The position numbers and the translations under genes were made by a program. Source: Nitrospirota bacterium (lineage in GTDB: Bacteria; Nitrospirota; UBA9217). Taken from it: 64,000 nt of DNA. The stretch spans positions 288,001 through 352,000 of the forward strand of contig CAWCKW010000013.1 of the NCBI GenBank assembly GCA_963796285.1, written 5' to 3'. The notes beneath the pieces are model-generated. The model was given only the letters and a program-made list of their open reading frames with translations. It was not told the DNA's origin and did not search any database. Shown here one piece after another: positions 1-64,000 of the stretch. Position 1 is the first letter of the stretch, and each line of letters begins with the position of its first letter.

Positions 1-1449
1 CTCAACCTCATCGCGCGACCGGGAGAATTCAGGATGATCGGATTTGATCGTATTGGGGGCTGTCCGGGCGAGATAGTTCGCGATGGTGTACGGAAGGATG
101 AAGTAACCGTCCGCAAGCCCCTGCATGAGCCCGCTTGCGCCGAGGCGGTTCGCGCCGTGGTCCGAATAGTTCGCCTCGCCGAGCACGAAGAGGCCGGGAA
201 GATTGCTCTCGAGGTTGTAGTCAACCCAGAGCCCGCCCATGGCGTAGTGCGGCGCGGGATACATGCGCATGGGTTGTTCATAGGCGTTCTCCGCGGTAAT
301 GCGCTCGTACATCTCGAAGAGGTTGCCGTAGCGCTCGCGGACCGTGTCCTCGCCAAGGCGCTTGATGGCATCGGCGAAATCGAGATACACGCCGCGGCCG
401 CCCGGACCGACTCCCCGTCCCTCGTCGCAGATCTCCTTGGCAGCGCGTGAAGAAATGTCGCGCGGCGCAAGGTTGCCATAGGAGGGATATTTTCGTTCGA
501 GATAGTAGTCCCGTTCCTGTTCAGGGACATCGTTCGGTTGGCGCGTGTCGCCCTTTTTCTTCGGCACCCAGACCCTGCCGTCATTCCTGAGCGATTCCGA
601 CATGAGCGTCAGCTTGGCCTGGTGGTCGCCGGTGACCGGGATGCAGGTCGGATGGATCTGGGTAAAGCACGGGTTGGCGAAGAAGGCGCCCTTTTTGTAG
701 GCACGGTACGCGGCGGTCACGTTCGAGCCGATGGCGTTCGTTGAGAGGAAAAAGACGTTCGTGTATCCACCCGTTGCAAGGCAGACCGCGTCGGCAGCAA
801 GGGACACGACCCTGCCGGTCACGAGGTCGCGCACCGTAATGCCCCTCGTTGCTCCGTCAACGACCACCAGGTCGAGCATCTCCGTGCGGGGGTGCAGGGT
901 GACGGCGCCTGCCTTCACCTGGCGCATGAGCGCGCCATAGGCGCCGAGCAAAAGCTGCTGCCCGGTCTGGCCCCGCGCGTAGAACGTGCGCGATACCTGA
1001 GCCCCGCCGAAGGAGCGGTTCGCGAGATAACCCGCATAATCCCGCGCAAAGGGCACGCCCTGGGCAACGGCCTGGTCGATGATGTTGACGGAGAGCTGCG
1101 CGAGCCGGTAGACATTCGCCTCGCGGGAACGGAAGTCGCCGCCCTTGATCGTATCGATAAAGAGCCGCTCGATGCTGTCGCCGTCGTTCGGGTAGTTCTT
1201 GGCGGCATTAATGCCGCCCTGGGCGGAGATGCTGTGGCCGCGGCGCGGAGAGTCCTGGAAGCAGAAGACGTCTACGTGATAGCCCAGTTCGCCGAGCGAA
1301 GCGGCAGCCGACGCGCCGGCCAGACCGGTTCCGACCACGATGATGCGATACTTCCGCTTGTTCGCCGGGCTCACAAGCTTCAACTCAGCCAGACGCCTGT
1401 CCCACTTCTCATGCAGCGGACCGGATGGTATGTTGCCGTCGAGGATCAT
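1..1449 (-). CDS. sdhA: Succinate dehydrogenase/fumarate reductase flavoprotein subunit (3' end runs off the window)
   Basis: Manual minus-strand translation from ATG at 1449: [12 protein letters not shown]...[14 protein letters not shown]...[15 protein letters not shown]...[23 protein letters not shown]...[17 protein letters not shown] upstream; lies downstream of sdhC. Not in the ORF track because it is open at the edge. Confidence 0.95.
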
Positions 1450-1474
1450 GATGATATAACCTCAATAAAATCGG

Positions 1475-1843
1475 TTCTCGCAGAGGCGCAGAGCGCGCAG
1501 AGAAAATCGTAACAACAGCAGAAAAATTACCGCTTAATAAGTTGCATCTGGTACGACCGCACCAAATGCAAAACCTTTTCGCGCAAAGCCGTAGCCTGCT
1601 GTTGCCAAAACGCGGCCATAAACAAAGTCGCGAAGAACGTCAACAAAAGGGGAAAGCGATAAGTTCATAAGAAAACAATCAAGCCTGAGTCAGCCTGAAT
1701 ACGAGACCTGCTTTCCTTTGCGACTTTGCGGCTCTGCGCGAGACGCCTTGGTTCTTGACGTGAATAGTTGCAATAAGTTTTGAATTCAACATTAATAAGT
1801 AAGTTGCTGCTTTACCTCTGCGAGCCCTGCGCCTCTGCGAGAA
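1475..1843. repeat. Nested palindromic intergenic element (outer arms 1475-1502/1816-1843, inner arms ~1577-1635/1716-1743)
   Basis: Outer arms TTCTCGCAGAGGCGCAGAGCGCGCAGAG and CTCTGCGAGCCCTGCGCCTCTGCGAGAA are 26/28 reverse-complementary. The inner pair is of the CGCAAAG..CGCAAAG type, with a 31-bp insert at 1592-1622. Confidence 0.85.
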
Positions 1844-1859
1844 AACTGGTTTCTGTTTT

Positions 1860-2528
1860 TTATTTCAAAAGACCCGCCACAATCACCACGGGGATAGCAG
1901 CATACCCGAGAAAGAGAATTACTGCCGTTATTGTCCCCGCCTTGACAAACACCGGCAGCGTCCTGTCATTATTCAATCCCCAGGTCTGGAACGAGCTCTG
2001 GATCCCGTGGGAGAGGTGCAGCAGCAGACCAGCCACTGATGTAACATAGAGGGAAGCAATTCCCATATCCTGGAAACTTCGAACGACCATCATCAACACA
2101 TCGGGCCGGCCAAGGGCATCCGGATTATTTATCGCGGAGACCGCGGGATCGATGACCTGAATGGTAAAGTGCAGGAGGTGATAGACAAGGAACGCACCGA
2201 TCAGGGTGCCGGTCCAGATCATGTTCCTGCCGGCGAATGTGGTGCTGAGATGGTTCGTAACGGCATAGGACTGCGGCTTTGCCTTCTTATTCTCAAGCGT
2301 GACCACGATCCCGAAATAGATATGGAGGCAGAGCATCGCGACCATGAACAGGCGGATCATCCAGAGCAGGACCGGCAGTGCGTGCAAAGCAGCTGCATAG
2401 GCATTGAGGTTGTTGAAGTAAATTGTGGTATTGCCGAGCAAGTGGATAATAACGAACAGGATCATCATCTGGCCGGTGACGGCCATCAGGATCTTTCTGC
2501 CGACTGTGGATGAGGGTAAGAGAAACAT
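1860..2528 (-). CDS. sdhC: Succinate dehydrogenase cytochrome b subunit (b558 family)
   Basis: SSTVGRKILMAVTG, HLLGN, HLLHF and HLSHG heme-ligand motifs; multiple TM helices; upstream of sdhA. Confidence 0.93.
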   Translation of the reverse strand: MFLLPSSTVGRKILMAVTGQMMILFVIIHLLGNTTIYFNNLNAYAAALHALPVLLWMIRLFMVAMLCLHIYFGIVVTLENKKAKPQSYAVTNHLSTTFAGRNMIWTGTLIGAFLVYHLLHFTIQVIDPAVSAINNPDALGRPDVLMMVVRSFQDMGIASLYVTSVAGLLLHLSHGIQSSFQTWGLNNDRTLPVFVKAGTITAVILFLGYAAIPVVIVAGLLK

Positions 2529-2550
2529 GCTTGATCCTGTTCTTTCATCG

Positions 2551-2622
2551 CCTCCCCCTCAATGGGGAAGGTTGAGTGGGAGTGAACGTCAGGGATCACC
2601 CACCCTCCCCCCACGGGAGGGG
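2551..2622. repeat. REP-like double hairpin between fumC and sdhC
   Basis: CCTCCCC-ctcaat-GGGGAAGG and CCCTCCC-cccac-GGGAGGG hairpins, plus GGGAGTGA/TCACCC pairing. Confidence 0.5.
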
Positions 2623-2631
2623 ATAATAATA

Positions 2632-4029
2632 TTATGTCTTGTCCCCGATTCCGCCCTCGGTCATCTTCTGCGGATCAAGCAGAGCATCCAGTTCTTCTTT
2701 CGACAGGTCCGTCATCTCAGCGGCAACGTCTTTGACCTGGCGGCCTTCAGCGTATGCCTTCTTCGCGATCTGCGCGGCCTTGTCATAGCCGATGATCGGA
2801 TTCAACGCTGTAACGAGGATGGGGTTCCTGTCAAGCAGCCCTGAGATGCGTTCCGGATTTATTGTAAAGCCTGCGATCGCCTTGTCCGCCAGGAGACGAG
2901 ATGCGTTCCCGAGAAGGGTGATGGACTGGAGCAGGTTGTGCGCGATAACGGGCAGCATGACATTCAACTCAAAGTTGCCCTGCTGATTCGCGATCGTGAT
3001 GGCGGCATCATTTCCTATGACTTGGGCGCAGACCATCATCATCATTTCGCACATCACGGGATTCACTTTCCCGGGCATGATGCTCGAACCCGGCTGGAGC
3101 GCGGGCAGGGATATCTCGCCGAGCCCTGCGATCGGGCCGCTGTTCATCCAGCGGAGGTCGTTCGCCATCTTCATGAAGGACGAGGCCGTCGCCTTCAACT
3201 GTCCGCTCAGTTCCACGGCCGTGTCCATGGTTGCCTGGGCAGCGAAGTGGTTGCCTGTTTCCACAAAGGGCAGTTTGGTCCGGCCGGCAAGCCTGTTGGC
3301 AACGATCGTGCCGTAATCCTTCGGCGCATTGATGCCCGTGCCCACAGCGGTGCCGCCGATCGCGAGCCTTGCAAGACGGGGCAGCGTGGATTCGATGCGC
3401 TCGCTGCTTTGCTCGACCTGGAAGGCCCAGCCGCTGATCTCCTGGCTAAGACGGATAGGCATGGCATCCATCAGATGCGTGCGGCCGGTCTTGACGATTT
3501 CATGATACTCGGACTCACGTTGCTTGAGCGTTGTGTGAAGGTGTCTAAGTGCCGGGAGCAGGCGCTCATGGACTTCGAGGTAGGCGCTCACATGTATCGC
3601 AGTGGGGATGATGTCATTCGATGACTGGCCCATGTTCACGTCGTTGTTCGGGTGGACCGGCTTTGCCGAAGGCCCGAGGAGCTGCATGGCGCGGACCGCT
3701 ACCACCTCATTGGCGTTCATGTTCGTTGATGTTGCCGAACCGGTCTGGAAGATATCGAGCGGGAATTGGGCATCCCAGGCGCCATCGGCAACCTCGAGCG
3801 CGGCGAGATGGATCGCGTGCGCGATGTTCGCATCGAGCAGCCCCAGCCCGGCGTTCACTTCAGCGGTAACCGCCTTGATGAGCCCAAGGGAGCGGATGAA
3901 GACGCGGGGGAACCGGATGTTGCTCACGGGAAAGTTCTCCACCGCGCGCTGGGTCTGCGCCCCGTAGAGCGCATCCGCGGGGACTTTTACTTCGCCAAGA
4001 GAGTCTTTTTCAATGCGGTAGTCGGTCAT
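2632..4029 (-). CDS. fumC: Class II fumarate hydratase
   Basis: GSSIMPGKVNP signature, TGRTHLMDA, YGAQTQRAVENF. Confidence 0.97.
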   Translation of the reverse strand: MTDYRIEKDSLGEVKVPADALYGAQTQRAVENFPVSNIRFPRVFIRSLGLIKAVTAEVNAGLGLLDANIAHAIHLAALEVADGAWDAQFPLDIFQTGSATSTNMNANEVVAVRAMQLLGPSAKPVHPNNDVNMGQSSNDIIPTAIHVSAYLEVHERLLPALRHLHTTLKQRESEYHEIVKTGRTHLMDAMPIRLSQEISGWAFQVEQSSERIESTLPRLARLAIGGTAVGTGINAPKDYGTIVANRLAGRTKLPFVETGNHFAAQATMDTAVELSGQLKATASSFMKMANDLRWMNSGPIAGLGEISLPALQPGSSIMPGKVNPVMCEMMMMVCAQVIGNDAAITIANQQGNFELNVMLPVIAHNLLQSITLLGNASRLLADKAIAGFTINPERISGLLDRNPILVTALNPIIGYDKAAQIAKKAYAEGRQVKDVAAEMTDLSKEELDALLDPQKMTEGGIGDKT

Positions 4030-4215
4030 AAGATCAGTCGAGAGTCAGAATCAGTCGATAGCCGACTGATTGTGCAATTATACCTATTCTTTCCGGTTTT
4101 TGCACGATGATTTTCTCGTAAGCGAAAGGCCAACCCGGAATTGCCGCCTGTTATCCAGTTTCCGCATTTGACCATCGGGAGAATAGCTTCTATAATAGAG
4201 AACAGGGAGATCAGT

Positions 4216-5631
4216 ATGACGCGCTCTGGATTCAGTCCCAGTCCCAGCTACAGCATTACAATACGGGTGGAGATCGAGAACCGGATCGGTATGTTCGCCA
4301 GGATCGCCACGGCCATTAGCGGCGCCGGAGGCGATATGGGCGCCGTTGACATCGTGGGCGTTGAAAAGAGCAAGATCATCCGGGACATCACCGTGAACGC
4401 CCGGGACGAGGAGCACGAGCAGGCCATCGTGAATGCAATCTCGACCGTACCCGGCGTGAAGGTCCTCAGGTCCACGGACCGCACGTTCACGGCCCATGAA
4501 GGCGGAAAGATCGAGATTAAAAACAAGCTCCCGGTGCGGGACCGGAACGACCTGTCCAAGGTCTATACGCCGGGCGTTGCGCGGGTCTGCATGGACATCC
4601 ATCAGAACAAAGAACATATGTACCGCTATACGATGAAGGGCAATTCCGTGGCCGTGGTGAGCGACGGGACCGCGGTGCTCGGTCTAGGCAACATCGGGCC
4701 CGAGGCCGCGCTGCCGGTCATGGAAGGCAAGGCCATGATCTTCAAGGAGTTCGCGAACGTCAATGCCTACCCCATCGTGCTGGCGACCAGGGATGTGGAT
4801 GAGATCGTCGCCACGGTCAGGAACATCGCGCCGGCCTTTGGCGGCATCAACCTCGAGGATATCTCAGCGCCCCGCTGTTTCGAGGTCGAGGCCCGGCTCC
4901 GGAAGCTGCTCGACATCCCGGTGTTCCATGACGACCAGCACGGCACTGCCGTGGTCGTGCTCGCCGCGCTCATCAATGTTTCACGGCTGCTCAAGCGCGA
5001 CCTGAAAAAGTTCAAGGTCGTGGTTGTTGGCTCGGGTGCGGCCGGTTCAGCAACGACGAAGATCCTCCTGACCTGGGGGATCAGGGACATCATTGTATGC
5101 GACAAGATCGGCGCACTCTATGCCGGCAGAAAGCAGGGTATGGACCCCTATAAAAGCCTGTTGGCAAAATCCACGAACCCGCGGAAAGTGAAGGGCCGCA
5201 TTTCGGACGCCATGAAGGGGGCGCACGTGTTCATCGGCCTTTCTGCCCCGAATGTGATCACTGCCGCCGACATCAGGAGGATGGCCAAAGACCCCATCGT
5301 CTTTGCCCTCGCCAATCCCGATCCCGAGATTGCGCCCGAGGAGGCCATGCCTCTGGTGCGCGTCATGGCCACAGGACGGTCCGACTACCCGAACCAGATC
5401 AACAATATGCTTTGTTTCCCCGGCATGTTCCGGGGACTGCTGGACGTACAGGCACGCGGGGTAAATGAGGCAGTAAAACTCGCCGCTGCCCGCGCAATAG
5501 CCAAGACGGTCAAGACCAGCGAACTGCAGGAAGATTACATCATCCCGAGCCTCTTCGACCGCACCGTGGTTGCGTCCGTAGCAGCGGCCGTTGGAGAGAC
5601 GGCAAGGAAAACGGGGTTGGCGAGGAAATAA
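4216..5631 (+). CDS. NAD(P)-dependent malic enzyme with N-terminal ACT domain
   Basis: [59 protein letters not shown] 4216 follows GGGAGA. Confidence 0.93.
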
Positions 5632-5632
5632 A

Positions 5633-5727
5633 TTCAGGGTTCTGGGTCCAGTATCTCAGACCCCGGTATCGCGCAACTAACGTTTTGTTTGACTCGTACC
5701 CTGACCCCCGAACCCTCACCCCTGAAT
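5633..5727. repeat. Degenerate heptamer palindromic array
   Basis: TTCAGGGTTCTGGGTCCAG... on the left; ...CCCTGACCCCCGAACCCTCACCCCTGAA on the right. Confidence 0.55.
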
Positions 5728-5737
5728 AGAGGAGCCC

Positions 5738-7009
5738 ATGGACACAAACCACGACCGTCTCCACCGTGACGAAAAAGACCTCCGCAGTCTTGCCATGACC
5801 GAACTGCAGACGATCTACGCCGGCCTCGGTCTCACCCAGGAGGAGCTCGATCTCCTGTCCGTGCCGCGGCGGTCCTTTACGGTGAGCTTTCCCGTGAAGA
5901 TGTCGACGGGCCGGACGCAGATGTTCACGGGTTACCGCGTACAGTACAATGACGCGCGCGGCCCCGCCAAAGGCGGCATTCGCTTTCATCCCGGGATGGA
6001 CGAAGAGCATGCAAGCGAACTGGCCCTTCTCATGGCACTCAAGTGCGCGGTGGTGAACATTCCCTTCGGCGGCGCCAAGGGCGGCGTTGCGCTCAATCCG
6101 AGAGAATTTTCGAGGCATGATCTCGAACTGGTGACGCGCGGGTACATCCGGGCCATCGCGGACCACATCGGCCCGTTCAAGGATATCCCCGCGCCAGACG
6201 TGTACACCGATGAACAGATAATGGCGTGGGTCCTCGACGAGTATGAACAGATCAAGCGTGAGCACTGTCCCGCCGTGGTCACGGGAAAACCCCCCGCGCT
6301 GGGCGGTATCAGGGCGCGCAGATACTCGACCGCGCTGGGCGGCGTCCACGTACTTGAGGCGGCCATGAAGGAACAGGGAATGAAAGTGCAAGGGAGCCAT
6401 GTTGCGGTCCAGGGGTTCGGCAATGTGGGCGGGAATGTCGCGCGCATTCTTCATCACTGGGGCTACACGGTCGTGGCCGTGAGCGACGTGAACGGCGCCA
6501 TCATGGACCCGGCGGGGCTCGATATCTCCGCGCTCAGACATCACCGGACCAGGACCGGCAGCGTCGTCGGGTTCGAAAACGCCAAAGCCATTACCAACGC
6601 AGAGCTCCTTGCCATCGACTGCGACATCCTGATACCCGCGGCCCTCTCGAACCAGCTCGACGGGAACAATGCCAATGATGTGAAGGCAAAGATCGTCGTC
6701 GAGCTCGCGAACGCGCCGCTCACCGCGCAGGCTGATGATAGCCTTTTCAACAGGGGCATTATGGTCATCCCCGATATCCTTGCCAACGCGGGCGGCGTGG
6801 TGGTGAGCTATTTCGAATGGAGCCAGAATTTAAGCAACGATGCCTGGCCTGAGGAAAAGGTACTTGAACGCCTGAAGCAGGTCATGACCAGTGCGTTCAA
6901 TGACGTCAACGACCACTGCCGCGAAGCACAGTGCCGCATGCGAAAGGCCGCCTACGAACTGGCCGTGAAGAGGATCCTGAAAGCGGAGAAACTGCGGGGC
7001 AATTTGTAA
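5738..7009 (+). CDS. gdhA: Glu/Leu/Phe/Val dehydrogenase (glutamate dehydrogenase)
   Basis: GPAKGGIRFHP, FGGAKGG, DIPAPDV, VQGFGNVG, PDILANAGGVVVSYFEW. Confidence 0.93.
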   Translation: MDTNHDRLHRDEKDLRSLAMTELQTIYAGLGLTQEELDLLSVPRRSFTVSFPVKMSTGRTQMFTGYRVQYNDARGPAKGGIRFHPGMDEEHASELALLMALKCAVVNIPFGGAKGGVALNPREFSRHDLELVTRGYIRAIADHIGPFKDIPAPDVYTDEQIMAWVLDEYEQIKREHCPAVVTGKPPALGGIRARRYSTALGGVHVLEAAMKEQGMKVQGSHVAVQGFGNVGGNVARILHHWGYTVVAVSDVNGAIMDPAGLDISALRHHRTRTGSVVGFENAKAITNAELLAIDCDILIPAALSNQLDGNNANDVKAKIVVELANAPLTAQADDSLFNRGIMVIPDILANAGGVVVSYFEWSQNLSNDAWPEEKVLERLKQVMTSAFNDVNDHCREAQCRMRKAAYELAVKRILKAEKLRGNL

Positions 7010-7121
7010 TTTCAGATTTACCGGAACGCTGCATATAATAAAAATATCCCTCGTAGTGCCGGGATCGTTCGGCGGCATCTCTCCTCTGTACTATCATTCG
7101 ATCATATTAAAACATGACCTG

Positions 7122-8069
7122 CTACACATGGTTCCGGAGCATGAGTTCCAGGGGGTGAGGATTCAGGTATACCTGCTGTTTGAGGTACTCGACGTTGTAC
7201 TTGCGGACATAGTGCTGCAGCAGGGTGATCGGGACAATGATGGGCGCCAGCTCTTGATGGTAGTTCGCGATCACGTCCTGCAGCTCCTTTTTCTCATTAG
7301 GGGAAAGCTGCTGCTTGAAGTATCCCGCCATATGCTGCAGCACGTTCGTGTTCTTCCTGACCGTGGCAAGGAGTTGAAGTCCTTCCATCAGGGTCGCACA
7401 GTACCGTTCGAATAGTTCTTCACGCTTGTATTGTTTCGGGTCTGCAACGAGCTTGCCCAGGGCAGAATAGTGCTTCGGGCTGTGCGCCATAACCAGGAGC
7501 TTGTGCGCAGTGTGAAATGAAACCAGCCCGCCTGTTGTCCGGTCCGATGCCAAGAACTCCTGCCACCGTTTGTACACGAAGACCCGCTCGATGAAATTTT
7601 CCCGGAGACCAGGGTCGTGGAGCCTGCCTTCATCCTCAACAGGCAAAAGCGGAAACCGGTCTTGAAAGGCCTTTGCAAAGATGCCGGACCCGGTGCTGAT
7701 GGGAACACCTTCGGGAGAGTAGATCTTGACGCCGCGCATGCCCGAACTCGGGGACCGGCTTTTGAACACGAAACCGCAGAGGTCCTCGGCCGCGAGGGTC
7801 GTGACCTTCTTCTTTGCCCATTGACGCATGCGGCTGGTATGGTCCACGCCAGTGCGGATCGTCACGAGGCGCGGGGCCTCGACATCGCCCACGAGATGCA
7901 TGGCCTCGCGCGGCACCGGCAGGCCGCACTCGACCTCGGGACAGACCATCACCCAGTCAACATACGCGCCCAGCGTAAAGGTCAAAAAATGGTCAAGCTT
8001 GTGGCCGCCGTCATAGCGCACCTTTTCGCCCAGGAGGCAGGAGCTAACGCCGAGTTTTATCTTTTCCAA
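7122..8069 (-). CDS. DUF523 (TudS-like) + DUF1722 (YbgA) fusion protein
   Basis: GVSSCLLGEKVRYDGGHK, CPEVECGL, KSRSPSSG, C-terminal YLNPHPLELMLRNHV. Probable TTG start at 8069 after AGGGAGA. Confidence 0.88.
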   Translation of the reverse strand: MEKIKLGVSSCLLGEKVRYDGGHKLDHFLTFTLGAYVDWVMVCPEVECGLPVPREAMHLVGDVEAPRLVTIRTGVDHTSRMRQWAKKKVTTLAAEDLCGFVFKSRSPSSGMRGVKIYSPEGVPISTGSGIFAKAFQDRFPLLPVEDEGRLHDPGLRENFIERVFVYKRWQEFLASDRTTGGLVSFHTAHKLLVMAHSPKHYSALGKLVADPKQYKREELFERYCATLMEGLQLLATVRKNTNVLQHMAGYFKQQLSPNEKKELQDVIANYHQELAPIIVPITLLQHYVRKYNVEYLKQQVYLNPHPLELMLRNHV

Positions 8070-8370
8070 AGTTTCTCCCTGACTTGATGACAGGGATAAA
8101 CATAGCACAGCATATCAGTGGTTGCAATGTATAATCAGGTATCGATGCGCATCTCCGATTGATCTGTTATCGAGCTCTTTACCATACGCGTCTTCAGCCC
8201 TGTCCAGCTCTAACCCCTTTTTTTATTCTTTATCTAACCGTCAAGTTCAGCTATAATTTAATAGAATCATACGGTTTATTGCTTTCGAACCCAGCTATCT
8301 ATGTTCAGCAACACTGGAATTCCCGTCGGGACGTGTTGGAAGTGATTTCGTGAACAAGGAGACATCTCAC

Positions 8371-9036
8371 ATGAACGTTCTTGATGCCCTCAATGGTCGC
8401 TATACCGTCCGCGCTTTTAAATCTGACCCGATCGACGCGGATACCCTCCAGAAGATACTGGAATCCGCCCTTCGGGCGCCTTCGTGGGCCAATACCCAGC
8501 CGTGGGAGATCGTTGTTGCCGGCGGCGAGGTCTTGAACAGGCTCCGCACCGCCTATATGGAGGATCTGAAGAACTGTGTACCGCGTAATCCAGACCTCCC
8601 TGTGCCGAAGCAATGGCCGCCCGCGCTGCAAAAACGCATGGAGGCATTGAAAGGAGAACGTCTTGCCGCTCTTGAGCGGGAATGCAAGGACCCGGCCATG
8701 ATCGAGGAACTGTCCCAGCTCAACTATCAGTTCTTTAAAGCGCCGGTCGTTCTGTATCTGTGCATGGACCGGACCCTCACACCCTGGTCGATCTTCGATC
8801 TCGGGTTGTTCGCGCAAAGCCTCATGCTGGCTGCACAGCACTACGGCATCGGCTCAGCTCCCGCGGTTACGCTTGCCGCCCACCCGGACCTTGTCCGGGC
8901 GGAATTGAAGATCCCCGAAGACCTGTTGATCATTATTGGGATAGCGCTTGGCTATCCTGATACACTGCATCCTCAGAACAAGTTCCGGAGTCCCCGGCGC
9001 ACGGTGCAGGACGCAGTTACCTTTACCGGGTGGTAG
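8371..9036 (+). CDS. Nitroreductase family protein
   Basis: RYTVRAF, APSWANTQPW, GIALGYPD; AGGAG RBS. Confidence 0.9.
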   Translation: MNVLDALNGRYTVRAFKSDPIDADTLQKILESALRAPSWANTQPWEIVVAGGEVLNRLRTAYMEDLKNCVPRNPDLPVPKQWPPALQKRMEALKGERLAALERECKDPAMIEELSQLNYQFFKAPVVLYLCMDRTLTPWSIFDLGLFAQSLMLAAQHYGIGSAPAVTLAAHPDLVRAELKIPEDLLIIIGIALGYPDTLHPQNKFRSPRRTVQDAVTFTGW

Positions 9037-9165
9037 CAGCGACGGCGCGAGTTTTTTCCTGTGCCGCCGGACCATGCTTTGGCACAGAAACTATGGATCT
9101 CAACTGCTCGTCGAGAAACAAAGAAATAAGTTGCAATCGTTGTCAATAGGAATGCGAGGCAGTCC

Positions 9166-9531
9166 GTGAAAACGAAGAAAAATCTCATTATCGTGGGCGA
9201 CCGGGTCCTCATCGATCCTGATGAACGGATGGACAAGACGCCCTCCGGGCTGTATCTTCCTCCGACGGTCAAGGAGAAGGAAAAGATCATGGGCGGCCAT
9301 GTGGTGAAGACAGGGCCTGGGTATCCCATTCCGGACAACACTCCCGACGAGTCATGGAGAACGGGCAAGAAGGACGTAAAGTACCTCCCCCTGCAGGCTG
9401 CCGAGGGTGATTACGCCATCTTCCTAAAAGATCAATCAATGGAGATCGAGTTCGAGGAGAAGAAATACCTTATCGTTCCCCATTCCGCGATCCTTGCCCT
9501 CGTGCGCACGGAACTGTCTGAAGAGGGATGA
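9166..9531 (+). CDS. GroES-like co-chaperonin (no adjacent groEL)
   Basis: GDRVLI, KTPSGLYLP, VVKTGPG, KYLIVPHSAIL. Confidence 0.8.
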   Translation: MKTKKNLIIVGDRVLIDPDERMDKTPSGLYLPPTVKEKEKIMGGHVVKTGPGYPIPDNTPDESWRTGKKDVKYLPLQAAEGDYAIFLKDQSMEIEFEEKKYLIVPHSAILALVRTELSEEG

Positions 9532-9671
9532 TGTCAATCATACCGCTCTGTAAAAAATGTGGTAAAATAACACATCGATAACAAAAAATCATTTCTGTCC
9601 TTGAGCCGACCTTGCTCCGACTGTCTGAAGGAACAGGGAGCGTTATTCGCGGCAATTATAAATTGGTGATC

Positions 9672-11615
9672 ATGAAAATAAATCTCACTCAAAAGATCTT
9701 AGCTTCCCATCTCATCGAGGGGGAGCTCGCAGCCGGCAACGAGATCGGCATCAGGATCGACCACACGCTGCTGCAGGACGCAACGGGCACGCTCGCGATG
9801 CTCGAGTTCGAGGCCCTGGGCCTCGACCGCGTGAAGGTGGAGCTTGCAGCGCAGTATGTTGATCACAACCTGCTCCAGACGGACAACAAGAACGCAGACG
9901 ACCACCGGTTCCTCCAGACGGCTGCGGCGAGATTCGGCATCCATTTCAGCAAGCCGGGCAACGGCGTGTCGCACCAGGTACACATGGAACGCTTCGGCGT
10001 GCCCGGTAAGACACTCCTCGGGTCGGACAGCCACACGCCCGGCGCGGCAGGCGTGTCCATGCTCGGCATCGGCGCCGGAGGTCTGGACGTGGCGCTGGCC
10101 ATGGCCGGGTATCCCTATCATCTCCCGTGTCCAAAGGTGCTCGGCGTAAAACTCATCGGCAAGCTGCCTGACTGGGTAAGCGCAAAGGACGTCATCCTGG
10201 AGATGCTCCGGCGCTACGATGTAAAGGGATGCGTGGGAAAGATCATCGAGTATTACGGCCCGGGAGTTGCGTCGCTTTCCGCAACGGACCGCGAGACCAT
10301 CGGCAACATGGGCACCGAGACCGGGGCAACGTCCTCGGTCTTCCCTTCTGATGAACGGACGCGGGAATATCTCGTCGCCCAGGGCAGAGGTGGCGCGTGG
10401 GTGCCGCTCGGCGCGGACGAAGGGGCCGAGTACGACGAATACGACGAGATCGATCTCGCAAAGCTCGAGCCGCTGATCGCAAAGCCGTCATCGCCCGGGA
10501 ACGTCGTGACGGTGCGCGAAGTGGCCGGCATCAAGGTGGACCAGGCCATTGTGGGCAGCAGCGTGAACTCGTCGTACCGTGACCTGATGATCTCAGCCAA
10601 AATGCTTGAGGGAAGGCGCGTCCACCCGGAGACGAACTTTCACGTGAATCCCGGGAGCCGCGAGGTGATCGAGAACGTTGCGCAGCAGGGCGGGCTCCAG
10701 TTGTTCTTCTTTGCGGGCGCGCGCGTGCACGAGCCCGGGTGCCAGGGATGCATCGGTATGGGCCAGGCGCCCGGCACGGGCGAGGTGAGCCTGCGCACCT
10801 TTCCACGGAATTTCCCGGGCAGGTCAGGGACCAAGGACGACCAGGTCTACCTCTGCTCTCCGGAAACCGCTACTGCGGCGGCACTGAAAGGTGCCATCAT
10901 TGACCCGCGCGATCTGGCCAGGGAAATGGCCTATCCCCGTATCCAGGAGCCGACGAAGATAATCATAGAAGAGAAGTCGATCGTTTTTCCCTCGGACGAG
11001 CTGAGAAAGACCGCGATCGTTCGCGGGCCGAACATCAAGCCCCTGCCGATCCTGGAACCATTGCCGGATACCCTCATCGCAACAGTTGCATTGAAGGTAG
11101 GCGACAATGTGTCCACGGACGCCATTATGCCGGCAGGGAACCGGGTCCTGCCGCTTCGTTCGAACATCGAGGCGATCAGTAATTTCGTCTTTTCCCAGGT
11201 CGATCCGGACTTCGCTCAGGCGGCCAAAGCCATGGGCACGGTGGTGATCATCGGGGGTGAGAACTACGGCCAGGGATCGAGCCGCGAGCATGCGGCGCTC
11301 GCGCCGCGTTATCTGGGCGTGCGCGCTAAGATCGTAAAAAGCTTTGCCCGCATCCACAAGTCGAACCTCTGTAATTTCGGCATTCTCCCGCTAACGTTCA
11401 AGGACCAGTCAGAGTATGATAAACTCAACAAGGGCGCTAACCTTGTGTTCCCCGATGTCCGGAAGCGGATCGAGCGGGGTGACAAAGAGATTCCAGTTGA
11501 GGTTGATGGCCGGACGATCATGACAATGCTTGACGTGTCCGACCGACAGAGGAACCATCTGCTGGCAGGCGGAACGCTTAATTTTGTGAAACAGGAACTG
11601 GAAAGAAGCGGATAG
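9672..11615 (+). CDS. acn: Aconitate hydratase (single-chain ~650-aa type)
   Basis: LQDATGT, GSDSHT, CQGCIGMG, RTFPRNFPGRSG, NYGQGSSREHAA. Confidence 0.9.
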   Translation: MKINLTQKILASHLIEGELAAGNEIGIRIDHTLLQDATGTLAMLEFEALGLDRVKVELAAQYVDHNLLQTDNKNADDHRFLQTAAARFGIHFSKPGNGVSHQVHMERFGVPGKTLLGSDSHTPGAAGVSMLGIGAGGLDVALAMAGYPYHLPCPKVLGVKLIGKLPDWVSAKDVILEMLRRYDVKGCVGKIIEYYGPGVASLSATDRETIGNMGTETGATSSVFPSDERTREYLVAQGRGGAWVPLGADEGAEYDEYDEIDLAKLEPLIAKPSSPGNVVTVREVAGIKVDQAIVGSSVNSSYRDLMISAKMLEGRRVHPETNFHVNPGSREVIENVAQQGGLQLFFFAGARVHEPGCQGCIGMGQAPGTGEVSLRTFPRNFPGRSGTKDDQVYLCSPETATAAALKGAIIDPRDLAREMAYPRIQEPTKIIIEEKSIVFPSDELRKTAIVRGPNIKPLPILEPLPDTLIATVALKVGDNVSTDAIMPAGNRVLPLRSNIEAISNFVFSQVDPDFAQAAKAMGTVVIIGGENYGQGSSREHAALAPRYLGVRAKIVKSFARIHKSNLCNFGILPLTFKDQSEYDKLNKGANLVFPDVRKRIERGDKEIPVEVDGRTIMTMLDVSDRQRNHLLAGGTLNFVKQELERSG

Positions 11616-11752
11616 CTGCGGAGGACTAAAAAGTTCAAATCAAGCTACAAAACTTCAAAGAGACAGTATCAAACCTTGACATTGGTTTTGTAAAATTGAT
11701 TGGAACTTTGAGCTTTGTCATTTGTAATGTTTTCTCAGTGTCTCCGTGGCAA
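11616..11752. repeat. Composite palindromic array between acn and gltA
   Basis: AAGTTCAAATCAAGCTACAAAACTTCAAAG ... TTGGAACTTTGAGCTTTGTCATTTG, enclosed by TGCGGAGGACT / AGTGTCTCCGTGGCA. Confidence 0.6.
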
Positions 11753-11775
11753 TAGATTCTCTTTTGGAGGGTGTA

Positions 11776-12957
11776 ATGTCTGAACCCGCAACAACAAAGA
11801 ACATCGGCCTCCGCGGCGTGAAAGTGGCTGACACGAAGATCAGTCACGTCGACGGCGAGAACGGGATCCTCATCTATCGCGGTTACCGCATCGAGGACCT
11901 TGCGAAAAACTCGACTTTCGAGGAAACAGCGTACCTGCTGCTGCATGACAGGTTGCCTGGCGCCGGCGAGCTTGAGGAGTTCAATCGGCAGCTGGTGCGC
12001 GCCCGGCAGATCCCGAGCTTCATTCTCAACACGCTCAAGGACCTGCCGCACGGTGCCCCTCCCATGGACGTGCTCCAGGCGTCGGTCCCGCTCCTGGCCA
12101 TGGCAGATCCTGATGTTACTAATGATTCCCGGGAAGCGAACGTGACAAAGGCCATGAACCTCATCGCCAGTGTCGCGTCACTGGTCGCTGCCTGGCAACG
12201 GATCCGGCATGACAAGGACCCGCTGCCAAACGATGAAGCGCTGTCCCATGCCGGCAATTTTCTGTGGCAGCTGACGGGCGAGAAGCCTGACCCGGAGACA
12301 GCGAAGGATCTTGACACGGCGCTCGTGCTGCATGCGGACCACTCGTTCAATCCATCCACCTTTGCCTGCCGCGAGGTCGTGTCCACGCAAGCGCACATGT
12401 ACGCGGCCGTGGCGGCCGGTGTCGGCGCCTTGTCGGGAAGCCTGCACGGCGGCGCGAATGCGCAGGTGATGAAGATGCTCATGGAGCTGAGGGACGAGAA
12501 GGACGTCCGGGGCTGGGTGAAGAAGCAGCTGGACAGCGGACGGAAGATCATGGGCATGGGCCATGCGGTCTATAAGACGATCGACCCGAGGGCACGGTTC
12601 CTCAAGGAGATGTGCTTCAGGCTCGGGAAAAAACTGGGGCAGGAGCACTGGTGCAACCTCTCGTCTGTGATCGAGGAGAGCGCGGTTTCAGAATTCGAGA
12701 AGCGGGGCAAGACCACGATCAAGCCCAATGTTGATTTCTACAGCGCGCCGGTATACCACATGATGGGGATTCCGGGAGACCTGATGACGCCGATCTTCGC
12801 CGTGTCGCGGATCGCGGGATGGACCGCGCACATCATCGAGGAAAAGTTCGGCGATGCACAGGAGAAGCCCGCGCTCTACCGGCCTTCGTCGGAGTACATT
12901 GGTAATTACTGTGGAAAGACGGGCTGCGCGTATGCTCCGATGGAGACCAGGAAGTAA
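11776..12957 (+). CDS. gltA: Citrate synthase (citrate/2-methylcitrate synthase family)
   Basis: LIYRGY, LHADHSFN, GSLHGGAN, MGMGHAVYK, PNVDFYS; GGAGG RBS. Confidence 0.93.
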   Translation: MSEPATTKNIGLRGVKVADTKISHVDGENGILIYRGYRIEDLAKNSTFEETAYLLLHDRLPGAGELEEFNRQLVRARQIPSFILNTLKDLPHGAPPMDVLQASVPLLAMADPDVTNDSREANVTKAMNLIASVASLVAAWQRIRHDKDPLPNDEALSHAGNFLWQLTGEKPDPETAKDLDTALVLHADHSFNPSTFACREVVSTQAHMYAAVAAGVGALSGSLHGGANAQVMKMLMELRDEKDVRGWVKKQLDSGRKIMGMGHAVYKTIDPRARFLKEMCFRLGKKLGQEHWCNLSSVIEESAVSEFEKRGKTTIKPNVDFYSAPVYHMMGIPGDLMTPIFAVSRIAGWTAHIIEEKFGDAQEKPALYRPSSEYIGNYCGKTGCAYAPMETRK

Positions 12958-13130
12958 GTGGGTCCAGAGTGCGAATTACGGATTGAGATCAGGGAGAGAA
13001 GTAGTATCGGGAATTGAATGACTCGGAGGACGCAATGGCAGGGAAAAGAGAAAAGGTTGAGAAGAGGAGGCTGGGAACATTACGGGCCAGAACGAAAAAT
13101 CTCGTCCCCGCGAAAGAAGGGGTGAAGAAC

Positions 13131-14538
13131 ATGAAGACGGCGACGGTAAAACATAAAACTGCGCAGAGATCGACGCGGATCCTCTCAATCAATCCCTACA
13201 CCGAAGAGGTGATGAAAAAGTTCCCGCTTATGAGCACGGTGGAACTGAACGGGCAGGTGGGCCAGTCTCGTGCTGCTTTTGTGAAGTGGCGCGATGTCCC
13301 TGTTGCGAACCGGGCAGCCTTGATGAAGAACCTGGCAACAGTGCTTCGCGCGGAAAAGAGGAATTATGCCGAGCTTATCACCAAAGAGATGGGAAAGCCC
13401 ATCAGGGAGGCGCTTGCTGAGGTCGAGAAGTGCGCTGTGCTCGCGGACTACTATGCAGCGAACGCTGTGGAGTTCCTGAAACCCGAGGAAATCAAGACCG
13501 AAGCAAAGAAGAGCTACGTCATGTACCAGCCCCTGGGCATTGTGTTGGCAGTCATGCCCTGGAACTTCCCGTTCTGGCAGGCGCTGCGGTTCGGCGTGCC
13601 CGCGGTCGCCGCAGGGAACGTGGCGCTGCTGAAACACGCGTCGAACGTACCCATGACCGCGCTGGCAATCGAGGAGGCCTTTACCAAGGCCGGTTTCCCG
13701 GACAGCGTGTTCAAAACTCTGCTGATCGACGTCTCGCAAACGCTCGGGCTCATTGACGACGACCTGGTGGACGCTGTGTCGCTCACGGGCAGCAACCGGG
13801 CAGGCGAGGACATCGGGGCGCATGCAGGCAAGAAGATCAAGAAGGTCGTGCTCGAACTCGGAGGCTCGGACCCCTACATCGTGCTCGAGGATGCTGATGT
13901 CGAGAAAGCGGGCAGGATGGCGGCTAACGCGCGCATGATCAACACGGGTCAGAGCTGTATTGCCGCAAAGCGCTTCATTGTTATGGACACGATCGCGGAG
14001 GAGTTCACGAAGCACTTCATCGCCCGGCTCAAGGAGCTGAAGATGGGAGACCCGATGGACGAGGGCACGGACATCGGCACCGTGGCAAGGAAGGATATCC
14101 TCGACGGTTTGAAGGAGCAGCTCCGGGACGCGAAGGCAAAAGGCGCACATCGTGCTGACCAGCGGCCAAACCTTCACCAAAGGGCTCTTCTTCACGCCCA
14201 GCGTCGTCCTGAACACCAAACCGAACATGAAGGTCATGACCGAGGAGGTCTTCGGCCCGATTGCCCCGATCATCACCGTCAAGGACGAGGACGAGGCGAT
14301 CAGTGTGGCGAACGATACGGAGTTCGGCCTTGGAGCGTCCCTCTGGAGCAGGGACCTTGCGCGGGCCGAGCGGCTTGCGGCGCGGATCGAGGCCGGAACG
14401 GTAACGATCAACGACATGGTGAAGTCCGACCCGCGTCTGCCCTTCGGCGGCATCAAAAAATCCGGCGTCGGCAGGGAGATGTCGCATCACGGTTTGAAGG
14501 AGTTCGTGAACGTGAAGACTATCGTAGTGAGGGAATAA
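13131..14538 (+). CDS. gabD: NAD(P)-dependent succinate-semialdehyde dehydrogenase (Sad/SsaD type); one frameshift near 14145-14150
   Basis: MPWNFPFWQ, LKHASNVP, LELGGSDP, NTGQSCIAAKRF in ORF 13014..14552. The C-terminus (EEVFGP, PFGGIKKSGVGRE) continues in ORF 14152..14538. Confidence 0.85.
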
Positions 14539-14555
14539 TCATGAAGCAATGATTA

Positions 14556-14888
14556 ACCGCGGAGACGCTGAGACGCAGAGAAAGACAAAAAATGCCGCGT
14601 AATCACAAATGGACACGGTTAGATAATAAGAAAGAAGAGGCCGTAGGCGAAGCAACGCCAGTGTGGAAATGTCAATGTCCATGTCATAAGGTTGGACAGA
14701 TCGTGATTCATCCAGTGCCATGCTGTGAACCCTGTCCATATTGTAAAAAGAATGTTGCAAGAGGGGCATTGATTGAACACCTGAAGGATTGCAGTAAATA
14801 TCAAAAGACATGAAATAGTTTCTTAAGTTTTTCTCCGTGTCTCCGTTTATGGCCGCGTTTTGGCAACAGCAGGCTACGTCTCTGCGGT
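14556..14888. mobile_element. Palindromic-arm cassette enclosing a small ORF
   Basis: Left arm ACCGCGGAGACGCTGAGACGCAGAGAAA (14556-14583); right arm TTTCTCCGTGTCTCCG[31 bp]CGTCTCTGCGGT (to 14888). Confidence 0.65.
14592..14813 (+). CDS. Small Cys/His-rich hypothetical protein (putative metal-binding)
   Basis: 73 aa with CQCPCH...HPVPCCEPCPYC...H..DC; AT-richer than its neighbours; exactly fills the space between the repeat arms. Confidence 0.55.
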   Translation: MPRNHKWTRLDNKKEEAVGEATPVWKCQCPCHKVGQIVIHPVPCCEPCPYCKKNVARGALIEHLKDCSKYQKT

Positions 14889-14911
14889 GAAAATTTATTT
14901 GGAGTTCTGGA

Positions 14912-16546
14912 ATGAAGGCATCCGATCTGTTCGTCAAGCAGCTGGAAGAGGAAGGCGTCGAATATATCTTCGGCCTGCCGGGTGAGGAAAACCTGCACTT
15001 TCTCGAATCGCTCCGCACATCGTCGATCAAGGTTATCATCACCCGCCACGAGCAGACCGCGGCGTTCATGGCCGCCACCTACGGCCGGCTCACCGGCAAG
15101 GCAGGCGTGTGCTTTGCGACACTCGGGCCGGGGGCCTTGAACCTGGTAACGGGAGTGGCCCATGCCCAGCTCATCGGCGCCCCGTTCGTATCCATCTCAG
15201 GCCAGAAGGCGCTCCGGGAGAACCGTCAGGCCCGCTTCCAGCTCGTCGATATCGTTAGCCTGATGCGGCCGATCACCAAGGACGCCGTATCCATCGTCGA
15301 TCCGGGAATGGTCCCGACGATCCTCCGGAACGCCTTTAAGCTCGCCCAGGCAGAGAGGCCGGGTGCGGTACATCTGGAACTTCCCGAGGATGTCGCGGAA
15401 AGCGAGACCGATGCAACGGTGCAGAAGCGGGGCCTCGTGCGCAGGCCCGTACCCGATGCCAAGGCGCTCATGCGGGCCGCTGGCCTGATCGATAAGTCGA
15501 AAAATCCGCTCATCATCCTGTCATCGGGCGCGAACCGGAACCTGATCACCAGACAACTGGTGCAGTTCATTGAGAAGACGGGGATCTTTGCCGTACACAC
15601 CCAGATGGGCAAGGGAGTGCTGAGCGATGCGTCGGACCACAGCCTCTTTGCGACGGGAGTTCACCGGCGCGATTACGTCAACTGCGGCATCGACCGGGCG
15701 GATTTGATCATCACGATCGGATATAACATCGTCGAATATCCTCCCTATGTCTGGAACAAGGGCCTCGACAAGAAGATCATTAATATTGATTTCACCGAAG
15801 CGGAGGTGGACCGGTACTATGACCCCGATATCGAGGTCATCGGCGATATCTCCTGCTCGCTCCGGCAGCTCGCGGAACTGATCACGGAAAGGAAGAACGG
15901 TGATACGTTCAAGACCATCCGGGAATTCCTCGACCGGAAGCTTTCGCTCGCATTCAAGAAACAGTATCCCCTGACGCCGCAGCAGGTCGTTTGGCATGTG
16001 CGGGATGTGCTGGCGCATGAGGACATCCTGTCACTGGATAACGGGATCTACAAACTGTGGTTCTCGCGCCTGTACAAGACCTACCGGCCCAATACGTTCC
16101 TGCTGGACAATGCGCTCGCGACCATGGGCGCGGGGCTGCCCGCAGGCATTGCCGCCAGGATGATCAGACCGGATAGGAAGGTCCTTGCGGTCGTGGGAGA
16201 CGGCGGGTTCATGATGAACTCCCGGGAGCTGGAAACCGCGCTGCGGTACAATGTTCCGCTCGTCGTCCTGGTCCTGAATGACAATGCCTTCGGGTTCATC
16301 AAGTGGGAGCAGCAGGCCAAGGGATACCCCTGCTTCGGGCTCGACTATGGGAACCCTGACTTTGTGAAGTACGCCGAAAGCTACGGCGCCGTCGGCATCA
16401 AGGTCCAAGACGGGGACGACCTGTCCGAACTTCTGCGGAAGGCCTTTGCAATGAAGACCGTCGTGCTCATCGAATGCCCGATCGATTATTCGGTCAATTA
16501 CGAGACGTTCTCACAAGAGCTTGCCAATATCGTGTGCGAACGCTGA
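14912..16546 (+). CDS. TPP-dependent acetolactate-synthase-like enzyme (possible 2-oxoglutarate decarboxylase)
   Basis: GVEYIFGLPGEENL, RHEQ, TLGPGALN, GDGGFMMN...LNDN TPP motif; no ilvN small subunit nearby. Confidence 0.85.
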   Translation: MKASDLFVKQLEEEGVEYIFGLPGEENLHFLESLRTSSIKVIITRHEQTAAFMAATYGRLTGKAGVCFATLGPGALNLVTGVAHAQLIGAPFVSISGQKALRENRQARFQLVDIVSLMRPITKDAVSIVDPGMVPTILRNAFKLAQAERPGAVHLELPEDVAESETDATVQKRGLVRRPVPDAKALMRAAGLIDKSKNPLIILSSGANRNLITRQLVQFIEKTGIFAVHTQMGKGVLSDASDHSLFATGVHRRDYVNCGIDRADLIITIGYNIVEYPPYVWNKGLDKKIINIDFTEAEVDRYYDPDIEVIGDISCSLRQLAELITERKNGDTFKTIREFLDRKLSLAFKKQYPLTPQQVVWHVRDVLAHEDILSLDNGIYKLWFSRLYKTYRPNTFLLDNALATMGAGLPAGIAARMIRPDRKVLAVVGDGGFMMNSRELETALRYNVPLVVLVLNDNAFGFIKWEQQAKGYPCFGLDYGNPDFVKYAESYGAVGIKVQDGDDLSELLRKAFAMKTVVLIECPIDYSVNYETFSQELANIVCER

Positions 16547-16681
16547 ACCATCCCGGGAAACTGTTGTAAAGCGTTAATTCAAAAACGCCACCGAGCTGCA
16601 ATAACCTGATCCTTCAGTCCAGAATGCAGCTTGACAAATGCCGGATTATGAGCAATTATTTAAATAAAAAGGAGGCCTGAG

Positions 16682-17122
16682 ATGAAAAAGAATATATGTG
16701 CAGGGTTTTCGTTGGGACTACTGTTGAGCATTATGTGTCTGGTACTTGCGGGATGCGGGGGGGGAAGCGGCGGTGGTGACAACGCTGTCGCGTCGTCGGT
16801 CACGGTCGTGGACTGTTCAACAGTAACACCGGCGGCTACTGTCACGGCAGAAGGAACGCTCCAATTCAGTCCCGATACCGTCACAATACCGGTGAACAAC
16901 GTGGTACGGTGGATCAGCGCCAGCACCCTCGCCCACACTGTGACGAGCGGGATAGTGACGGGCGGAACAGTGACGACAGCGTCGCCGGACGGAAAATTTG
17001 ACCAACCTCTCAACACTAACGGCTCGTCCGTATGTCTCAAGTTCACCGCGGCAGGGACATACAATTACTATTGTACGTTTCACTATGCTATGGGTATGAA
17101 AGGCGTCGTCACGGTCCAGTAA
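16682..17122 (+). CDS. Cupredoxin (plastocyanin/azurin-like) lipoprotein
   Basis: Lipobox LAGC, Gly linker, HTVTSG and YYCTFHYAMGMKG type-1 copper ligands; AGGAGG RBS. Confidence 0.85.
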   Translation: MKKNICAGFSLGLLLSIMCLVLAGCGGGSGGGDNAVASSVTVVDCSTVTPAATVTAEGTLQFSPDTVTIPVNNVVRWISASTLAHTVTSGIVTGGTVTTASPDGKFDQPLNTNGSSVCLKFTAAGTYNYYCTFHYAMGMKGVVTVQ

Positions 17123-17211
17123 CCGCGGCCACGGTAGGAAGTCATACCAGCGCATTTTTTGATCGCAATTGCTGCGCACATCCCTGCCTGCTGGGAAGAC
17201 GATGGAAAAAT

Positions 17212-17254
17212 AAACGCCCCTATGCAGTTGTAAAGCACAGGGGCGTTTTCTTTT
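17212..17254 (+). terminator. Intrinsic terminator
   Basis: AAACGCCCCT...AGGGGCGTTT followed by TCTTTT. Confidence 0.65.
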
Positions 17255-17456
17255 GGCCTCTGCTTATGCGCCGGCACGTGAGAGCTCCAGATTGTGGAAT
17301 AACATGCTATAGTTCAGTTTTAATGTATGGCAGCGCCGCAGAATCAGTCTAAGCAATAACCATAGATCAGGATTGTTTTTGGAACTAAAAGCTCAGCATG
17401 GTATAATGCCACAACACCTATGAAAATAAAGACCACGGGTCTGCGGAGATCGAACG

Positions 17457-18089
17457 ATGCAACCGGTAGAGAAAAAAGATTTTGACAAGGAAGCAGCACA
17501 GTGGGACGCAAACCCGGGCCGGGTGAAGCTCGCGAATGAGGTGGCCGCCGCGATCATCAGAGAGGCAATGCCTGCGAACAACATGGACGTGCTGGACTTC
17601 GGGTGCGGGACCGGCCTGGTCACGCTCAGATTGCAGCCTCTCGTCAGGACCATCGTTGGCGTGGACAGCTCACCAGGCATGCTTGGTGTACTGGAGGGCA
17701 AGATCAGGACACAGGGTCTCAAGAACGTCGAGACTCGGTTTGTCGATTTTGATAAGGGCGATCTCATCGAGGGCAGGTTTAATCTACTCGTAAGCAGCAT
17801 GACCCTGCACCATGTGCCGGACCCGGCAAGGCTCTTCAAACAATGGCACGATCTCCTTCTGCCGGGAGGGCTCCTATGCTTTGCCGATCTCGATGCTGAA
17901 GACGGATCGTTCCATGGCGACAACACCGGAGTGTTCCATCTGGGCTTTGACCGTGATCATCTGAATAAACTTCTTCTCACGGCCGGGTTTCGCGACATTC
18001 GTGATACGACGGCAACGACAATGATGCGGGACGTTGCGGGAAAAGGTGAAAAAGCTTTTCCGGTGTTTTTGATCGTTGCACGGAAATAG
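17457..18089 (+). CDS. Class I SAM-dependent methyltransferase
   Basis: VLDFGCGTG, VDSSPGML, SMTLHHV. Confidence 0.9.
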   Translation: MQPVEKKDFDKEAAQWDANPGRVKLANEVAAAIIREAMPANNMDVLDFGCGTGLVTLRLQPLVRTIVGVDSSPGMLGVLEGKIRTQGLKNVETRFVDFDKGDLIEGRFNLLVSSMTLHHVPDPARLFKQWHDLLLPGGLLCFADLDAEDGSFHGDNTGVFHLGFDRDHLNKLLLTAGFRDIRDTTATTMMRDVAGKGEKAFPVFLIVARK

Positions 18090-18110
18090 AACTAAATATA
18101 TTCTTTACAT

Positions 18111-18175
18111 CCCCTCATCCTGAGCTGGTCAAGGAATATGGTTGTCGTGGTTCGACAGGGTTACAACGATCGGAT
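18111..18175. repeat. Degenerate REP-like element
   Basis: CTCATCCTGAGCTGGTCAAGGA ... GTGGTTCGACAGGGTTACAACGATCGG imperfect inverted pair. Confidence 0.35.
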
Positions 18176-18207
18176 GATATGATCACGAACGAATACTAAG
18201 CAAGCAT

Positions 18208-19308
18208 ATGCCCGCAACCATCATCTCTCAATTCTCTATACCCGGCATATTTATCAAGTCTGAGCGATTCGGCTCCGGCCTGATCAACGACACCTTCCTC
18301 TGTGAGTTCGACGACAACGGAGCGCTTCGCAAATACATCCTCCAGCGTATCAACTCGTCGGTATTTGCGCATCCTGATCAGGTGATGCACAATGTCGAGG
18401 CAGTGACTGCGCATATTGTCCAGCGGTTGCGTTTTGAGGGCGTCGTCGATCCGTATGCTATTACACCCGTGCTTATCACCACCCGGAGCGGACGATCGTT
18501 CTTTTTCGATGATAAAGGCGAATCCTGGCGGGCATTCCATTTCATCGACGCCGGCACGGTCTTCAATACGGTCCTGGACAGGAAGCATGCGTACGAGATC
18601 GGTCGTAGTGTCGGACGGTTCCAGTCTCTGGTTTCCGACCTGTCGCCGGATTCGTTGCACGATACGCTCCCGGGATTTCATTACACGCCGAACTATCTCT
18701 CCGAATATGACAAAGAACTGAAGGCTGATGTAAAAAAACGCGCTGCCGCGATCCTCGTTGAGAGGGAGTTCGTCTATCACAGACGGGCACTTGCTCCCGT
18801 GCTGACCGACCTCATCGCTTCGAAAGACCTCCCGCTCCGTATTGTGCACAACGATCCCAAGGTGAATAACATCATGATCCACAGGGAAACCGGGAAAGCA
18901 CTGTGTATGCTCGACCTGGATACCGTGAAGCCCGGGATCGTGCATTTCGATTTCGGCGACTGCGTTCGCTCCGCGGCAAACCGTGCGGGAGAGGATGCGA
19001 AAGACCTCGAATCGATAACCATCGACCTGGAGCTCTTTGAAGCTATCGCCGAAGGCTACTTCAGTGAAGCAGGCGCGTTCCTGACGAAAAGTGAGATCGC
19101 AATGCTGCCCGTTTCCGCTCAGGTGATCACCTTCGAACTTGGCCTCCGTTTCCTTGGCGACTATCTGCGCGGGGACTCCTATTTCAGGATAAAATATCCC
19201 ACCCACAATCTCCATCGCGCCCGGGTGCAGTTCAGGCTTCTCGAAAGCATCGAAAAGGCGCAGCAGCGAATGGCCTCGTGTATCATGCGGCTGTCGCCTT
19301 TTCGCTGA
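18208..19308 (+). CDS. Aminoglycoside-phosphotransferase-family kinase (N-acetylhexosamine 1-kinase-like)
   Basis: GSGLINDTF, YILQRIN, HNDPKVNN, LDLDTV, DFGDCVR. Confidence 0.85.
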   Translation: MPATIISQFSIPGIFIKSERFGSGLINDTFLCEFDDNGALRKYILQRINSSVFAHPDQVMHNVEAVTAHIVQRLRFEGVVDPYAITPVLITTRSGRSFFFDDKGESWRAFHFIDAGTVFNTVLDRKHAYEIGRSVGRFQSLVSDLSPDSLHDTLPGFHYTPNYLSEYDKELKADVKKRAAAILVEREFVYHRRALAPVLTDLIASKDLPLRIVHNDPKVNNIMIHRETGKALCMLDLDTVKPGIVHFDFGDCVRSAANRAGEDAKDLESITIDLELFEAIAEGYFSEAGAFLTKSEIAMLPVSAQVITFELGLRFLGDYLRGDSYFRIKYPTHNLHRARVQFRLLESIEKAQQRMASCIMRLSPFR

Positions 19309-19377
19309 TAATTCCACGTGCAAGAAATGTATGCTATAATTCCTCCATCAACTATCTCTTCGCGAAGGAGGATGATC

Positions 19378-19674
19378 ATGAATATTTTTAAACTTTTTGC
19401 AACGGCGGTCATAGCGATGTTTCTGTTTACCGGTTGTCTATATACGCATATTCTGATGCCCTATGACACGAACCTCGACAAAACCGTGCTGGGACAGAAG
19501 ACGGGCAAGGCAGTTATGTATTCTGTACTGGGACTTGTTGCCTGGGGTGACGCGAGCACGGCAGCGGCTGCCAAACAGGGCGGTCTCTCAACGGTGAACC
19601 ACATGGACAAGGAGTTCCTGAACATCGTCTTCGGCATCTATACCGAGACGACCACGATCGTGTATGGCGATTGA
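19378..19674 (+). CDS. TRL-like family lipoprotein
   Basis: Lipobox FTGC, SVLGLVAWGDASTAAAAKQGG, TIVYGD. Confidence 0.75.
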   Translation: MNIFKLFATAVIAMFLFTGCLYTHILMPYDTNLDKTVLGQKTGKAVMYSVLGLVAWGDASTAAAAKQGGLSTVNHMDKEFLNIVFGIYTETTTIVYGD

Positions 19675-19686
19675 CAGGGGGCGATC

Positions 19687-20001
19687 ATGAAGACAATGAG
19701 GATCGCAACACTTACTCTGATCGCGGTACTGCTGGTTTCGGGATGTATGTCCGGCGTTATTTACACGCACACATGGCAGCCCTTGACCGTTGATATGGAC
19801 CGTACCAGGGTCGTTTCGACAGGCGGGTCTGGGGATATCAAACATATTGCGATTTACATGGCGAGTGTGGCATGGGACAGCGCCGCGATCGGCGATATCG
19901 CGAAGAAACAAGGGCTCCACGAACTCTATTTTGCCGACCTGGAGACCTTCAGTATTCTGCGCATATGGAACCAGTACACCGTCCACGTGTACGGGCAGTG
20001 A
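19687..20001 (+). CDS. TRL-like family lipoprotein (second paralog)
   Basis: Lipobox VSGC, IYTH, AIGDIAKKQGL, VHVYGQ. Confidence 0.7.
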   Translation: MKTMRIATLTLIAVLLVSGCMSGVIYTHTWQPLTVDMDRTRVVSTGGSGDIKHIAIYMASVAWDSAAIGDIAKKQGLHELYFADLETFSILRIWNQYTVHVYGQ

Positions 20002-20238
20002 ACACGTTTAGCGTCACGAGGCAGCGAGGCGATGGCAATGCCATCACTTCGCTGTTTGAGGCATTGGTGGTAAAAACTAGCCTGCTGTGGATAGGAATTA
20101 TGGCACGAAGGGGAAATCGTCGAACCTGAAGTGAGTAAAAAGGCAGGGAATTACCGATCACGCAGGCGGGAGAAATAAGTTTAATATACGTATCGTTGCT
20201 TAACGGTGGTTTCCCTGATTTGTGTTGACTTATTACCG

Positions 20239-20520
20239 TTACAGCGGAAATCTTTTTTCCCGCGCAATGTTCCGCAGGACGATCATGGCATTGTGCAGAC
20301 GCTGAAGCTTCATGTTCCGACTTCTCAGGGCAGTCTGATCGGTGAAATCCGTCTTTTCGTTCCTTGTGCTGGTAAGCGCCTTGTTCAGGTGCTCGTTCAG
20401 CTCCTTGACCATGTCCTTGTCGAACTTTTTGAGGAAGAGCGGATTCACCGAGATGTAGCCTTCGGCCACGTCCACAGCCACCACCCGCATGCTCTTGCCT
20501 CTGAATCCGCCCTCTGCCAT
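20239..20520 (-). CDS. Hypothetical protein
   Basis: 93-aa ORF directly downstream of 20532..21089 on the same strand. Confidence 0.65.
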   Translation of the reverse strand: MAEGGFRGKSMRVVAVDVAEGYISVNPLFLKKFDKDMVKELNEHLNKALTSTRNEKTDFTDQTALRSRNMKLQRLHNAMIVLRNIAREKRFPL

Positions 20521-20531
20521 AATAACTGCCC

Positions 20532-21089
20532 CTACTTTTTTATTTCAATGGATTTGATCGCATTATTCAGGAGGTCCTGTTTTGTCCGCATCCCCTCTAG
20601 ATGCTTCTTAATTTCATCTATGTCCGCCCCTTGTTGGATTTTTTCCCGGAGCGCCTCGATGTCCGCAAAGAGGTCCGCTGTGGTTTCCCGGATCAGAGCC
20701 TGAGAGCTCCTGCTGCAATCACACAGACGGGAGATGGTCGTGACCAGTTCCTTAAGCATAGGATCGTCCGAGTCCCGCAGCCGCAGGGAAATGTTGGTGT
20801 CTCCTACCGCTAAATGCTCGAGTGCCCTGCGTATCCGCCGCAGAGGACCGACGAAGGAGTGGGAATACATCGTGCCTGCAACGCCGATGAAGAATAAAAG
20901 GGTAATAAGGGCGATGGGGAGAAATACGGGAAGTTGCACGATCTCGGCGAGTTTCTGGAAAACCTTCAGCAGAACGGTGTAGACGCCTAGAATAACAAGG
21001 AGGAAAAGAATGAAGCGATACTGCGGGCCTGCTGCGCTCAGATAGCCCTTGCCCCTGCTTAACAAATGTCTCTTCCCGATCATCGGCAT
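20532..21089 (-). CDS. Membrane protein with HAMP-like/coiled-coil region
   Basis: Two TM helices, then SHSFVGPLRRIRRALEHLAVGD...LRLRDSD and a coiled coil. Confidence 0.7.
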   Translation of the reverse strand: MPMIGKRHLLSRGKGYLSAAGPQYRFILFLLVILGVYTVLLKVFQKLAEIVQLPVFLPIALITLLFFIGVAGTMYSHSFVGPLRRIRRALEHLAVGDTNISLRLRDSDDPMLKELVTTISRLCDCSRSSQALIRETTADLFADIEALREKIQQGADIDEIKKHLEGMRTKQDLLNNAIKSIEIKK

Positions 21090-21277
21090 ACGCTCACAGC
21101 ACCTTTATCGATACTTCACACCACTGATGAGATTTCAAACAATCACAGCCTGCTCACTGCAACAATGGTCTGATTATACTGATAAATGTCCGGCCGGTCA
21201 AGGCCATATTTGGCGGCTCTCCCGGCCGGCGCGAATTACCCCTTGAAGAACGCACGGTACTATGGTAGTGTTTCTTC

Positions 21278-22267
21278 ATGCCGCTCTACGACCAGCACAA
21301 ACGACGCATCGACTATCTTCGCATTTCGGTCACCGACCGGTGCAACCTCTCCTGTGTCTACTGTAAGCCCCGGTCCGGAATGAAGGTACTGCGCCACAGT
21401 GAGATCCTCACCTACGAAGAGATTTGCCGCCTCGTTGCCCTTGCCGTACGGCTCGGGATCACCCGAGTGCGGGTGACCGGCGGCGAGCCCCTGGTCAGGC
21501 GCGGGATCATCGATTTCATAGCATCGCTATATTCCCAGGAAGGACTGGAGGACATCAGCATTACCACGAATGGTGTACTGCTTGAGGAAATGGCGGATGG
21601 CCTGATAAAGGCCGGAAAACCGCGGCTCAACATCAGCCTTGATTCGCTCAATCCGCACAAGTTCCGGACGATCACCGGCAGCGATAATTATGAGCAGGTA
21701 TGGCGCGGGATCAACCGGGCAGAGGAACTCGGTTTTTTCCCGCTCAAGATCAACATGGTGCCGGTACGAGGCATGAACGACAATGAGGTTGCAGACTTTG
21801 CGCGGCTTACACTCAACCGGCGGATTCACGTTCGCTTCATAGAATTCATGCCCATCGGCGCTGATGACCGCTGGCACAGGGAATCCTGCGTTCCAGCCAG
21901 CGAGATCCGGTCAGTCATCGAACGAGAGGTCGGCCCGCTCACGCCGTTCACCTCGGGGAACTCCGCAGGCCCGTCTGACAATTACCAGCTCCCTAATGCG
22001 CGCGGGGTGATCGGATTCATCAGCCCCATCACCCGGCATTTTTGCGGATCCTGCAGGCGCCTCCGCCTCACGGCGGACGGGAAGATCAGGCCCTGCCTGC
22101 TTTCGGACTCGGAGATCGACATAAAGTCGCCCTTGCGCGGAGGATGCGATGATGCTGAGCTGGAGAGGCTGTTCAGGCTCGCGCTCGAGATCAAGCCCGA
22201 CAGGCATTATATCAATGAAACCGGACCGGGTTGCTTCCAACGAACCATGTCGAGAATAGGAGGATAA
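21278..22267 (+). CDS. moaA: GTP 3',8-cyclase
   Basis: LRISVTDRCNLSCVYC, TGGEPL, FCGSCRRLRLTADG...PCL, C-terminal MSRIGG. Confidence 0.96.
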   Translation: MPLYDQHKRRIDYLRISVTDRCNLSCVYCKPRSGMKVLRHSEILTYEEICRLVALAVRLGITRVRVTGGEPLVRRGIIDFIASLYSQEGLEDISITTNGVLLEEMADGLIKAGKPRLNISLDSLNPHKFRTITGSDNYEQVWRGINRAEELGFFPLKINMVPVRGMNDNEVADFARLTLNRRIHVRFIEFMPIGADDRWHRESCVPASEIRSVIEREVGPLTPFTSGNSAGPSDNYQLPNARGVIGFISPITRHFCGSCRRLRLTADGKIRPCLLSDSEIDIKSPLRGGCDDAELERLFRLALEIKPDRHYINETGPGCFQRTMSRIGG

Positions 22268-22271
22268 GAAG

Positions 22272-22380
22272 GACAAATTCCAAATCCCAAACTCCAAGCA
22301 ACAAATAAGCACTGGTAACAAAACACCATGCTCCGGTTTGGTTATTGTAATTTGGTATTTGCGATTTGATATTTCATTTA
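22272..22380. repeat. AAATTCCAAA-type heptamer palindromic array
   Basis: CAAATTCCAAATCCCAAACTCCAAGCAACAAATAA ... TTTGGTTATTGTAATTTGGTATTTGCGATTTGATATTT. Confidence 0.7.
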
Positions 22381-22383
22381 ACT

Positions 22384-22863
22384 ATGTCTAAACTTACCCA
22401 TTTCGATAAAGAAGGCGCCGCGCGAATGGTGGACATTACCTCCAAAGATGAAACAGCCCGGGAAGCTGTGGCGGAAGGCCGCGTCTTCATGCAACCCGAG
22501 ACACTTGCGCTTATCCTCGACCGCAAGGTCGTCAAAGGCGACGTTTTTTCCGTGGCACGCATTGCAGGAATCATGGCCGCAAAAAAAACCCCGGACCTCA
22601 TCCCCCTCTGCCATCCCCTGAATGTCTCGTCCGTCAACATAGACTTCGAGCCGGACAAGGAACGGTCGTGCGTGCTGGTCCGCGCCACGGTCAGGATCTT
22701 CGGCAGGACCGGCGTGGAAATGGAGACGCTCGTAGCGGTCGCCGCAGCGGCGCTCACGATCTACGATATGTGCAAATCGACGGATCGCTCGATGACCATT
22801 TCAGATATCCGGCTGATGAAAAAATCAGGCGGCAAGAGTGGGACGTTTGAGAGAATAAAATGA
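22384..22863 (+). CDS. moaC: Cyclic pyranopterin monophosphate synthase
   Basis: [37 protein letters not shown]. Confidence 0.96.
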
Positions 22864-23203
22864 CGGGACTACAGGGAATCCTGTGGGCAAAGACAATGCA
22901 TCGTGCATAATTACAACGGCACCGGAAGCCGTTCTATCGAATTCAAGCATTTTGTGCAGATTTCGGAAGATAGAGCGGCAAATCATTCCGCTGCATTCCA
23001 ACCGACAATCCCGGGTAATCTTCCACACAGCGACCTCCTGAAATCGTACTTATGCTGGGCTGTATATACTTTAATCCGATATCGGAGTCGTTCCCAAAAA
23101 CATAGTCGCAGACACTCGTCAAGACATGGCTTTTTGCCCTTGACAACATCCTGCCAATGGGTGACCCATGATGTATTCCGGGGACAAGTCTTCCTGACTA
23201 ATG

Positions 23204-23234
23204 AAAAGCCCGCTCCAGGTGAGAGCGGGCTTTC
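23204..23234. terminator. Probable bidirectional terminator
   Basis: AAAGCCCGCTC-caggtga-GAGCGGGCTTT between convergent genes. Confidence 0.7.
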
Positions 23235-23287
23235 GTTCGGGAAAAGGTAAAGCTCGGAGCATCGCAATGCCTTAGCTGCTCATGCTC

Positions 23288-23908
23288 CTAAGACTTAAAG
23301 AAGCCTTTCTTCGGTTTCGGCTCCTTATACATGAAGAAACTCTTATTCGGCTTCGGCTCCTCTTTTTGTTCGGGTTTTTGTTCCGGCCCGGGCAACCGTA
23401 CCGCTTCGGCACCATCACGAGTGATTTTGCCTTCCATCTTCGCTCCCTTTTGAATGTAGAGCGCCTCCTTGTACAAAACCTCCCCCTTGCCTCGCGCTGC
23501 GGCCCCGAGCTCCACCTCGTTGCTCTCAAGGCTGCCGGTGAACTCGCCGTTGATATGGATCTTGTCTTTTGCCTGAATCTTGCCGCCGAGAAACTTGCCG
23601 GTCACCTTCACGTACCCTCCGGCGCTGATATTCCCTCCGCTCATTTCGCCGTCGATCTCGACGCTGCCGCCCTTGGCATCGATGTCCCCCTTGTAAGTCC
23701 CTTTGATGAAGATGCTGGCATTGTTCTCGGCAGTGATATTCCCCTCGAGGTCGCCGTTCATCTGAAGGTCCTGGCTGACGACCATGTTGCCCGTAACCTT
23801 GCTTCCCTTGCATATCGTGTTAATTCCCTGCTCGTCGGTTTTAACCGCGCTCGCCAAGACATTCTTCTCCGCTACATTGACCTCGATCATCTCTTCCTGT
23901 TTTAGCAT
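23288..23908 (-). CDS. Bactofilin (polymer-forming cytoskeletal protein), extended
   Basis: Repeated IxGxxxGxI beta-solenoid turns, GEVLYKEALYIQKGAKMEG. Confidence 0.8.
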   Translation of the reverse strand: MLKQEEMIEVNVAEKNVLASAVKTDEQGINTICKGSKVTGNMVVSQDLQMNGDLEGNITAENNASIFIKGTYKGDIDAKGGSVEIDGEMSGGNISAGGYVKVTGKFLGGKIQAKDKIHINGEFTGSLESNEVELGAAARGKGEVLYKEALYIQKGAKMEGKITRDGAEAVRLPGPEQKPEQKEEPKPNKSFFMYKEPKPKKGFFKS

Positions 23909-24221
23909 CTTTTGTCCTCCGATATCCGTATTCGAATGGACGGCCGGTTACGCCGCCATATCGTGCCAGCCTGCGTCTTACAAGGAACCTGCCTGTTCGT
24001 TCAGGGTAATTGTATCCGATTGAATGAAAATAGTCTGTGATCAATATCACCTTGCGGATCCTCTTAATTTCGTAGCTGCATGGTTTATCCCTCGTTGAAA
24101 TGACTGGCGGCTTTTTTTGAGCACTCCATCGCTCTTCTCTCCTATTTGCTACTCTATCATTGAGACTGCCTGTTGACTTTGTTGCCTGCGATATATCCCG
24201 GCTAAGCTTACCCTCAAACGT

Positions 24222-24251
24222 AACAAGGCAAGCCATTCGGCCTGCCTTGTT
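24222..24251 (-). terminator. Hairpin downstream of the S1 gene
   Basis: AACAAGGCAAGCC-attc-GGCCTGCCTTGTT. Confidence 0.5.
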
Positions 24252-24335
24252 TGATCATACTATCTATCGTCAGTTTTCCCGTTTCTTCGGACCCAAACCT
24301 CTCCGAACCGAAACCGAGTCTGCCTGTCCGAAACC

Positions 24336-25544
24336 CTACTTCCCTTTTTGCCCAGTCTTCGTCTTCAGCATTTCTCCCAGTGTCCCCATGGTCTGCGGCT
24401 CTTCCGTCACCTGCTGTTTGTACTCCTTCAGGGTTTCGGCTTCCTCTTCCTCTGCTCGTCTGATCTCCGCCAGGACAAGCGAAATCTTTCTCTGTGCCCG
24501 GTCAACCGCTTCCACCTGCACCTCGACGCTCTGTCCTTCTTTCAGCACCTCCCGGGGATGGTTGATCCTTCTGCCTGCGCCCATCTTCGAAATATGGATG
24601 AGTCCGTCCACACCCTCCTTCAGGGTAACGAACGCACCGAAAGCTGCAAGTCGGGAGACGATCCCGGTGTGGTAAGATCCGACGAGAAAGGCGTCCGAAA
24701 CAAGGTCCCACGGATCCGGCAGCGTGTCTTTCAGGCTGAACGAGAATCGATCGCTCTCCCAATCCAGCTTCTTGATGATCACTTCGACTTCCTGGCCGAC
24801 CGAGAGAAGGTCGCCGACATTCTCGGTCCTGGTCCAGGCGATCTCGGAAACAGGAAGCAGTCCTTCCACACCGCCGATATCCACAAACGCACCGAACTTC
24901 TGAATAGAGGTCACCTTCCCCCTTACCTTCGCGCCCTCTTGAAGCGTTTTTTTCAATTCCTCTTTTCTGTCCCGTTTCTCCTGGTCCAGGATGGCCCTCC
25001 GGGAAAGAACGATGTTCCTTCCGCCTTCTTCGTATTCGGCAATATTGAACGGGAGGGTTTTGCCGATGAACTCGGCCTGGTTTTCGTTCCGTCGCATTCC
25101 CGTCTGGGAAAAGGGGCAAAAGGCGCGCACGCTTCCTCCGAGCTTGACCTCAAAGCCGCCCTTCACTTCCTTCACGATCGTTCCATCCACCGGCAACTTG
25201 TTCCTCCAGGCATCTTCAAACTGGCTCTGCTTGCCCGGACCCGATCCGATCTTGGTCGTAAAATGCATTTCATTATTTTCCGAGGACAGAAAATAAGCGC
25301 GGACCCGATCACCTTCTTTAACTTTCAAGTTCCCGGTCTCATCGAGCATCTCTTTTTTCTCGAGATAGCCCTCACCCTTGCCGCCGAGATCGAGGAAAAT
25401 CCAGTCCCCCGATATCTTGACAATGATGGTTTCGACCATCTGTCCGGCTTCAAGCCTGCTACGCTGCACAAAGCTCTTTTCGAACATTTCCGCGAAGCTC
25501 TCTTCGCCGCTTGCTGCGTCTGCTGCCTGATTATCGGTATCCAT
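24336..25544 (-). CDS. rpsA: 30S ribosomal protein S1-like protein (short, ~4 S1 domains)
   Basis: ESFAEMFEKS, VKGGFEV, FGAFVDIGGVEGLL, FGAFVTLKEGVDGLIHIS. Confidence 0.82.
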   Translation of the reverse strand: MDTDNQAADAASGEESFAEMFEKSFVQRSRLEAGQMVETIIVKISGDWIFLDLGGKGEGYLEKKEMLDETGNLKVKEGDRVRAYFLSSENNEMHFTTKIGSGPGKQSQFEDAWRNKLPVDGTIVKEVKGGFEVKLGGSVRAFCPFSQTGMRRNENQAEFIGKTLPFNIAEYEEGGRNIVLSRRAILDQEKRDRKEELKKTLQEGAKVRGKVTSIQKFGAFVDIGGVEGLLPVSEIAWTRTENVGDLLSVGQEVEVIIKKLDWESDRFSFSLKDTLPDPWDLVSDAFLVGSYHTGIVSRLAAFGAFVTLKEGVDGLIHISKMGAGRRINHPREVLKEGQSVEVQVEAVDRAQRKISLVLAEIRRAEEEEAETLKEYKQQVTEEPQTMGTLGEMLKTKTGQKGK

Positions 25545-25647
25545 AAAGTCCCCTTGTACTATTATTTTTTCTTCTCGAAGATATCTCAGATTTCGTGGAT
25601 TTTCTCTGCGTCAATCCGTGGTTCGATGGTTCGTGCTTTTTTCCACA

Positions 25648-27006
25648 TCACCGGCTGTACCTATCTTGTCTCCCTGGTTGCATACTCCCGTCTTCTGCTT
25701 TTCCCATCAGATCATACTCCGTAGCATCGGTGATCGTCGCCTCGACGAAATCGCCGGGCCTGGCCTCGGTCTCTGATAGATATACCACACCGTCGATCTC
25801 AGGCGCCTGGGTCTGAAGCCTGCCGATGAGCGCCAGGTCCTCCATGCCGTCAATGAGCACGCGCTGGCTCGTTCCGATTAGCGCCTTGTTCTTCCTCAGC
25901 GATATCTTCGCCTGGGCCTTCATGATCCTGTCGAGCCGATCTGCCGCAAGCGCTGCCGGGACCTGCGATTTCAGTTCAAAAGCTGCCGTACCTTCTTCAG
26001 GTGAATAGGTGAACACGCCGAGATGCTCGAATTCCACTTCCTTGATGAACGATAGCAGCCGCTTGAACGCGGCATCGGTCTCGCCGGGGAAACCGACAAT
26101 AAGCGACGTGCGGAGCGCGATGCCGGGCACCCGCTTTCTGAGTTGCTCGATGGTCTTCCGAATCTCTTCCGGCGTCCCGCGCCGGTTCATTGCCGCAAGC
26201 ACCTTTTCGTCAAAGTGCTGGATCGGGATGTCGAGATACTTGCAAATCTTCTCTTCCTCCGCCATGACCGACATCAGCGCAGTGCTGATCCTGCCGGGAT
26301 AGGCGTACATCAGGCGCACCCATACGATACCGTTAATGTTCGTCAGTGCTTTCAGGAGTATCGGGAGATCCGTTTCCCCGTCCCGGTAAGCGGTGGAATC
26401 CTGGGCCAGGAGGATGAGCTCTTTCGCTCCATCGTCGGCAAGCCTCCGCGCCTCATCCAGGATGGACTCGCTGGGCCGGCTGGTGAAGTTCCCGCGGATA
26501 ATGGGAATGGCGCAGAACGAACATCGGTTGCTGCATCCCTCGGCGATCTTGAGGTAGCGGTAGTGGGCCGGCGTGGTGCTGACGCGAGGAAGGCCATAGA
26601 CCATCGCCGGCGCGGATATTTTCAACAGACGCTCTTTGCCCGAGAGAGCCTCTTCGCAGATCTCGCTGATCCGGCTGATCTCTCCGGTGCCGATCACGAC
26701 ATCGGCCTCGGGAAGCTCCTGTAACAGGTCCTCTTTATACCGCTGGGCAAGGCAGCCCGCGATGATGACCTTCGAGCATTTCCCCTGTTGTTTCATTCTC
26801 GCGGCCTCGAAGATCGCTTCGATGGATTCTTCCTTGGCCGATTCAATGAACCCGCAGGTGTTCACCACGATCACGTCCGCCTCGGTCTGCTCGGAAGTTA
26901 TTTCGAAACCGGACCCGGCGAGCATGCCGAGCATCTGCTCGGCATCCACCTGGTTCTTGGGACAGCCGAGGCTGACCATTCCTATTTTATATGGTTTCTT
27001 TGTCAC
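25648..27006 (-). CDS. rimO: Ribosomal protein S12 methylthiotransferase
   Basis: SLGCPKNQVDAE, NTCGFI, KIAEGCSNRCSFCAIP, TRAM domain with APEIDG; start (GTG 27006) approximate. Confidence 0.95.
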   Translation of the reverse strand: MTKKPYKIGMVSLGCPKNQVDAEQMLGMLAGSGFEITSEQTEADVIVVNTCGFIESAKEESIEAIFEAARMKQQGKCSKVIIAGCLAQRYKEDLLQELPEADVVIGTGEISRISEICEEALSGKERLLKISAPAMVYGLPRVSTTPAHYRYLKIAEGCSNRCSFCAIPIIRGNFTSRPSESILDEARRLADDGAKELILLAQDSTAYRDGETDLPILLKALTNINGIVWVRLMYAYPGRISTALMSVMAEEEKICKYLDIPIQHFDEKVLAAMNRRGTPEEIRKTIEQLRKRVPGIALRTSLIVGFPGETDAAFKRLLSFIKEVEFEHLGVFTYSPEEGTAAFELKSQVPAALAADRLDRIMKAQAKISLRKNKALIGTSQRVLIDGMEDLALIGRLQTQAPEIDGVVYLSETEARPGDFVEATITDATEYDLMGKAEDGSMQPGRQDRYSR

Positions 27007-27106
27007 GGATCTGAAGATGCACGAAAGCGCAGATAAACTCAAACAGGAGCGATTACTGCGGCGACGACACTATACCACTCGGCGCCGGCGCGGACAATGG
27101 AAAAAA

Positions 27107-27565
27107 CTAAAACCCGACGCTCAAGGCCAGAAAACCCGCCATTTTTTCATTGGTCTCCCGCAAACGCTTCGAAAGAGTCTCCGTGAATGTCCAGAGCAGC
27201 TTAAACCCGAGTTCATGGTCCATGTTCAGTACATAGTCCAATTCCGTTTTGTCGATCGCAAGGACCTCGATGTCTGTGTTGGCGATGGCATGCGCAGAGC
27301 GGGGGAAATTATCGATCAAGGCCATCTCGCCGAAATAGTCGCCCGCCTTCAGTACCGCCAGGGCCTCCTCGCCGATGTTCGGAATGAACTTGCTGATGCG
27401 CACCGCCCCCTTGGTGAGGAGATAACACCGGTTGCCGAGGTCGCCTTCGTGGAACAAAATCGCGTCCTTGGCGTGCGTTTCCATAATGCAGATATCCTGG
27501 ATTTTTTCCAGTTCCCGCTCAGTGAGAGTATCGAACAGGTGTATTTTCCTGAGAAGTTCTCTCAT
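27107..27565 (-). CDS. Cyclic nucleotide-binding domain protein
   Basis: LFHEGDLG, GDYFGEMALIDNFPRSA; GGAGGG RBS before ATG 27565. Confidence 0.88.
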   Translation of the reverse strand: MRELLRKIHLFDTLTERELEKIQDICIMETHAKDAILFHEGDLGNRCYLLTKGAVRISKFIPNIGEEALAVLKAGDYFGEMALIDNFPRSAHAIANTDIEVLAIDKTELDYVLNMDHELGFKLLWTFTETLSKRLRETNEKMAGFLALSVGF

Positions 27566-27575
27566 ATTCCCTCCG

Positions 27576-27950
27576 CTACAGGTGCGTACGGTCCATCTCG
27601 AATGCGTTCTTGATGAGTTCCACTTCTTTTTCCGCTGCCGTGGTGATAGCCACCACATCGAACCTGCACGGGACCTGGTGGAGCTTCTTATATTTGATAT
27701 ACCCGAGCGCCGCCTTGACCATCCGCTGCTGCTTCCGGGGATTGACCGCAAGTTCCGGCGCGCCAAAGGCGCTACTCGTTCTCGTTTTTACCTCAACAAA
27801 CACCACAGCTCCGTCATGCAGGGCGATAAGATCGATCTCGCCGCTTCGGGTACGGTAGTTCCGTTCTATGATCCGATATCCCTGTTTCATCAGAAACCGT
27901 GCGGCCTGGTCCTCGCCTTCCTTGCCGAGAAGCTTTGTTAGCAGGCTCAA
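27576..27950 (-). CDS. yraN: YraN family putative endonuclease
   Basis: GKEGEDQAARFL, NYRTRSGEIDLI, FVEVKTR, RFDVVAI. Confidence 0.93.
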   Translation of the reverse strand: MSLLTKLLGKEGEDQAARFLMKQGYRIIERNYRTRSGEIDLIALHDGAVVFVEVKTRTSSAFGAPELAVNPRKQQRMVKAALGYIKYKKLHQVPCRFDVVAITTAAEKEVELIKNAFEMDRTHL

Positions 27951-28636
27951 CGGGTCTCTCCCTTGAGCATCCGGGCGACGGGATTGAACGTCTTGCGATG
28001 CGCATCACAGGGGCCGTGTTCTTGCAGAAGCAAGAGATGCTCCTTTGTGCCATAGCCTTTATGTTTTTGAAAATTATAGTGGGGATATTTTTGATGGAGT
28101 TCCTGCATCATCCGGTCCCGGGTCACCTTGGCAAGAATAGACGCTGCTGCGATGGAATGGCTGCGGCGGTCACCCTTAATGATCGGCTTTTGCGGAAGCG
28201 GAACGCGCGGGAGGGAAATTGCATCAAGGAGCAGGTAATCGGGTTGCGGGTTGAGCATTAGAAGCGCCCGCTCCATGGCAATGACGGTCGCCTGAAGGAT
28301 GTTCACAAGGTCAATCGTCCGCTCATCGGCAACGCCGACGCCGTAGCAGATCGCCTCGCTTCGTATCACCTCGAAAAGCCTCTCCCGCTCTTCTTCAGGG
28401 ACCTGTTTGGAATCAGTGAGCCCCGGAATCAGCAGTCCGTCGGGCAGCACCACGGCGGCGGCTACCACCGGACCGGCCAGCGGCCCCCTGCCGGCCTCAT
28501 CCAGCCCCGCGATACGCCTATACCCGTCCTCGCGCGAGCTCCGTTCGAAGGACAGGGGGTCACACTCCAGTTCGCTGAACAAATCAGCAGTGCGGTCTGG
28601 ATGAGGTTCTCGCAGGCGTGACCGTCCATGAGGCAT
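27947..28636 (-). CDS. rnhB: Ribonuclease HII
   Basis: GLDEAGRGPLAGPVVAAAV, DSKQ, IAAASILAKVTRD, HKGYGT. Confidence 0.96.
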   Translation of the reverse strand: MPHGRSRLREPHPDRTADLFSELECDPLSFERSSREDGYRRIAGLDEAGRGPLAGPVVAAAVVLPDGLLIPGLTDSKQVPEEERERLFEVIRSEAICYGVGVADERTIDLVNILQATVIAMERALLMLNPQPDYLLLDAISLPRVPLPQKPIIKGDRRSHSIAAASILAKVTRDRMMQELHQKYPHYNFQKHKGYGTKEHLLLLQEHGPCDAHRKTFNPVARMLKGETR

Positions 28637-28651
28637 AGCGACCTAACATAA

Positions 28652-28770
28652 TAAAATTCCAAACAACAAATCCCAAATCTCAAATAATTTCCAATTTTCA
28701 CGTGCTGGAAATGCGTATTTGTCGTTCGGGATTTATCTGGAGCTTGCTGTTTGGGATGTGGATCTTGATA
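28652..28770. repeat. AAATTCCAAA-type heptamer palindromic array
   Basis: AAATTCCAAACAACAAATCCCAAATCTCAAATAATTTCCAA ... TTCGGGATTTATCTGGAGCTTGCTGTTTGGGATGTGGATCTT. Confidence 0.7.
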
Positions 28771-28772
28771 TC

Positions 28773-29168
28773 TTACTTCTGCTCTGTTGGCTCGACCTGC
28801 GTTGCGCCGGCCACAGCTGCATACACGCGCTCTTTCTCTTTGATCCTGGCTGCCTTGCCGCGCAGCTCTCTCAGGAAATAGAGCTTTGCACGGCGGACTT
28901 TGCCTTGCTTGGCGATCTCGATCTTGTCGATCATTGGAGAGTGGGTTGGAAAGAGCCTCTCGACACCCACGCCATAGGACAACTTCCGGACCCGGATGAG
29001 CTCGCGCGCGCCCGCGCCCTGGCGGCCGATGAGCACGCCCTCGTAGACCTGGATCCTTTCTTTATCTCCTTCCACCACCTTCGTATGAACGCGGATGGTA
29101 TCACCCACGCGGAAGTTCGGGATCACTTCTTTTAACTGCGCCTTTTCCAACGATTGTATGATGTTCAT
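28773..29168 (-). CDS. rplS: 50S ribosomal protein L19
   Basis: [38 protein letters not shown]. Confidence 0.97.
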
Positions 29169-29184
29169 GGTAACCCTCCTGCTT

Positions 29185-29298
29185 TAAATTCCAAAGTGCA
29201 AATTCCAAATCACAAATAAATTCCAAGCTACACTGTTAGATGTCCTGGAATTCTGTTTATTGGAGCTTAATGGTAACGTGGTGCTTGATCATTGGTGC
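29185..29298. repeat. AAATTCCAAA-type heptamer palindromic array
   Basis: AAATTCCAAAGTGCAAATTCCAAATCACAAATAAATTCCAA ... TTGGAGCTTAATGGTAACGTGGTGCTTGATCATTGGTGC. Confidence 0.7.
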
Positions 29299-30057
29299 TT
29301 ATTGCGATTTCAAATCCTTCTTCAACACTTCGAGTATCTTCCGATCTTCATCGGTGAGATACGCTGTTGCCAACAGGTCCGGCCTTTTCATGAGTGTGGC
29401 CTTGAGCGATTCCCGCCTGCGCCACTTTTCGATGTCCGCGTGGTTGCCCGAGAGCAGCACGTCCGGGACCTTTCTGCCGCGAAATTCTGCGGGCCGCGTA
29501 TAGTGCGGATGATCGAGCAGCCCGTCGCCGAAGGAATCCCGGTACGCCGACTCGTCGTCGCCCAGAACGCCGGGCAAGAGCCTTGTTGCTGCGTCAATCA
29601 CCACGAGTGCCGCGAGTTCTCCTCCGGTGAGCACGTAGTCGCCAATCGAGAGCTCTTCGTCAACGAGGGCTTCGACAACTCGTTCATCGATGGCCTCGTA
29701 GTGTCCGCAGAGCAGAACGATCCTTCTTGTTTCCTCGGAAAGCTCTTCCGCCCGTTTTTGATCAAAAAGCCTGCCTTGCGGCGATAGCAGGATCGTCAGC
29801 AGCTTTTCTCCGGGATGTTCGGCCTGAACCGCTTCAATGGCACTGAAGATCGGCCCGGGCTTAAGCACCATACCGGCGCCGCCGCCATAGGGGCTGTCGT
29901 CGGCGGTCTTGTGCTTGTCTTCCGTAGTGTCCCGGATATTCCGGACCGCCACGTTCAGGAGTCCTTTTTCCCGGCCCCGTTTGAGAATGCTCTCGTTCAG
30001 CGGACCCTCAAGCATCCCGGGGAACAGAGTGAGCACCTCGAAATTCAATCTTCGCAT
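29299..30057 (-). CDS. trmD: tRNA (guanine37-N1)-methyltransferase
   Basis: LTLFP, DDSPYGGGAGMV, LSPQG, CGHYEAIDER, SIGDYVLTGGE. Confidence 0.97.
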   Translation of the reverse strand: MRRLNFEVLTLFPGMLEGPLNESILKRGREKGLLNVAVRNIRDTTEDKHKTADDSPYGGGAGMVLKPGPIFSAIEAVQAEHPGEKLLTILLSPQGRLFDQKRAEELSEETRRIVLLCGHYEAIDERVVEALVDEELSIGDYVLTGGELAALVVIDAATRLLPGVLGDDESAYRDSFGDGLLDHPHYTRPAEFRGRKVPDVLLSGNHADIEKWRRRESLKATLMKRPDLLATAYLTDEDRKILEVLKKDLKSQ

Positions 30058-30082
30058 AAGTGACGAGACCGTTGTTTCTCTT

Positions 30083-30587
30083 TTATTCCATCAGGCCGTC
30101 CATCAGATGGATGACCATCTGTCCTGCCTTCCGGTCGATCCGCTTGATCACTTCCTTCGTCGCAGGGAGATAGACTTCCTGTCTCGCCGCGTTTCATTAC
30201 GTATACGTCGTTGCTGCCCGTTTCAAAGATGTCCACGATGACGCCGAGCTTCTCGCCACCTTCGGAAAGAACGTCCATGCCGATAAGCTCGTACCAGTAA
30301 TACCGCCCTGCGGGCAGCGGAACCACATCTTCCTCCGGAACTTTGACGAGCCACCCGTTCAGTACTTTGGCCGTCTCGGGAGAATCGTAGCCACTAAAAA
30401 AAAGGAGCGGTGTCTCACCGGTATACCGAACTGACTTCACATCGCAAACGATCTCTTTGCCTGCTGGTGAGACCAGATACACCCGGGTCAGGTTCTTGAA
30501 GCGCTCCGGGAAGTCTGTCATGGGCTCAATCTTCATTTCGCCCTTGACGCCAAAAGGTTTAACCGCTTTACCAATGGTTATGAGCAT
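30083..30587 (-). CDS. rimM: 16S rRNA processing protein RimM (frameshift near 30180)
   Basis: IGKAVKPFGVKGE, YYWYELIG, ETGSNDVYV. The native C-terminus EVYLPATKEVIKRID...LMDGLME* is in another frame and ends at 30083. Confidence 0.9.
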
Positions 30588-30635
30588 AGTTCTCAGCTGA
30601 CACGCTTGACAGCCGACAGACCTGCGGGCTGTCCC

Positions 30636-30902
30636 CTACTTCGCGGCTTCTGCGAACTGCTTCATGACCCCGACCTTGGAGAGCAGGGTCCTCGCTGTAT
30701 CAGAAGGGATTGCGCCTTTCTTGAGCCAGTCCAATGCCTTGGTCTGGTCAACCTTGATCTCCGCCGGCTTCTTAAGCGGGTCGTAGGTGCCGACCATCTC
30801 AATAAAGCGTCCGTCTCTCGGCGAACGGGCATCCGCGACCACCAGCCGGTAGTACGGCTTTTTGTGGGTTCCCATCCTCTTCAGTCTGATCTTTACAGCC
30901 AT
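30636..30902 (-). CDS. rpsP: 30S ribosomal protein S16
   Basis: [31 protein letters not shown]. Confidence 0.98.
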
Positions 30903-30940
30903 GTGTTCACCTCTTTCTTCTCAATAATGCGATAACTACT

Positions 30941-31030
30941 CAACCACGGAGGCACTAAGTAACGAAAAAACTACCGCGTAAATTGCGATTTTAATTTCTT
31001 TACTTAGTGTCTTCGTATCTTTGCGGCAAC
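30941..31030. repeat. Degenerate palindromic-arm element between ffh and rpsP
   Basis: CCACGGAGGCACTAAGTAACGAAA ... TTTCTTTACTTAGTGTCTTCGTATCTTTGCGG. Confidence 0.55.
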
Positions 31031-31033
31031 GAA

Positions 31034-32377
31034 CTAAAACGGCATCCTTCCACCGAGCATCTTGCCGATATTACCCATCTTCCCCATCTTGCCACCCGAC
31101 ATTGCCTTCACCATCTTGCGCATCTCGGCAAACTGCTTCAGGAGCCGGTTCACATCCTGCACCTGGGTGCCGCTGCCTTTGGCGATGCGGACCCTGCGGC
31201 TGCCGTTGATGACCATGTAGTCGGCCCGCTCTTTGGGGGTCATGGAGCTGATGATGGCGTCAACCTTCGTCAACTCCTTCTCATTCACCTGCGCATCCGG
31301 GAGCTTCATCTTGCCCATCCCGGGGATCATTCCCATGATCTGCTCAAGACCGCCGAGTTTTTTCACCTGCTTCAGCTGGGAGCGGAAATCTTCCAGGTCG
31401 AAGGAGTTCTTCTTGAGCTTCTTCGCAAGCTTGAGCGCCTCTTCCTGGTCAACGTTCTCCTGCGCCTTTTCGATGAGCGACATCACATCGCCCATGCCGA
31501 GGATGCGCGAAGCCATGCGGTCCGGATGGAACGGCTCGAGAGCATCGAGCTTCTCACCCATGCCGACGAACTTGAGCGGCTTTCCGGTCACGGACCTGAC
31601 CGAGAGCGCCGCGCCGCCGCGCGCATCGCCATCGAGCTTGGTCAGGACCACGCCGTCGAACCCCAGGTCGGCGTTGAACTTCGCGGCGATATTCACGGCT
31701 TCCTGGCCGGTCATCGCATCGGCAACGAACAGTATTTCGCTCGGCTTGACCCCGGCCTTGATCTGCCGGAGTTCATCCATGAGCGGCTCGTCTATCTGGA
31801 GCCTGCCCGCCGTATCGAGGATCACCACCTCATACAAGGATGCAGCTGCCTGCTTGACCGCCGCGCGGCAAATGACAACAGGGTCCCGCTCTTCCGTGAG
31901 ATAGGCATCCACCCCGACCTGCTTCGCAAGGGTGATGAGCTGCTGAATCGCCGCCGGCCTGCTCGTATCCGCCGGGACCAGAAGGACCCTGCGTCCATCC
32001 TTCTTGAAGTTCTTCGCCAGCTTACCGGCGGTGGTCGTCTTGCCTGACCCTTGCAAGCCAACCATCATAATGATGGTTGGCGGGTTCGGCGACAGAAAAA
32101 GTTTTGCCTGCGTTCCGCCCAGAAGCGCAACAAGCTCCTCGTGGACGATCTTGACAACCTGCTGCCCAGGGGTGAGGCTCGAAAGTATTTCCTGCCCAAC
32201 CGCCCGTTCCTGGACCTTGCCGATGAACTCCTTCACCACCTTGAAGTTTACATCGGCTTCAAGGAGAGCAAGGCGCACCTCGCGCAAGGCCTCCTTGACA
32301 TCATCCTCTTTGAGGGACCCCCTGCCTCGGAGCTTCTTGAAAACAGACTCTAATTTACCACTTAAGGCATCAAACAT
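31034..32377 (-). CDS. ffh: Signal recognition particle protein
   Basis: ALLEADV, GLQGSGKTTT, DTAGR, TKLDGDARGGAALS, Met-rich M domain. Confidence 0.98.
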   Translation of the reverse strand: MFDALSGKLESVFKKLRGRGSLKEDDVKEALREVRLALLEADVNFKVVKEFIGKVQERAVGQEILSSLTPGQQVVKIVHEELVALLGGTQAKLFLSPNPPTIIMMVGLQGSGKTTTAGKLAKNFKKDGRRVLLVPADTSRPAAIQQLITLAKQVGVDAYLTEERDPVVICRAAVKQAAASLYEVVILDTAGRLQIDEPLMDELRQIKAGVKPSEILFVADAMTGQEAVNIAAKFNADLGFDGVVLTKLDGDARGGAALSVRSVTGKPLKFVGMGEKLDALEPFHPDRMASRILGMGDVMSLIEKAQENVDQEEALKLAKKLKKNSFDLEDFRSQLKQVKKLGGLEQIMGMIPGMGKMKLPDAQVNEKELTKVDAIISSMTPKERADYMVINGSRRVRIAKGSGTQVQDVNRLLKQFAEMRKMVKAMSGGKMGKMGNIGKMLGGRMPF

Positions 32378-32701
32378 AGAACGCACCCGCTCGGCAAAGA
32401 ATAGTAAATATATAAGATAAGTCCATTATTGTCAAGGATTTTCTCTTGGAAGATACGGTTCAACGCCAGCCAGTCGGGCCTCCTGCAAGGAAATCACGTC
32501 GATGAGGCCAGTTTGGCGGTTTATATCGCCAATGACGAGCCGTAGTATATAATTGAAATAATATCAAAGAGTTAATATGCCTCTCCAGATCAGGGTCCCC
32601 ACCCGTACACCGGGCTGGAAAAATATAAGGTAAGGATTATCTAAACCAAAGCGGAATGGCAGACCATGACCATTTTCACTGGAATTCCTTCACTCGCAGC
32701 T

Positions 32702-33433
32702 TTAATGGACCATCCTCTTCTTAGCTTCCACCCGGCTGGTCACTTCAGTTTTGGATGGTACGTCACTTTCTCCCGCGTAGTGAAATTCGGTGTACACCAG
32801 CTCCTCGGCATGCTCAGCTGGCGGATACATCTTCATGAACTTGATCCGCCCTTTTTCATCATACTCGTATACCGTAAACCCGACCACTGTCTCTCGGGCA
32901 TTGACGATCACTTTTCTCAGCTCGCTTGCCGTTTCCGGGATGCTGGACAGAATACCGACTGCGAACCCTGTAATACCGCCGATCACTATGGGCGCTGTTC
33001 TGATAGCAAGATAGGCGAGCGCCTCGCCGCCTGAATTTATCGTAACGCCGTTCGAGAAAAGCCCCTGTGATATTTCAAGCCCTCCTTCGAACCCTCTGCC
33101 GGTCCATTCATACACTACGGCAAGCGGTCTTTGCATGTCCGCTTTATTCTGTTCAACGATAACGATGTCGTAAGAACGAACTGGCTTCCCATTCACGGCG
33201 TGCACGACTGTAAAAAGTTCTCCGGCTCTTCCCGGACGACTGTTCAATGTCTCCGGGAACAGCGGGCGACCATGGCTGTCGTATTCGACCTTTTTGACCA
33301 GGAACATGCTTTGCTTCGGAACATCGGGGTATGTTGCAATTGGCGCGACACGTTCGGTCATGCATCCGCTGATGATCAGGACGCTGATAAAAGCGAGGAG
33401 GGATCTCATGGTATGTTTGAAAAAGCGCCCCAT
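32702..33433 (-). CDS. Hypothetical lipoprotein
   Basis: N-terminal hydrophobic segment ending ISGC; downstream of the metallophosphoesterase gene. Confidence 0.6.
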   Translation of the reverse strand: MGRFFKHTMRSLLAFISVLIISGCMTERVAPIATYPDVPKQSMFLVKKVEYDSHGRPLFPETLNSRPGRAGELFTVVHAVNGKPVRSYDIVIVEQNKADMQRPLAVVYEWTGRGFEGGLEISQGLFSNGVTINSGGEALAYLAIRTAPIVIGGITGFAVGILSSIPETASELRKVIVNARETVVGFTVYEYDEKGRIKFMKMYPPAEHAEELVYTEFHYAGESDVPSKTEVTSRVEAKKRMVH

Positions 33434-33442
33434 AACATCGGA

Positions 33443-34585
33443 TCAGGATGCCGTCTTTCGTATAAGTTCATACACGGTTACTTCAGGAGGAGCAAGGAAC
33501 CGGATGGGCGGCCCCCAGGTTCCGGTCCCGCGGCTGACGTGGAGCAGCGAGCCCTGGCCGAGGTTATAGTTGCCTGCGATCATCGGGTAGTTGAGCCGGA
33601 CAAGCAGAGTAAAGGGGAATATCTGCCCTCTGTGCGTGTGGCCGGATATTTGAAGGTCGAAAAGGCCGATGGTAGCTTTATCGATCCGCGGCTGGTGTTT
33701 CAAGAACAGGATGAAGCGGTTTTGATTTTGTCTTGCAAGCAGCTCCTTCTCTGAAATAGGCTCCTCGATTTTCATTTGGACCGCGGTCCGGTCGTCAACG
33801 CCGACCAGCGTGATCGGTCCGACATCCATCGCTTCATTCTGCAGAACCGTGAAACCGGACTCCCGAGTAAACGCAAGCGCTTTCTCGATCCCGGCATAAT
33901 ACTCGTGGTTCCCGGTGATCGCGTAGTTGCCGTACTTGGTCTTGACCCCGCGCAGAAGGTCTCCGAGGCCCGTCAGGTGGTTGATCTGGGCGTCCACCAG
34001 GTCTCCCGTGGAAATGAGTATATCGGGCTTTGCGGACTTGACCACATCGAGCATCTTTTCGAGGCGTTCGCAACGGATGACCAGCCCCAGGTGAACGTCC
34101 GTGATCTGCGCGATCGTGAGCCGGTCGATCCCGTAGGGTAGCTTCGTTGTCTCGATCCTGACACGCTCAAGGCGAATGTCCTTCGCCTCAAAGTATCCGT
34201 ACAGGTTGATGACCAGTGAGATGCCGAGGCAGATGAAGAATGCCGGCCGCGCGGCAGGAAGATATGCGGATATATCAGACCGTGTCAGCCATCCGGCAAT
34301 GCGGGTGAGAAGAGCGTAGATATCGAAGATCAGCGAGCTGCAGAAGAACAGGAACAGCGCTGCCATCCAGAAGTAGGTGACGTAGGCAAGCACCTGCGCG
34401 GTAATTTCGTAGTCATGGTCTTCGAGTGCGCGTACCAGAAAAAGCGCAAAGATCATGAGCAGCATGAATACGGCTATGACGACGCCGGCAAGAGGACCGA
34501 ACTGAAGCGCGATCCGCGCTTTCAGGAATGCGTAGACATGGACACTGCCGTAAACGGCGAAGACAAAGAAAATAAAAGAGATCAT
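33443..34585 (-). CDS. Membrane-anchored calcineurin-like metallophosphoesterase (YkuE/YaeI-like)
   Basis: DVHLG, TGDLVD, GNHEYY, SGHTHRGQ, VSRGTGTWGPPIR. Confidence 0.9.
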   Translation of the reverse strand: MISFIFFVFAVYGSVHVYAFLKARIALQFGPLAGVVIAVFMLLMIFALFLVRALEDHDYEITAQVLAYVTYFWMAALFLFFCSSLIFDIYALLTRIAGWLTRSDISAYLPAARPAFFICLGISLVINLYGYFEAKDIRLERVRIETTKLPYGIDRLTIAQITDVHLGLVIRCERLEKMLDVVKSAKPDILISTGDLVDAQINHLTGLGDLLRGVKTKYGNYAITGNHEYYAGIEKALAFTRESGFTVLQNEAMDVGPITLVGVDDRTAVQMKIEEPISEKELLARQNQNRFILFLKHQPRIDKATIGLFDLQISGHTHRGQIFPFTLLVRLNYPMIAGNYNLGQGSLLHVSRGTGTWGPPIRFLAPPEVTVYELIRKTAS

Positions 34586-35661
34586 CTGCCGAAACTTACC
34601 CCCATTCCTTCGGCGACCTTCACGAGTTCACCGTCGGGATCGACCAATTTGAGCTGACTGATCGCCTGTTCGAGCGGCACCGAGGTGATGGCCGGCGGCT
34701 GGTACGAAACCATCTCGCCGAACCTCTTTTGCGCGATGAGTTCCACCGCGTAGGCGCCGTATCGCGTGGCGAGCAGCCTATCGAAGGGGCATGGGCTGCC
34801 CCCGCGCTGCAAATGACCGAGCACGGTCACGCGCGTCTCGAAGCTGGTGAGCTTGCTGATCTCGTTCGCCACGATCTCGCCCATGCCGCCGAGCCGGAGA
34901 ACATAGCCGTCCGACGCCTTCTCGCGTACCGACATCTCGCCGCCGGCGGGCTTTGCGCCCTCGGCCACGACAACGATGCTCGATTTGCTGCCCGCTTTTT
35001 TCCGTTCGAGCAGTTTCTCCGTCACCTTCTCGAAGCTGAAGGGGATCTCCGGGATCAGGATCACATCGGCGCTGCCCGCCATGCCCGACTCGAGGGCGAT
35101 CCAGCCTGCGTATCTGCCCATGACCTCGAGAATAATGACCCGCTGGTGGCTTTCCGCCGTGGTATGGAGCTTGTCAAGCGCTTCAGTCGCCGTGTCCACC
35201 GCGGTCTGAAACCCGAAGGTCACGTGGGTGGCCATGAGATCGTTGTCGATCGTCTTGGGTACACCGATGACAGGAACACCTCGCTGGTGAAAACCGTCAC
35301 CGATCTTGAGGGAGCCGTCACCGCCTATGACAACAAGCACATCCAGCCCCAGTCCCCTTATGTTGTTCAGCACTTCGGAGGACCTGTCCTCAACGATTTC
35401 CCTGCCGCCGACAACCATTTTATGCGCAAAAGGGTTGCCGCGGTTCGTGGTCCCGAGAATGGTGCCGCCGACAAAGAGGATGCCCCTCGTATTCCAGGAG
35501 GTGAGTTGGCGGGTCTTCGTTGGCGTGAGCAGCCCTTCGAACCCGTCGATGATACCCGTCACCTGCCATCCGTACTTGAAAATGGCGGTCTTGGTGACCG
35601 CGCGGATGACCGCATTAAGACCCGGGGCATCACCGCCGCCTGATAAAACACCGAGTTTCAC
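34582..35661 (-). CDS. pfkA: 6-phosphofructokinase (mixed-substrate group III type)
   Basis: GGGDAPGLNAVIR, GGTILGT, GGDGS, PKTIDND, EVMGRYAGW, LGHLQRGG. GTG start at 35661 after GGAGG. Confidence 0.93.
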   Translation of the reverse strand: MKLGVLSGGGDAPGLNAVIRAVTKTAIFKYGWQVTGIIDGFEGLLTPTKTRQLTSWNTRGILFVGGTILGTTNRGNPFAHKMVVGGREIVEDRSSEVLNNIRGLGLDVLVVIGGDGSLKIGDGFHQRGVPVIGVPKTIDNDLMATHVTFGFQTAVDTATEALDKLHTTAESHQRVIILEVMGRYAGWIALESGMAGSADVILIPEIPFSFEKVTEKLLERKKAGSKSSIVVVAEGAKPAGGEMSVREKASDGYVLRLGGMGEIVANEISKLTSFETRVTVLGHLQRGGSPCPFDRLLATRYGAYAVELIAQKRFGEMVSYQPPAITSVPLEQAISQLKLVDPDGELVKVAEGMGVSFGR

Positions 35662-35680
35662 AATGACCTCCAAAGAACTG

Positions 35681-35778
35681 ATAGGGTCCCGTAGCCAGGA
35701 TACAGGGTTAAGGGTAAAGAAATATCGATTATGCGCAGGGCACATTCCTGGACCCTGGATCCCGGCGCAAGGACCTTA
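35681..35778. repeat. Degenerate heptamer palindromic array
   Basis: AGGGTCCCGTAGCCAGGATACAGGGTTAAGGG ... CCTGGACCCTGGATCCCGGCGCAAGGACCTT. Confidence 0.55.
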
Positions 35779-36654
35779 CTATGCATTGATCCCCAAAAGC
35801 CTCGCCCCGCCTTCACAGGCGATCTCCCTCACCTCGTCATAAGGGATCCCGGACTGTTCAAAATAGGCAAGTTCAGCATCATAGGCTTCCCTGTATTGAG
35901 GATCAGGGAGCACGCAGTCCGTGCCAACCGCCAGGGGAACGCCGATACCATAAGCATACAGCATCATCGCGAGATGAGAACTGATCAGGCCGGCAACAAA
36001 CGCTTCTGATTCTTTTGATACGCTGCCGGACTCAGCAGCTCGCTTGAGTGCTCCCACGGTTGGCACCCAGAATGTGGCTTTTTTCGCCATTATATCGAGC
36101 GCTCGCTCAGACATAAAGAACCCATGCTCGATGGACCTCACTCCCGCTTCAGCAACGTCAATAAGGGCTTGTTCGCCGTTCGCGTGCGCCATGACACCGA
36201 GCCCGCAAGTTGCGGCAGCCTGCACGATGACGTGGAGTTCATCTTTATTAAAACCTCCTGCTGTCACCCTGCCGGGCTCTTTGAAGCTCACGATGCCGGA
36301 CGCCATTATTTTGATTATACCAGCCCCGGCTTGCTTGAGCGTGTAAATTGCCGATTTCATTTCTTCCGGGGTTTCAACGGGTATGCCGAACGTTGAGCCG
36401 TAGCCGCCTTTTTTATAGAGGGCCCATAGGGCGGAGATGATAAGCGGAAGACTGCTGTCCTGGCCCATAGCATAAATTCCGCGCAGGGTATTGTCTCTCA
36501 TGCCGGCATCACGGACCGCTACAACACCTGCGTCGACAACAGCATCCAGACAACAGGTATCCTTGCAATGCACATGGGCGTCGACAAATCCGGTGCTGCG
36601 TCCGCTATCTCCCGGATATCTGTGTGATGGTAGATGAATGGGCTCTTCCCGCAA
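35779..36654 (-). CDS. Metal-dependent amidohydrolase family protein
   Basis: GFVDAHVH, IKIMASG, MAHANG, SIEHG, VGTD. Confidence 0.85.
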   Translation of the reverse strand: MREEPIHLPSHRYPGDSGRSTGFVDAHVHCKDTCCLDAVVDAGVVAVRDAGMRDNTLRGIYAMGQDSSLPLIISALWALYKKGGYGSTFGIPVETPEEMKSAIYTLKQAGAGIIKIMASGIVSFKEPGRVTAGGFNKDELHVIVQAAATCGLGVMAHANGEQALIDVAEAGVRSIEHGFFMSERALDIMAKKATFWVPTVGALKRAAESGSVSKESEAFVAGLISSHLAMMLYAYGIGVPLAVGTDCVLPDPQYREAYDAELAYFEQSGIPYDEVREIACEGGARLLGINA

Positions 36655-36740
36655 CTTAAGAATTTACCTTCAGTCCAACCCCGATTGAGCAACATATAGA
36701 CAATTTCAACTTCCGCGGCGATCAGGATGTCCCTTCCGTG

Positions 36741-38777
36741 TTATCGCGGGCGGTATTGTTCATACAAGCTATCCGGTATTAGTTTCAGTTCACGGGTGAA
36801 TTGGTCGTTCCGCGACTTGTACTGGTTGAATTCCGCGATCAGCTCATTTTTTTTCTTCTCGTCCTGTATCGGCTCCAGATCCATGTCCTTCCCGATGGAA
36901 AACAACACATCCTGATCGATGAAATACATCCCGGAAATATAATCGATCAGATTGACTTTTGTGTGTTTGAGCGGATACCTATGGATATTTCTGAACGAGG
37001 GGTCCGTATCCAGTCCCGAACCCACCCAGGTGACAAGAGACGGTACATCGATATGGTAATTCTTTTTCAGAAAGGCCAGGAACGAAGGGGTAATGTCCAG
37101 CTGCGATGAGATCGACTCGATCCGCGCCCTGCGCTTGAGCAGGGGAGAGAATATGATCAGCGGGACATGGAAACGATCGATCTTGGTGGACATCTCGATC
37201 TCAGGCAGGCGATGATCTCCGGTAATGATGAAAATGGTATTGCCGTAGGCGGGAAGTTTCGCATACTCCTCAAAAAAGTAGCGCAACGCGTCATCCGTAT
37301 AGAGTATCGTGGAATATATCTTTTCGTAGGTGCGGTGGCGTTCCTTTTGTTTTTCATCAAAACCCAGCTGGTCCATGCGGTCCTCGACGCGCTTAATATA
37401 TTCCTCCTGATCGGGAATGGAATAGGACGTATGCATGCTCAATGTTTGCACGAACGATATATACGGCTGCTGCGAATCGCGCCGGTCCGTCTCCAGCGCC
37501 TTCCTCATCACCTCCCGGTCGGGATACCCCCAGCTCGTGCCGGGGCTTTTCACATAGGTCTTGTCATAATCATCGATGCCGACCAGGACATCCACACCCT
37601 GTTGCTGGAGGAACAATCGCTCATTGTCGAAATCCGGATCGCCCCCGATATAAAATTTGAGGCGATATCCGTTGTGCTTCAGAATGCTCATTAGAGAAAG
37701 ATGCTTGGGCATTTGTTTTCCCAGTTCATTAAAACCTTGCTCTGCGAAGGGCAATGAAGCCAAAATGGACGGAAGCGCCGCGAAGGTACGCCCCTGCGAA
37801 GAAAGAAAATTCTCCCAGTACAGACTCTTCCCGGCCAGTTCGTCGAGAAACGGCGTAAAACTGCCCAGATAAGCATTGGGTCCGCTGAAGGCCCTGCCCA
37901 AACCTTCCACCAAGATGAAAACGAGGTTGGGAGGCCTGGTTGGGTCCACCTTGAAGAACCCGCCCAGGACATCGGGGGTTTCGTCAACCCTCAAAAAAGG
38001 ATATTCCGCGCTGAGTGCTTTGGATACAAGCGAATGCTCAGGCCGCCGGGTATGTTCGTTTGCGGCGATGGCGACGACGTTCCCTGCAGCCGTTCGGGAA
38101 AAATAGGCGTAGGAGTCCTGGGTGAAATACATCCATTTGTTCACAGCCAGATTATATGATAAATCCGACGCGAATGATGCCCTCGCGGGTAGTCCGGATA
38201 CCGTGAAAGCCAGCACGACCCCGATGCCTAATATGACAAATGCATATGACGGTTTTATTGATTTGCGGGAGTGTAAAATCGCAAGCAAGGCCCAGAATAT
38301 GGCAACTGGTATGACAAACAGTAAGATTGATATGGAATCAATCGTGAGACCGCCGCTGACGGTCGTTTCTATTTCTTTCAAGGAATAACCGAATAGATCG
38401 GCGCCAAGGGGAATCGTTGCCGTGGCAAAGTATTTGATCAATACTGCGTATAGGATGATAACAATCGATCCACCAACCCCATAGACCCAGTAACGGGAGC
38501 TTTTCGTCCTTGTGATAACGCAAACGATAAGAAATGGAACAAACAGGAACGGAAGCATTTTCAGAATGGCTACAATATCGAACAGGAGTGCCTGTGCAAT
38601 TACGGTCCGGATATCCTCCGGAAGATTGGCGGTCGTGGAAATAGCGAAGAACTCCATCACGCGCATCGCAAGGAAGGCGATCAATAACGCCGATGAAAGA
38701 CTTACAAACAGAGCAGCGCAGTTTTTCAACGTATCGAGAAATGAATGTTCAGCTTCCGTCTGGACAGCATTGTTCAT
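36741..38777 (-). CDS. LTA synthase/sulfatase-family membrane phosphotransferase
   Basis: ~5 N-terminal TM helices; NLVFILVEGLG, TLSMHT, YTDDALR, ITGDH, FHVPLII. Confidence 0.85.
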   Translation of the reverse strand: MNNAVQTEAEHSFLDTLKNCAALFVSLSSALLIAFLAMRVMEFFAISTTANLPEDIRTVIAQALLFDIVAILKMLPFLFVPFLIVCVITRTKSSRYWVYGVGGSIVIILYAVLIKYFATATIPLGADLFGYSLKEIETTVSGGLTIDSISILLFVIPVAIFWALLAILHSRKSIKPSYAFVILGIGVVLAFTVSGLPARASFASDLSYNLAVNKWMYFTQDSYAYFSRTAAGNVVAIAANEHTRRPEHSLVSKALSAEYPFLRVDETPDVLGGFFKVDPTRPPNLVFILVEGLGRAFSGPNAYLGSFTPFLDELAGKSLYWENFLSSQGRTFAALPSILASLPFAEQGFNELGKQMPKHLSLMSILKHNGYRLKFYIGGDPDFDNERLFLQQQGVDVLVGIDDYDKTYVKSPGTSWGYPDREVMRKALETDRRDSQQPYISFVQTLSMHTSYSIPDQEEYIKRVEDRMDQLGFDEKQKERHRTYEKIYSTILYTDDALRYFFEEYAKLPAYGNTIFIITGDHRLPEIEMSTKIDRFHVPLIIFSPLLKRRARIESISSQLDITPSFLAFLKKNYHIDVPSLVTWVGSGLDTDPSFRNIHRYPLKHTKVNLIDYISGMYFIDQDVLFSIGKDMDLEPIQDEKKKNELIAEFNQYKSRNDQFTRELKLIPDSLYEQYRPR

Positions 38778-38911
38778 GCTTTGAATCCTATCCTGATCAA
38801 AAAACGACCGGTTTACGTCATACGTTCTCGTGATTGTTCATTGGATACTGTTGACATTGATCCTTCAAATGGCTCGCCTACCTACATCCTGCATGCGCTC
38901 TGCCGCTTTCA

Positions 38912-40213
38912 TCACCAACGCTTTGATATACTGGCCGAGATGCTTCGCTCATAGAAGGGGTAAATATTGTCGTCGCTGTAGCCTGCCGATATTTTGAAGC
39001 CCCAGCGCGAGTTGAAATATTTTTGGAATGCCGCTCCGATCGATTTACTCCTTGTTGTTTTAACGATGTCCGTTCCCGCGATAAATTCGCCGCCCTGGCC
39101 AAATCCGGTGTTCAGTTCGACATAATCATCTCCATCCCCTGAAAAGTAGTACCGTGCGAGAACGTGGTGGGAAATGCTCAGTTCGGCGGATGATGGGACA
39201 AAGAGGGTCCGCCATCGCAAATACCAGTTGCCGGTGTATTTCCCCAGACCAAGGCCGTACATATCGACGTTGCTTCCCCCGAAATCCATGTGATCGTAGC
39301 TGCCGGAAAGCTCCCACGCCTTTCCTACCCCCTGAAAAATTTCCAGGCGATAAGCATCATCGGGGAAAAGTTTGGCATTCGGTGAATACTGATATCGAAT
39401 ATTCGCATACGACCTCGGCCAGAGATCAACGTACGCATCGAGTGCCACGGCATAATCGCTTAATCCGAACCGCTTGGAATCGAGATACTCGACACCGAGC
39501 GAGCCATGTTGCCAGTAATGTCGGAGAGTAGCACTGTAATCGTACCATTCGCTGCGGACCGGCGTATATTTGCCGTAGCCATAGGACAGGCTCGCCATCC
39601 ATTTGTATGCTTCAGGCGCCGCTGATTCCGGTTCAGATCTGCGTTGCTGCAGGGAAAGAAGATACTGATCGATCTCGGGGTCCGGCGCGCCGTGTGCGCG
39701 GGCTGCTTCAAAATCCGCGCCGGCTGCCTCGAGATCGCCCGCCGATCGATGGGCTCTTGCGCGGGCGATGTAGGCGCTGGGGTCACCGGGATCCGCAGCT
39801 ATCCATTTTCCGTATGCGTTCACGGCATCGCTGGGCCGGTCGCTCCACAGATACATGTCCCCGAGCGCGGACCAGGCATCGCCGTAGCCCGGTGACCGTT
39901 TCGTTACCGCCGTGAGGTCGTTCTCGGCCTCCTTCCAGCGGTTCTCCCACGCATACGTCCGCCCTCGCGCGAGAAGCAGCTCGGAATTCTTCGGTCGCGT
40001 TGCCAGCAGTTCCGTGTAAAGCCGAATTGCTTCATCACGGTGTTTCGAAAAAGAGAGGGCCCTCGCAAGCTTGAACTTAGCCTCATACGATTTGGGATGA
40101 GTTACAGCCTCCGCACGATAGTACTGTGCTGCAGCGTCATAGTCACCCCTTGACATCGCCGTGTCACCATCCGCTATCGCGGCGACAAGACTCAATGCAA
40201 GAAGAATCATCAT
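38912..40213 (-). CDS. TPR + YaiO-family outer-membrane beta-barrel protein
   Basis: Signal peptide, TPR repeats (LARALSF, LARGRTYAW), barrel strands GLGKYTGNWYLRWR, terminal W. Confidence 0.8.
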   Translation of the reverse strand: MMILLALSLVAAIADGDTAMSRGDYDAAAQYYRAEAVTHPKSYEAKFKLARALSFSKHRDEAIRLYTELLATRPKNSELLLARGRTYAWENRWKEAENDLTAVTKRSPGYGDAWSALGDMYLWSDRPSDAVNAYGKWIAADPGDPSAYIARARAHRSAGDLEAAGADFEAARAHGAPDPEIDQYLLSLQQRRSEPESAAPEAYKWMASLSYGYGKYTPVRSEWYDYSATLRHYWQHGSLGVEYLDSKRFGLSDYAVALDAYVDLWPRSYANIRYQYSPNAKLFPDDAYRLEIFQGVGKAWELSGSYDHMDFGGSNVDMYGLGLGKYTGNWYLRWRTLFVPSSAELSISHHVLARYYFSGDGDDYVELNTGFGQGGEFIAGTDIVKTTRSKSIGAAFQKYFNSRWGFKISAGYSDDNIYPFYERSISASISKRW

Positions 40214-40302
40214 TTTGTTAACCCTTCCTCGTTGTTATGCACGTAGTACTTACCCCATCCTGTTTCTGGCGTTGCAGCGCAGAAAGCCCGGCTGCATGTT
40301 CT

Positions 40303-41745
40303 TCATTTAGTGCTATCAGCAGCAACCGGCGCGTGTTCTTCGTGTCCTTTTTTGTGGACGTACTCCCATTTTCTCTTGCCGATGAAGTACTGGATGAGCG
40401 CTTCGAACCTCCAGAAAGAATTGATCTGCCGATAGCCGAAATTTTCCAGCACTCCGTAGATGAGAAGTTTGAACAAGTGGCTCCACTTCGGATACCGCTT
40501 GAATGTCAATTCTTCGAGAAAGATACTGGCGGTCGAGAGAAACACTCCATAGAATATCGCCAGCGTCAAGAATAGCAGGAGAAAATCAAGGCTCAGGATC
40601 CCGAGGAAAAAGGAAATAATGACAAAGACATATCCCAGGACTTCGATCACGGGGCCCAGGATCTCGAAAATAACATAGTAGGGCAGGACCGCCATGCCGA
40701 TCTTGCCGAATTGAGGATTGAACATCATCTCTCTATTTTGGAAAATAGTCTGGATCAGGCCGAGGTGCCACCTTCTCCGTTGTCTGCCGAGCATTTTAAA
40801 ATCATCCGGCGCCTCGGTCCAGCAGATAGGATCGGATACAAATCGTATCCGGTACGGTTTTTTCTTTTTCAGCATATGGCGGTGAAGCCGGACGATCATG
40901 TCCATGTCTTCCGCTAAGTTACCCACCATGAATCCCCCCGCCTCCACCACACTGGTTTTTTGAAAGAGCGAAAAGGTCCCGGAAAGAATAAGCAGCGAGC
41001 GCAGGCTGTCCCATCCCACCCTGCCGAAGAGAAACCCCCGGATGTACTCCACGATCTGAAACAGGAGCAGCGTGTTGTCAGGAAGATCGATCTCCTCGAT
41101 CGTGATCTCGTTGGTGAGCCGCAGGCCGTTGATAATGCGCACGACCCCGCCGCTCGCGATCACAGGAACGTTGCTGTCAAGGAGGGGGGTCATGACCCGT
41201 ATGAGGGCGTCTTTTTCAAGCAGCGAATCCGCGTCGAGTGAACAAAAATACGGCGACCGTGAAACATTTATCCCGCAGTTCAGCGCATCGGCCTTGCCGC
41301 CCTGCTCCTTGTCGATCACGAGGAGATGCGGTGTTTCCAGATTATGGTAAAAACCCTTGACGGGTTTCGTCTTGAGAAACGTCCGGTAGACGCGATCGAT
41401 CTTTTTAAGGCCGAACGTGTCGATCACTTTTTGCAGCGTCCCGTCTGTCGACCCGTCGTTGATAATGATCACCTCGAAAAAAGGGTATTCAGTGGCAAGT
41501 GCGGATCTGATGCTCCGGAGAACGACCCTTTCCTCATTATGCATGGCAATCAGGATCGTGACGGGCGGGGTCTCCTGAGAGAGGGTTAATTCTTTGTACG
41601 GGGAATATTTTATACGGCGAAGGTGCCTGAATATAACAAAAAGAGCAAGGGCCAGAAGGACCGAGTAAATCGTGTTCATGACACCGAAGTAAACCCCGAC
41701 GCAGTAATTGAATCCGATGACCGTTATGATGAGTATTTTCTTCAT
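40303..41745 (-). CDS. Processive GT2 glycosyltransferase (PgaC/IcaA-like)
   Basis: NDGSTD, GGKADALN, LDADS, AEDMD, QRRRW, flanking TM helices. Confidence 0.92.
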   Translation of the reverse strand: MKKILIITVIGFNYCVGVYFGVMNTIYSVLLALALFVIFRHLRRIKYSPYKELTLSQETPPVTILIAMHNEERVVLRSIRSALATEYPFFEVIIINDGSTDGTLQKVIDTFGLKKIDRVYRTFLKTKPVKGFYHNLETPHLLVIDKEQGGKADALNCGINVSRSPYFCSLDADSLLEKDALIRVMTPLLDSNVPVIASGGVVRIINGLRLTNEITIEEIDLPDNTLLLFQIVEYIRGFLFGRVGWDSLRSLLILSGTFSLFQKTSVVEAGGFMVGNLAEDMDMIVRLHRHMLKKKKPYRIRFVSDPICWTEAPDDFKMLGRQRRRWHLGLIQTIFQNREMMFNPQFGKIGMAVLPYYVIFEILGPVIEVLGYVFVIISFFLGILSLDFLLLFLTLAIFYGVFLSTASIFLEELTFKRYPKWSHLFKLLIYGVLENFGYRQINSFWRFEALIQYFIGKRKWEYVHKKGHEEHAPVAADSTK

Positions 41746-43004
41746 GCGCCCGATCCCGCTTTCATCATACTGCGGATGAGCTCTTTTACTGTTTCGTCGC
41801 CTTCCTGTTCCAGGTATTCACTGAGCGGCGTTGAAAATCCGAGGGAATGCATGATCTCAAGGACCTGGCGTGACTTATCCTGGAGACCCCGGTCACTGGC
41901 TTTGAGGTTTTTGATGAGTCGGCCGGAGAAATTCGTCTTCTCGATCTCCTCGCAAATGCTGTCTTTCGCATACCCGTCGGCACCCGTCAGTATCTCGAGA
42001 AAAATGTCGAGAGAACGCTCACCGAGAACGGTCAGTGCCTGCGCTGCTTCATTTCGGACCTGCCAGTTATCGTCAAAAATCAGTTTTTCTACTGATGGCG
42101 CGAACGCATCATACCCCAGCGCTCTGATGGACCGTATTGCCTGTAGCCTGACAAACCACACCGGATCCTGAAGCAGGGGAAGGACCAGCTCCGGCAGATT
42201 GTGGACCGCACGGACATTTTCAGTCCGGCCCACCACCTTGAGCGCCTTGCTCCTCACTTCGGCATTCATGCTTGAAAGATACCTGGCGGCCAGGCGGACC
42301 GATCTCGGATCAGCAGGTAATCGGGAAAGAATATCCAGTATGCACGATATGATCCAGAGATTATCCAGTCCCGACTTTTGCTCGACCAGATAGGGGATCG
42401 CGTCCGCGCCAAAATCCTGCAGGGCCATTCCCATGGCCTTGCGCGTCACAATCGACCGGTCAAGGATGACCGGTAATCGCTCGACGATTGCCTGCAATGC
42501 CGCCCGGCCTCCAATTTTACTCAGCGACCGAACGACAACTGAAACGATCTCCGGTTTATTTTCGTCGAGCAGGGCAATGAGTTTTGGAACTGATGATTCG
42601 CTTTTCATCCTGCCAAGCCTGTCGACGCTCAGTGCACGCATCTGGACATTTCCGTAGTCAATGTACTTTTCGTAATACCAAACATAGCCAAGCGTGAAAA
42701 ATAGCGTATGCGCCTCATCCCTGTATCGTTCCTCGTTGATCAGGTGCAGGAGGACGCCCTCGATCGCCTGCCATGCTTCTGAATTCGGGCGCGCGATGAA
42801 CTCGCTCTGCGTGCTCAGCATGGTTCCGGATTCAAGCGACTCACGGATTTTTTTATCGAAGACCTTTCGTAAATGGTCAAGCTTCCGGTATTTCCGTTTT
42901 TTATATACCCTCCGGATGACACTCGTAAGAAACAGGGCAGCAATCAACAGCAGCAGAGCTGCGATCGTCGTTATGATGATTGCTATGATGACCTTATTTT
43001 GCAT
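41742..43004 (-). CDS. Membrane-anchored HEAT-repeat protein
   Basis: N-terminal TM helix; repeats DENKPEIVSVVVRSL, DPVWFVRLQAIRSI, DDNWQVRNEAAQAL; overlaps the GT2 start (ATGA). Confidence 0.85.
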   Translation of the reverse strand: MQNKVIIAIIITTIAALLLLIAALFLTSVIRRVYKKRKYRKLDHLRKVFDKKIRESLESGTMLSTQSEFIARPNSEAWQAIEGVLLHLINEERYRDEAHTLFFTLGYVWYYEKYIDYGNVQMRALSVDRLGRMKSESSVPKLIALLDENKPEIVSVVVRSLSKIGGRAALQAIVERLPVILDRSIVTRKAMGMALQDFGADAIPYLVEQKSGLDNLWIISCILDILSRLPADPRSVRLAARYLSSMNAEVRSKALKVVGRTENVRAVHNLPELVLPLLQDPVWFVRLQAIRSIRALGYDAFAPSVEKLIFDDNWQVRNEAAQALTVLGERSLDIFLEILTGADGYAKDSICEEIEKTNFSGRLIKNLKASDRGLQDKSRQVLEIMHSLGFSTPLSEYLEQEGDETVKELIRSMMKAGSGA

Positions 43005-43066
43005 TATTCACAGTATATTCGGTGTGTGGAATATCGGGTATGGATCCTAAACGCCCGGCAAGAATG

Positions 43067-43771
43067 TCATTGCAGCGCAGGTGTAATCATGCCGTTGTCT
43101 CTAAAGCTGAAATGATCGCAGTCGCCGATGATGATATGATCGAGCACCTGGATGCCGAGCACTTCGCCCGCCTGGACGAGGCGCCGGGTAAGCAGGATGT
43201 CCTCCTGGCTCGGTTTGATATCGCCGCTCGGATGATTGTGGATGAAGATGACTGCCGCTGCCGATTCGCGGACCGCCGCCTTGAAAGTGTCGCGCGGATG
43301 CACGATGGATGCGGACAGGCTGCCGACCGAAATGACCTCTTCGCGGATGATCTTGTTCTTGGTATCCAGCAACGCGCATCGGAAGATCTCTTTCATCAGG
43401 TCCTTCATCCTCGGCCTGTAATACGCGGCAACGTCGCTGCTCGAGCAAAAAGACGCGCCCGCAAGGGAGGGTTTCTGGTGCCGTCTTCCGAGTTCGATGG
43501 CGGCTTTGATCTCCGCTGCCTTGGCCCGGCCGATTCCGTCCACCTCACAGAGTTCCCTGACACCGGCCTGCTCGATGCCGGCAAGGCTGCCAAAGCGCGC
43601 CAGGAGGTCGCGCCCCACGTCTACCGCACTTCGCCCCGCTCTGCCGATCCGAATGATGATCGCAAGGAGCTGAGCTTCCGAGAGCGTTGACGGGCCGTGT
43701 GTTATCAGCCGCTCACGAGGCCGCTCGTCTTCGGGCCAGTTCTTAACGCTCCGGTTCTTTTTTTCGGGCAT
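43067..43771 (-). CDS. radC: RadC (JAB domain) protein
   Basis: WPEDERPRERL, VHPRDTFK, HNHPSGDIKPSQED, LDHIIIG. Confidence 0.95.
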   Translation of the reverse strand: MPEKKNRSVKNWPEDERPRERLITHGPSTLSEAQLLAIIIRIGRAGRSAVDVGRDLLARFGSLAGIEQAGVRELCEVDGIGRAKAAEIKAAIELGRRHQKPSLAGASFCSSSDVAAYYRPRMKDLMKEIFRCALLDTKNKIIREEVISVGSLSASIVHPRDTFKAAVRESAAAVIFIHNHPSGDIKPSQEDILLTRRLVQAGEVLGIQVLDHIIIGDCDHFSFRDNGMITPALQ

Positions 43772-43846
43772 GCAGCCTCACTGAATCATCGGTGAAACGT
43801 TCTCTGTGCGGTAAATTATAGAATGGACGCTGGCGCCTGTCAAATG

Positions 43847-43882
43847 AAAAAGGCGGCCCTGTTCAAGCCATGGCCGCCTTTT
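43847..43882 (-). terminator. Intrinsic terminator after rubredoxin
   Basis: AAAAAGGCGGCC ... GGCCGCCTTTT. Confidence 0.7.
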
Positions 43883-43901
43883 CCCGGAACCTGATGCCGA
43901 C

Positions 43902-44030
43902 TTACATCTTTACAAATGCATCCTTCGGCGCATTGCATACCGGGCAAGCCCAGTCATCAGGAAGGTCTTCAAACTTTTTTCCCTCTTTCGCTTCATCATA
44001 AATATAACCACATACCGTGCATCTCCACAT
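43902..44030 (-). CDS. Rubredoxin (42 aa; below the ORF-track cutoff)
   Basis: Manual translation [42 protein letters not shown]; AGGAGG RBS. Confidence 0.95.
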
Positions 44031-44070
44031 GATAACCTCCTTAAGGCATCGTTATTTTATCGCGAGGTGC

Positions 44071-45327
44071 TTATTCAGGGCTTGATGGCCTGCATTTCAT
44101 GGGCTGACTGCCGTTGAATTGTTTGTGGTACACAATAGTTTTTTCCGCAAACTGTTTCCCGAATTCAAAACACTTCTTCTCGTCCTCGGGAGCCGGTCGA
44201 TACAGGACCTCAACGCCGGGTTCAACCGCCTCCAACCCCATCCTTTTGAACTCGGCATAGGCCTCTTTGACCGCGCCGCCGCCCCATCCAAAGCTCCCAA
44301 AGGCCCCGGCCAGACGGTTCTTGGGCCGGAGTCCCCTGAGGTGCGTCAGGAACTCGGCAACGCTCGGAAACATGATATTGTTCAGCGTCGGCGTGCCTAC
44401 CAGCATGGCGCGTGACTCCCAGACCCTCTTGATCGCAATGCTCATGGGGGTGGACCGGAGCTTGAGCACTTCCACGTCGATGCCCGTGGACTTGATCCCC
44501 TCCATGATCGGGATCGTCATATGTTCGGTGCTGTGCCACATGGTGTCGTAGATGATCACGACGCGCAGGTCCGCCTTGTCGTTCGCCATGTCGAGATACA
44601 TCTGGAGTATCTTCGCCGGGTCTTTCCTCCAAATGATGCCGTGGTCAGGCGCGATCATATCGATTTCGAGTCCCAGCTTCCGGACCTCAGCGAGCTTGTT
44701 CTTCACGAGGGTGCCGAACGGCATCAGGATGTTCGCATAATAGTCCCGCACCGCGTGCTCCAGCGCGGTGACCGAATACTGGTCGCAGTATTCATCGTCG
44801 AACCTCGCGGATGTGGCCAGGTGCTGGCCAAAGGCATCCTGACTGATCAGAAGCTTATCTTCCTTCACATAGCTCATCATCGAATCCGGCCAGTGAAGCA
44901 TCGGCGTTTCGAGGAAGGTAATGGTCTTGGAGCCCGTGTTGAGCGTGTCCCCGGTCTTGACGATCCTGAACCGCCATTTCGAGGTGTCGAAGAACCGGTC
45001 GAGTCCTTTTTTACCGCGCGCGGTGATATGGATCAGGGCCTGAGGCGTGAGTTCCATGATCCGGTCGATGCTCGACATATGGTCGTTCTCGATGTGGTTG
45101 ATCACCACGTTCTCGATCTTCGCGGGGTCAACAAGGCCCTTGATACTGTCGACCGTATATTCGCAGAAATCATGCTTTACCGTATCGACAAGCGTCACGT
45201 GCTCGTCGAGGATGAGATAGTTATTGTATGATGTGCCGTGAGGCGTTACATATCCGTGAAAATCGCGCACCGCCCAGTCTATTGCTCCGACCCAGAAGAT
45301 GCCGGGTTTTATCTTTACTGCGCCCAT
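44071..45327 (-). CDS. fprA: Flavodiiron protein (FprA, A-type flavoprotein)
   Basis: GTSYNNY, NHIENDH, LHWPDSM, QDAFGQH, PDHG, flavodoxin-like FGSFGWGG. Confidence 0.93.
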   Translation of the reverse strand: MGAVKIKPGIFWVGAIDWAVRDFHGYVTPHGTSYNNYLILDEHVTLVDTVKHDFCEYTVDSIKGLVDPAKIENVVINHIENDHMSSIDRIMELTPQALIHITARGKKGLDRFFDTSKWRFRIVKTGDTLNTGSKTITFLETPMLHWPDSMMSYVKEDKLLISQDAFGQHLATSARFDDEYCDQYSVTALEHAVRDYYANILMPFGTLVKNKLAEVRKLGLEIDMIAPDHGIIWRKDPAKILQMYLDMANDKADLRVVIIYDTMWHSTEHMTIPIMEGIKSTGIDVEVLKLRSTPMSIAIKRVWESRAMLVGTPTLNNIMFPSVAEFLTHLRGLRPKNRLAGAFGSFGWGGGAVKEAYAEFKRMGLEAVEPGVEVLYRPAPEDEKKCFEFGKQFAEKTIVYHKQFNGSQPMKCRPSSPE

Positions 45328-45384
45328 GAAAACCTCCTCGTAAAGTATATCATGCCAGTCGGGAAAAATCGTTTTCGGAAGAGT

Positions 45385-45810
45385 TTATCCAGACTTCCCC
45401 TTCGTTTTGCATCGGGAACAGTGGCCGTAAAACGAAATATGGTTTCCCAGAAGAGTATAATCCCGCGCCATATCTCCCGGCAGGTCGACGGCGATCCCCG
45501 CGGGGATGTCCACGATCTTACGACACAGGACACACATGAGATGGTGATGGCTGCTGGTGTCCGGATCGTAGCGCTTTCTCTCGGGATCAATGGTGAGTTC
45601 GCGCAGGGCGCCCGCCTGGGCAAGCGTATTCAGTGTATTATATACTGTCGCGACCGACAGGGACCGGTACTGTATCGACACGGCCCGATAGATCTCCTCC
45701 GCCGAGGGGTGGGAGGTGTTCCCCTCCAGGTAGTCGAGGATCGCGAGCCGTTGCGGGGTGCGCTTGAACCGGGTCCCCAACTCCCTTTTCTGAAAATATT
45801 TTGTGCGCAT
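45385..45810 (-). CDS. perR: Fur-family regulator, PerR-like
   Basis: TPQRLAIL, HPSAEEIY, SVATVYNTL, HHHLMCVLC, GHCSRC; upstream of fprA/rubredoxin. Confidence 0.85.
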   Translation of the reverse strand: MRTKYFQKRELGTRFKRTPQRLAILDYLEGNTSHPSAEEIYRAVSIQYRSLSVATVYNTLNTLAQAGALRELTIDPERKRYDPDTSSHHHLMCVLCRKIVDIPAGIAVDLPGDMARDYTLLGNHISFYGHCSRCKTKGKSG

Positions 45811-45815
45811 ATTAT

Positions 45816-45852
45816 TTAGAATCAATATAAATTATGAGCAGGGAGCTGTCAA
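45816..45852 (-). promoter_or_regulatory. Sigma70 promoter overlapped by a Per-box-like operator
   Basis: TTGACA-17 nt-TATATT on the minus strand. TTAGAATCAATATAA (45816-45830) differs at 2 positions from the Bacillus Per box TTATAATNATTATAA. Confidence 0.6.
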
Positions 45853-45922
45853 GGTTTATTCCGGTCCTCTTCTGCCTGCAAACGTCAGCCAGGCCGGACA
45901 CGGCAATCCGTTCCCTCCAATG

Positions 45923-45952
45923 AAAAAAAGGCAGCCCGGAGGCTGCCTTTTT
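45923..45952 (-). terminator. atp operon terminator
   Basis: AAAAAAAGGCAGCC-cgga-GGCTGCCTTTTT. Confidence 0.85.
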
Positions 45953-45979
45953 GAAATAAGCTGCAAGAGCACATAGGTA

Positions 45980-46405
45980 TTATTTCTGTCCGTGCTGCTC
46001 CGCCACCTGTATCCTGATCATTGCCCGGAGCAGATCGATGCGGGCCTTGTCGTAGTCCTTCTGCTCCAGTTTGTCGCTCAGCGCTTTCTCGGCGCGTTCT
46101 TTGATGATCCGTTCCTCGGTGAGGTCGATATCGGACGCGCGGTCCGCGCCTTCAGCGAGTATGGTGACATGGTCCGCAACGACTTCCGCATACCCCCAAT
46201 CTACGGCAAGGTAGTGCCACTGCGTGCCCTCGCGATAAGAGAGCATGCCGACTTTAAGCGTGGTGAGAAAGGATGTGTGGCCCGGCAGCACGCCGAACTC
46301 GCCTTCACTGCCCGGAGCTATAATTTCATCCACGCGCTCCGAGCGGACCACCTGACGGCTGGGCGCAACGATCTCAAGGAGCATTTTCCCTTTTTCTGCA
46401 ACCAT
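45980..46405 (-). CDS. atpC: ATP synthase epsilon subunit
   Basis: LEIVAP, PGSEGEFGVLPGHT, GYAEV. Confidence 0.95.
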   Translation of the reverse strand: MVAEKGKMLLEIVAPSRQVVRSERVDEIIAPGSEGEFGVLPGHTSFLTTLKVGMLSYREGTQWHYLAVDWGYAEVVADHVTILAEGADRASDIDLTEERIIKERAEKALSDKLEQKDYDKARIDLLRAMIRIQVAEQHGQK

Positions 46406-46467
46406 TGTCTTTTTCCGATCCTCGTTACTCAATTTCGTTCAAATGGACGATATTGGTTCCGTGCTGG

Positions 46468-48010
<1,543 letters not shown>

Positions 48011-48877
48011 TTATTTCTGTGCTTCCGCGCCTCCGACGATCTCGGATATTTCCTTGGTGATCGCGGCCTGGCGCTGCTTGTTGAACTTGAGCGTAAGCCG
48101 TTCGATCATGTCCTTCGCATTCCGCGTGGCCGAATCCATGGCGGTCATGCGCGAGCCCATTTCACTCGCCTGGCTTTCAAGCATCGCACGGTATACCTGC
48201 ACCTCAACGTGCTTCTGCAGGATCGAGCTTAAGATAGCTTCGGCCGACGGCTCGTACAGATAATCGACAGCGGCCGTGAACGGGTCCGCCTCGGCAGGCG
48301 GTTCCACGGGCAGGAGCTTCTCGAGGGTGACCTTCTGCTGCATCACGCTCTTGAACTCGTTGTAGAGCAGGTACACTTCATCGGTCTCGCCCGCTGCAAA
48401 ACGCTCGACGATGTTTTTTCCCACATCGGCGGCCTTCTCATAGTCGATCATGCCGAGTTCCGACCACACTTTGCCCAGGGTATACACGGAACGCTTGCGG
48501 AAGAAGTCGCGTCCTTTGCGGCCCACGACATTCACCTTCACTTCCTTGCCCTCGGCCTTTAACTGCTTGACCGTCTCGACGGCTTTGCGCAATATATTGG
48601 TATTGTAGGCGCCGCAGAGCCCCCGGTCGGACGTAAGCACAAGAAGCTTGACCTGCTTCGGCTCGCGCTTGGCCAGAAGCGGATGCTGCGCCCGCTCAAC
48701 GCGGCTCGCGAGGTTCGCGATCACGGCCAGCATCTTGCGCGAATACGGACGAGCGGCGATCACGCGGTCCTGCGCGCGACGGAGCTTGGCAGCCGCGACC
48801 ATCTTCATGGCCTTGGTGATCTGCTGGGTCTTCTTGACGCTCGTTATTTTTCTTTTAATGTCTCTTAAGCTGGGCAT
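48011..48877 (-). CDS. atpG: ATP synthase gamma subunit
   Basis: QITKAMKMVAAAKL, DRGLCGAYN, RQAAITKEISEIVGGA. Confidence 0.98.
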   Translation of the reverse strand: MPSLRDIKRKITSVKKTQQITKAMKMVAAAKLRRAQDRVIAARPYSRKMLAVIANLASRVERAQHPLLAKREPKQVKLLVLTSDRGLCGAYNTNILRKAVETVKQLKAEGKEVKVNVVGRKGRDFFRKRSVYTLGKVWSELGMIDYEKAADVGKNIVERFAAGETDEVYLLYNEFKSVMQQKVTLEKLLPVEPPAEADPFTAAVDYLYEPSAEAILSSILQKHVEVQVYRAMLESQASEMGSRMTAMDSATRNAKDMIERLTLKFNKQRQAAITKEISEIVGGAEAQK

Positions 48878-48887
48878 CAGTACCTAC

Positions 48888-49003
48888 TTTGAGTTTCAAG
48901 TTTCAAGTCTCAGGTTTCAAGTCTCAGGTATTCAAGTTTCAGAGTCTGCAAGTTTCAACTCTCAGCTTTGAACGTGAGACTTGAGACTATAAACTTGAGA
49001 CTA
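48888..49003. repeat. AGT(T/C)TCA heptamer palindromic array between atpA and atpG
   Basis: AGTTTCA AGTTTCA AGTCTCA GGTTTCA AGTCTCA ... TGAGACT TGAGACT ATAAACT TGAGACT. Confidence 0.85.
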
Positions 49004-50527
<1,524 letters not shown>

Positions 50528-50602
50528 TCAGATGACAGAGGACAGAGGACAGACAAAAGTTTCGGGCTCTTCTGACTTCTGTCTTCTGACTTCTGTGTTC
50601 TG
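50528..50602. repeat. CAGAGGA heptamer palindromic array between atpH and atpA
   Basis: CAGATGA CAGAGGA CAGAGGA CAGA ... TCTGACT TCTGTCT TCTGACT TCTGTGT TCTG. Confidence 0.85.
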
Positions 50603-50607
50603 GCTTA

Positions 50608-51144
50608 TTAGTTCATCAATTGACTGCGCATCTTGGCGAGCTGGTTCTTGATCGTCCCATCGTAGACCGTGCTTCCGATCTGTGCCTTGGCCCCGCCGAT
50701 CAGGGACGCATCCACCTGTGCATCGACGTCAACCTGCTTGCCGGTGAGCGCCTCAAGCTTCTTCTTAATGTCCGCAAGGTCGGCCGGGCTGATGGCCGCC
50801 GCGGTCGTCAACCGTGCCATTGCGCGATTCGTGCGCTCCGCCAGGATCTCCAGGAACGCCTCATACACGTCCTTGATATACCTGATCCTGCCCGTTTCAG
50901 CCAAATGCTCCACAAACCGCTGCGTGGTCGGCTGCATGCCGAGCTTGCCCGCAAGTTCCTTGATGACCGCCTTCTTATTCTCGGGGGTGAACACAGGGCT
51001 TGCCAAAAGCTTCTGCAGGGCCGGCAGGGAATCCACCGCTCCGACAAACGCGGCAAGGTCGGCCCTGGCCTTGTCAACGGTCTTCTTTTCCTCGGCAAGC
51101 TGCACGAGGGCCTTTGCGTATCTTTTTGCGATGATCCGAATCAA
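50608..51144 (-). CDS. atpH: ATP synthase delta subunit
   Basis: IAKRYAKAL, VDASLIGG, STVYDGTIKNQL. Confidence 0.95.
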   Translation of the reverse strand: MIRIIAKRYAKALVQLAEEKKTVDKARADLAAFVGAVDSLPALQKLLASPVFTPENKKAVIKELAGKLGMQPTTQRFVEHLAETGRIRYIKDVYEAFLEILAERTNRAMARLTTAAAISPADLADIKKKLEALTGKQVDVDAQVDASLIGGAKAQIGSTVYDGTIKNQLAKMRSQLMN

Positions 51145-51730
51145 GCCCGGCCTCCCACTTTGGAAATATATTCCTTCACAATGCGCTCATGGTCCTGATT
51201 GCTGATCTTCGCTTTAATGTTGCCTTCCGCAAGTTCGAGGGAAAGGAGCGATGCCTCGGTTGCGAGCGCGGACTTGGCCTTCTGAAGCTCGAGCTCGATG
51301 CCCTGCTTCACCTGGGCCTGAACGTCCTGGGCAACCTTCCGGCCTTCTTCAATGAGGGCCTGCTTGTCCTTCTCAGCCGCGGGCCTGGGCGTCGGCGACC
51401 ATGCCCTTCGTCTCCGCCTCCATCTCCGGATCTTCCGTTCCATTTCCGCCAGGGCGGCCACGGCGCGCTCCCGGGTTTCCTTGGAATCCTGCAGGGCTTT
51501 TGCGATCTCGGCGGACCGGTTTGCAAAGAAATCACGGACGGGCTTTCTCCGAAATAAACGACAACCGACGCGATGATGGCAAAATTGACCAGCCGCGGCA
51601 GCCAGTCTCCCATGAAGGTCATCGCTCTTCATGGCCGCCTTCCGCGGCTTCTTCGGCGAACGCGATCGCCGCGAACACAAGCGTTCCCGCCAGGCAGAAT
51701 ACTGCGATAGATTTTTTTCAGGCTATTCAT
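51141..51730 (-). CDS. atpF: ATP synthase subunit b (about four indels in this sequence)
   Basis: Segments across frames: MNSLKKSIAVF...AEGGHE / MTFMGDWLPRLVNFAII / RKPVRDFFANRSAEIAKAL / MEAETKGMVADAQAR / EKDKQALIEEG...DHERIVKEYISKVGG; position between b' and delta. Confidence 0.85.
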
Positions 51731-51766
51731 GATTTTTTTTATCTCAACTTCGCTCCTTCATCGCTT

Positions 51767-52192
51767 CTACACCGCCCTTCCGAGCAGCTTGGAGGTAATT
51801 TCCTGCGACAGCCGCTCCGCCTCTTGCCTGAGGTCGGCGCGGGCGGCCGCGGACGCCGCCGCGATCTCTTTCCGCGCCTTGTCCAGCAATTCGGTCGCCT
51901 TGTCGCGCTCCGCGGAGATCATGTCACGCTGGGCGTCGAGGCCCTGCTGATAAACAGTGTTGTAGGTTGTTGCGGCCTTTTGCTTTGCCTCGGCCAGAGA
52001 TGCATTGTACCGCTCCAGGATGGCCTGCATGTGCTCCTGCGCGGCCTTGGCATCGCCCAGTGCGGAACTGATTCCCTGCTCACGCTCCAGCATGATCTGC
52101 CGGATGGGCTTAAAGAGGATGAAATTAAGCACGATAAGCAGCACGAGGAAGTTGGCGAGCTGCCAAAGGAGTGTGATGTTAATGTCTATCAT
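51767..52192 (-). CDS. ATP synthase subunit b'
   Basis: TLLWQLANFLVLLIVLNFILFKPI followed by an Ala/Glu-rich coiled coil. Confidence 0.9.
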   Translation of the reverse strand: MIDINITLLWQLANFLVLLIVLNFILFKPIRQIMLEREQGISSALGDAKAAQEHMQAILERYNASLAEAKQKAATTYNTVYQQGLDAQRDMISAERDKATELLDKARKEIAAASAAARADLRQEAERLSQEITSKLLGRAV

Positions 52193-52526
52193 AAGTGCGA
52201 GCGCCTCTTCTGTTCAGCAGAGAAAGGGAAATTAACGTTCTGAAGTCTAAAAAAATTATCACAACGTCCCACACTTGTCAAGAATTTTGCCTATTAATAA
52301 TATAAATGAGCGCCGGGTTTTTGGTTATAGAAAAAATTGCAGTGCACGCGGGAAGAACGTGGAGCTCTCGGCCGGCAGCGGGAAAACGGATGACGAAGCG
52401 GTGCCGAGAAGACTGCTCACAGCACCGGGTACAGGAGGTCCCGTGTCTCGTTGGCCTTCCTTGATAAATTCCGGGACAGACCGTCAACCACAAAGAAACA
52501 TTTTTTCATACTCGTCGCGAACGCAG

Positions 52527-53168
52527 TTACACCTGCGGCTTCATCTTCAGCGCCAGCGCGATGATCGTGTCCGCAGCCGGCTCAAACCCCGTTGCCTGGG
52601 CATCCAGGCAGAGGTGGTAGTTCCTGGCATCGTACCAGTCCTTCTCCGTCCTGGTCCGGAGATATTCCTCCCGACGATGGTCGGATTCGTCTATTTCTGC
52701 GAGCGCCTGTTCTGCAGAAAGCGAATGGAATTTTTTCAGTCGCGCGATCCGAAAATCCTTCGGAGCATGGATATATACGTTGAATACATGCGGCCGTCCG
52801 CGCAACACGCTGAAGCCTGCATGACCTACGATCACCGCATCATGGCTTTCAGCGATCTGTCGGATAATGCGGCACTCGGTATTGAACAGTTCCTCATCAT
52901 ACACAGGCCTCCGGGACGGCGGGACATAGAGCGTTTCCGGAGTGCCGACGACAAAGCTCTTTATTATGCTCTCGATAAATCCGCTCTTCTTTTCGTCCTG
53001 GCTCGAGATCTCCTTGATGTCGACGCCAAGGTCCCGTGCCGCGATATAGAGCACTTCCCGCTCAATGTATCGGCAGCCGAGCTTTCTGGCGACAAGGTGA
53101 CCGATATACGCGCCGCCGCTCGCCAACTGCCTGGAAATAGTGATCACTGTTTTTTGATCATTCGTCAT
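52527..53168 (-). CDS. Cytidylate kinase-like family protein
   Basis: VITISRQLASGG, VIVGHAGF, VYIHAP, YHLCLD. Confidence 0.88.
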   Translation of the reverse strand: MTNDQKTVITISRQLASGGAYIGHLVARKLGCRYIEREVLYIAARDLGVDIKEISSQDEKKSGFIESIIKSFVVGTPETLYVPPSRRPVYDEELFNTECRIIRQIAESHDAVIVGHAGFSVLRGRPHVFNVYIHAPKDFRIARLKKFHSLSAEQALAEIDESDHRREEYLRTRTEKDWYDARNYHLCLDAQATGFEPAADTIIALALKMKPQV

Positions 53169-53267
53169 GTGTGCCTCCCTTTACGCAAACCCGACAAGCC
53201 ATACTTCCCTCCGCAACGTTTGCGAGAGACAGCCTTTAGTTTTTTGCTTTTCTCTGCGACTCTCTTG

Positions 53268-54815
53268 CTACTCAGCCACGATCTCCACGACTCCTTCCCG
53301 TTTCTTCTGCGACTTCAGGAGAAAGACAAAGGGCAAAGAAATGATGAACAGGATCGTGACCAGCAGATACATGTAATTATACGCCATCATCCCCGCCTGG
53401 CGCGAAACCTCTCCGTCCATAAGAGTAAGTGCCATCTGCCGGGCGGTAGCCGGATCTGCCCCCTGGCCCTGCATGCCACCGGTTACGGTTCCGATCCATT
53501 GCGTGCCGACCTGGCTGTATTCGGTCACCTTCTCGGCCAGGAGCGCGTGATACCCCGTCATCGCTTTGGTAAGCTGCGAGGCGGCTATGGCGATGCCGAT
53601 GCTCGCAAAGACCTGGCGCACTACGTTATAGAGCCCGGCTGCGGCGGTCATACTCTGTTTATTGATCGTGGAAAGCGCCGCAGTGCTGAGCGCGACGAAG
53701 ATCAGGCCGAATCCCGCGCCCTGCAGGAGCTGCGGCACTATAAAATCCAGAATCCCGACGTTCAGCGAGAGGCGCGAAAGCTGATAGAACGACAGGGCGG
53801 TCACGAGCAATCCGCTCCCGATCAGCGCGCGCGGTCCCAGCTTGTTGTACAGCCTGCCGCCGACGGGCATGGCCACTGCCATGGCAAGGCTCCGGGGCAT
53901 CAGCGCAATGCCGGAATCCAGCGCCGGATAGCCGAGGAGCTGCTGCAGGAACATGGGGAGCAGGAAGAGGCTGCCGAACAACCCCATGCCGAGCAGGCCG
54001 CCGATGAACGATCCCGACGCGAAGTTGACATCCTTCAGCATCCGGAGGTCCACGGCGGGCTTCTCGCAGGTCAGTTCACGCCAGACAAAGAGCGCCATTG
54101 CCGTGAGGGAAACGATCATCAGGCCCCGGATCATATCCGATTCGAACCAGGCCTCACGCTCTCCCCGCTCGAGCAGAAGCTGGAGCGCACCCAGGCCCGC
54201 GACCATGAAACCGAGGCCGAGGAAGTCAATTTTCCCTTTTTCCCGAACGAGGTAGGACGGGTCCTTGATGTTCCTCATGACCATCAAAATATTGATAATG
54301 CCGAAGGGCACGTTGATGAAGAATATCCAGGGCCAGGAATAGTGGTCCGTGAGCCAGCCGCCGAGGGTCGGACCGAAGGCCGGGCCCAGAACAACGCCGA
54401 ATCCGAAAAGTCCCATGGCCTTCCCCTGCTCTTCAGGCGGAAAGGTTTCCCGCAGGATCGCCTGGGAAACGGGGATCAGCACGCCGCCGCCGATGCCCTG
54501 GATCACGCGAAAGACGACCATGGAGGTGAGGTCCCAGGCAATGCCGCAGAGCATGGAGCTTATTGTGAAGCTGACGATGCTGAAGAGGTAGAAGTTCTTC
54601 CGGCCGTACCGTGCGCTCAGCATGCCCACAATGGGCATACTGATGACGCTCGCCAGGATATATCCAGTGGCGACCCAGGTGATCTCCTCGACGGACGCAC
54701 CGAGGGAACCGCGCATGTACGGCAGCGCCACATTGATAATGCTCGAATCCAGCGCGGCCATGATGGTGCCGAGCATCACCGTGAGCGTGATGATCCATTT
54801 ATCCGATTTCGCCAT
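53268..54815 (-). CDS. emrB: DHA2 (EmrB/QacA) MFS efflux permease
   Basis: LDSSIINVALP, WVATGY, GPTLGGWLTDHYSWPWIFFINVP. Confidence 0.92.
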   Translation of the reverse strand: MAKSDKWIITLTVMLGTIMAALDSSIINVALPYMRGSLGASVEEITWVATGYILASVISMPIVGMLSARYGRKNFYLFSIVSFTISSMLCGIAWDLTSMVVFRVIQGIGGGVLIPVSQAILRETFPPEEQGKAMGLFGFGVVLGPAFGPTLGGWLTDHYSWPWIFFINVPFGIINILMVMRNIKDPSYLVREKGKIDFLGLGFMVAGLGALQLLLERGEREAWFESDMIRGLMIVSLTAMALFVWRELTCEKPAVDLRMLKDVNFASGSFIGGLLGMGLFGSLFLLPMFLQQLLGYPALDSGIALMPRSLAMAVAMPVGGRLYNKLGPRALIGSGLLVTALSFYQLSRLSLNVGILDFIVPQLLQGAGFGLIFVALSTAALSTINKQSMTAAAGLYNVVRQVFASIGIAIAASQLTKAMTGYHALLAEKVTEYSQVGTQWIGTVTGGMQGQGADPATARQMALTLMDGEVSRQAGMMAYNYMYLLVTILFIISLPFVFLLKSQKKREGVVEIVAE

Positions 54816-54861
54816 GTCGTGTTGTTGGTTCCTTAAATTCTAATCAAAGGTCAAAGCTTTT

Positions 54862-54984
54862 TCTCGCAAAGCACCGCAAAGGTCGCAAAGGGAACCTTAG
54901 GTCAAAATGATTTTTTAGTTTAAACCAGAAGCAAGCCGCTGCTTTAGATTTTCTTGGCGTCCTTTGCGTGCTTTGCGAGAGACG
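54862..54984. repeat. CGCAAAG-arm palindromic element between emrA and emrB
   Basis: TCTCGCAAAGCACCGCAAAGGTCGCAAAG ... TTTAAACCA ... CTTGGCGTCCTTTGCGTGCTTTGCGAGAGACG; same family as 57980-58113 and 60737-60842. Confidence 0.8.
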
Positions 54985-55008
54985 CCTTTTTTATTCTGCT
55001 TGTCCGTG

Positions 55009-56094
55009 TCAGGACTTTTCTTTGGTCGCCACCGACGGATAGACCGAAAGCCCGGGTCGCAGCGGATGGGCCGGATCAGGTTTCGAATCGATCAGTATCT
55101 TGACCGGTACGCGCTGCACGACCTTCACGAAGTTGCCCGTGGCGTTCTGCGGCGGCAGGAGGCTGAAGACCGCGCCCGTGCCCGGCTGAAAGCTGTCAAC
55201 ATGCCCCGCGAAGGTGACGCCCGGATAGGCGTCCACGGTGATGTCCACCGGCTGGCCCGGCTTCATATGGGCGATCTGCGTTTCCTTGAAGTTCGCCACC
55301 ACCCATAGACTGCCCTCATCCACGATTGCGAGGAGCGGCTGGCCGGGCTGCACATACTTTCCCTCGTCCACGTTCTTCTTGGCGATCCTGCCGTCGACAG
55401 GGGCCGTGACGGTGGTCCGGTCCAGGTCGAGCCGTGCCCGGTTCAAGGCTGTCCCGGCCTCCCGCATCTTGAACTTCTGGGTCTGGAGCTGGGCGTTCAG
55501 CGCCTCGATGGAGGCCTCGATCTCAGCCACCGCTGCGCTGGCCGAGGCCTTCCGGGCCACGGTGTCCCTCGATCTCGATTCCGCCTGATCATACTGACTT
55601 TGCGAGATCACTTCCTGTTTATGGAGCTCGGTGCTTCGCTTCAGGTCTTTCTCTGCCAACGCCACGCTTGTTTCCATGGCATCCAGATCGGCCCGGGCGC
55701 GTGCGAGCGTCATCGTCTTGACCTTGATCAACGCATGCGTTTCCTGCTGTTCGGCGGTCATGCGGGACATGCTGTCCTGCCTGGCCTGGACCAGATTGGA
55801 ATAGTCGTCCGACGCTATTTCCACCAGCGGTTCACCGGCTTTCATGGCCTGGTTGTCGGCAACGAACACCTTCAGCACCCTTCCTTTGACCTCCGAACTG
55901 ATCGGGACCACAACTCCTTCGACAAAGGCATCGTCCGTGCTCTCGTGCGCAAGCGCATAGGTTGTTTTCCGCACGCCGTATACAAGGCCGACGATCAGGC
56001 AGAGCACAATAACGACCCTCATCCCCCAGGTTTTCAGCGCCGCCCGGCCTGATGATCCGGTTTCCAATTCTTCGGTACTTTTCTGCATGAACAT
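55009..56094 (-). CDS. emrA: EmrA/HlyD family membrane fusion protein
   Basis: STDDAFV, APVDGRI, WVVANFKETQ, LLPPQNATGNFVKVVQRVPV. Confidence 0.92.
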   Translation of the reverse strand: MFMQKSTEELETGSSGRAALKTWGMRVVIVLCLIVGLVYGVRKTTYALAHESTDDAFVEGVVVPISSEVKGRVLKVFVADNQAMKAGEPLVEIASDDYSNLVQARQDSMSRMTAEQQETHALIKVKTMTLARARADLDAMETSVALAEKDLKRSTELHKQEVISQSQYDQAESRSRDTVARKASASAAVAEIEASIEALNAQLQTQKFKMREAGTALNRARLDLDRTTVTAPVDGRIAKKNVDEGKYVQPGQPLLAIVDEGSLWVVANFKETQIAHMKPGQPVDITVDAYPGVTFAGHVDSFQPGTGAVFSLLPPQNATGNFVKVVQRVPVKILIDSKPDPAHPLRPGLSVYPSVATKEKS

Positions 56095-56266
56095 GACAAG
56101 ATTCTCCTTCTAATAACTATTCCGCGCAATTGCAATTCTGTCAGTGCGTTATTTCCCTCATGCTATCATTCCCGAGGGCGTAATCGGGAATATGGTTTAC
56201 ATAAAAAATACAGCCGGATCCCCGATAGAAACGATCGGGGATGACTGTATAGACCGCTGCGCCAGT

Positions 56267-56902
56267 TCACTGGACCATGACCCCGCCCAGGAACACCCGC
56301 AGCGTCTGATGAATCCATTGCTCGCGGTATTTCCCATCCGCCGGCGACGGCCCGAAGAGGTCCTTTCCCAGGGGTGTCCTTCTCCTTGCATGGGAGATCT
56401 GCGCAGAGAGGGATTCCGCCGCAAAAGACGGGTCCACATCGCCTGCAAGGAGCTTGTTCTTTTTGGCCTGGTTCAGGAACTCGATCAAGGCCGCGCGATG
56501 CTTGAGGATCGTTTGCTGGATAACATGGTCGCTCCGCTCCATCTCGCGCTGCATGATGTAAATGACATCGGGCTGCTCCATCATCGCCTCGATCGTTTGG
56601 CGTATAAAGATCTCCAGCCGCACCTTGAGTTCGTCCGGGCTGTGCGGAGGCAGAAGCGTTTTTCTCGAAGAGACCAGCAGGTCCGAGATGAACTGCTCGA
56701 TGATGTGGCGGAAAAGCTTCTCTTTTGATTCAAAGTGATAGTTGACCGCCGCGATGTTCACCCCCGCCGTTTCACTGATTTCCTTGATCGAAACCCCGTC
56801 GTACCCCTTTTCAGCGAAGAGTCGGGTGGCCTCGGTAACAATGCGGCCGGCCGTGTCCTGTGTGAGCAAAGGTTCCTGCTGCGATTTGCGCTTTTTCTCC
56901 AT
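56267..56902 (-). CDS. TetR family transcriptional regulator
   Basis: ATRLFAEKGYDGVSIKEISETAGVNIAAVNYHFESKEKL. Confidence 0.92.
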   Translation of the reverse strand: MEKKRKSQQEPLLTQDTAGRIVTEATRLFAEKGYDGVSIKEISETAGVNIAAVNYHFESKEKLFRHIIEQFISDLLVSSRKTLLPPHSPDELKVRLEIFIRQTIEAMMEQPDVIYIMQREMERSDHVIQQTILKHRAALIEFLNQAKKNKLLAGDVDPSFAAESLSAQISHARRRTPLGKDLFGPSPADGKYREQWIHQTLRVFLGGVMVQ

Positions 56903-57047
56903 CTGAACGCCTTTCCCGGACATCGTGATGGGTAAACAACCGTGGACACCATAAACCACCGGGGCAAGGGAGTCAAATTATTATTTTTAATATTCAAATG
57001 ACCATTTGAAATAGACGTCGTCGGTAGGCCGAGAAGGGACAATGCCG

Positions 57048-57903
57048 CTACGGATGCAATCGCCGGCACGGTTCGAGGATCGCGTTGATGTCTTTATCGC
57101 CGTATTGTTCGCGCCGCCAGCGGTAAGGCAGGTCGATGATCTCGCCCGGCCGGGTGATGGCGCACAACGCGCGAAACGCCTCGGCAAGAACGACCCGCTG
57201 CTGGTCCGTGTTGAACGGTTCGCCCAGCGGATGGCCGAACGGCCAGCGCAGATAAACAGTCCGGGGCGGCTTCACCTTTACGGAATAGTCCCGCACGATC
57301 GAGATGCCGATGGTGGGTGTCCCTTGCCGCTCGATCTCCCGCTGGATCAGCCCCACGGACTGATTGCAGATGCCTCAGCCGGGCGTAAGCAACACCACGT
57401 CCGAGCCGTCCTGTCGTATCCGTTGTGCGATCTCGGGCGCCGTCGTGTTGATCAGCGTCAGGATGTGCGGCCCGGTGATATGTCCCATGAAGCCATAATG
57501 ATATCGGGCAACCTTTGCAATCGCGCCTTCGCGTTCGAACTCCCGCAGGCGCTCCGCGGGAAAGACCACGTTGATGTCACGGTCCGCGTCCGCGTGGTCG
57601 TAATAGTCGTGGGTGATCATCAGGTCTGTCGAGCGGGCGGGTGAGATCGATGACACGCCAGGAAGGATCGCCGTCCCGGTCGGCCATGTCGAAGGGCTTC
57701 TGGTCGCGGTGATGCACGCCCGCGGTCGTCACCATTGTCACGGTGCACTCCGAAAGCGGCTTTACGAACGGCGTCCAGGGCACGTCCTCCGATTCCCACG
57801 GCGCGTAGGACTGCACGAAACGCGTCGCGAGCGAGGGGAACCTCGTGATCACGCGCGCTATCAACCTATTTTTAAGGCTGTTCCAGGTCATGTTGTTTTG
57901 CAT
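57048..57903 (-). CDS. GrdB/PrdB-like selenoprotein (UxxC); in-frame TGA at 57375-57377 and an apparent indel near 57630
   Basis: Three ORF pieces join: VTTAGVH..FD...GDPSWR / THDYYDHADADRDINVVFP...YGFMG...DVVLLTPG-TGA-GICNQSVGLIQREIERQG...PPR...PFGHPLGEP. Confidence 0.85.
57346..57364 (-). promoter_or_regulatory. Candidate bacterial SECIS hairpin
   Basis: ATCAGTCC-GTG-GGGCTGAT stem-loop starting 10 nt after the in-frame TGA, with a G-containing apical loop. Confidence 0.6.
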
Positions 57904-57935
57904 GCGATCAAATAGAATTGCAGCAGCGGCTTTTT

Positions 57936-58151
57936 GGTAACTAAGTGAATCAAATTCTACTCAAAATGGCAAGAATATTTCTCGCGAAGGCGCAAAGCTC
58001 GCAAAGAAAGGCTAAATTACTTATTATTTTAAACCAAGACTTAAAGCTTTTCTTGGCGTTCTTTGCCTGTGCCCGCGCCTTGGCAACAGCAGGGTACGTC
58101 TTTGCGAGAGACGATTTTGGGTTTGAATTTTAGTTCCGGCTTGTCCGGGTT
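57936..58151 (+). mobile_element. Non-autonomous 216-bp insertion element (copy 1), including a 31-bp insert
   Basis: It interrupts a 73-bp sequence whose uninterrupted copy is at 58661-58733. Ends are GGTAACTAAG... and ...TTCCGGCTTGTCCGGGTT. Confidence 0.8.
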
Positions 58152-58220
58152 AGGGCGCGGTGCTTCAAGAATGTATCCAGTCTACCTGAAGGAAGGCGGG
58201 AAGGTCAAGGCGTTATAGAC

Positions 58221-58254
58221 AAAAAGAGCGGTACGTGCTTTAAGCGTACCGCCC
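58221..58254 (-). terminator. Intrinsic terminator after the Cys-rich ORF
   Basis: GCGGTACG-tgctttaag-CGTACCGC with a T-run on the minus strand. Confidence 0.65.
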
Positions 58255-58307
58255 GAATCATTTCGAGCGCCGTTGTCACGGCTAAGAAGTGAGAACTTCA
58301 AAATTTG

Positions 58308-58562
58308 TCATTGTCCAGGGTCTGATGGTGTTGGCGTGGGTACGGACGCCGGTGCGGGTACTACCGTGCAGCGTAATTCACATTGTTTCCTGATATCTTG
58401 GCATCTTGACTGGCAAAGGTCATCAGTGCTCATGCATTCATTATAACAGCTCGTATAGCTCTCTGAACAATCAGCTGCACAGTCTGCGAAAGAATTTGTA
58501 ACAGTAAAAACAGAAATAAGCACAAGCATCATCAACAAGACGAACGATATTCGCAATTTCAT
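58308..58562 (-). CDS. Secreted Cys-rich small protein with four CX3C units
   Basis: Signal peptide ending SFA, eight regularly spaced Cys, Pro/Thr tail, AGGAGG RBS, own terminator. Confidence 0.75.
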   Translation of the reverse strand: MKLRISFVLLMMLVLISVFTVTNSFADCAADCSESYTSCYNECMSTDDLCQSRCQDIRKQCELRCTVVPAPASVPTPTPSDPGQ

Positions 58563-58660
58563 TCTAGCCTCCTTTGATTGTTTTTTATGCCGAAAACTTA
58601 TTCCCGTTACTCACTTATAATGCAATTATAGTCAAATTTTATTTGTAACGCAACCGCGCA

Positions 58661-58733
58661 ATCAAATCGAATTGCAACAGCGGCTTTTTAGGGCGCGGTG
58701 CTTCAAGAATATATCCAGTCTACCCGAAGGAAG
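58661..58733. repeat. 73-bp direct repeat (empty allele) of 57907-57935 + 58152-58195
   Basis: 27/29 and 42/44 identity by manual alignment. Confidence 0.9.
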
Positions 58734-58797
58734 TGTGGAGCTGCCCCTAAAGGTACCCGCTGGTTGGAGCTATTTGCGGGCATTGTGCGGCGAAAGA

Positions 58798-59094
58798 TCA
58801 GGCATGCGCGAGGACATGGATACCGGCAAGTCGCTTACCGATGCTCGCCTTTGCAATTTTCAGGTCATAAGACGCCTGAAGATTGAGCCAGTATTGCGGC
58901 GATTGGTTGAACGCACGACCGAACAGCAAAGCCAGTTCCGCCGTTACCGGACGAGTTCCCTTGATAACATGCGAAATCCGCATGGGCGAGACCCCGATTG
59001 TGCGGGCGAACTCAGCTTGAGATATACCCATTTCTCCCAAGATTTCTGTCAGAAATTCTCCCGGATGAATTGCAGGCAACCCATTCTTAACCAT
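58798..59094 (-). CDS. higA: HigA antitoxin (HTH)
   Basis: IHPGEFL, ISQAEFARTIGVSPMRIS, SPQYWLNLQASYDL; AGGAG RBS. Confidence 0.93.
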   Translation of the reverse strand: MVKNGLPAIHPGEFLTEILGEMGISQAEFARTIGVSPMRISHVIKGTRPVTAELALLFGRAFNQSPQYWLNLQASYDLKIAKASIGKRLAGIHVLAHA

Positions 59095-59107
59095 GTTTGT
59101 ATCTCCT

Positions 59108-59390
59108 TTAGTGATAATCAACGATATCAACGTCATAAGCATCGCCATTTTCAAAGCGGAAACATACGCGCCACTGGTCGTTAATGCGAATGCTCCATTG
59201 GCCGGTGCGATCATGAGCCAACGCTCTCCAGTCTATTGGAAGGCGGGATGCGTAAATCGTCGAGGCATGTGCGCCCCATCCAACTGGGTCAACCGCATTG
59301 CCGCACGTTTCAGTATATCCTGCGGCAAGCGCGTGATTTTCCGGTGGCAAAGAAGCGTTCCGTTTCGGAAGAGGCAAACGACTGAATCAT
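59108..59390 (-). CDS. higB: HigB (RelE-like) toxin, frameshifted in this sequence
   Basis: MIQSFASSETERFF...LDDLRIPPSNRLE...GQWSIRINDQWRVCFRFENGDAYDVDIVDYH across frames. Confidence 0.85.
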
Positions 59391-59395
59391 GGGAG

Positions 59396-59425
59396 AATAA
59401 TAAACAATTTGTTTATTATTGTCAA
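59396..59425 (-). promoter_or_regulatory. higBA promoter with a 25-bp palindromic operator
   Basis: TTGACA-17 nt-TATTAT-6 nt-ATG; AATAATAAACAA-T-TTGTTTATTATT perfect palindrome at 59396-59420. Confidence 0.8.
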
Positions 59426-59437
59426 GTGGCTTTATAC

Positions 59438-59492
59438 TGCACGCCCGCGGTCGTCACCATTGTCACGGTGCACTCCGAAAGCGGCTTTACGA
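59438..59492. repeat. 55-bp exact direct repeat of an internal segment of the selenoprotein gene (57713-57767)
   Basis: TGCACGCCCGCGGTCGTCACCATTGTCACGGTGCACTCCGAAAGCGGCTTTACGA at both positions. Confidence 0.9.
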
Positions 59493-59503
59493 CCGCCGTT
59501 ACC

Positions 59504-60686
59504 TTAGCCAAGTGTGAGATACCCATCAGGGGCCAGACTGGTTGCAAGCATCACCATGTTGATATCTCGATGCTCCCTCCAGGAGTTCGCCTGTCTGTTT
59601 GCAGGTTCAAGCCAAAACGTCTCAATAACGTCACGAAGAGGTGTGTACTGCATCAGGCTTTCGGTCCGTGAATGAATGCGCTGTTTCATTTTGAAATCGT
59701 GTGGAGCTTGTTTGATCAGTCCCGGCAACTTCTCTAGTGCGCGTAATCCAATGGACAAGCCCAGTTCCCGAAATGCGAGCCGGTAATCAGCAGGAAGCAT
59801 CAAGGGGTCCCTTTCCCTTGCATAGGATCGCAAACCGATCAGGGAAGCATCCAGGAGAGCATCCAGAAGTTCGGCTTGATCAAAACCTTCGATCATTATC
59901 AATTGAGCCAATTTGCATGCGGCACTCAAGAGTTCGCCAATACCCAAGGGGTCATCTGTTACCCAACTTTTTCTTTCACAAATGCCGGCCATGTCTTTGA
60001 TCTCTGCGCTGAGGTCCAGCCGTGTTGATCTATCGGGATCTTTTTCCGCAGTCGACTGAAGTTGGAGATACGTGATGAATCCATCGAGAGGATCGTGCTG
60101 CCCCATCGAGGCTACAAGCGGATACGAGAGGTCAATGCTCATTTTCCAGTGCATGCGTTTCTGACCGCCGGACGACGGTACATAGGTGAACCTGGCGTGA
60201 GCGGTTTTCGCAAGTTCGATCGCCCATCTGTTGCAGGTTGGATCTCCCGTGACTCTGCTTGCTCTATTGAGAGCGTGCATCCACTTCGTCAGGTAATGAT
60301 AGTACTGTCCATCCCGGTCCCATTCCAACTGTTCATCATAGGGATCACCGGGCCCGCGCTCGTTCATGCCCTTGCCGATCCGTAACCCGCCTTTTGTAGG
60401 GTGCAATCTGCCTTCCTGTTCACTGAGACCGCTGATCCAGCCGGTCCGTCGGGTCATCGTCACGGTGTCGTCCGAGTATGAAATGGACCTGATCGATGAG
60501 GTGCAGCGCGAGCTTCTTGTATTGTTCATCACGTGTCTGACGATAAAGCCCCAGGAAGTTGCAGACGGCAAAAGCGTCTGTCCATAAGTAGCGCCGCGGC
60601 ACTTTACTGTCCGATAGGAGCCCGGTCAGATCGGCAAACTCGCTCATGAAATTCAGGGCCAGTGAACTGGAGGTGTTTTGTTCCAT
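59504..60686 (-). CDS. Hypothetical protein (possibly alpha/alpha-barrel fold); frameshift near 60450
   Basis: N-terminal part RRYLWTDAFAVCNFL (ORF 60420..60686) joins the C-terminal part DGQYYHYLTKWMHAL...HRDINMVMLATSL (ORF 59504..60571). Confidence 0.7.
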
Positions 60687-60706
60687 CTTTCCCCTAACAC
60701 CTTCCT

Positions 60707-60885
60707 AAGCCGGACAAAGCCGGAACCAAAGACGTCTCTCGCAAAGGCGCAAAGGTCGCAAAGAAAGCAAATTACTAGTATTGTTTTAAACCAAGATTTA
60801 AAGCTTTTCTTCTGCGTAGCCTCTCGCGCCTCTCTGCGGAGAAATATTCTTGCCGTTTTGAGTAGAATTTGATTCCGTAGTTACT
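60707..60885 (-). mobile_element. Non-autonomous ~179-bp insertion element (copy 2, opposite orientation)
   Basis: Reverse complement starts AGTAACTACGGAATCAAATTCTACTCAAAACGGCAAGAATATTT and ends GGTTCCGGCTTTGTCCGGCTT|AGG, matching the ends of copy 1. Confidence 0.8.
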
Positions 60886-61106
60886 AATTATAGCGTTTGT
60901 TCCAAGGATAGACTTCTCGTTGAAATATGCACATTGAGACATCATGCCATAGGTGCGACTTCCGGGAAGGATGCGAGAAGAATAGGGGCAGAGTCAGGCA
61001 TTGTAACATGCACTCCATACTCGTGACACAGGAAGGGCATGTCGTATCCTACAAGCCCTTCGCTCTGTTTGAAGCCATTCACGAGTTACTGATAAAAAAA
61101 TGTTGT

Positions 61107-61520
61107 CTAGCTCGCCCCAAGCGCCTTCGCAGCCTTGTTCACGTCCTTCGTCCCAACCCAAAGGATGGCGGCATAGCGGCCCGCTCCAGCCGACACAGCG
61201 TCAATGGCCGTAACGTTGATCTTTTTCTCCGCCATCGTTTTGAGCAAGTCCGCCACGGCGCCCTTCCGGTCATCGCCCTGGACCAAAAACCCGAACTTCT
61301 GAGGACGTGTCTTGATCTTCGCCGCCTTGACAGCATTCTTAAACACTGCCACATCCTCTGGGATAAAATCGAGCTGCGCCTTCCTGCCGCTTGGGAACCC
61401 CGTGAACGCCAAGAAGTTCACGCCCGCATCAGCCAAAGCCCCCAGCACTCGTGCCCCCTCACCCGGCTTGTTCGGTACATCCATAGCAAAATACGCCACC
61501 TTCCTGATAGTATCCGCCAT
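61107..61520 (-). CDS. Hypothetical protein with tandem ACT-like domains
   Basis: VPNKPGEGARVLGALADAGVN and GDDRKGAVADLLKTMAEKKINV; AGGAGG RBS. Confidence 0.75.
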   Translation of the reverse strand: MADTIRKVAYFAMDVPNKPGEGARVLGALADAGVNFLAFTGFPSGRKAQLDFIPEDVAVFKNAVKAAKIKTRPQKFGFLVQGDDRKGAVADLLKTMAEKKINVTAIDAVSAGAGRYAAILWVGTKDVNKAAKALGAS

Positions 61521-61709
61521 ATCTAACACCTCCTTTTAAGATATTATAGCAGCTTTAAAAGATGCTCCCTTAGAAGAGGAAGAAACACACACTCTCTATT
61601 TCACGTATTGATCTTGAGTTCTCATATCATTGACTAATCGCCTGTCCACCTATAAGCTTGCAATGACAGTTGATGAACAGGAGATGCAGGATACATATTG
61701 AAACATGCA

Positions 61710-61770
61710 CATGAACAGTACGTATGTGCGGCTGGCGCTTGCGCCAGTCCGAACCATGCGCTTGTTAGCG
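61710..61770 (-). mobile_element. Degenerate integron attC-like site (61 bp)
   Basis: CGCTAAC AAGCG CATGGTTCGGAC TGGCGC AA GCGCCA GCCGCACATACG TACT GTTCATG; the patatin stop codon lies inside the CGCTAAC box. Confidence 0.65.
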
Positions 61771-62676
61771 ATCATCGCTCCACTTTTGCAACGTAGCTTG
61801 AGATAGGCACTCTTTTGCCTTTCTGTATCCCAATTCAATCATCTCGGATGCCCGGTCAAACTCCAATGTCCGACACGCATTCCTGGCTATTTCGATGACT
61901 ATGTCTGGTGGATAAGCGGCAAGCTTTTGGCGGGCTATGGTACTCTGCATAGCCTCAAATGACTGAATGGCTACATCGTACGCTCCCCAATCCTGGCTGT
62001 TACTGCGCGTCACGGATTGTTTGAGGCGGTCTATAAAGAGATTGATCTTTTCATGGAACGGAGATGAAGAGATAGCTGGTGCAGCACTCAGGGTACTCGG
62101 CTTTTCTGGGTTCTGTGGGGGACCCCCCAGATTTACAGCAATAGTCATATCGGTTTCATCACCAAACGTTGGCGCAATTGGCACAGGATTTAAAACCCCT
62201 CCATCAACAAGATCGACCCCTTTGTACTTGAATGGAGTAAAGAAAAGAGGTATTGCGTAAGACGCCCTCATTGCATCAAAGAGATTACCCGACTTTATCC
62301 ATATTTCCTTCTCGCCTTTTATATCGGTCGCAACAGCCGTATATGAAATTGCGAGATCTTCGATCAATTTCTCTCCAACTAAATTGATCAAGGTATTGAT
62401 AAGTTTGTCACCTCTCACTAGCCCGCTCTTTTCCCACGAAAGATCTAGTAGAGTGACTATGTCGACTTTCGTCAGGGAACGTACCCATTGCTCATATTCA
62501 TCCAATTTTCCGGCAGCATATATTCCCCCTATTACCGCACCGATTGAGCAACCGACTATTGATTTAATTTTCAAATCATTTTCTTCAAGCCAATGAATTA
62601 CACCGATATGAGCTAAACCACGAGCGCCGCCACTTCCAAGAACCAGAGATACGGTTTTCATATTCGTTGTTGTCAT
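61765..62676 (-). CDS. Patatin-like phospholipase (RssA-like)
   Basis: LGSGGARGLAHIG, GCSIG nucleophile motif, VDGG; lower GC than core genes. Confidence 0.92.
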   Translation of the reverse strand: MTTTNMKTVSLVLGSGGARGLAHIGVIHWLEENDLKIKSIVGCSIGAVIGGIYAAGKLDEYEQWVRSLTKVDIVTLLDLSWEKSGLVRGDKLINTLINLVGEKLIEDLAISYTAVATDIKGEKEIWIKSGNLFDAMRASYAIPLFFTPFKYKGVDLVDGGVLNPVPIAPTFGDETDMTIAVNLGGPPQNPEKPSTLSAAPAISSSPFHEKINLFIDRLKQSVTRSNSQDWGAYDVAIQSFEAMQSTIARQKLAAYPPDIVIEIARNACRTLEFDRASEMIELGYRKAKECLSQATLQKWSDDR

Positions 62677-62748
62677 AATCTCACCTAATGCCTCTCACTA
62701 AAATAATGAATAATGGGTAGAAGCTAAATGGCAACAAAGTAGACCTGA

Positions 62749-64000
62749 TAATCATATGAAGGCACCTCAGCATACCAGAGCGTTTTGGCACTCTGGTATG
62801 CTTCAAGGGAAGAGTCCAATCTAACCTTGGAGGTGCTATATGAAATTGTACACTGGATTAGATCTACATTCAAGCAACAGTTATCTCGGCATCATCGACG
62901 AATCCGGCAAGCGGGTATATAAACAGAAGCTGCCGAATGATCGAGAGCGTATTCAGGCGGCGCTCAACCCGTACAAGAATGACATCGCCGGTATCGTTGT
63001 GGAATCGACCTATAACTGGTACTGGCTGGTTGACCTGCTGATGGGTGAAGGTTACCACGTTCATCTGGCCAATCCGGCAGCGATCAAGAAATACACCGGG
63101 CTAAAATTCGCCGACGATCAGCACGACGCCTTCTGGCTGGCAGAAATGCTGCGGCTGGGGATTCTGCCCGAGGGTTACATCTATCCGAAGGAAGACCGGC
63201 CGATACGCGATCTTCTGCGAAAACGCATGCACCTGGTAAGACTGCGAACCTCACTCATCGTGAGCCTGCAGAACATCCTCAGCCGCAACAACGGATTTAA
63301 GCTCAAGACGAGCGATGTAAAAATACTGACCGAGGATCGAGTGACCCCCTTTCTTGCGGGAAGCGCTGACTTGGCTCTGGCGGGGATGGTCAGCAAAGAG
63401 TCCATCGATTTTCTGACGCGCCAGATCAAAAAGATCGAGGCAGTGATAGAAAATAAGGTAGAGCTGAAGCCACCTTACGAGAAGCTGCAGAGCGTATTCG
63501 GGATCGGCAAGATTCTGGCGCTGACCATCATGCTGGAGACCGGGCCGATCAGCCGCTTCGCCAAGGTTGGCAACTACGTATCATACTGCCGGAAAGTTTC
63601 AAGCAAATGGCTCAGCAACGACAAGGTAAAAGGCAAAGGGAACAAAAAGAGCGGCAACAAGTATCTTGCATGGGCCTATTCCGAGGCAGCCGAGCATGCC
63701 CGGCGCAGCTACACCCAGGCAAGGACATACTATAATCGCAAGATGCAGAAAACCAACTTCATGGCCGCGCACAACGCCCTTGCGCACAAGCTGGCGAGAG
63801 CAGCGTATTACGTAATGCGCGACGAGGTGCTGTTTATGCCGGAGAAGATATTTGTAGAGATAATTACAGGATGGCTGGAGCGGTGAACCTGCTTAGGGTG
63901 TGGAAGAACCACGAGACTTGATTGGTAATCCGCTCCACCCAATACTATAGAGTTGTCGGGATCTTTACTGCCCGTGCCGTGAGCCACCCTGGGGCTGGCT
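62749..64000 (+). mobile_element. IS110-family element, probably IS1111 group (right end not reached)
   Basis: Putative left end TAATCAT-ATGAAGGCACC, a short left leader with a hairpin, the transposase, and at least 114 bp of non-coding DNA on the right. Confidence 0.7.
62840..63886 (+). CDS. IS110 family DEDD transposase/recombinase
   Basis: GLDLHS, VVEST, DDQHDA (DEDD), GIGKILALTI, KSGNKYL, ALAHKLAR; GGAGG RBS. Confidence 0.95.
   Translation: MKLYTGLDLHSSNSYLGIIDESGKRVYKQKLPNDRERIQAALNPYKNDIAGIVVESTYNWYWLVDLLMGEGYHVHLANPAAIKKYTGLKFADDQHDAFWLAEMLRLGILPEGYIYPKEDRPIRDLLRKRMHLVRLRTSLIVSLQNILSRNNGFKLKTSDVKILTEDRVTPFLAGSADLALAGMVSKESIDFLTRQIKKIEAVIENKVELKPPYEKLQSVFGIGKILALTIMLETGPISRFAKVGNYVSYCRKVSSKWLSNDKVKGKGNKKSGNKYLAWAYSEAAEHARRSYTQARTYYNRKMQKTNFMAAHNALAHKLARAAYYVMRDEVLFMPEKIFVEIITGWLER

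Follow-up and report, generated by a model that had tools for sequence, protein, structure and literature searches.

A stretch of 64,000 nt from a Nitrospirota genome (here, the window) carries a 31-bp hairpin sequence, or a variant of it, at three loci, and each copy lies within a repeat arm. The question is what kind of sequence this is. The first-pass annotation saw in it a tiny structured element with repeat arms as its target, such as a scar or recognition hairpin of a transposase.

Three copies in the window

The 31-mer had been placed at 14846-14876, its reverse complement at 1592-1622, and a variant with 24/31 matching bases at 58066-58096, and these coordinates are correct. The copy at 14846-14876 (+ strand; covariance model R1, 50.2 bits) is of subtype T1/M1a (TTTA...GGCC...GGCAAC...GGCTA). 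An identical M1a copy, identified by sequence and model R1, lies in reverse orientation at 1592-1622 (- strand), inside an inverted-repeat element, in its left arm. The copy at 58066-58096 (+ strand; model R1, 47.7 bits) is of subtype T2/M2a (CCTG...GCCC...GGCAAC...GGGTA) and has 7/31 mismatches to the 31-mer, at positions 1, 2, 4, 7, 13, 14, and 29. Searching the window with the exact 31-mer and its reverse complement gives two matches at ≤3 mismatches, where 100 shuffles predict 0.00, and a 14-base core occurs three times (0.52 expected).

All three copies break repeat arms at G^CG, as had been reported. The host arm at 14828-14889 (+), 35 nt upstream of an ORF at 14912-16546, is made of tandem 8-nt units (TCTCCGTG / TCTCCG^CG / TCTCTGCG) and is interrupted at CCG^CG. 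The arm at 1576-1639 (-) is purine-rich on the + strand and is interrupted at CTTTG^CG on the strand of the module; its uninterrupted partner is at 1711-1745 (+). In the third case, a hairpin element with its left arm at 57980-58011 (+), the module sits in the right arm (58047-58113, +), again at CTTTG^CG. Removal of the 31 bases was said to restore a matching arm at each locus. This holds for two of the three: with the module excised in silico, 1576-1591 joined to 1623-1639 matches the partner arm 1711-1745, and 58047-58065 joined to 58097-58113 matches the partner arm 57980-58011. For the third, an inverted arm-like tract recognised by sequence in the alignment approximately 260 nt upstream (14560-14586, +) may be the partner of 14828-14845 plus 14877-14889, however the match is looser than at the other two loci and the pairing is therefore tentative.

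A paralogous hairpin element at 54862-54984 (+) has both arms intact and presents a precise empty site at 54966^54967 (CCTTTG^CGTG). Its arm (54949-54984) aligns with the filled arm 58047-58113 on either side of a 31-column gap, the junction being placed by eye, in agreement with the earlier description of 54953-54984 as uninterrupted.

Metagenome data were compared as short contigs from four runs, with a likeness of 88 %. Arms free of the module occur in these contigs: in run X1 position 14843 continues at 14877, and in run X6 position 1589 continues at 1623, with an intervening TG in both. Because the arms are multi-copy and the likeness is 88 %, such forms may come from other strains or from paralogous arms.

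Structure and covariation

The three copies belong to a family of 31-bp non-coding hairpin-forming modules. Each module has a 4-nt 5′ tail followed by a 27-nt hairpin, in which positions 5-9 pair with 27-31 and positions 10-11 with 24-25, leaving a bulged A26. Positions 13-15 are a variable, G-free triplet, and at the apex positions 16-17 pair with 22-23 to close a GCAA-type tetraloop, so that the helix starts with 5 bp at the base, continues past the bulged A with 2 bp, and after a 4-nt internal loop ends in another 2 bp.

Across 42 distinct sequences, the nine pairs are formed in 96.8 % of cells, compared with 84.4 % in shuffles and 22-42 % in controls in which the hairpin was slid. Compensatory two-sided changes occur at five of the nine pairs, the paired fraction and covariation score are matched by 0/500 shuffles, and RNAalifold independently recovers 6/9 pairs. 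The exchange of G7-C29 for C7-G29 noted in the first-pass annotation is confirmed as one of the five covarying pairs, and the states of pairs 7-29 and 17-22 occur among the copies in each of their four combinations. At pair 6-30 the commonest state is G.U. A further variant, with the bulged A26 changed to C and C9 to G, is read as having a continuous, re-registered stem. Single copies have no better folding energy than shuffles (DNA folds of the module strand, z = -0.77 and +0.73); folding energy alone fails to single out this hairpin.

Copy number, distribution, and a possible cellular role

The genome-wide search and covariance model called for in the first-pass annotation recover this covarying hairpin in approximately 75 copies, model R1 giving 75 matches at E ≤ 0.01 in this genome (G000). 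A 24-position pattern, allowing at most one mismatch, gives 45 matches and its reversed control none. The module is present in 8/27 genomes of one family of Nitrospirota and in 0/123 genomes across 21 other families of the phylum. Among 61 strict 31-nt copies, 50 are outside any crude ORF call of at least 100 aa.

One alternative is that the hairpin is kept for a cellular RNA or DNA role (protein-binding, processing, or regulatory), its spread being secondary. Outside the G-free triplet conservation is strong, there are the compensatory changes and the apical GCAA tetraloop, and many copies are found immediately upstream of genes. The wobbles also leave only the module strand fully paired, as expected for RNA: in the 42-sequence set, 40 wobble cells would read A.C or C.A on the opposite strand, and no A.C or C.A type is seen on the top strand. 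However, conserved ends and stems are equally expected if only intact copies are mobilised. Copies show no preferred direction with respect to flanking genes (19 sense and 25 antisense among the tandem cases), the intergenic classes holding the module are in background proportions, and a scan of the window at Rfam gathering thresholds returned zero families. Copy number ranges from 0 to approximately 75 among close relatives (roughly 45 genomes sampled), the complete genomes G008, G018, G083, and G108 being free of the module, and copies nested within others break the loop of their host. Selection for such a role is thus very unlikely to be the main explanation.

Insertion sites and nesting

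The sites are of three types: arms of inverted-repeat elements, the tetraloop of other copies of the module, and related modules. In the 61 strict copies, these contexts are 27 YYG^CG arms, four other G^C arms, nine module loops, seven reverse-module loops, six P/N modules, and eight others. The first-pass annotation would have been undermined by hits mostly outside arms; the module is found almost only in arms or in its own copies. The preceding base is G in 58/61, the following base is C in 54/61, and the next is G in 46/61. Junctions are precise, between the G and C of YYG^CG, and one subtype is at TGG^CA; orientation is constant relative to the YYG^CG motif. No guide-target match of the type known from IS608 was seen by eye between module positions 1-4 or 13-16 and the target flank.

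Nested inserts are 30-31 nt and always follow host base 18. Without the insert the hosts are intact 31-mers, in 7/7 reverse-oriented cases and in all of about 10 same-oriented cases. These hosts are of different subtypes, with different variable triplets and flanking sequences, and they have received inserts in both orientations.

Since it sits precisely within other repeats and within its own copies, the module behaves like one of the smallest bacterial mobile elements. It is probably a site-specific, structure-dependent insertion module that is mobilised in trans, whatever the class of enzyme. A trans-acting enzyme would recognise the folded hairpin together with its ends, and the same enzyme would cut and join at the G^C step, with each subtype presumably retaining its own preferred target.

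Filled and empty sites in related genomes

Orthologous loci in relatives are distinguished by the gain or loss of precisely one module or precisely two. At the locus near position 540000 of contig C12 of G000, genome G001 has an empty arm, G004 has the module, and G000 has the module plus a nested subtype, with alignment gaps of 62 and 31 columns. A second precise pair, filled and empty by 62 nt, is formed by locus L175 of G004 and C12 near position 1650860 of G000. A lack of precise empty sites would have pointed to separate ancestral subfamilies of arms, but such sites exist, both orthologous and paralogous. The first-pass annotation had also reported no target duplication; this is upheld by the nested hosts, intact once the insert is removed, and by the empty arm in G001, whose count of arm units equals that of the filled arms.

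For the window copies, the G004 orthologue of the arm containing 14846-14876 lacks the module. At the locus of 1592-1622 the alignment shows the entire repeat cluster, approximately 330 nt, to be missing from G004, and at that of 58066-58096 G004 has a different variant of the module at another arm unit.

Other differences are of the kind expected if the module were instead an immobile optional block of larger, BIME-like inverted-repeat elements, copied with them and added, swapped, or lost via gene conversion, recombination, or slippage between repeat copies. For example, near-identical host elements carry different subtypes at one position, an observation that also counts towards mobility, and at one orthologous site G004 has M1b with a reverse nested copy and G000 has M1a with a forward nested copy. 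Locus L118 shows a tandem pair versus a single copy, and elsewhere whole host elements are replaced, present, or absent between relatives. Two G004 copies are missing in G000 imprecisely, each along with exactly one 8-nt arm unit, which is the pattern that deletion between direct repeats would give. However, conversion fails to account for inserts of 31 nt that always enter the tetraloop at the same phosphodiester, in both orientations and in diverse hosts, or for the presence of the module in three unrelated host contexts, or for the stepwise series from empty arm to module to module plus nested copy. A purely mosaic origin is therefore considered unlikely, and an insertion module mobilised in trans remains the preferred explanation.

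Search for a larger element or a mobilising enzyme

On the reading of the first-pass annotation, a scar or recognition hairpin of a repeat-targeting transposase, the module would be the remnant or an isolated end of some larger, transposase-carrying element. It does resemble the ends of single-strand transposons in its hairpin and in junctions that are precise and free of duplication. However, no larger element bounded by halves of the module is present in this 3.58-Mb assembly (13 contigs, 96 % complete). On inspection, the 42 pairings of a left half with a right half at a spacing of 81-5000 nt include none with a module-like left end in an arm, and the only split copies are the hosts of the nested 31-nt insert. 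The end hairpins of the resident IS200 (L001, 1400-1422 and 1911-1931) differ by eye from the module, and the IS4-like and IS110-like elements found near the module are unrelated to it. It is highly improbable, then, that the module is such a remnant: the tiny structured element that targets arms is retained from the first-pass annotation, on the basis of covariation and empty sites, and the scar or end hairpin is not.

A de novo regular-expression search for other modules sharing the same ends gave seven matches, the pattern being too narrow.

Neither of the two Y1 genes in G000 is flanked by the module, and in relatives the content of Y1, TnpB, and IS110 genes does not follow module number. 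One of the two Y1 genes encodes an ordinary IS200 TnpA; the other, in which Y1 is joined to a helix-turn-helix, carries a frameshift and has its 5′ flank cut by the end of a contig. Against the REP_Tyr_transpos model they score 50.2 and 40.2 bits, with a cut-off of 80. Six Y1-HTH genes of relatives carry inverted repeats of their own, of GGGGTCA type, rather than the module. Likewise, G004 (89 % complete) has 26 pattern matches and 0 Y1 matches, and G008 has four Y1 matches and zero modules.

TnpB was rejected as the mover, being absent from the module-rich genomes G000, G004, and G013. IS110 genes are found in all five genomes tested and are therefore uninformative, and the IS110-like copy in the window is not within a repeat arm. 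An IS4-like insertion adjoining a copy on contig C3 was likewise rejected as unrelated to the module.

Among the Y1, TnpB, IS110, and IS4-like candidates examined, no enzyme mobilising the module was found. As a tentative best guess, it may be a single-strand HUH/Y1-type enzyme or another structure-specific nuclease-ligase. A bolder proposal, somewhat unlikely at present, is that these are ultra-small 'nesting-doll' hairpins of an undescribed class, homing to the G^C of loops and arms with targets encoded by the subtypes themselves. They would be moved by neither RAYT nor IS200/IS605 but by, for example, a structure-specific host or phage enzyme, and would build the intergenic repeat landscape of the clade.

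Significance

To our knowledge, the multiplication of the smallest bacterial repeats, REPs and small dispersed repeats (SDRs), is poorly understood, and several families are without a known transposase. The evidence here is unusually clean: the size is fixed at 31 nt, the junctions are exact, copies nest in one another at a single phosphodiester, targets are subtype-specific, five pairs covary, and orthologous loci show stepwise states. The substrate (hairpin, ends, and G^C target) is defined tightly enough for direct biochemical tests, and such elements occur in uncultured Nitrospirota with no obvious RAYT. Together with its host arms, the module makes intergenic regions hypervariable in this clade, affecting strain typing, assembly breaks, and the reading of promoters.

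Comparison with known systems

Elements of the IS200/IS605 group have hairpin-defined ends, insert by a short specific motif without target duplication, leave seamless empty sites, and show an orientation bias relative to replication. The module shares the fixed-motif, duplication-free, seamless junctions. It differs in that one hairpin serves both ends, in that its ends are unlike those of the resident IS200, and in that the presence of tnpA or tnpB is unlinked to it. There is also no replication-strand bias, with the module strand leading in 27 and lagging in 28 of the 55 copies placed by GC skew.

A second point of comparison is formed by small dispersed repeats of 21-27 nt, versus 31 nt for the module, that have nesting and a hairpin context. 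These are SDR4-6 of Nostocaceae (Elhai et al. 2008, Genome Res 18:1484), which are very small, lack coding capacity, and are argued to be mobile. SDRs are reported only in Nostocaceae, with SDR5 reported to insert at the short palindrome HIP1 (PMC5861425). Compared by description, the module is similarly tiny and noncoding, lies at the centre of a palindromic YG^CG, and has a patchy, clade-restricted distribution, but it belongs to Nitrospirota rather than Nostocaceae.

At 31 bp, the module falls within the 20-40 bp range of REPs, which are extragenic, palindromic, and of high copy number, and in this it resembles GTAG-type REP/REPINs. According to the portion consulted, REP subfamilies show complementary stem changes and frequent G.T pairs, some families insert in larger palindromes, and degeneracies of the GTAG tetranucleotide are allowed (PMC3733652). 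Complementary stem changes and G.T pairs are likewise seen among the module subtypes. The GTAG-type descriptor, in the excerpt available, has 7-20 fully paired basal-stem bases and GTAG or GTGG 0-2 nt 5′ of the hairpin (PMC6006769). In contrast, the basal stem of the module is 5 bp before the bulge. On the reverse strand T1 reads TAG preceded by a flanking G, T2 reads GTAC, and T3 reads GCCC; T1 alone fits the tag, and only with the borrowed flanking base, and T3 is without one. Unlike REPs with RAYTs, the module flanks no RAYT gene in G000, and it nests within itself at a fixed loop position, which was not seen in the parts of the REP descriptions consulted (PMC3733652, PMC6006769). Among the entries listed by a literature search on REPIN/RAYT, none was specific to Nitrospirota.

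CGTC-tagged REPs are described, in the portion consulted, as an abundant palindromic family apparently without a dedicated transposase, with stems of 8-9 bp, A-T first pairs, loops of 4-5 nt, and a CCA tail (PMC3733652). The module is likewise abundant and palindromic with no dedicated transposase apparent, but has none of these four structural features. Overall, the module is read as a miniature insertion element of the REP or SDR type that is unable to move itself.

Copies of the module and its host elements

The window (G000:C13:288001-352000, from G000, an assembly of 3.58 Mb in 13 contigs) has Nitrospirota MAGs as its nearest named relatives. It carries the 31-base hairpin module at three loci, as described in the first-pass annotation: an exact copy of TTTATGGCCGCGTTTTGGCAACAGCAGGCTA at 14846-14876 (+), its exact reverse complement at 1592-1622 (- strand), and a variant at 58066-58096 that differs from TTTATGGCCGCGTTTTGGCAACAGCAGGCTA at 7 of 31 positions. 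The two matches to TTTATGGCCGCGTTTTGGCAACAGCAGGCTA in the window compare with 0.00 expected. In all three host arms, which are tracts of short tandem units, the break point lies between G and CG. An uninterrupted homologous arm had also been reported, and 54949-54984 is indeed intact and can be aligned with the filled arm at 58047-58113 on either side of a 31-column gap.

The arms come as inverted pairs, the unit sequence of one matching that of its partner, and are parts of hairpin elements of ~100-170 nt found genome-wide (in the window, 54862-54984, 57980-58113, and 1576-1745). Each arm has 2-4 units of 7-10 nt, such as CTTTGCG, CTCTGCG, CTCCGTG, and CTTCGTG; 322 arm tracts were identified in G000 vs 94 in a reversed-genome control. 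Close relatives differ by the presence or absence of whole hairpin elements. A cysteine-rich ORF of 73 aa at 14592-14813 (+), without a match in a Pfam search, lies between an arm-like tract (14560-14586) and the arm at 14828-14889. This stretch cannot be aligned to the related genome G004, in which the interval between flanking matches is ~180 nt vs ~305 nt.

Across G000, 56 copies of the module were identified by regex, 67 by nhmmer (E < 0.01), and 75 by a covariance model trained on 42 distinct module sequences (E <= 0.01, counting in hosts split by a nested insert). The stem subtypes are T1 (...TGGCC...GGCTA), T2 (...TGCCC...GGGTA or GGGTG), and T3 (...TCCCC...GGGGG). The apex is either GGCAAC or CGCAAG, both of which are found with each subtype, and positions 13-15 are variable and lack G. 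A further variant, likewise seen with either apex, has CCCGGC/GCCGGG where the other subtypes have the bulged stem (C7:14376-14406, C13:247623-247653, and C12:1192594-1192624), hosted by a different arm family with units ATTCCGCA. Longer relatives of 29-43 nt (C1:29110-29150, C1:48912-48952, C6 ~21587, and the C12:1942358 region) share the ends of the module (TTTAT or CCTGT ... GCAGGGTA) and have a different core; these carry copies of the module at CTCG^CG (^, insertion point) and are themselves located in arms or in one another.

Hairpin structure

The structure ....(((((((....((....)))).))))) was tested on the 42 distinct sequences. Pairing was observed in 96.8% of 378 cells, vs 84.4% in shuffles, and neither the paired fraction nor the covariation score was reached by any of 500 shuffles. 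As these shuffle tests are inflated by the kinship of the sequences, more weight is given to how many pairs covary and to controls with the partner slid by 1-3 columns, in which 22-42% were paired. Both sides change at five of the nine pairs, including the compensatory pair 7-29 (CG 26, GC 13) recognized in the first-pass annotation. The states of other pairs are CG 27 and GC 14 at 17-22, which closes the GCAA loop; GU 32, CG 4, and AU 3 at 6-30; UA 40 and AU 2 at 16-23; and UA 32, UG 6, and CG 1 at 5-31. The 7-29 and 17-22 states occur in all four combinations, therefore the covariation is not one inherited event. RNAalifold recovered six of the nine pairs unaided. Given wobble pairs, pairing is full on the module strand alone; folding energy by itself did not separate the hairpin from shuffles.

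Insertion sites and nesting

Among 61 strict 31-nt copies in G000, 58 are preceded by G, 54 are followed by C, and in 46 the second base downstream is G. By site, 27 copies interrupt arms at YYG^CG and 4 interrupt arms at other G^C positions; 9 are nested in another module's loop (TGG^CAAC) and 7 in that of a reverse-oriented one (CTTG^CGAA); 6 have a member of a related module family as their host (CTCG^CG); and 8 are elsewhere, several in other arm types. Nested inserts are of 30-31 nt and without exception follow host base 18. Their excision leaves the host as an intact 31-mer, showing that there is no target duplication. Targets are subtype-specific: T3 (~10 copies) is confined to GGCAAC-type loops, in hosts that vary in subtype, variable triplet, and flanks, and the CCTG...ATAT subtype (7 copies) to reverse CGCAAG-type loops. 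Orientation is constant, with the module on the same strand as the pyrimidine-rich CTYYGYG of the arms, and in other genera the arm context is the same.

Variation between related genomes

In flanking DNA, identity to the window is 92-96% for G004 and 67-86% for G001, G003, G005, and G008. At C12 ~540000 of G000 three states are seen, with the arm empty in G001, a module in G004, and a module with nested T3 in G000, the gaps being of 62 and 31 columns; in G006 the entire host element is missing. A 62-nt composite in G004 is opposed by an empty arm at C12 ~1650860 of G000, and its removal makes the flanks contiguous. In the window, the copy at 14846 is missing from the G004 arm, the flanks of which differ slightly; the entire 330-nt cluster around 1592 is absent from G004; the 58066 locus has a different variant there, at a different arm unit; and ~22285-22360 is unrelated sequence where G004 bears an element with a module plus T3. 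Other differences are not clean: two G004 copies are gone from G000 along with one 8-nt unit, a single copy is opposed by a tandem pair at L118, and one site has different composites in G000 and G004.

A pattern search matched 10 of 31 relatives, G000 included, with no matches in reversed controls. Within the family of G000, the covariance model has matches in 8 of 27 genomes; in the rest of the phylum, sampled as 123 genomes from 21 families, it has none. When one genome per species was scanned, at least 90 stretches were found; among the 80 matches listed, 70 are in Nitrospirota or Thermodesulfovibrionales MAGs and 10 are singletons elsewhere, in line with an estimated ~9 matches by chance (37-bit pattern, 1.2e12 positions). 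A 26-kb predicted viral contig (L268) has a single copy within an arm, at 10939-10969 (-).

Candidate mobilizing genes

The first-pass annotation had proposed looking for the module as the end of a larger element; none with module halves as ends was found in the G000 assembly. G000 carries an ordinary IS200 TnpA, with hairpins that do not resemble the module. A frameshifted Y1 plus helix-turn-helix gene (L002, C12:2055289-2055564) abuts a contig end, and its six intact relatives (L168-L173, ~290-330 aa) each have inverted repeats of their own on either side, with a GGGGTCA motif, resembling the TIRYT class described in PMC3733652. Y1 counts do not correspond to the module in the genomes compared, TnpB is absent from three module-rich genomes, and all five genomes tested for IS110 have it. 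A 1542-bp IS110-family element (window 62741-64000, running on to C13:352282; ORF 62840-63886), with a second copy on C3 (98% identity), has neither arms nor the module in its flanks. An IS4-like insertion of 1355 bp (C3:351278-352632, open frame of ~400 aa) is 40 nt downstream of a module copy, is missing at the G004 orthologue, and has partial copies on C12.

The copies show no orientation bias relative to replication (27 leading vs 28 lagging among 55 copies, not counting 2 whose bin was ambiguous and 4 from small contigs) or to transcription (19 sense, 25 antisense, 9 divergent, and 8 convergent; intergenic background, 1311 tandem, 344 divergent, and 339 convergent).

Comparison with known systems

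The copies form a genuine and well-delimited family of miniature insertion modules; their hairpin is supported by covariation, and their insertion is exact, duplication-free, and self-nesting. The closest mechanistic analogy is the seamless, motif-directed, hairpin-dependent behaviour of IS200/IS605, although none of three features of that family was found when tested. Size, extragenic abundance, complementary stem subfamilies, and G.T pairs are shared with REPs, and insertion inside palindromes with some REP families (PMC3733652). The stem of the module departs from the published REP descriptor (PMC6006769), and the Y1 genes of G000 and relatives do not show the association of REPs with their transposases (RAYTs). 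Nearest in spirit are the SDRs of Nostocaceae, a group outside which they are reported as not known; for SDR5 the reported target is the HIP1 palindrome (PMC5861425). The module can be read as REP- or SDR-like.
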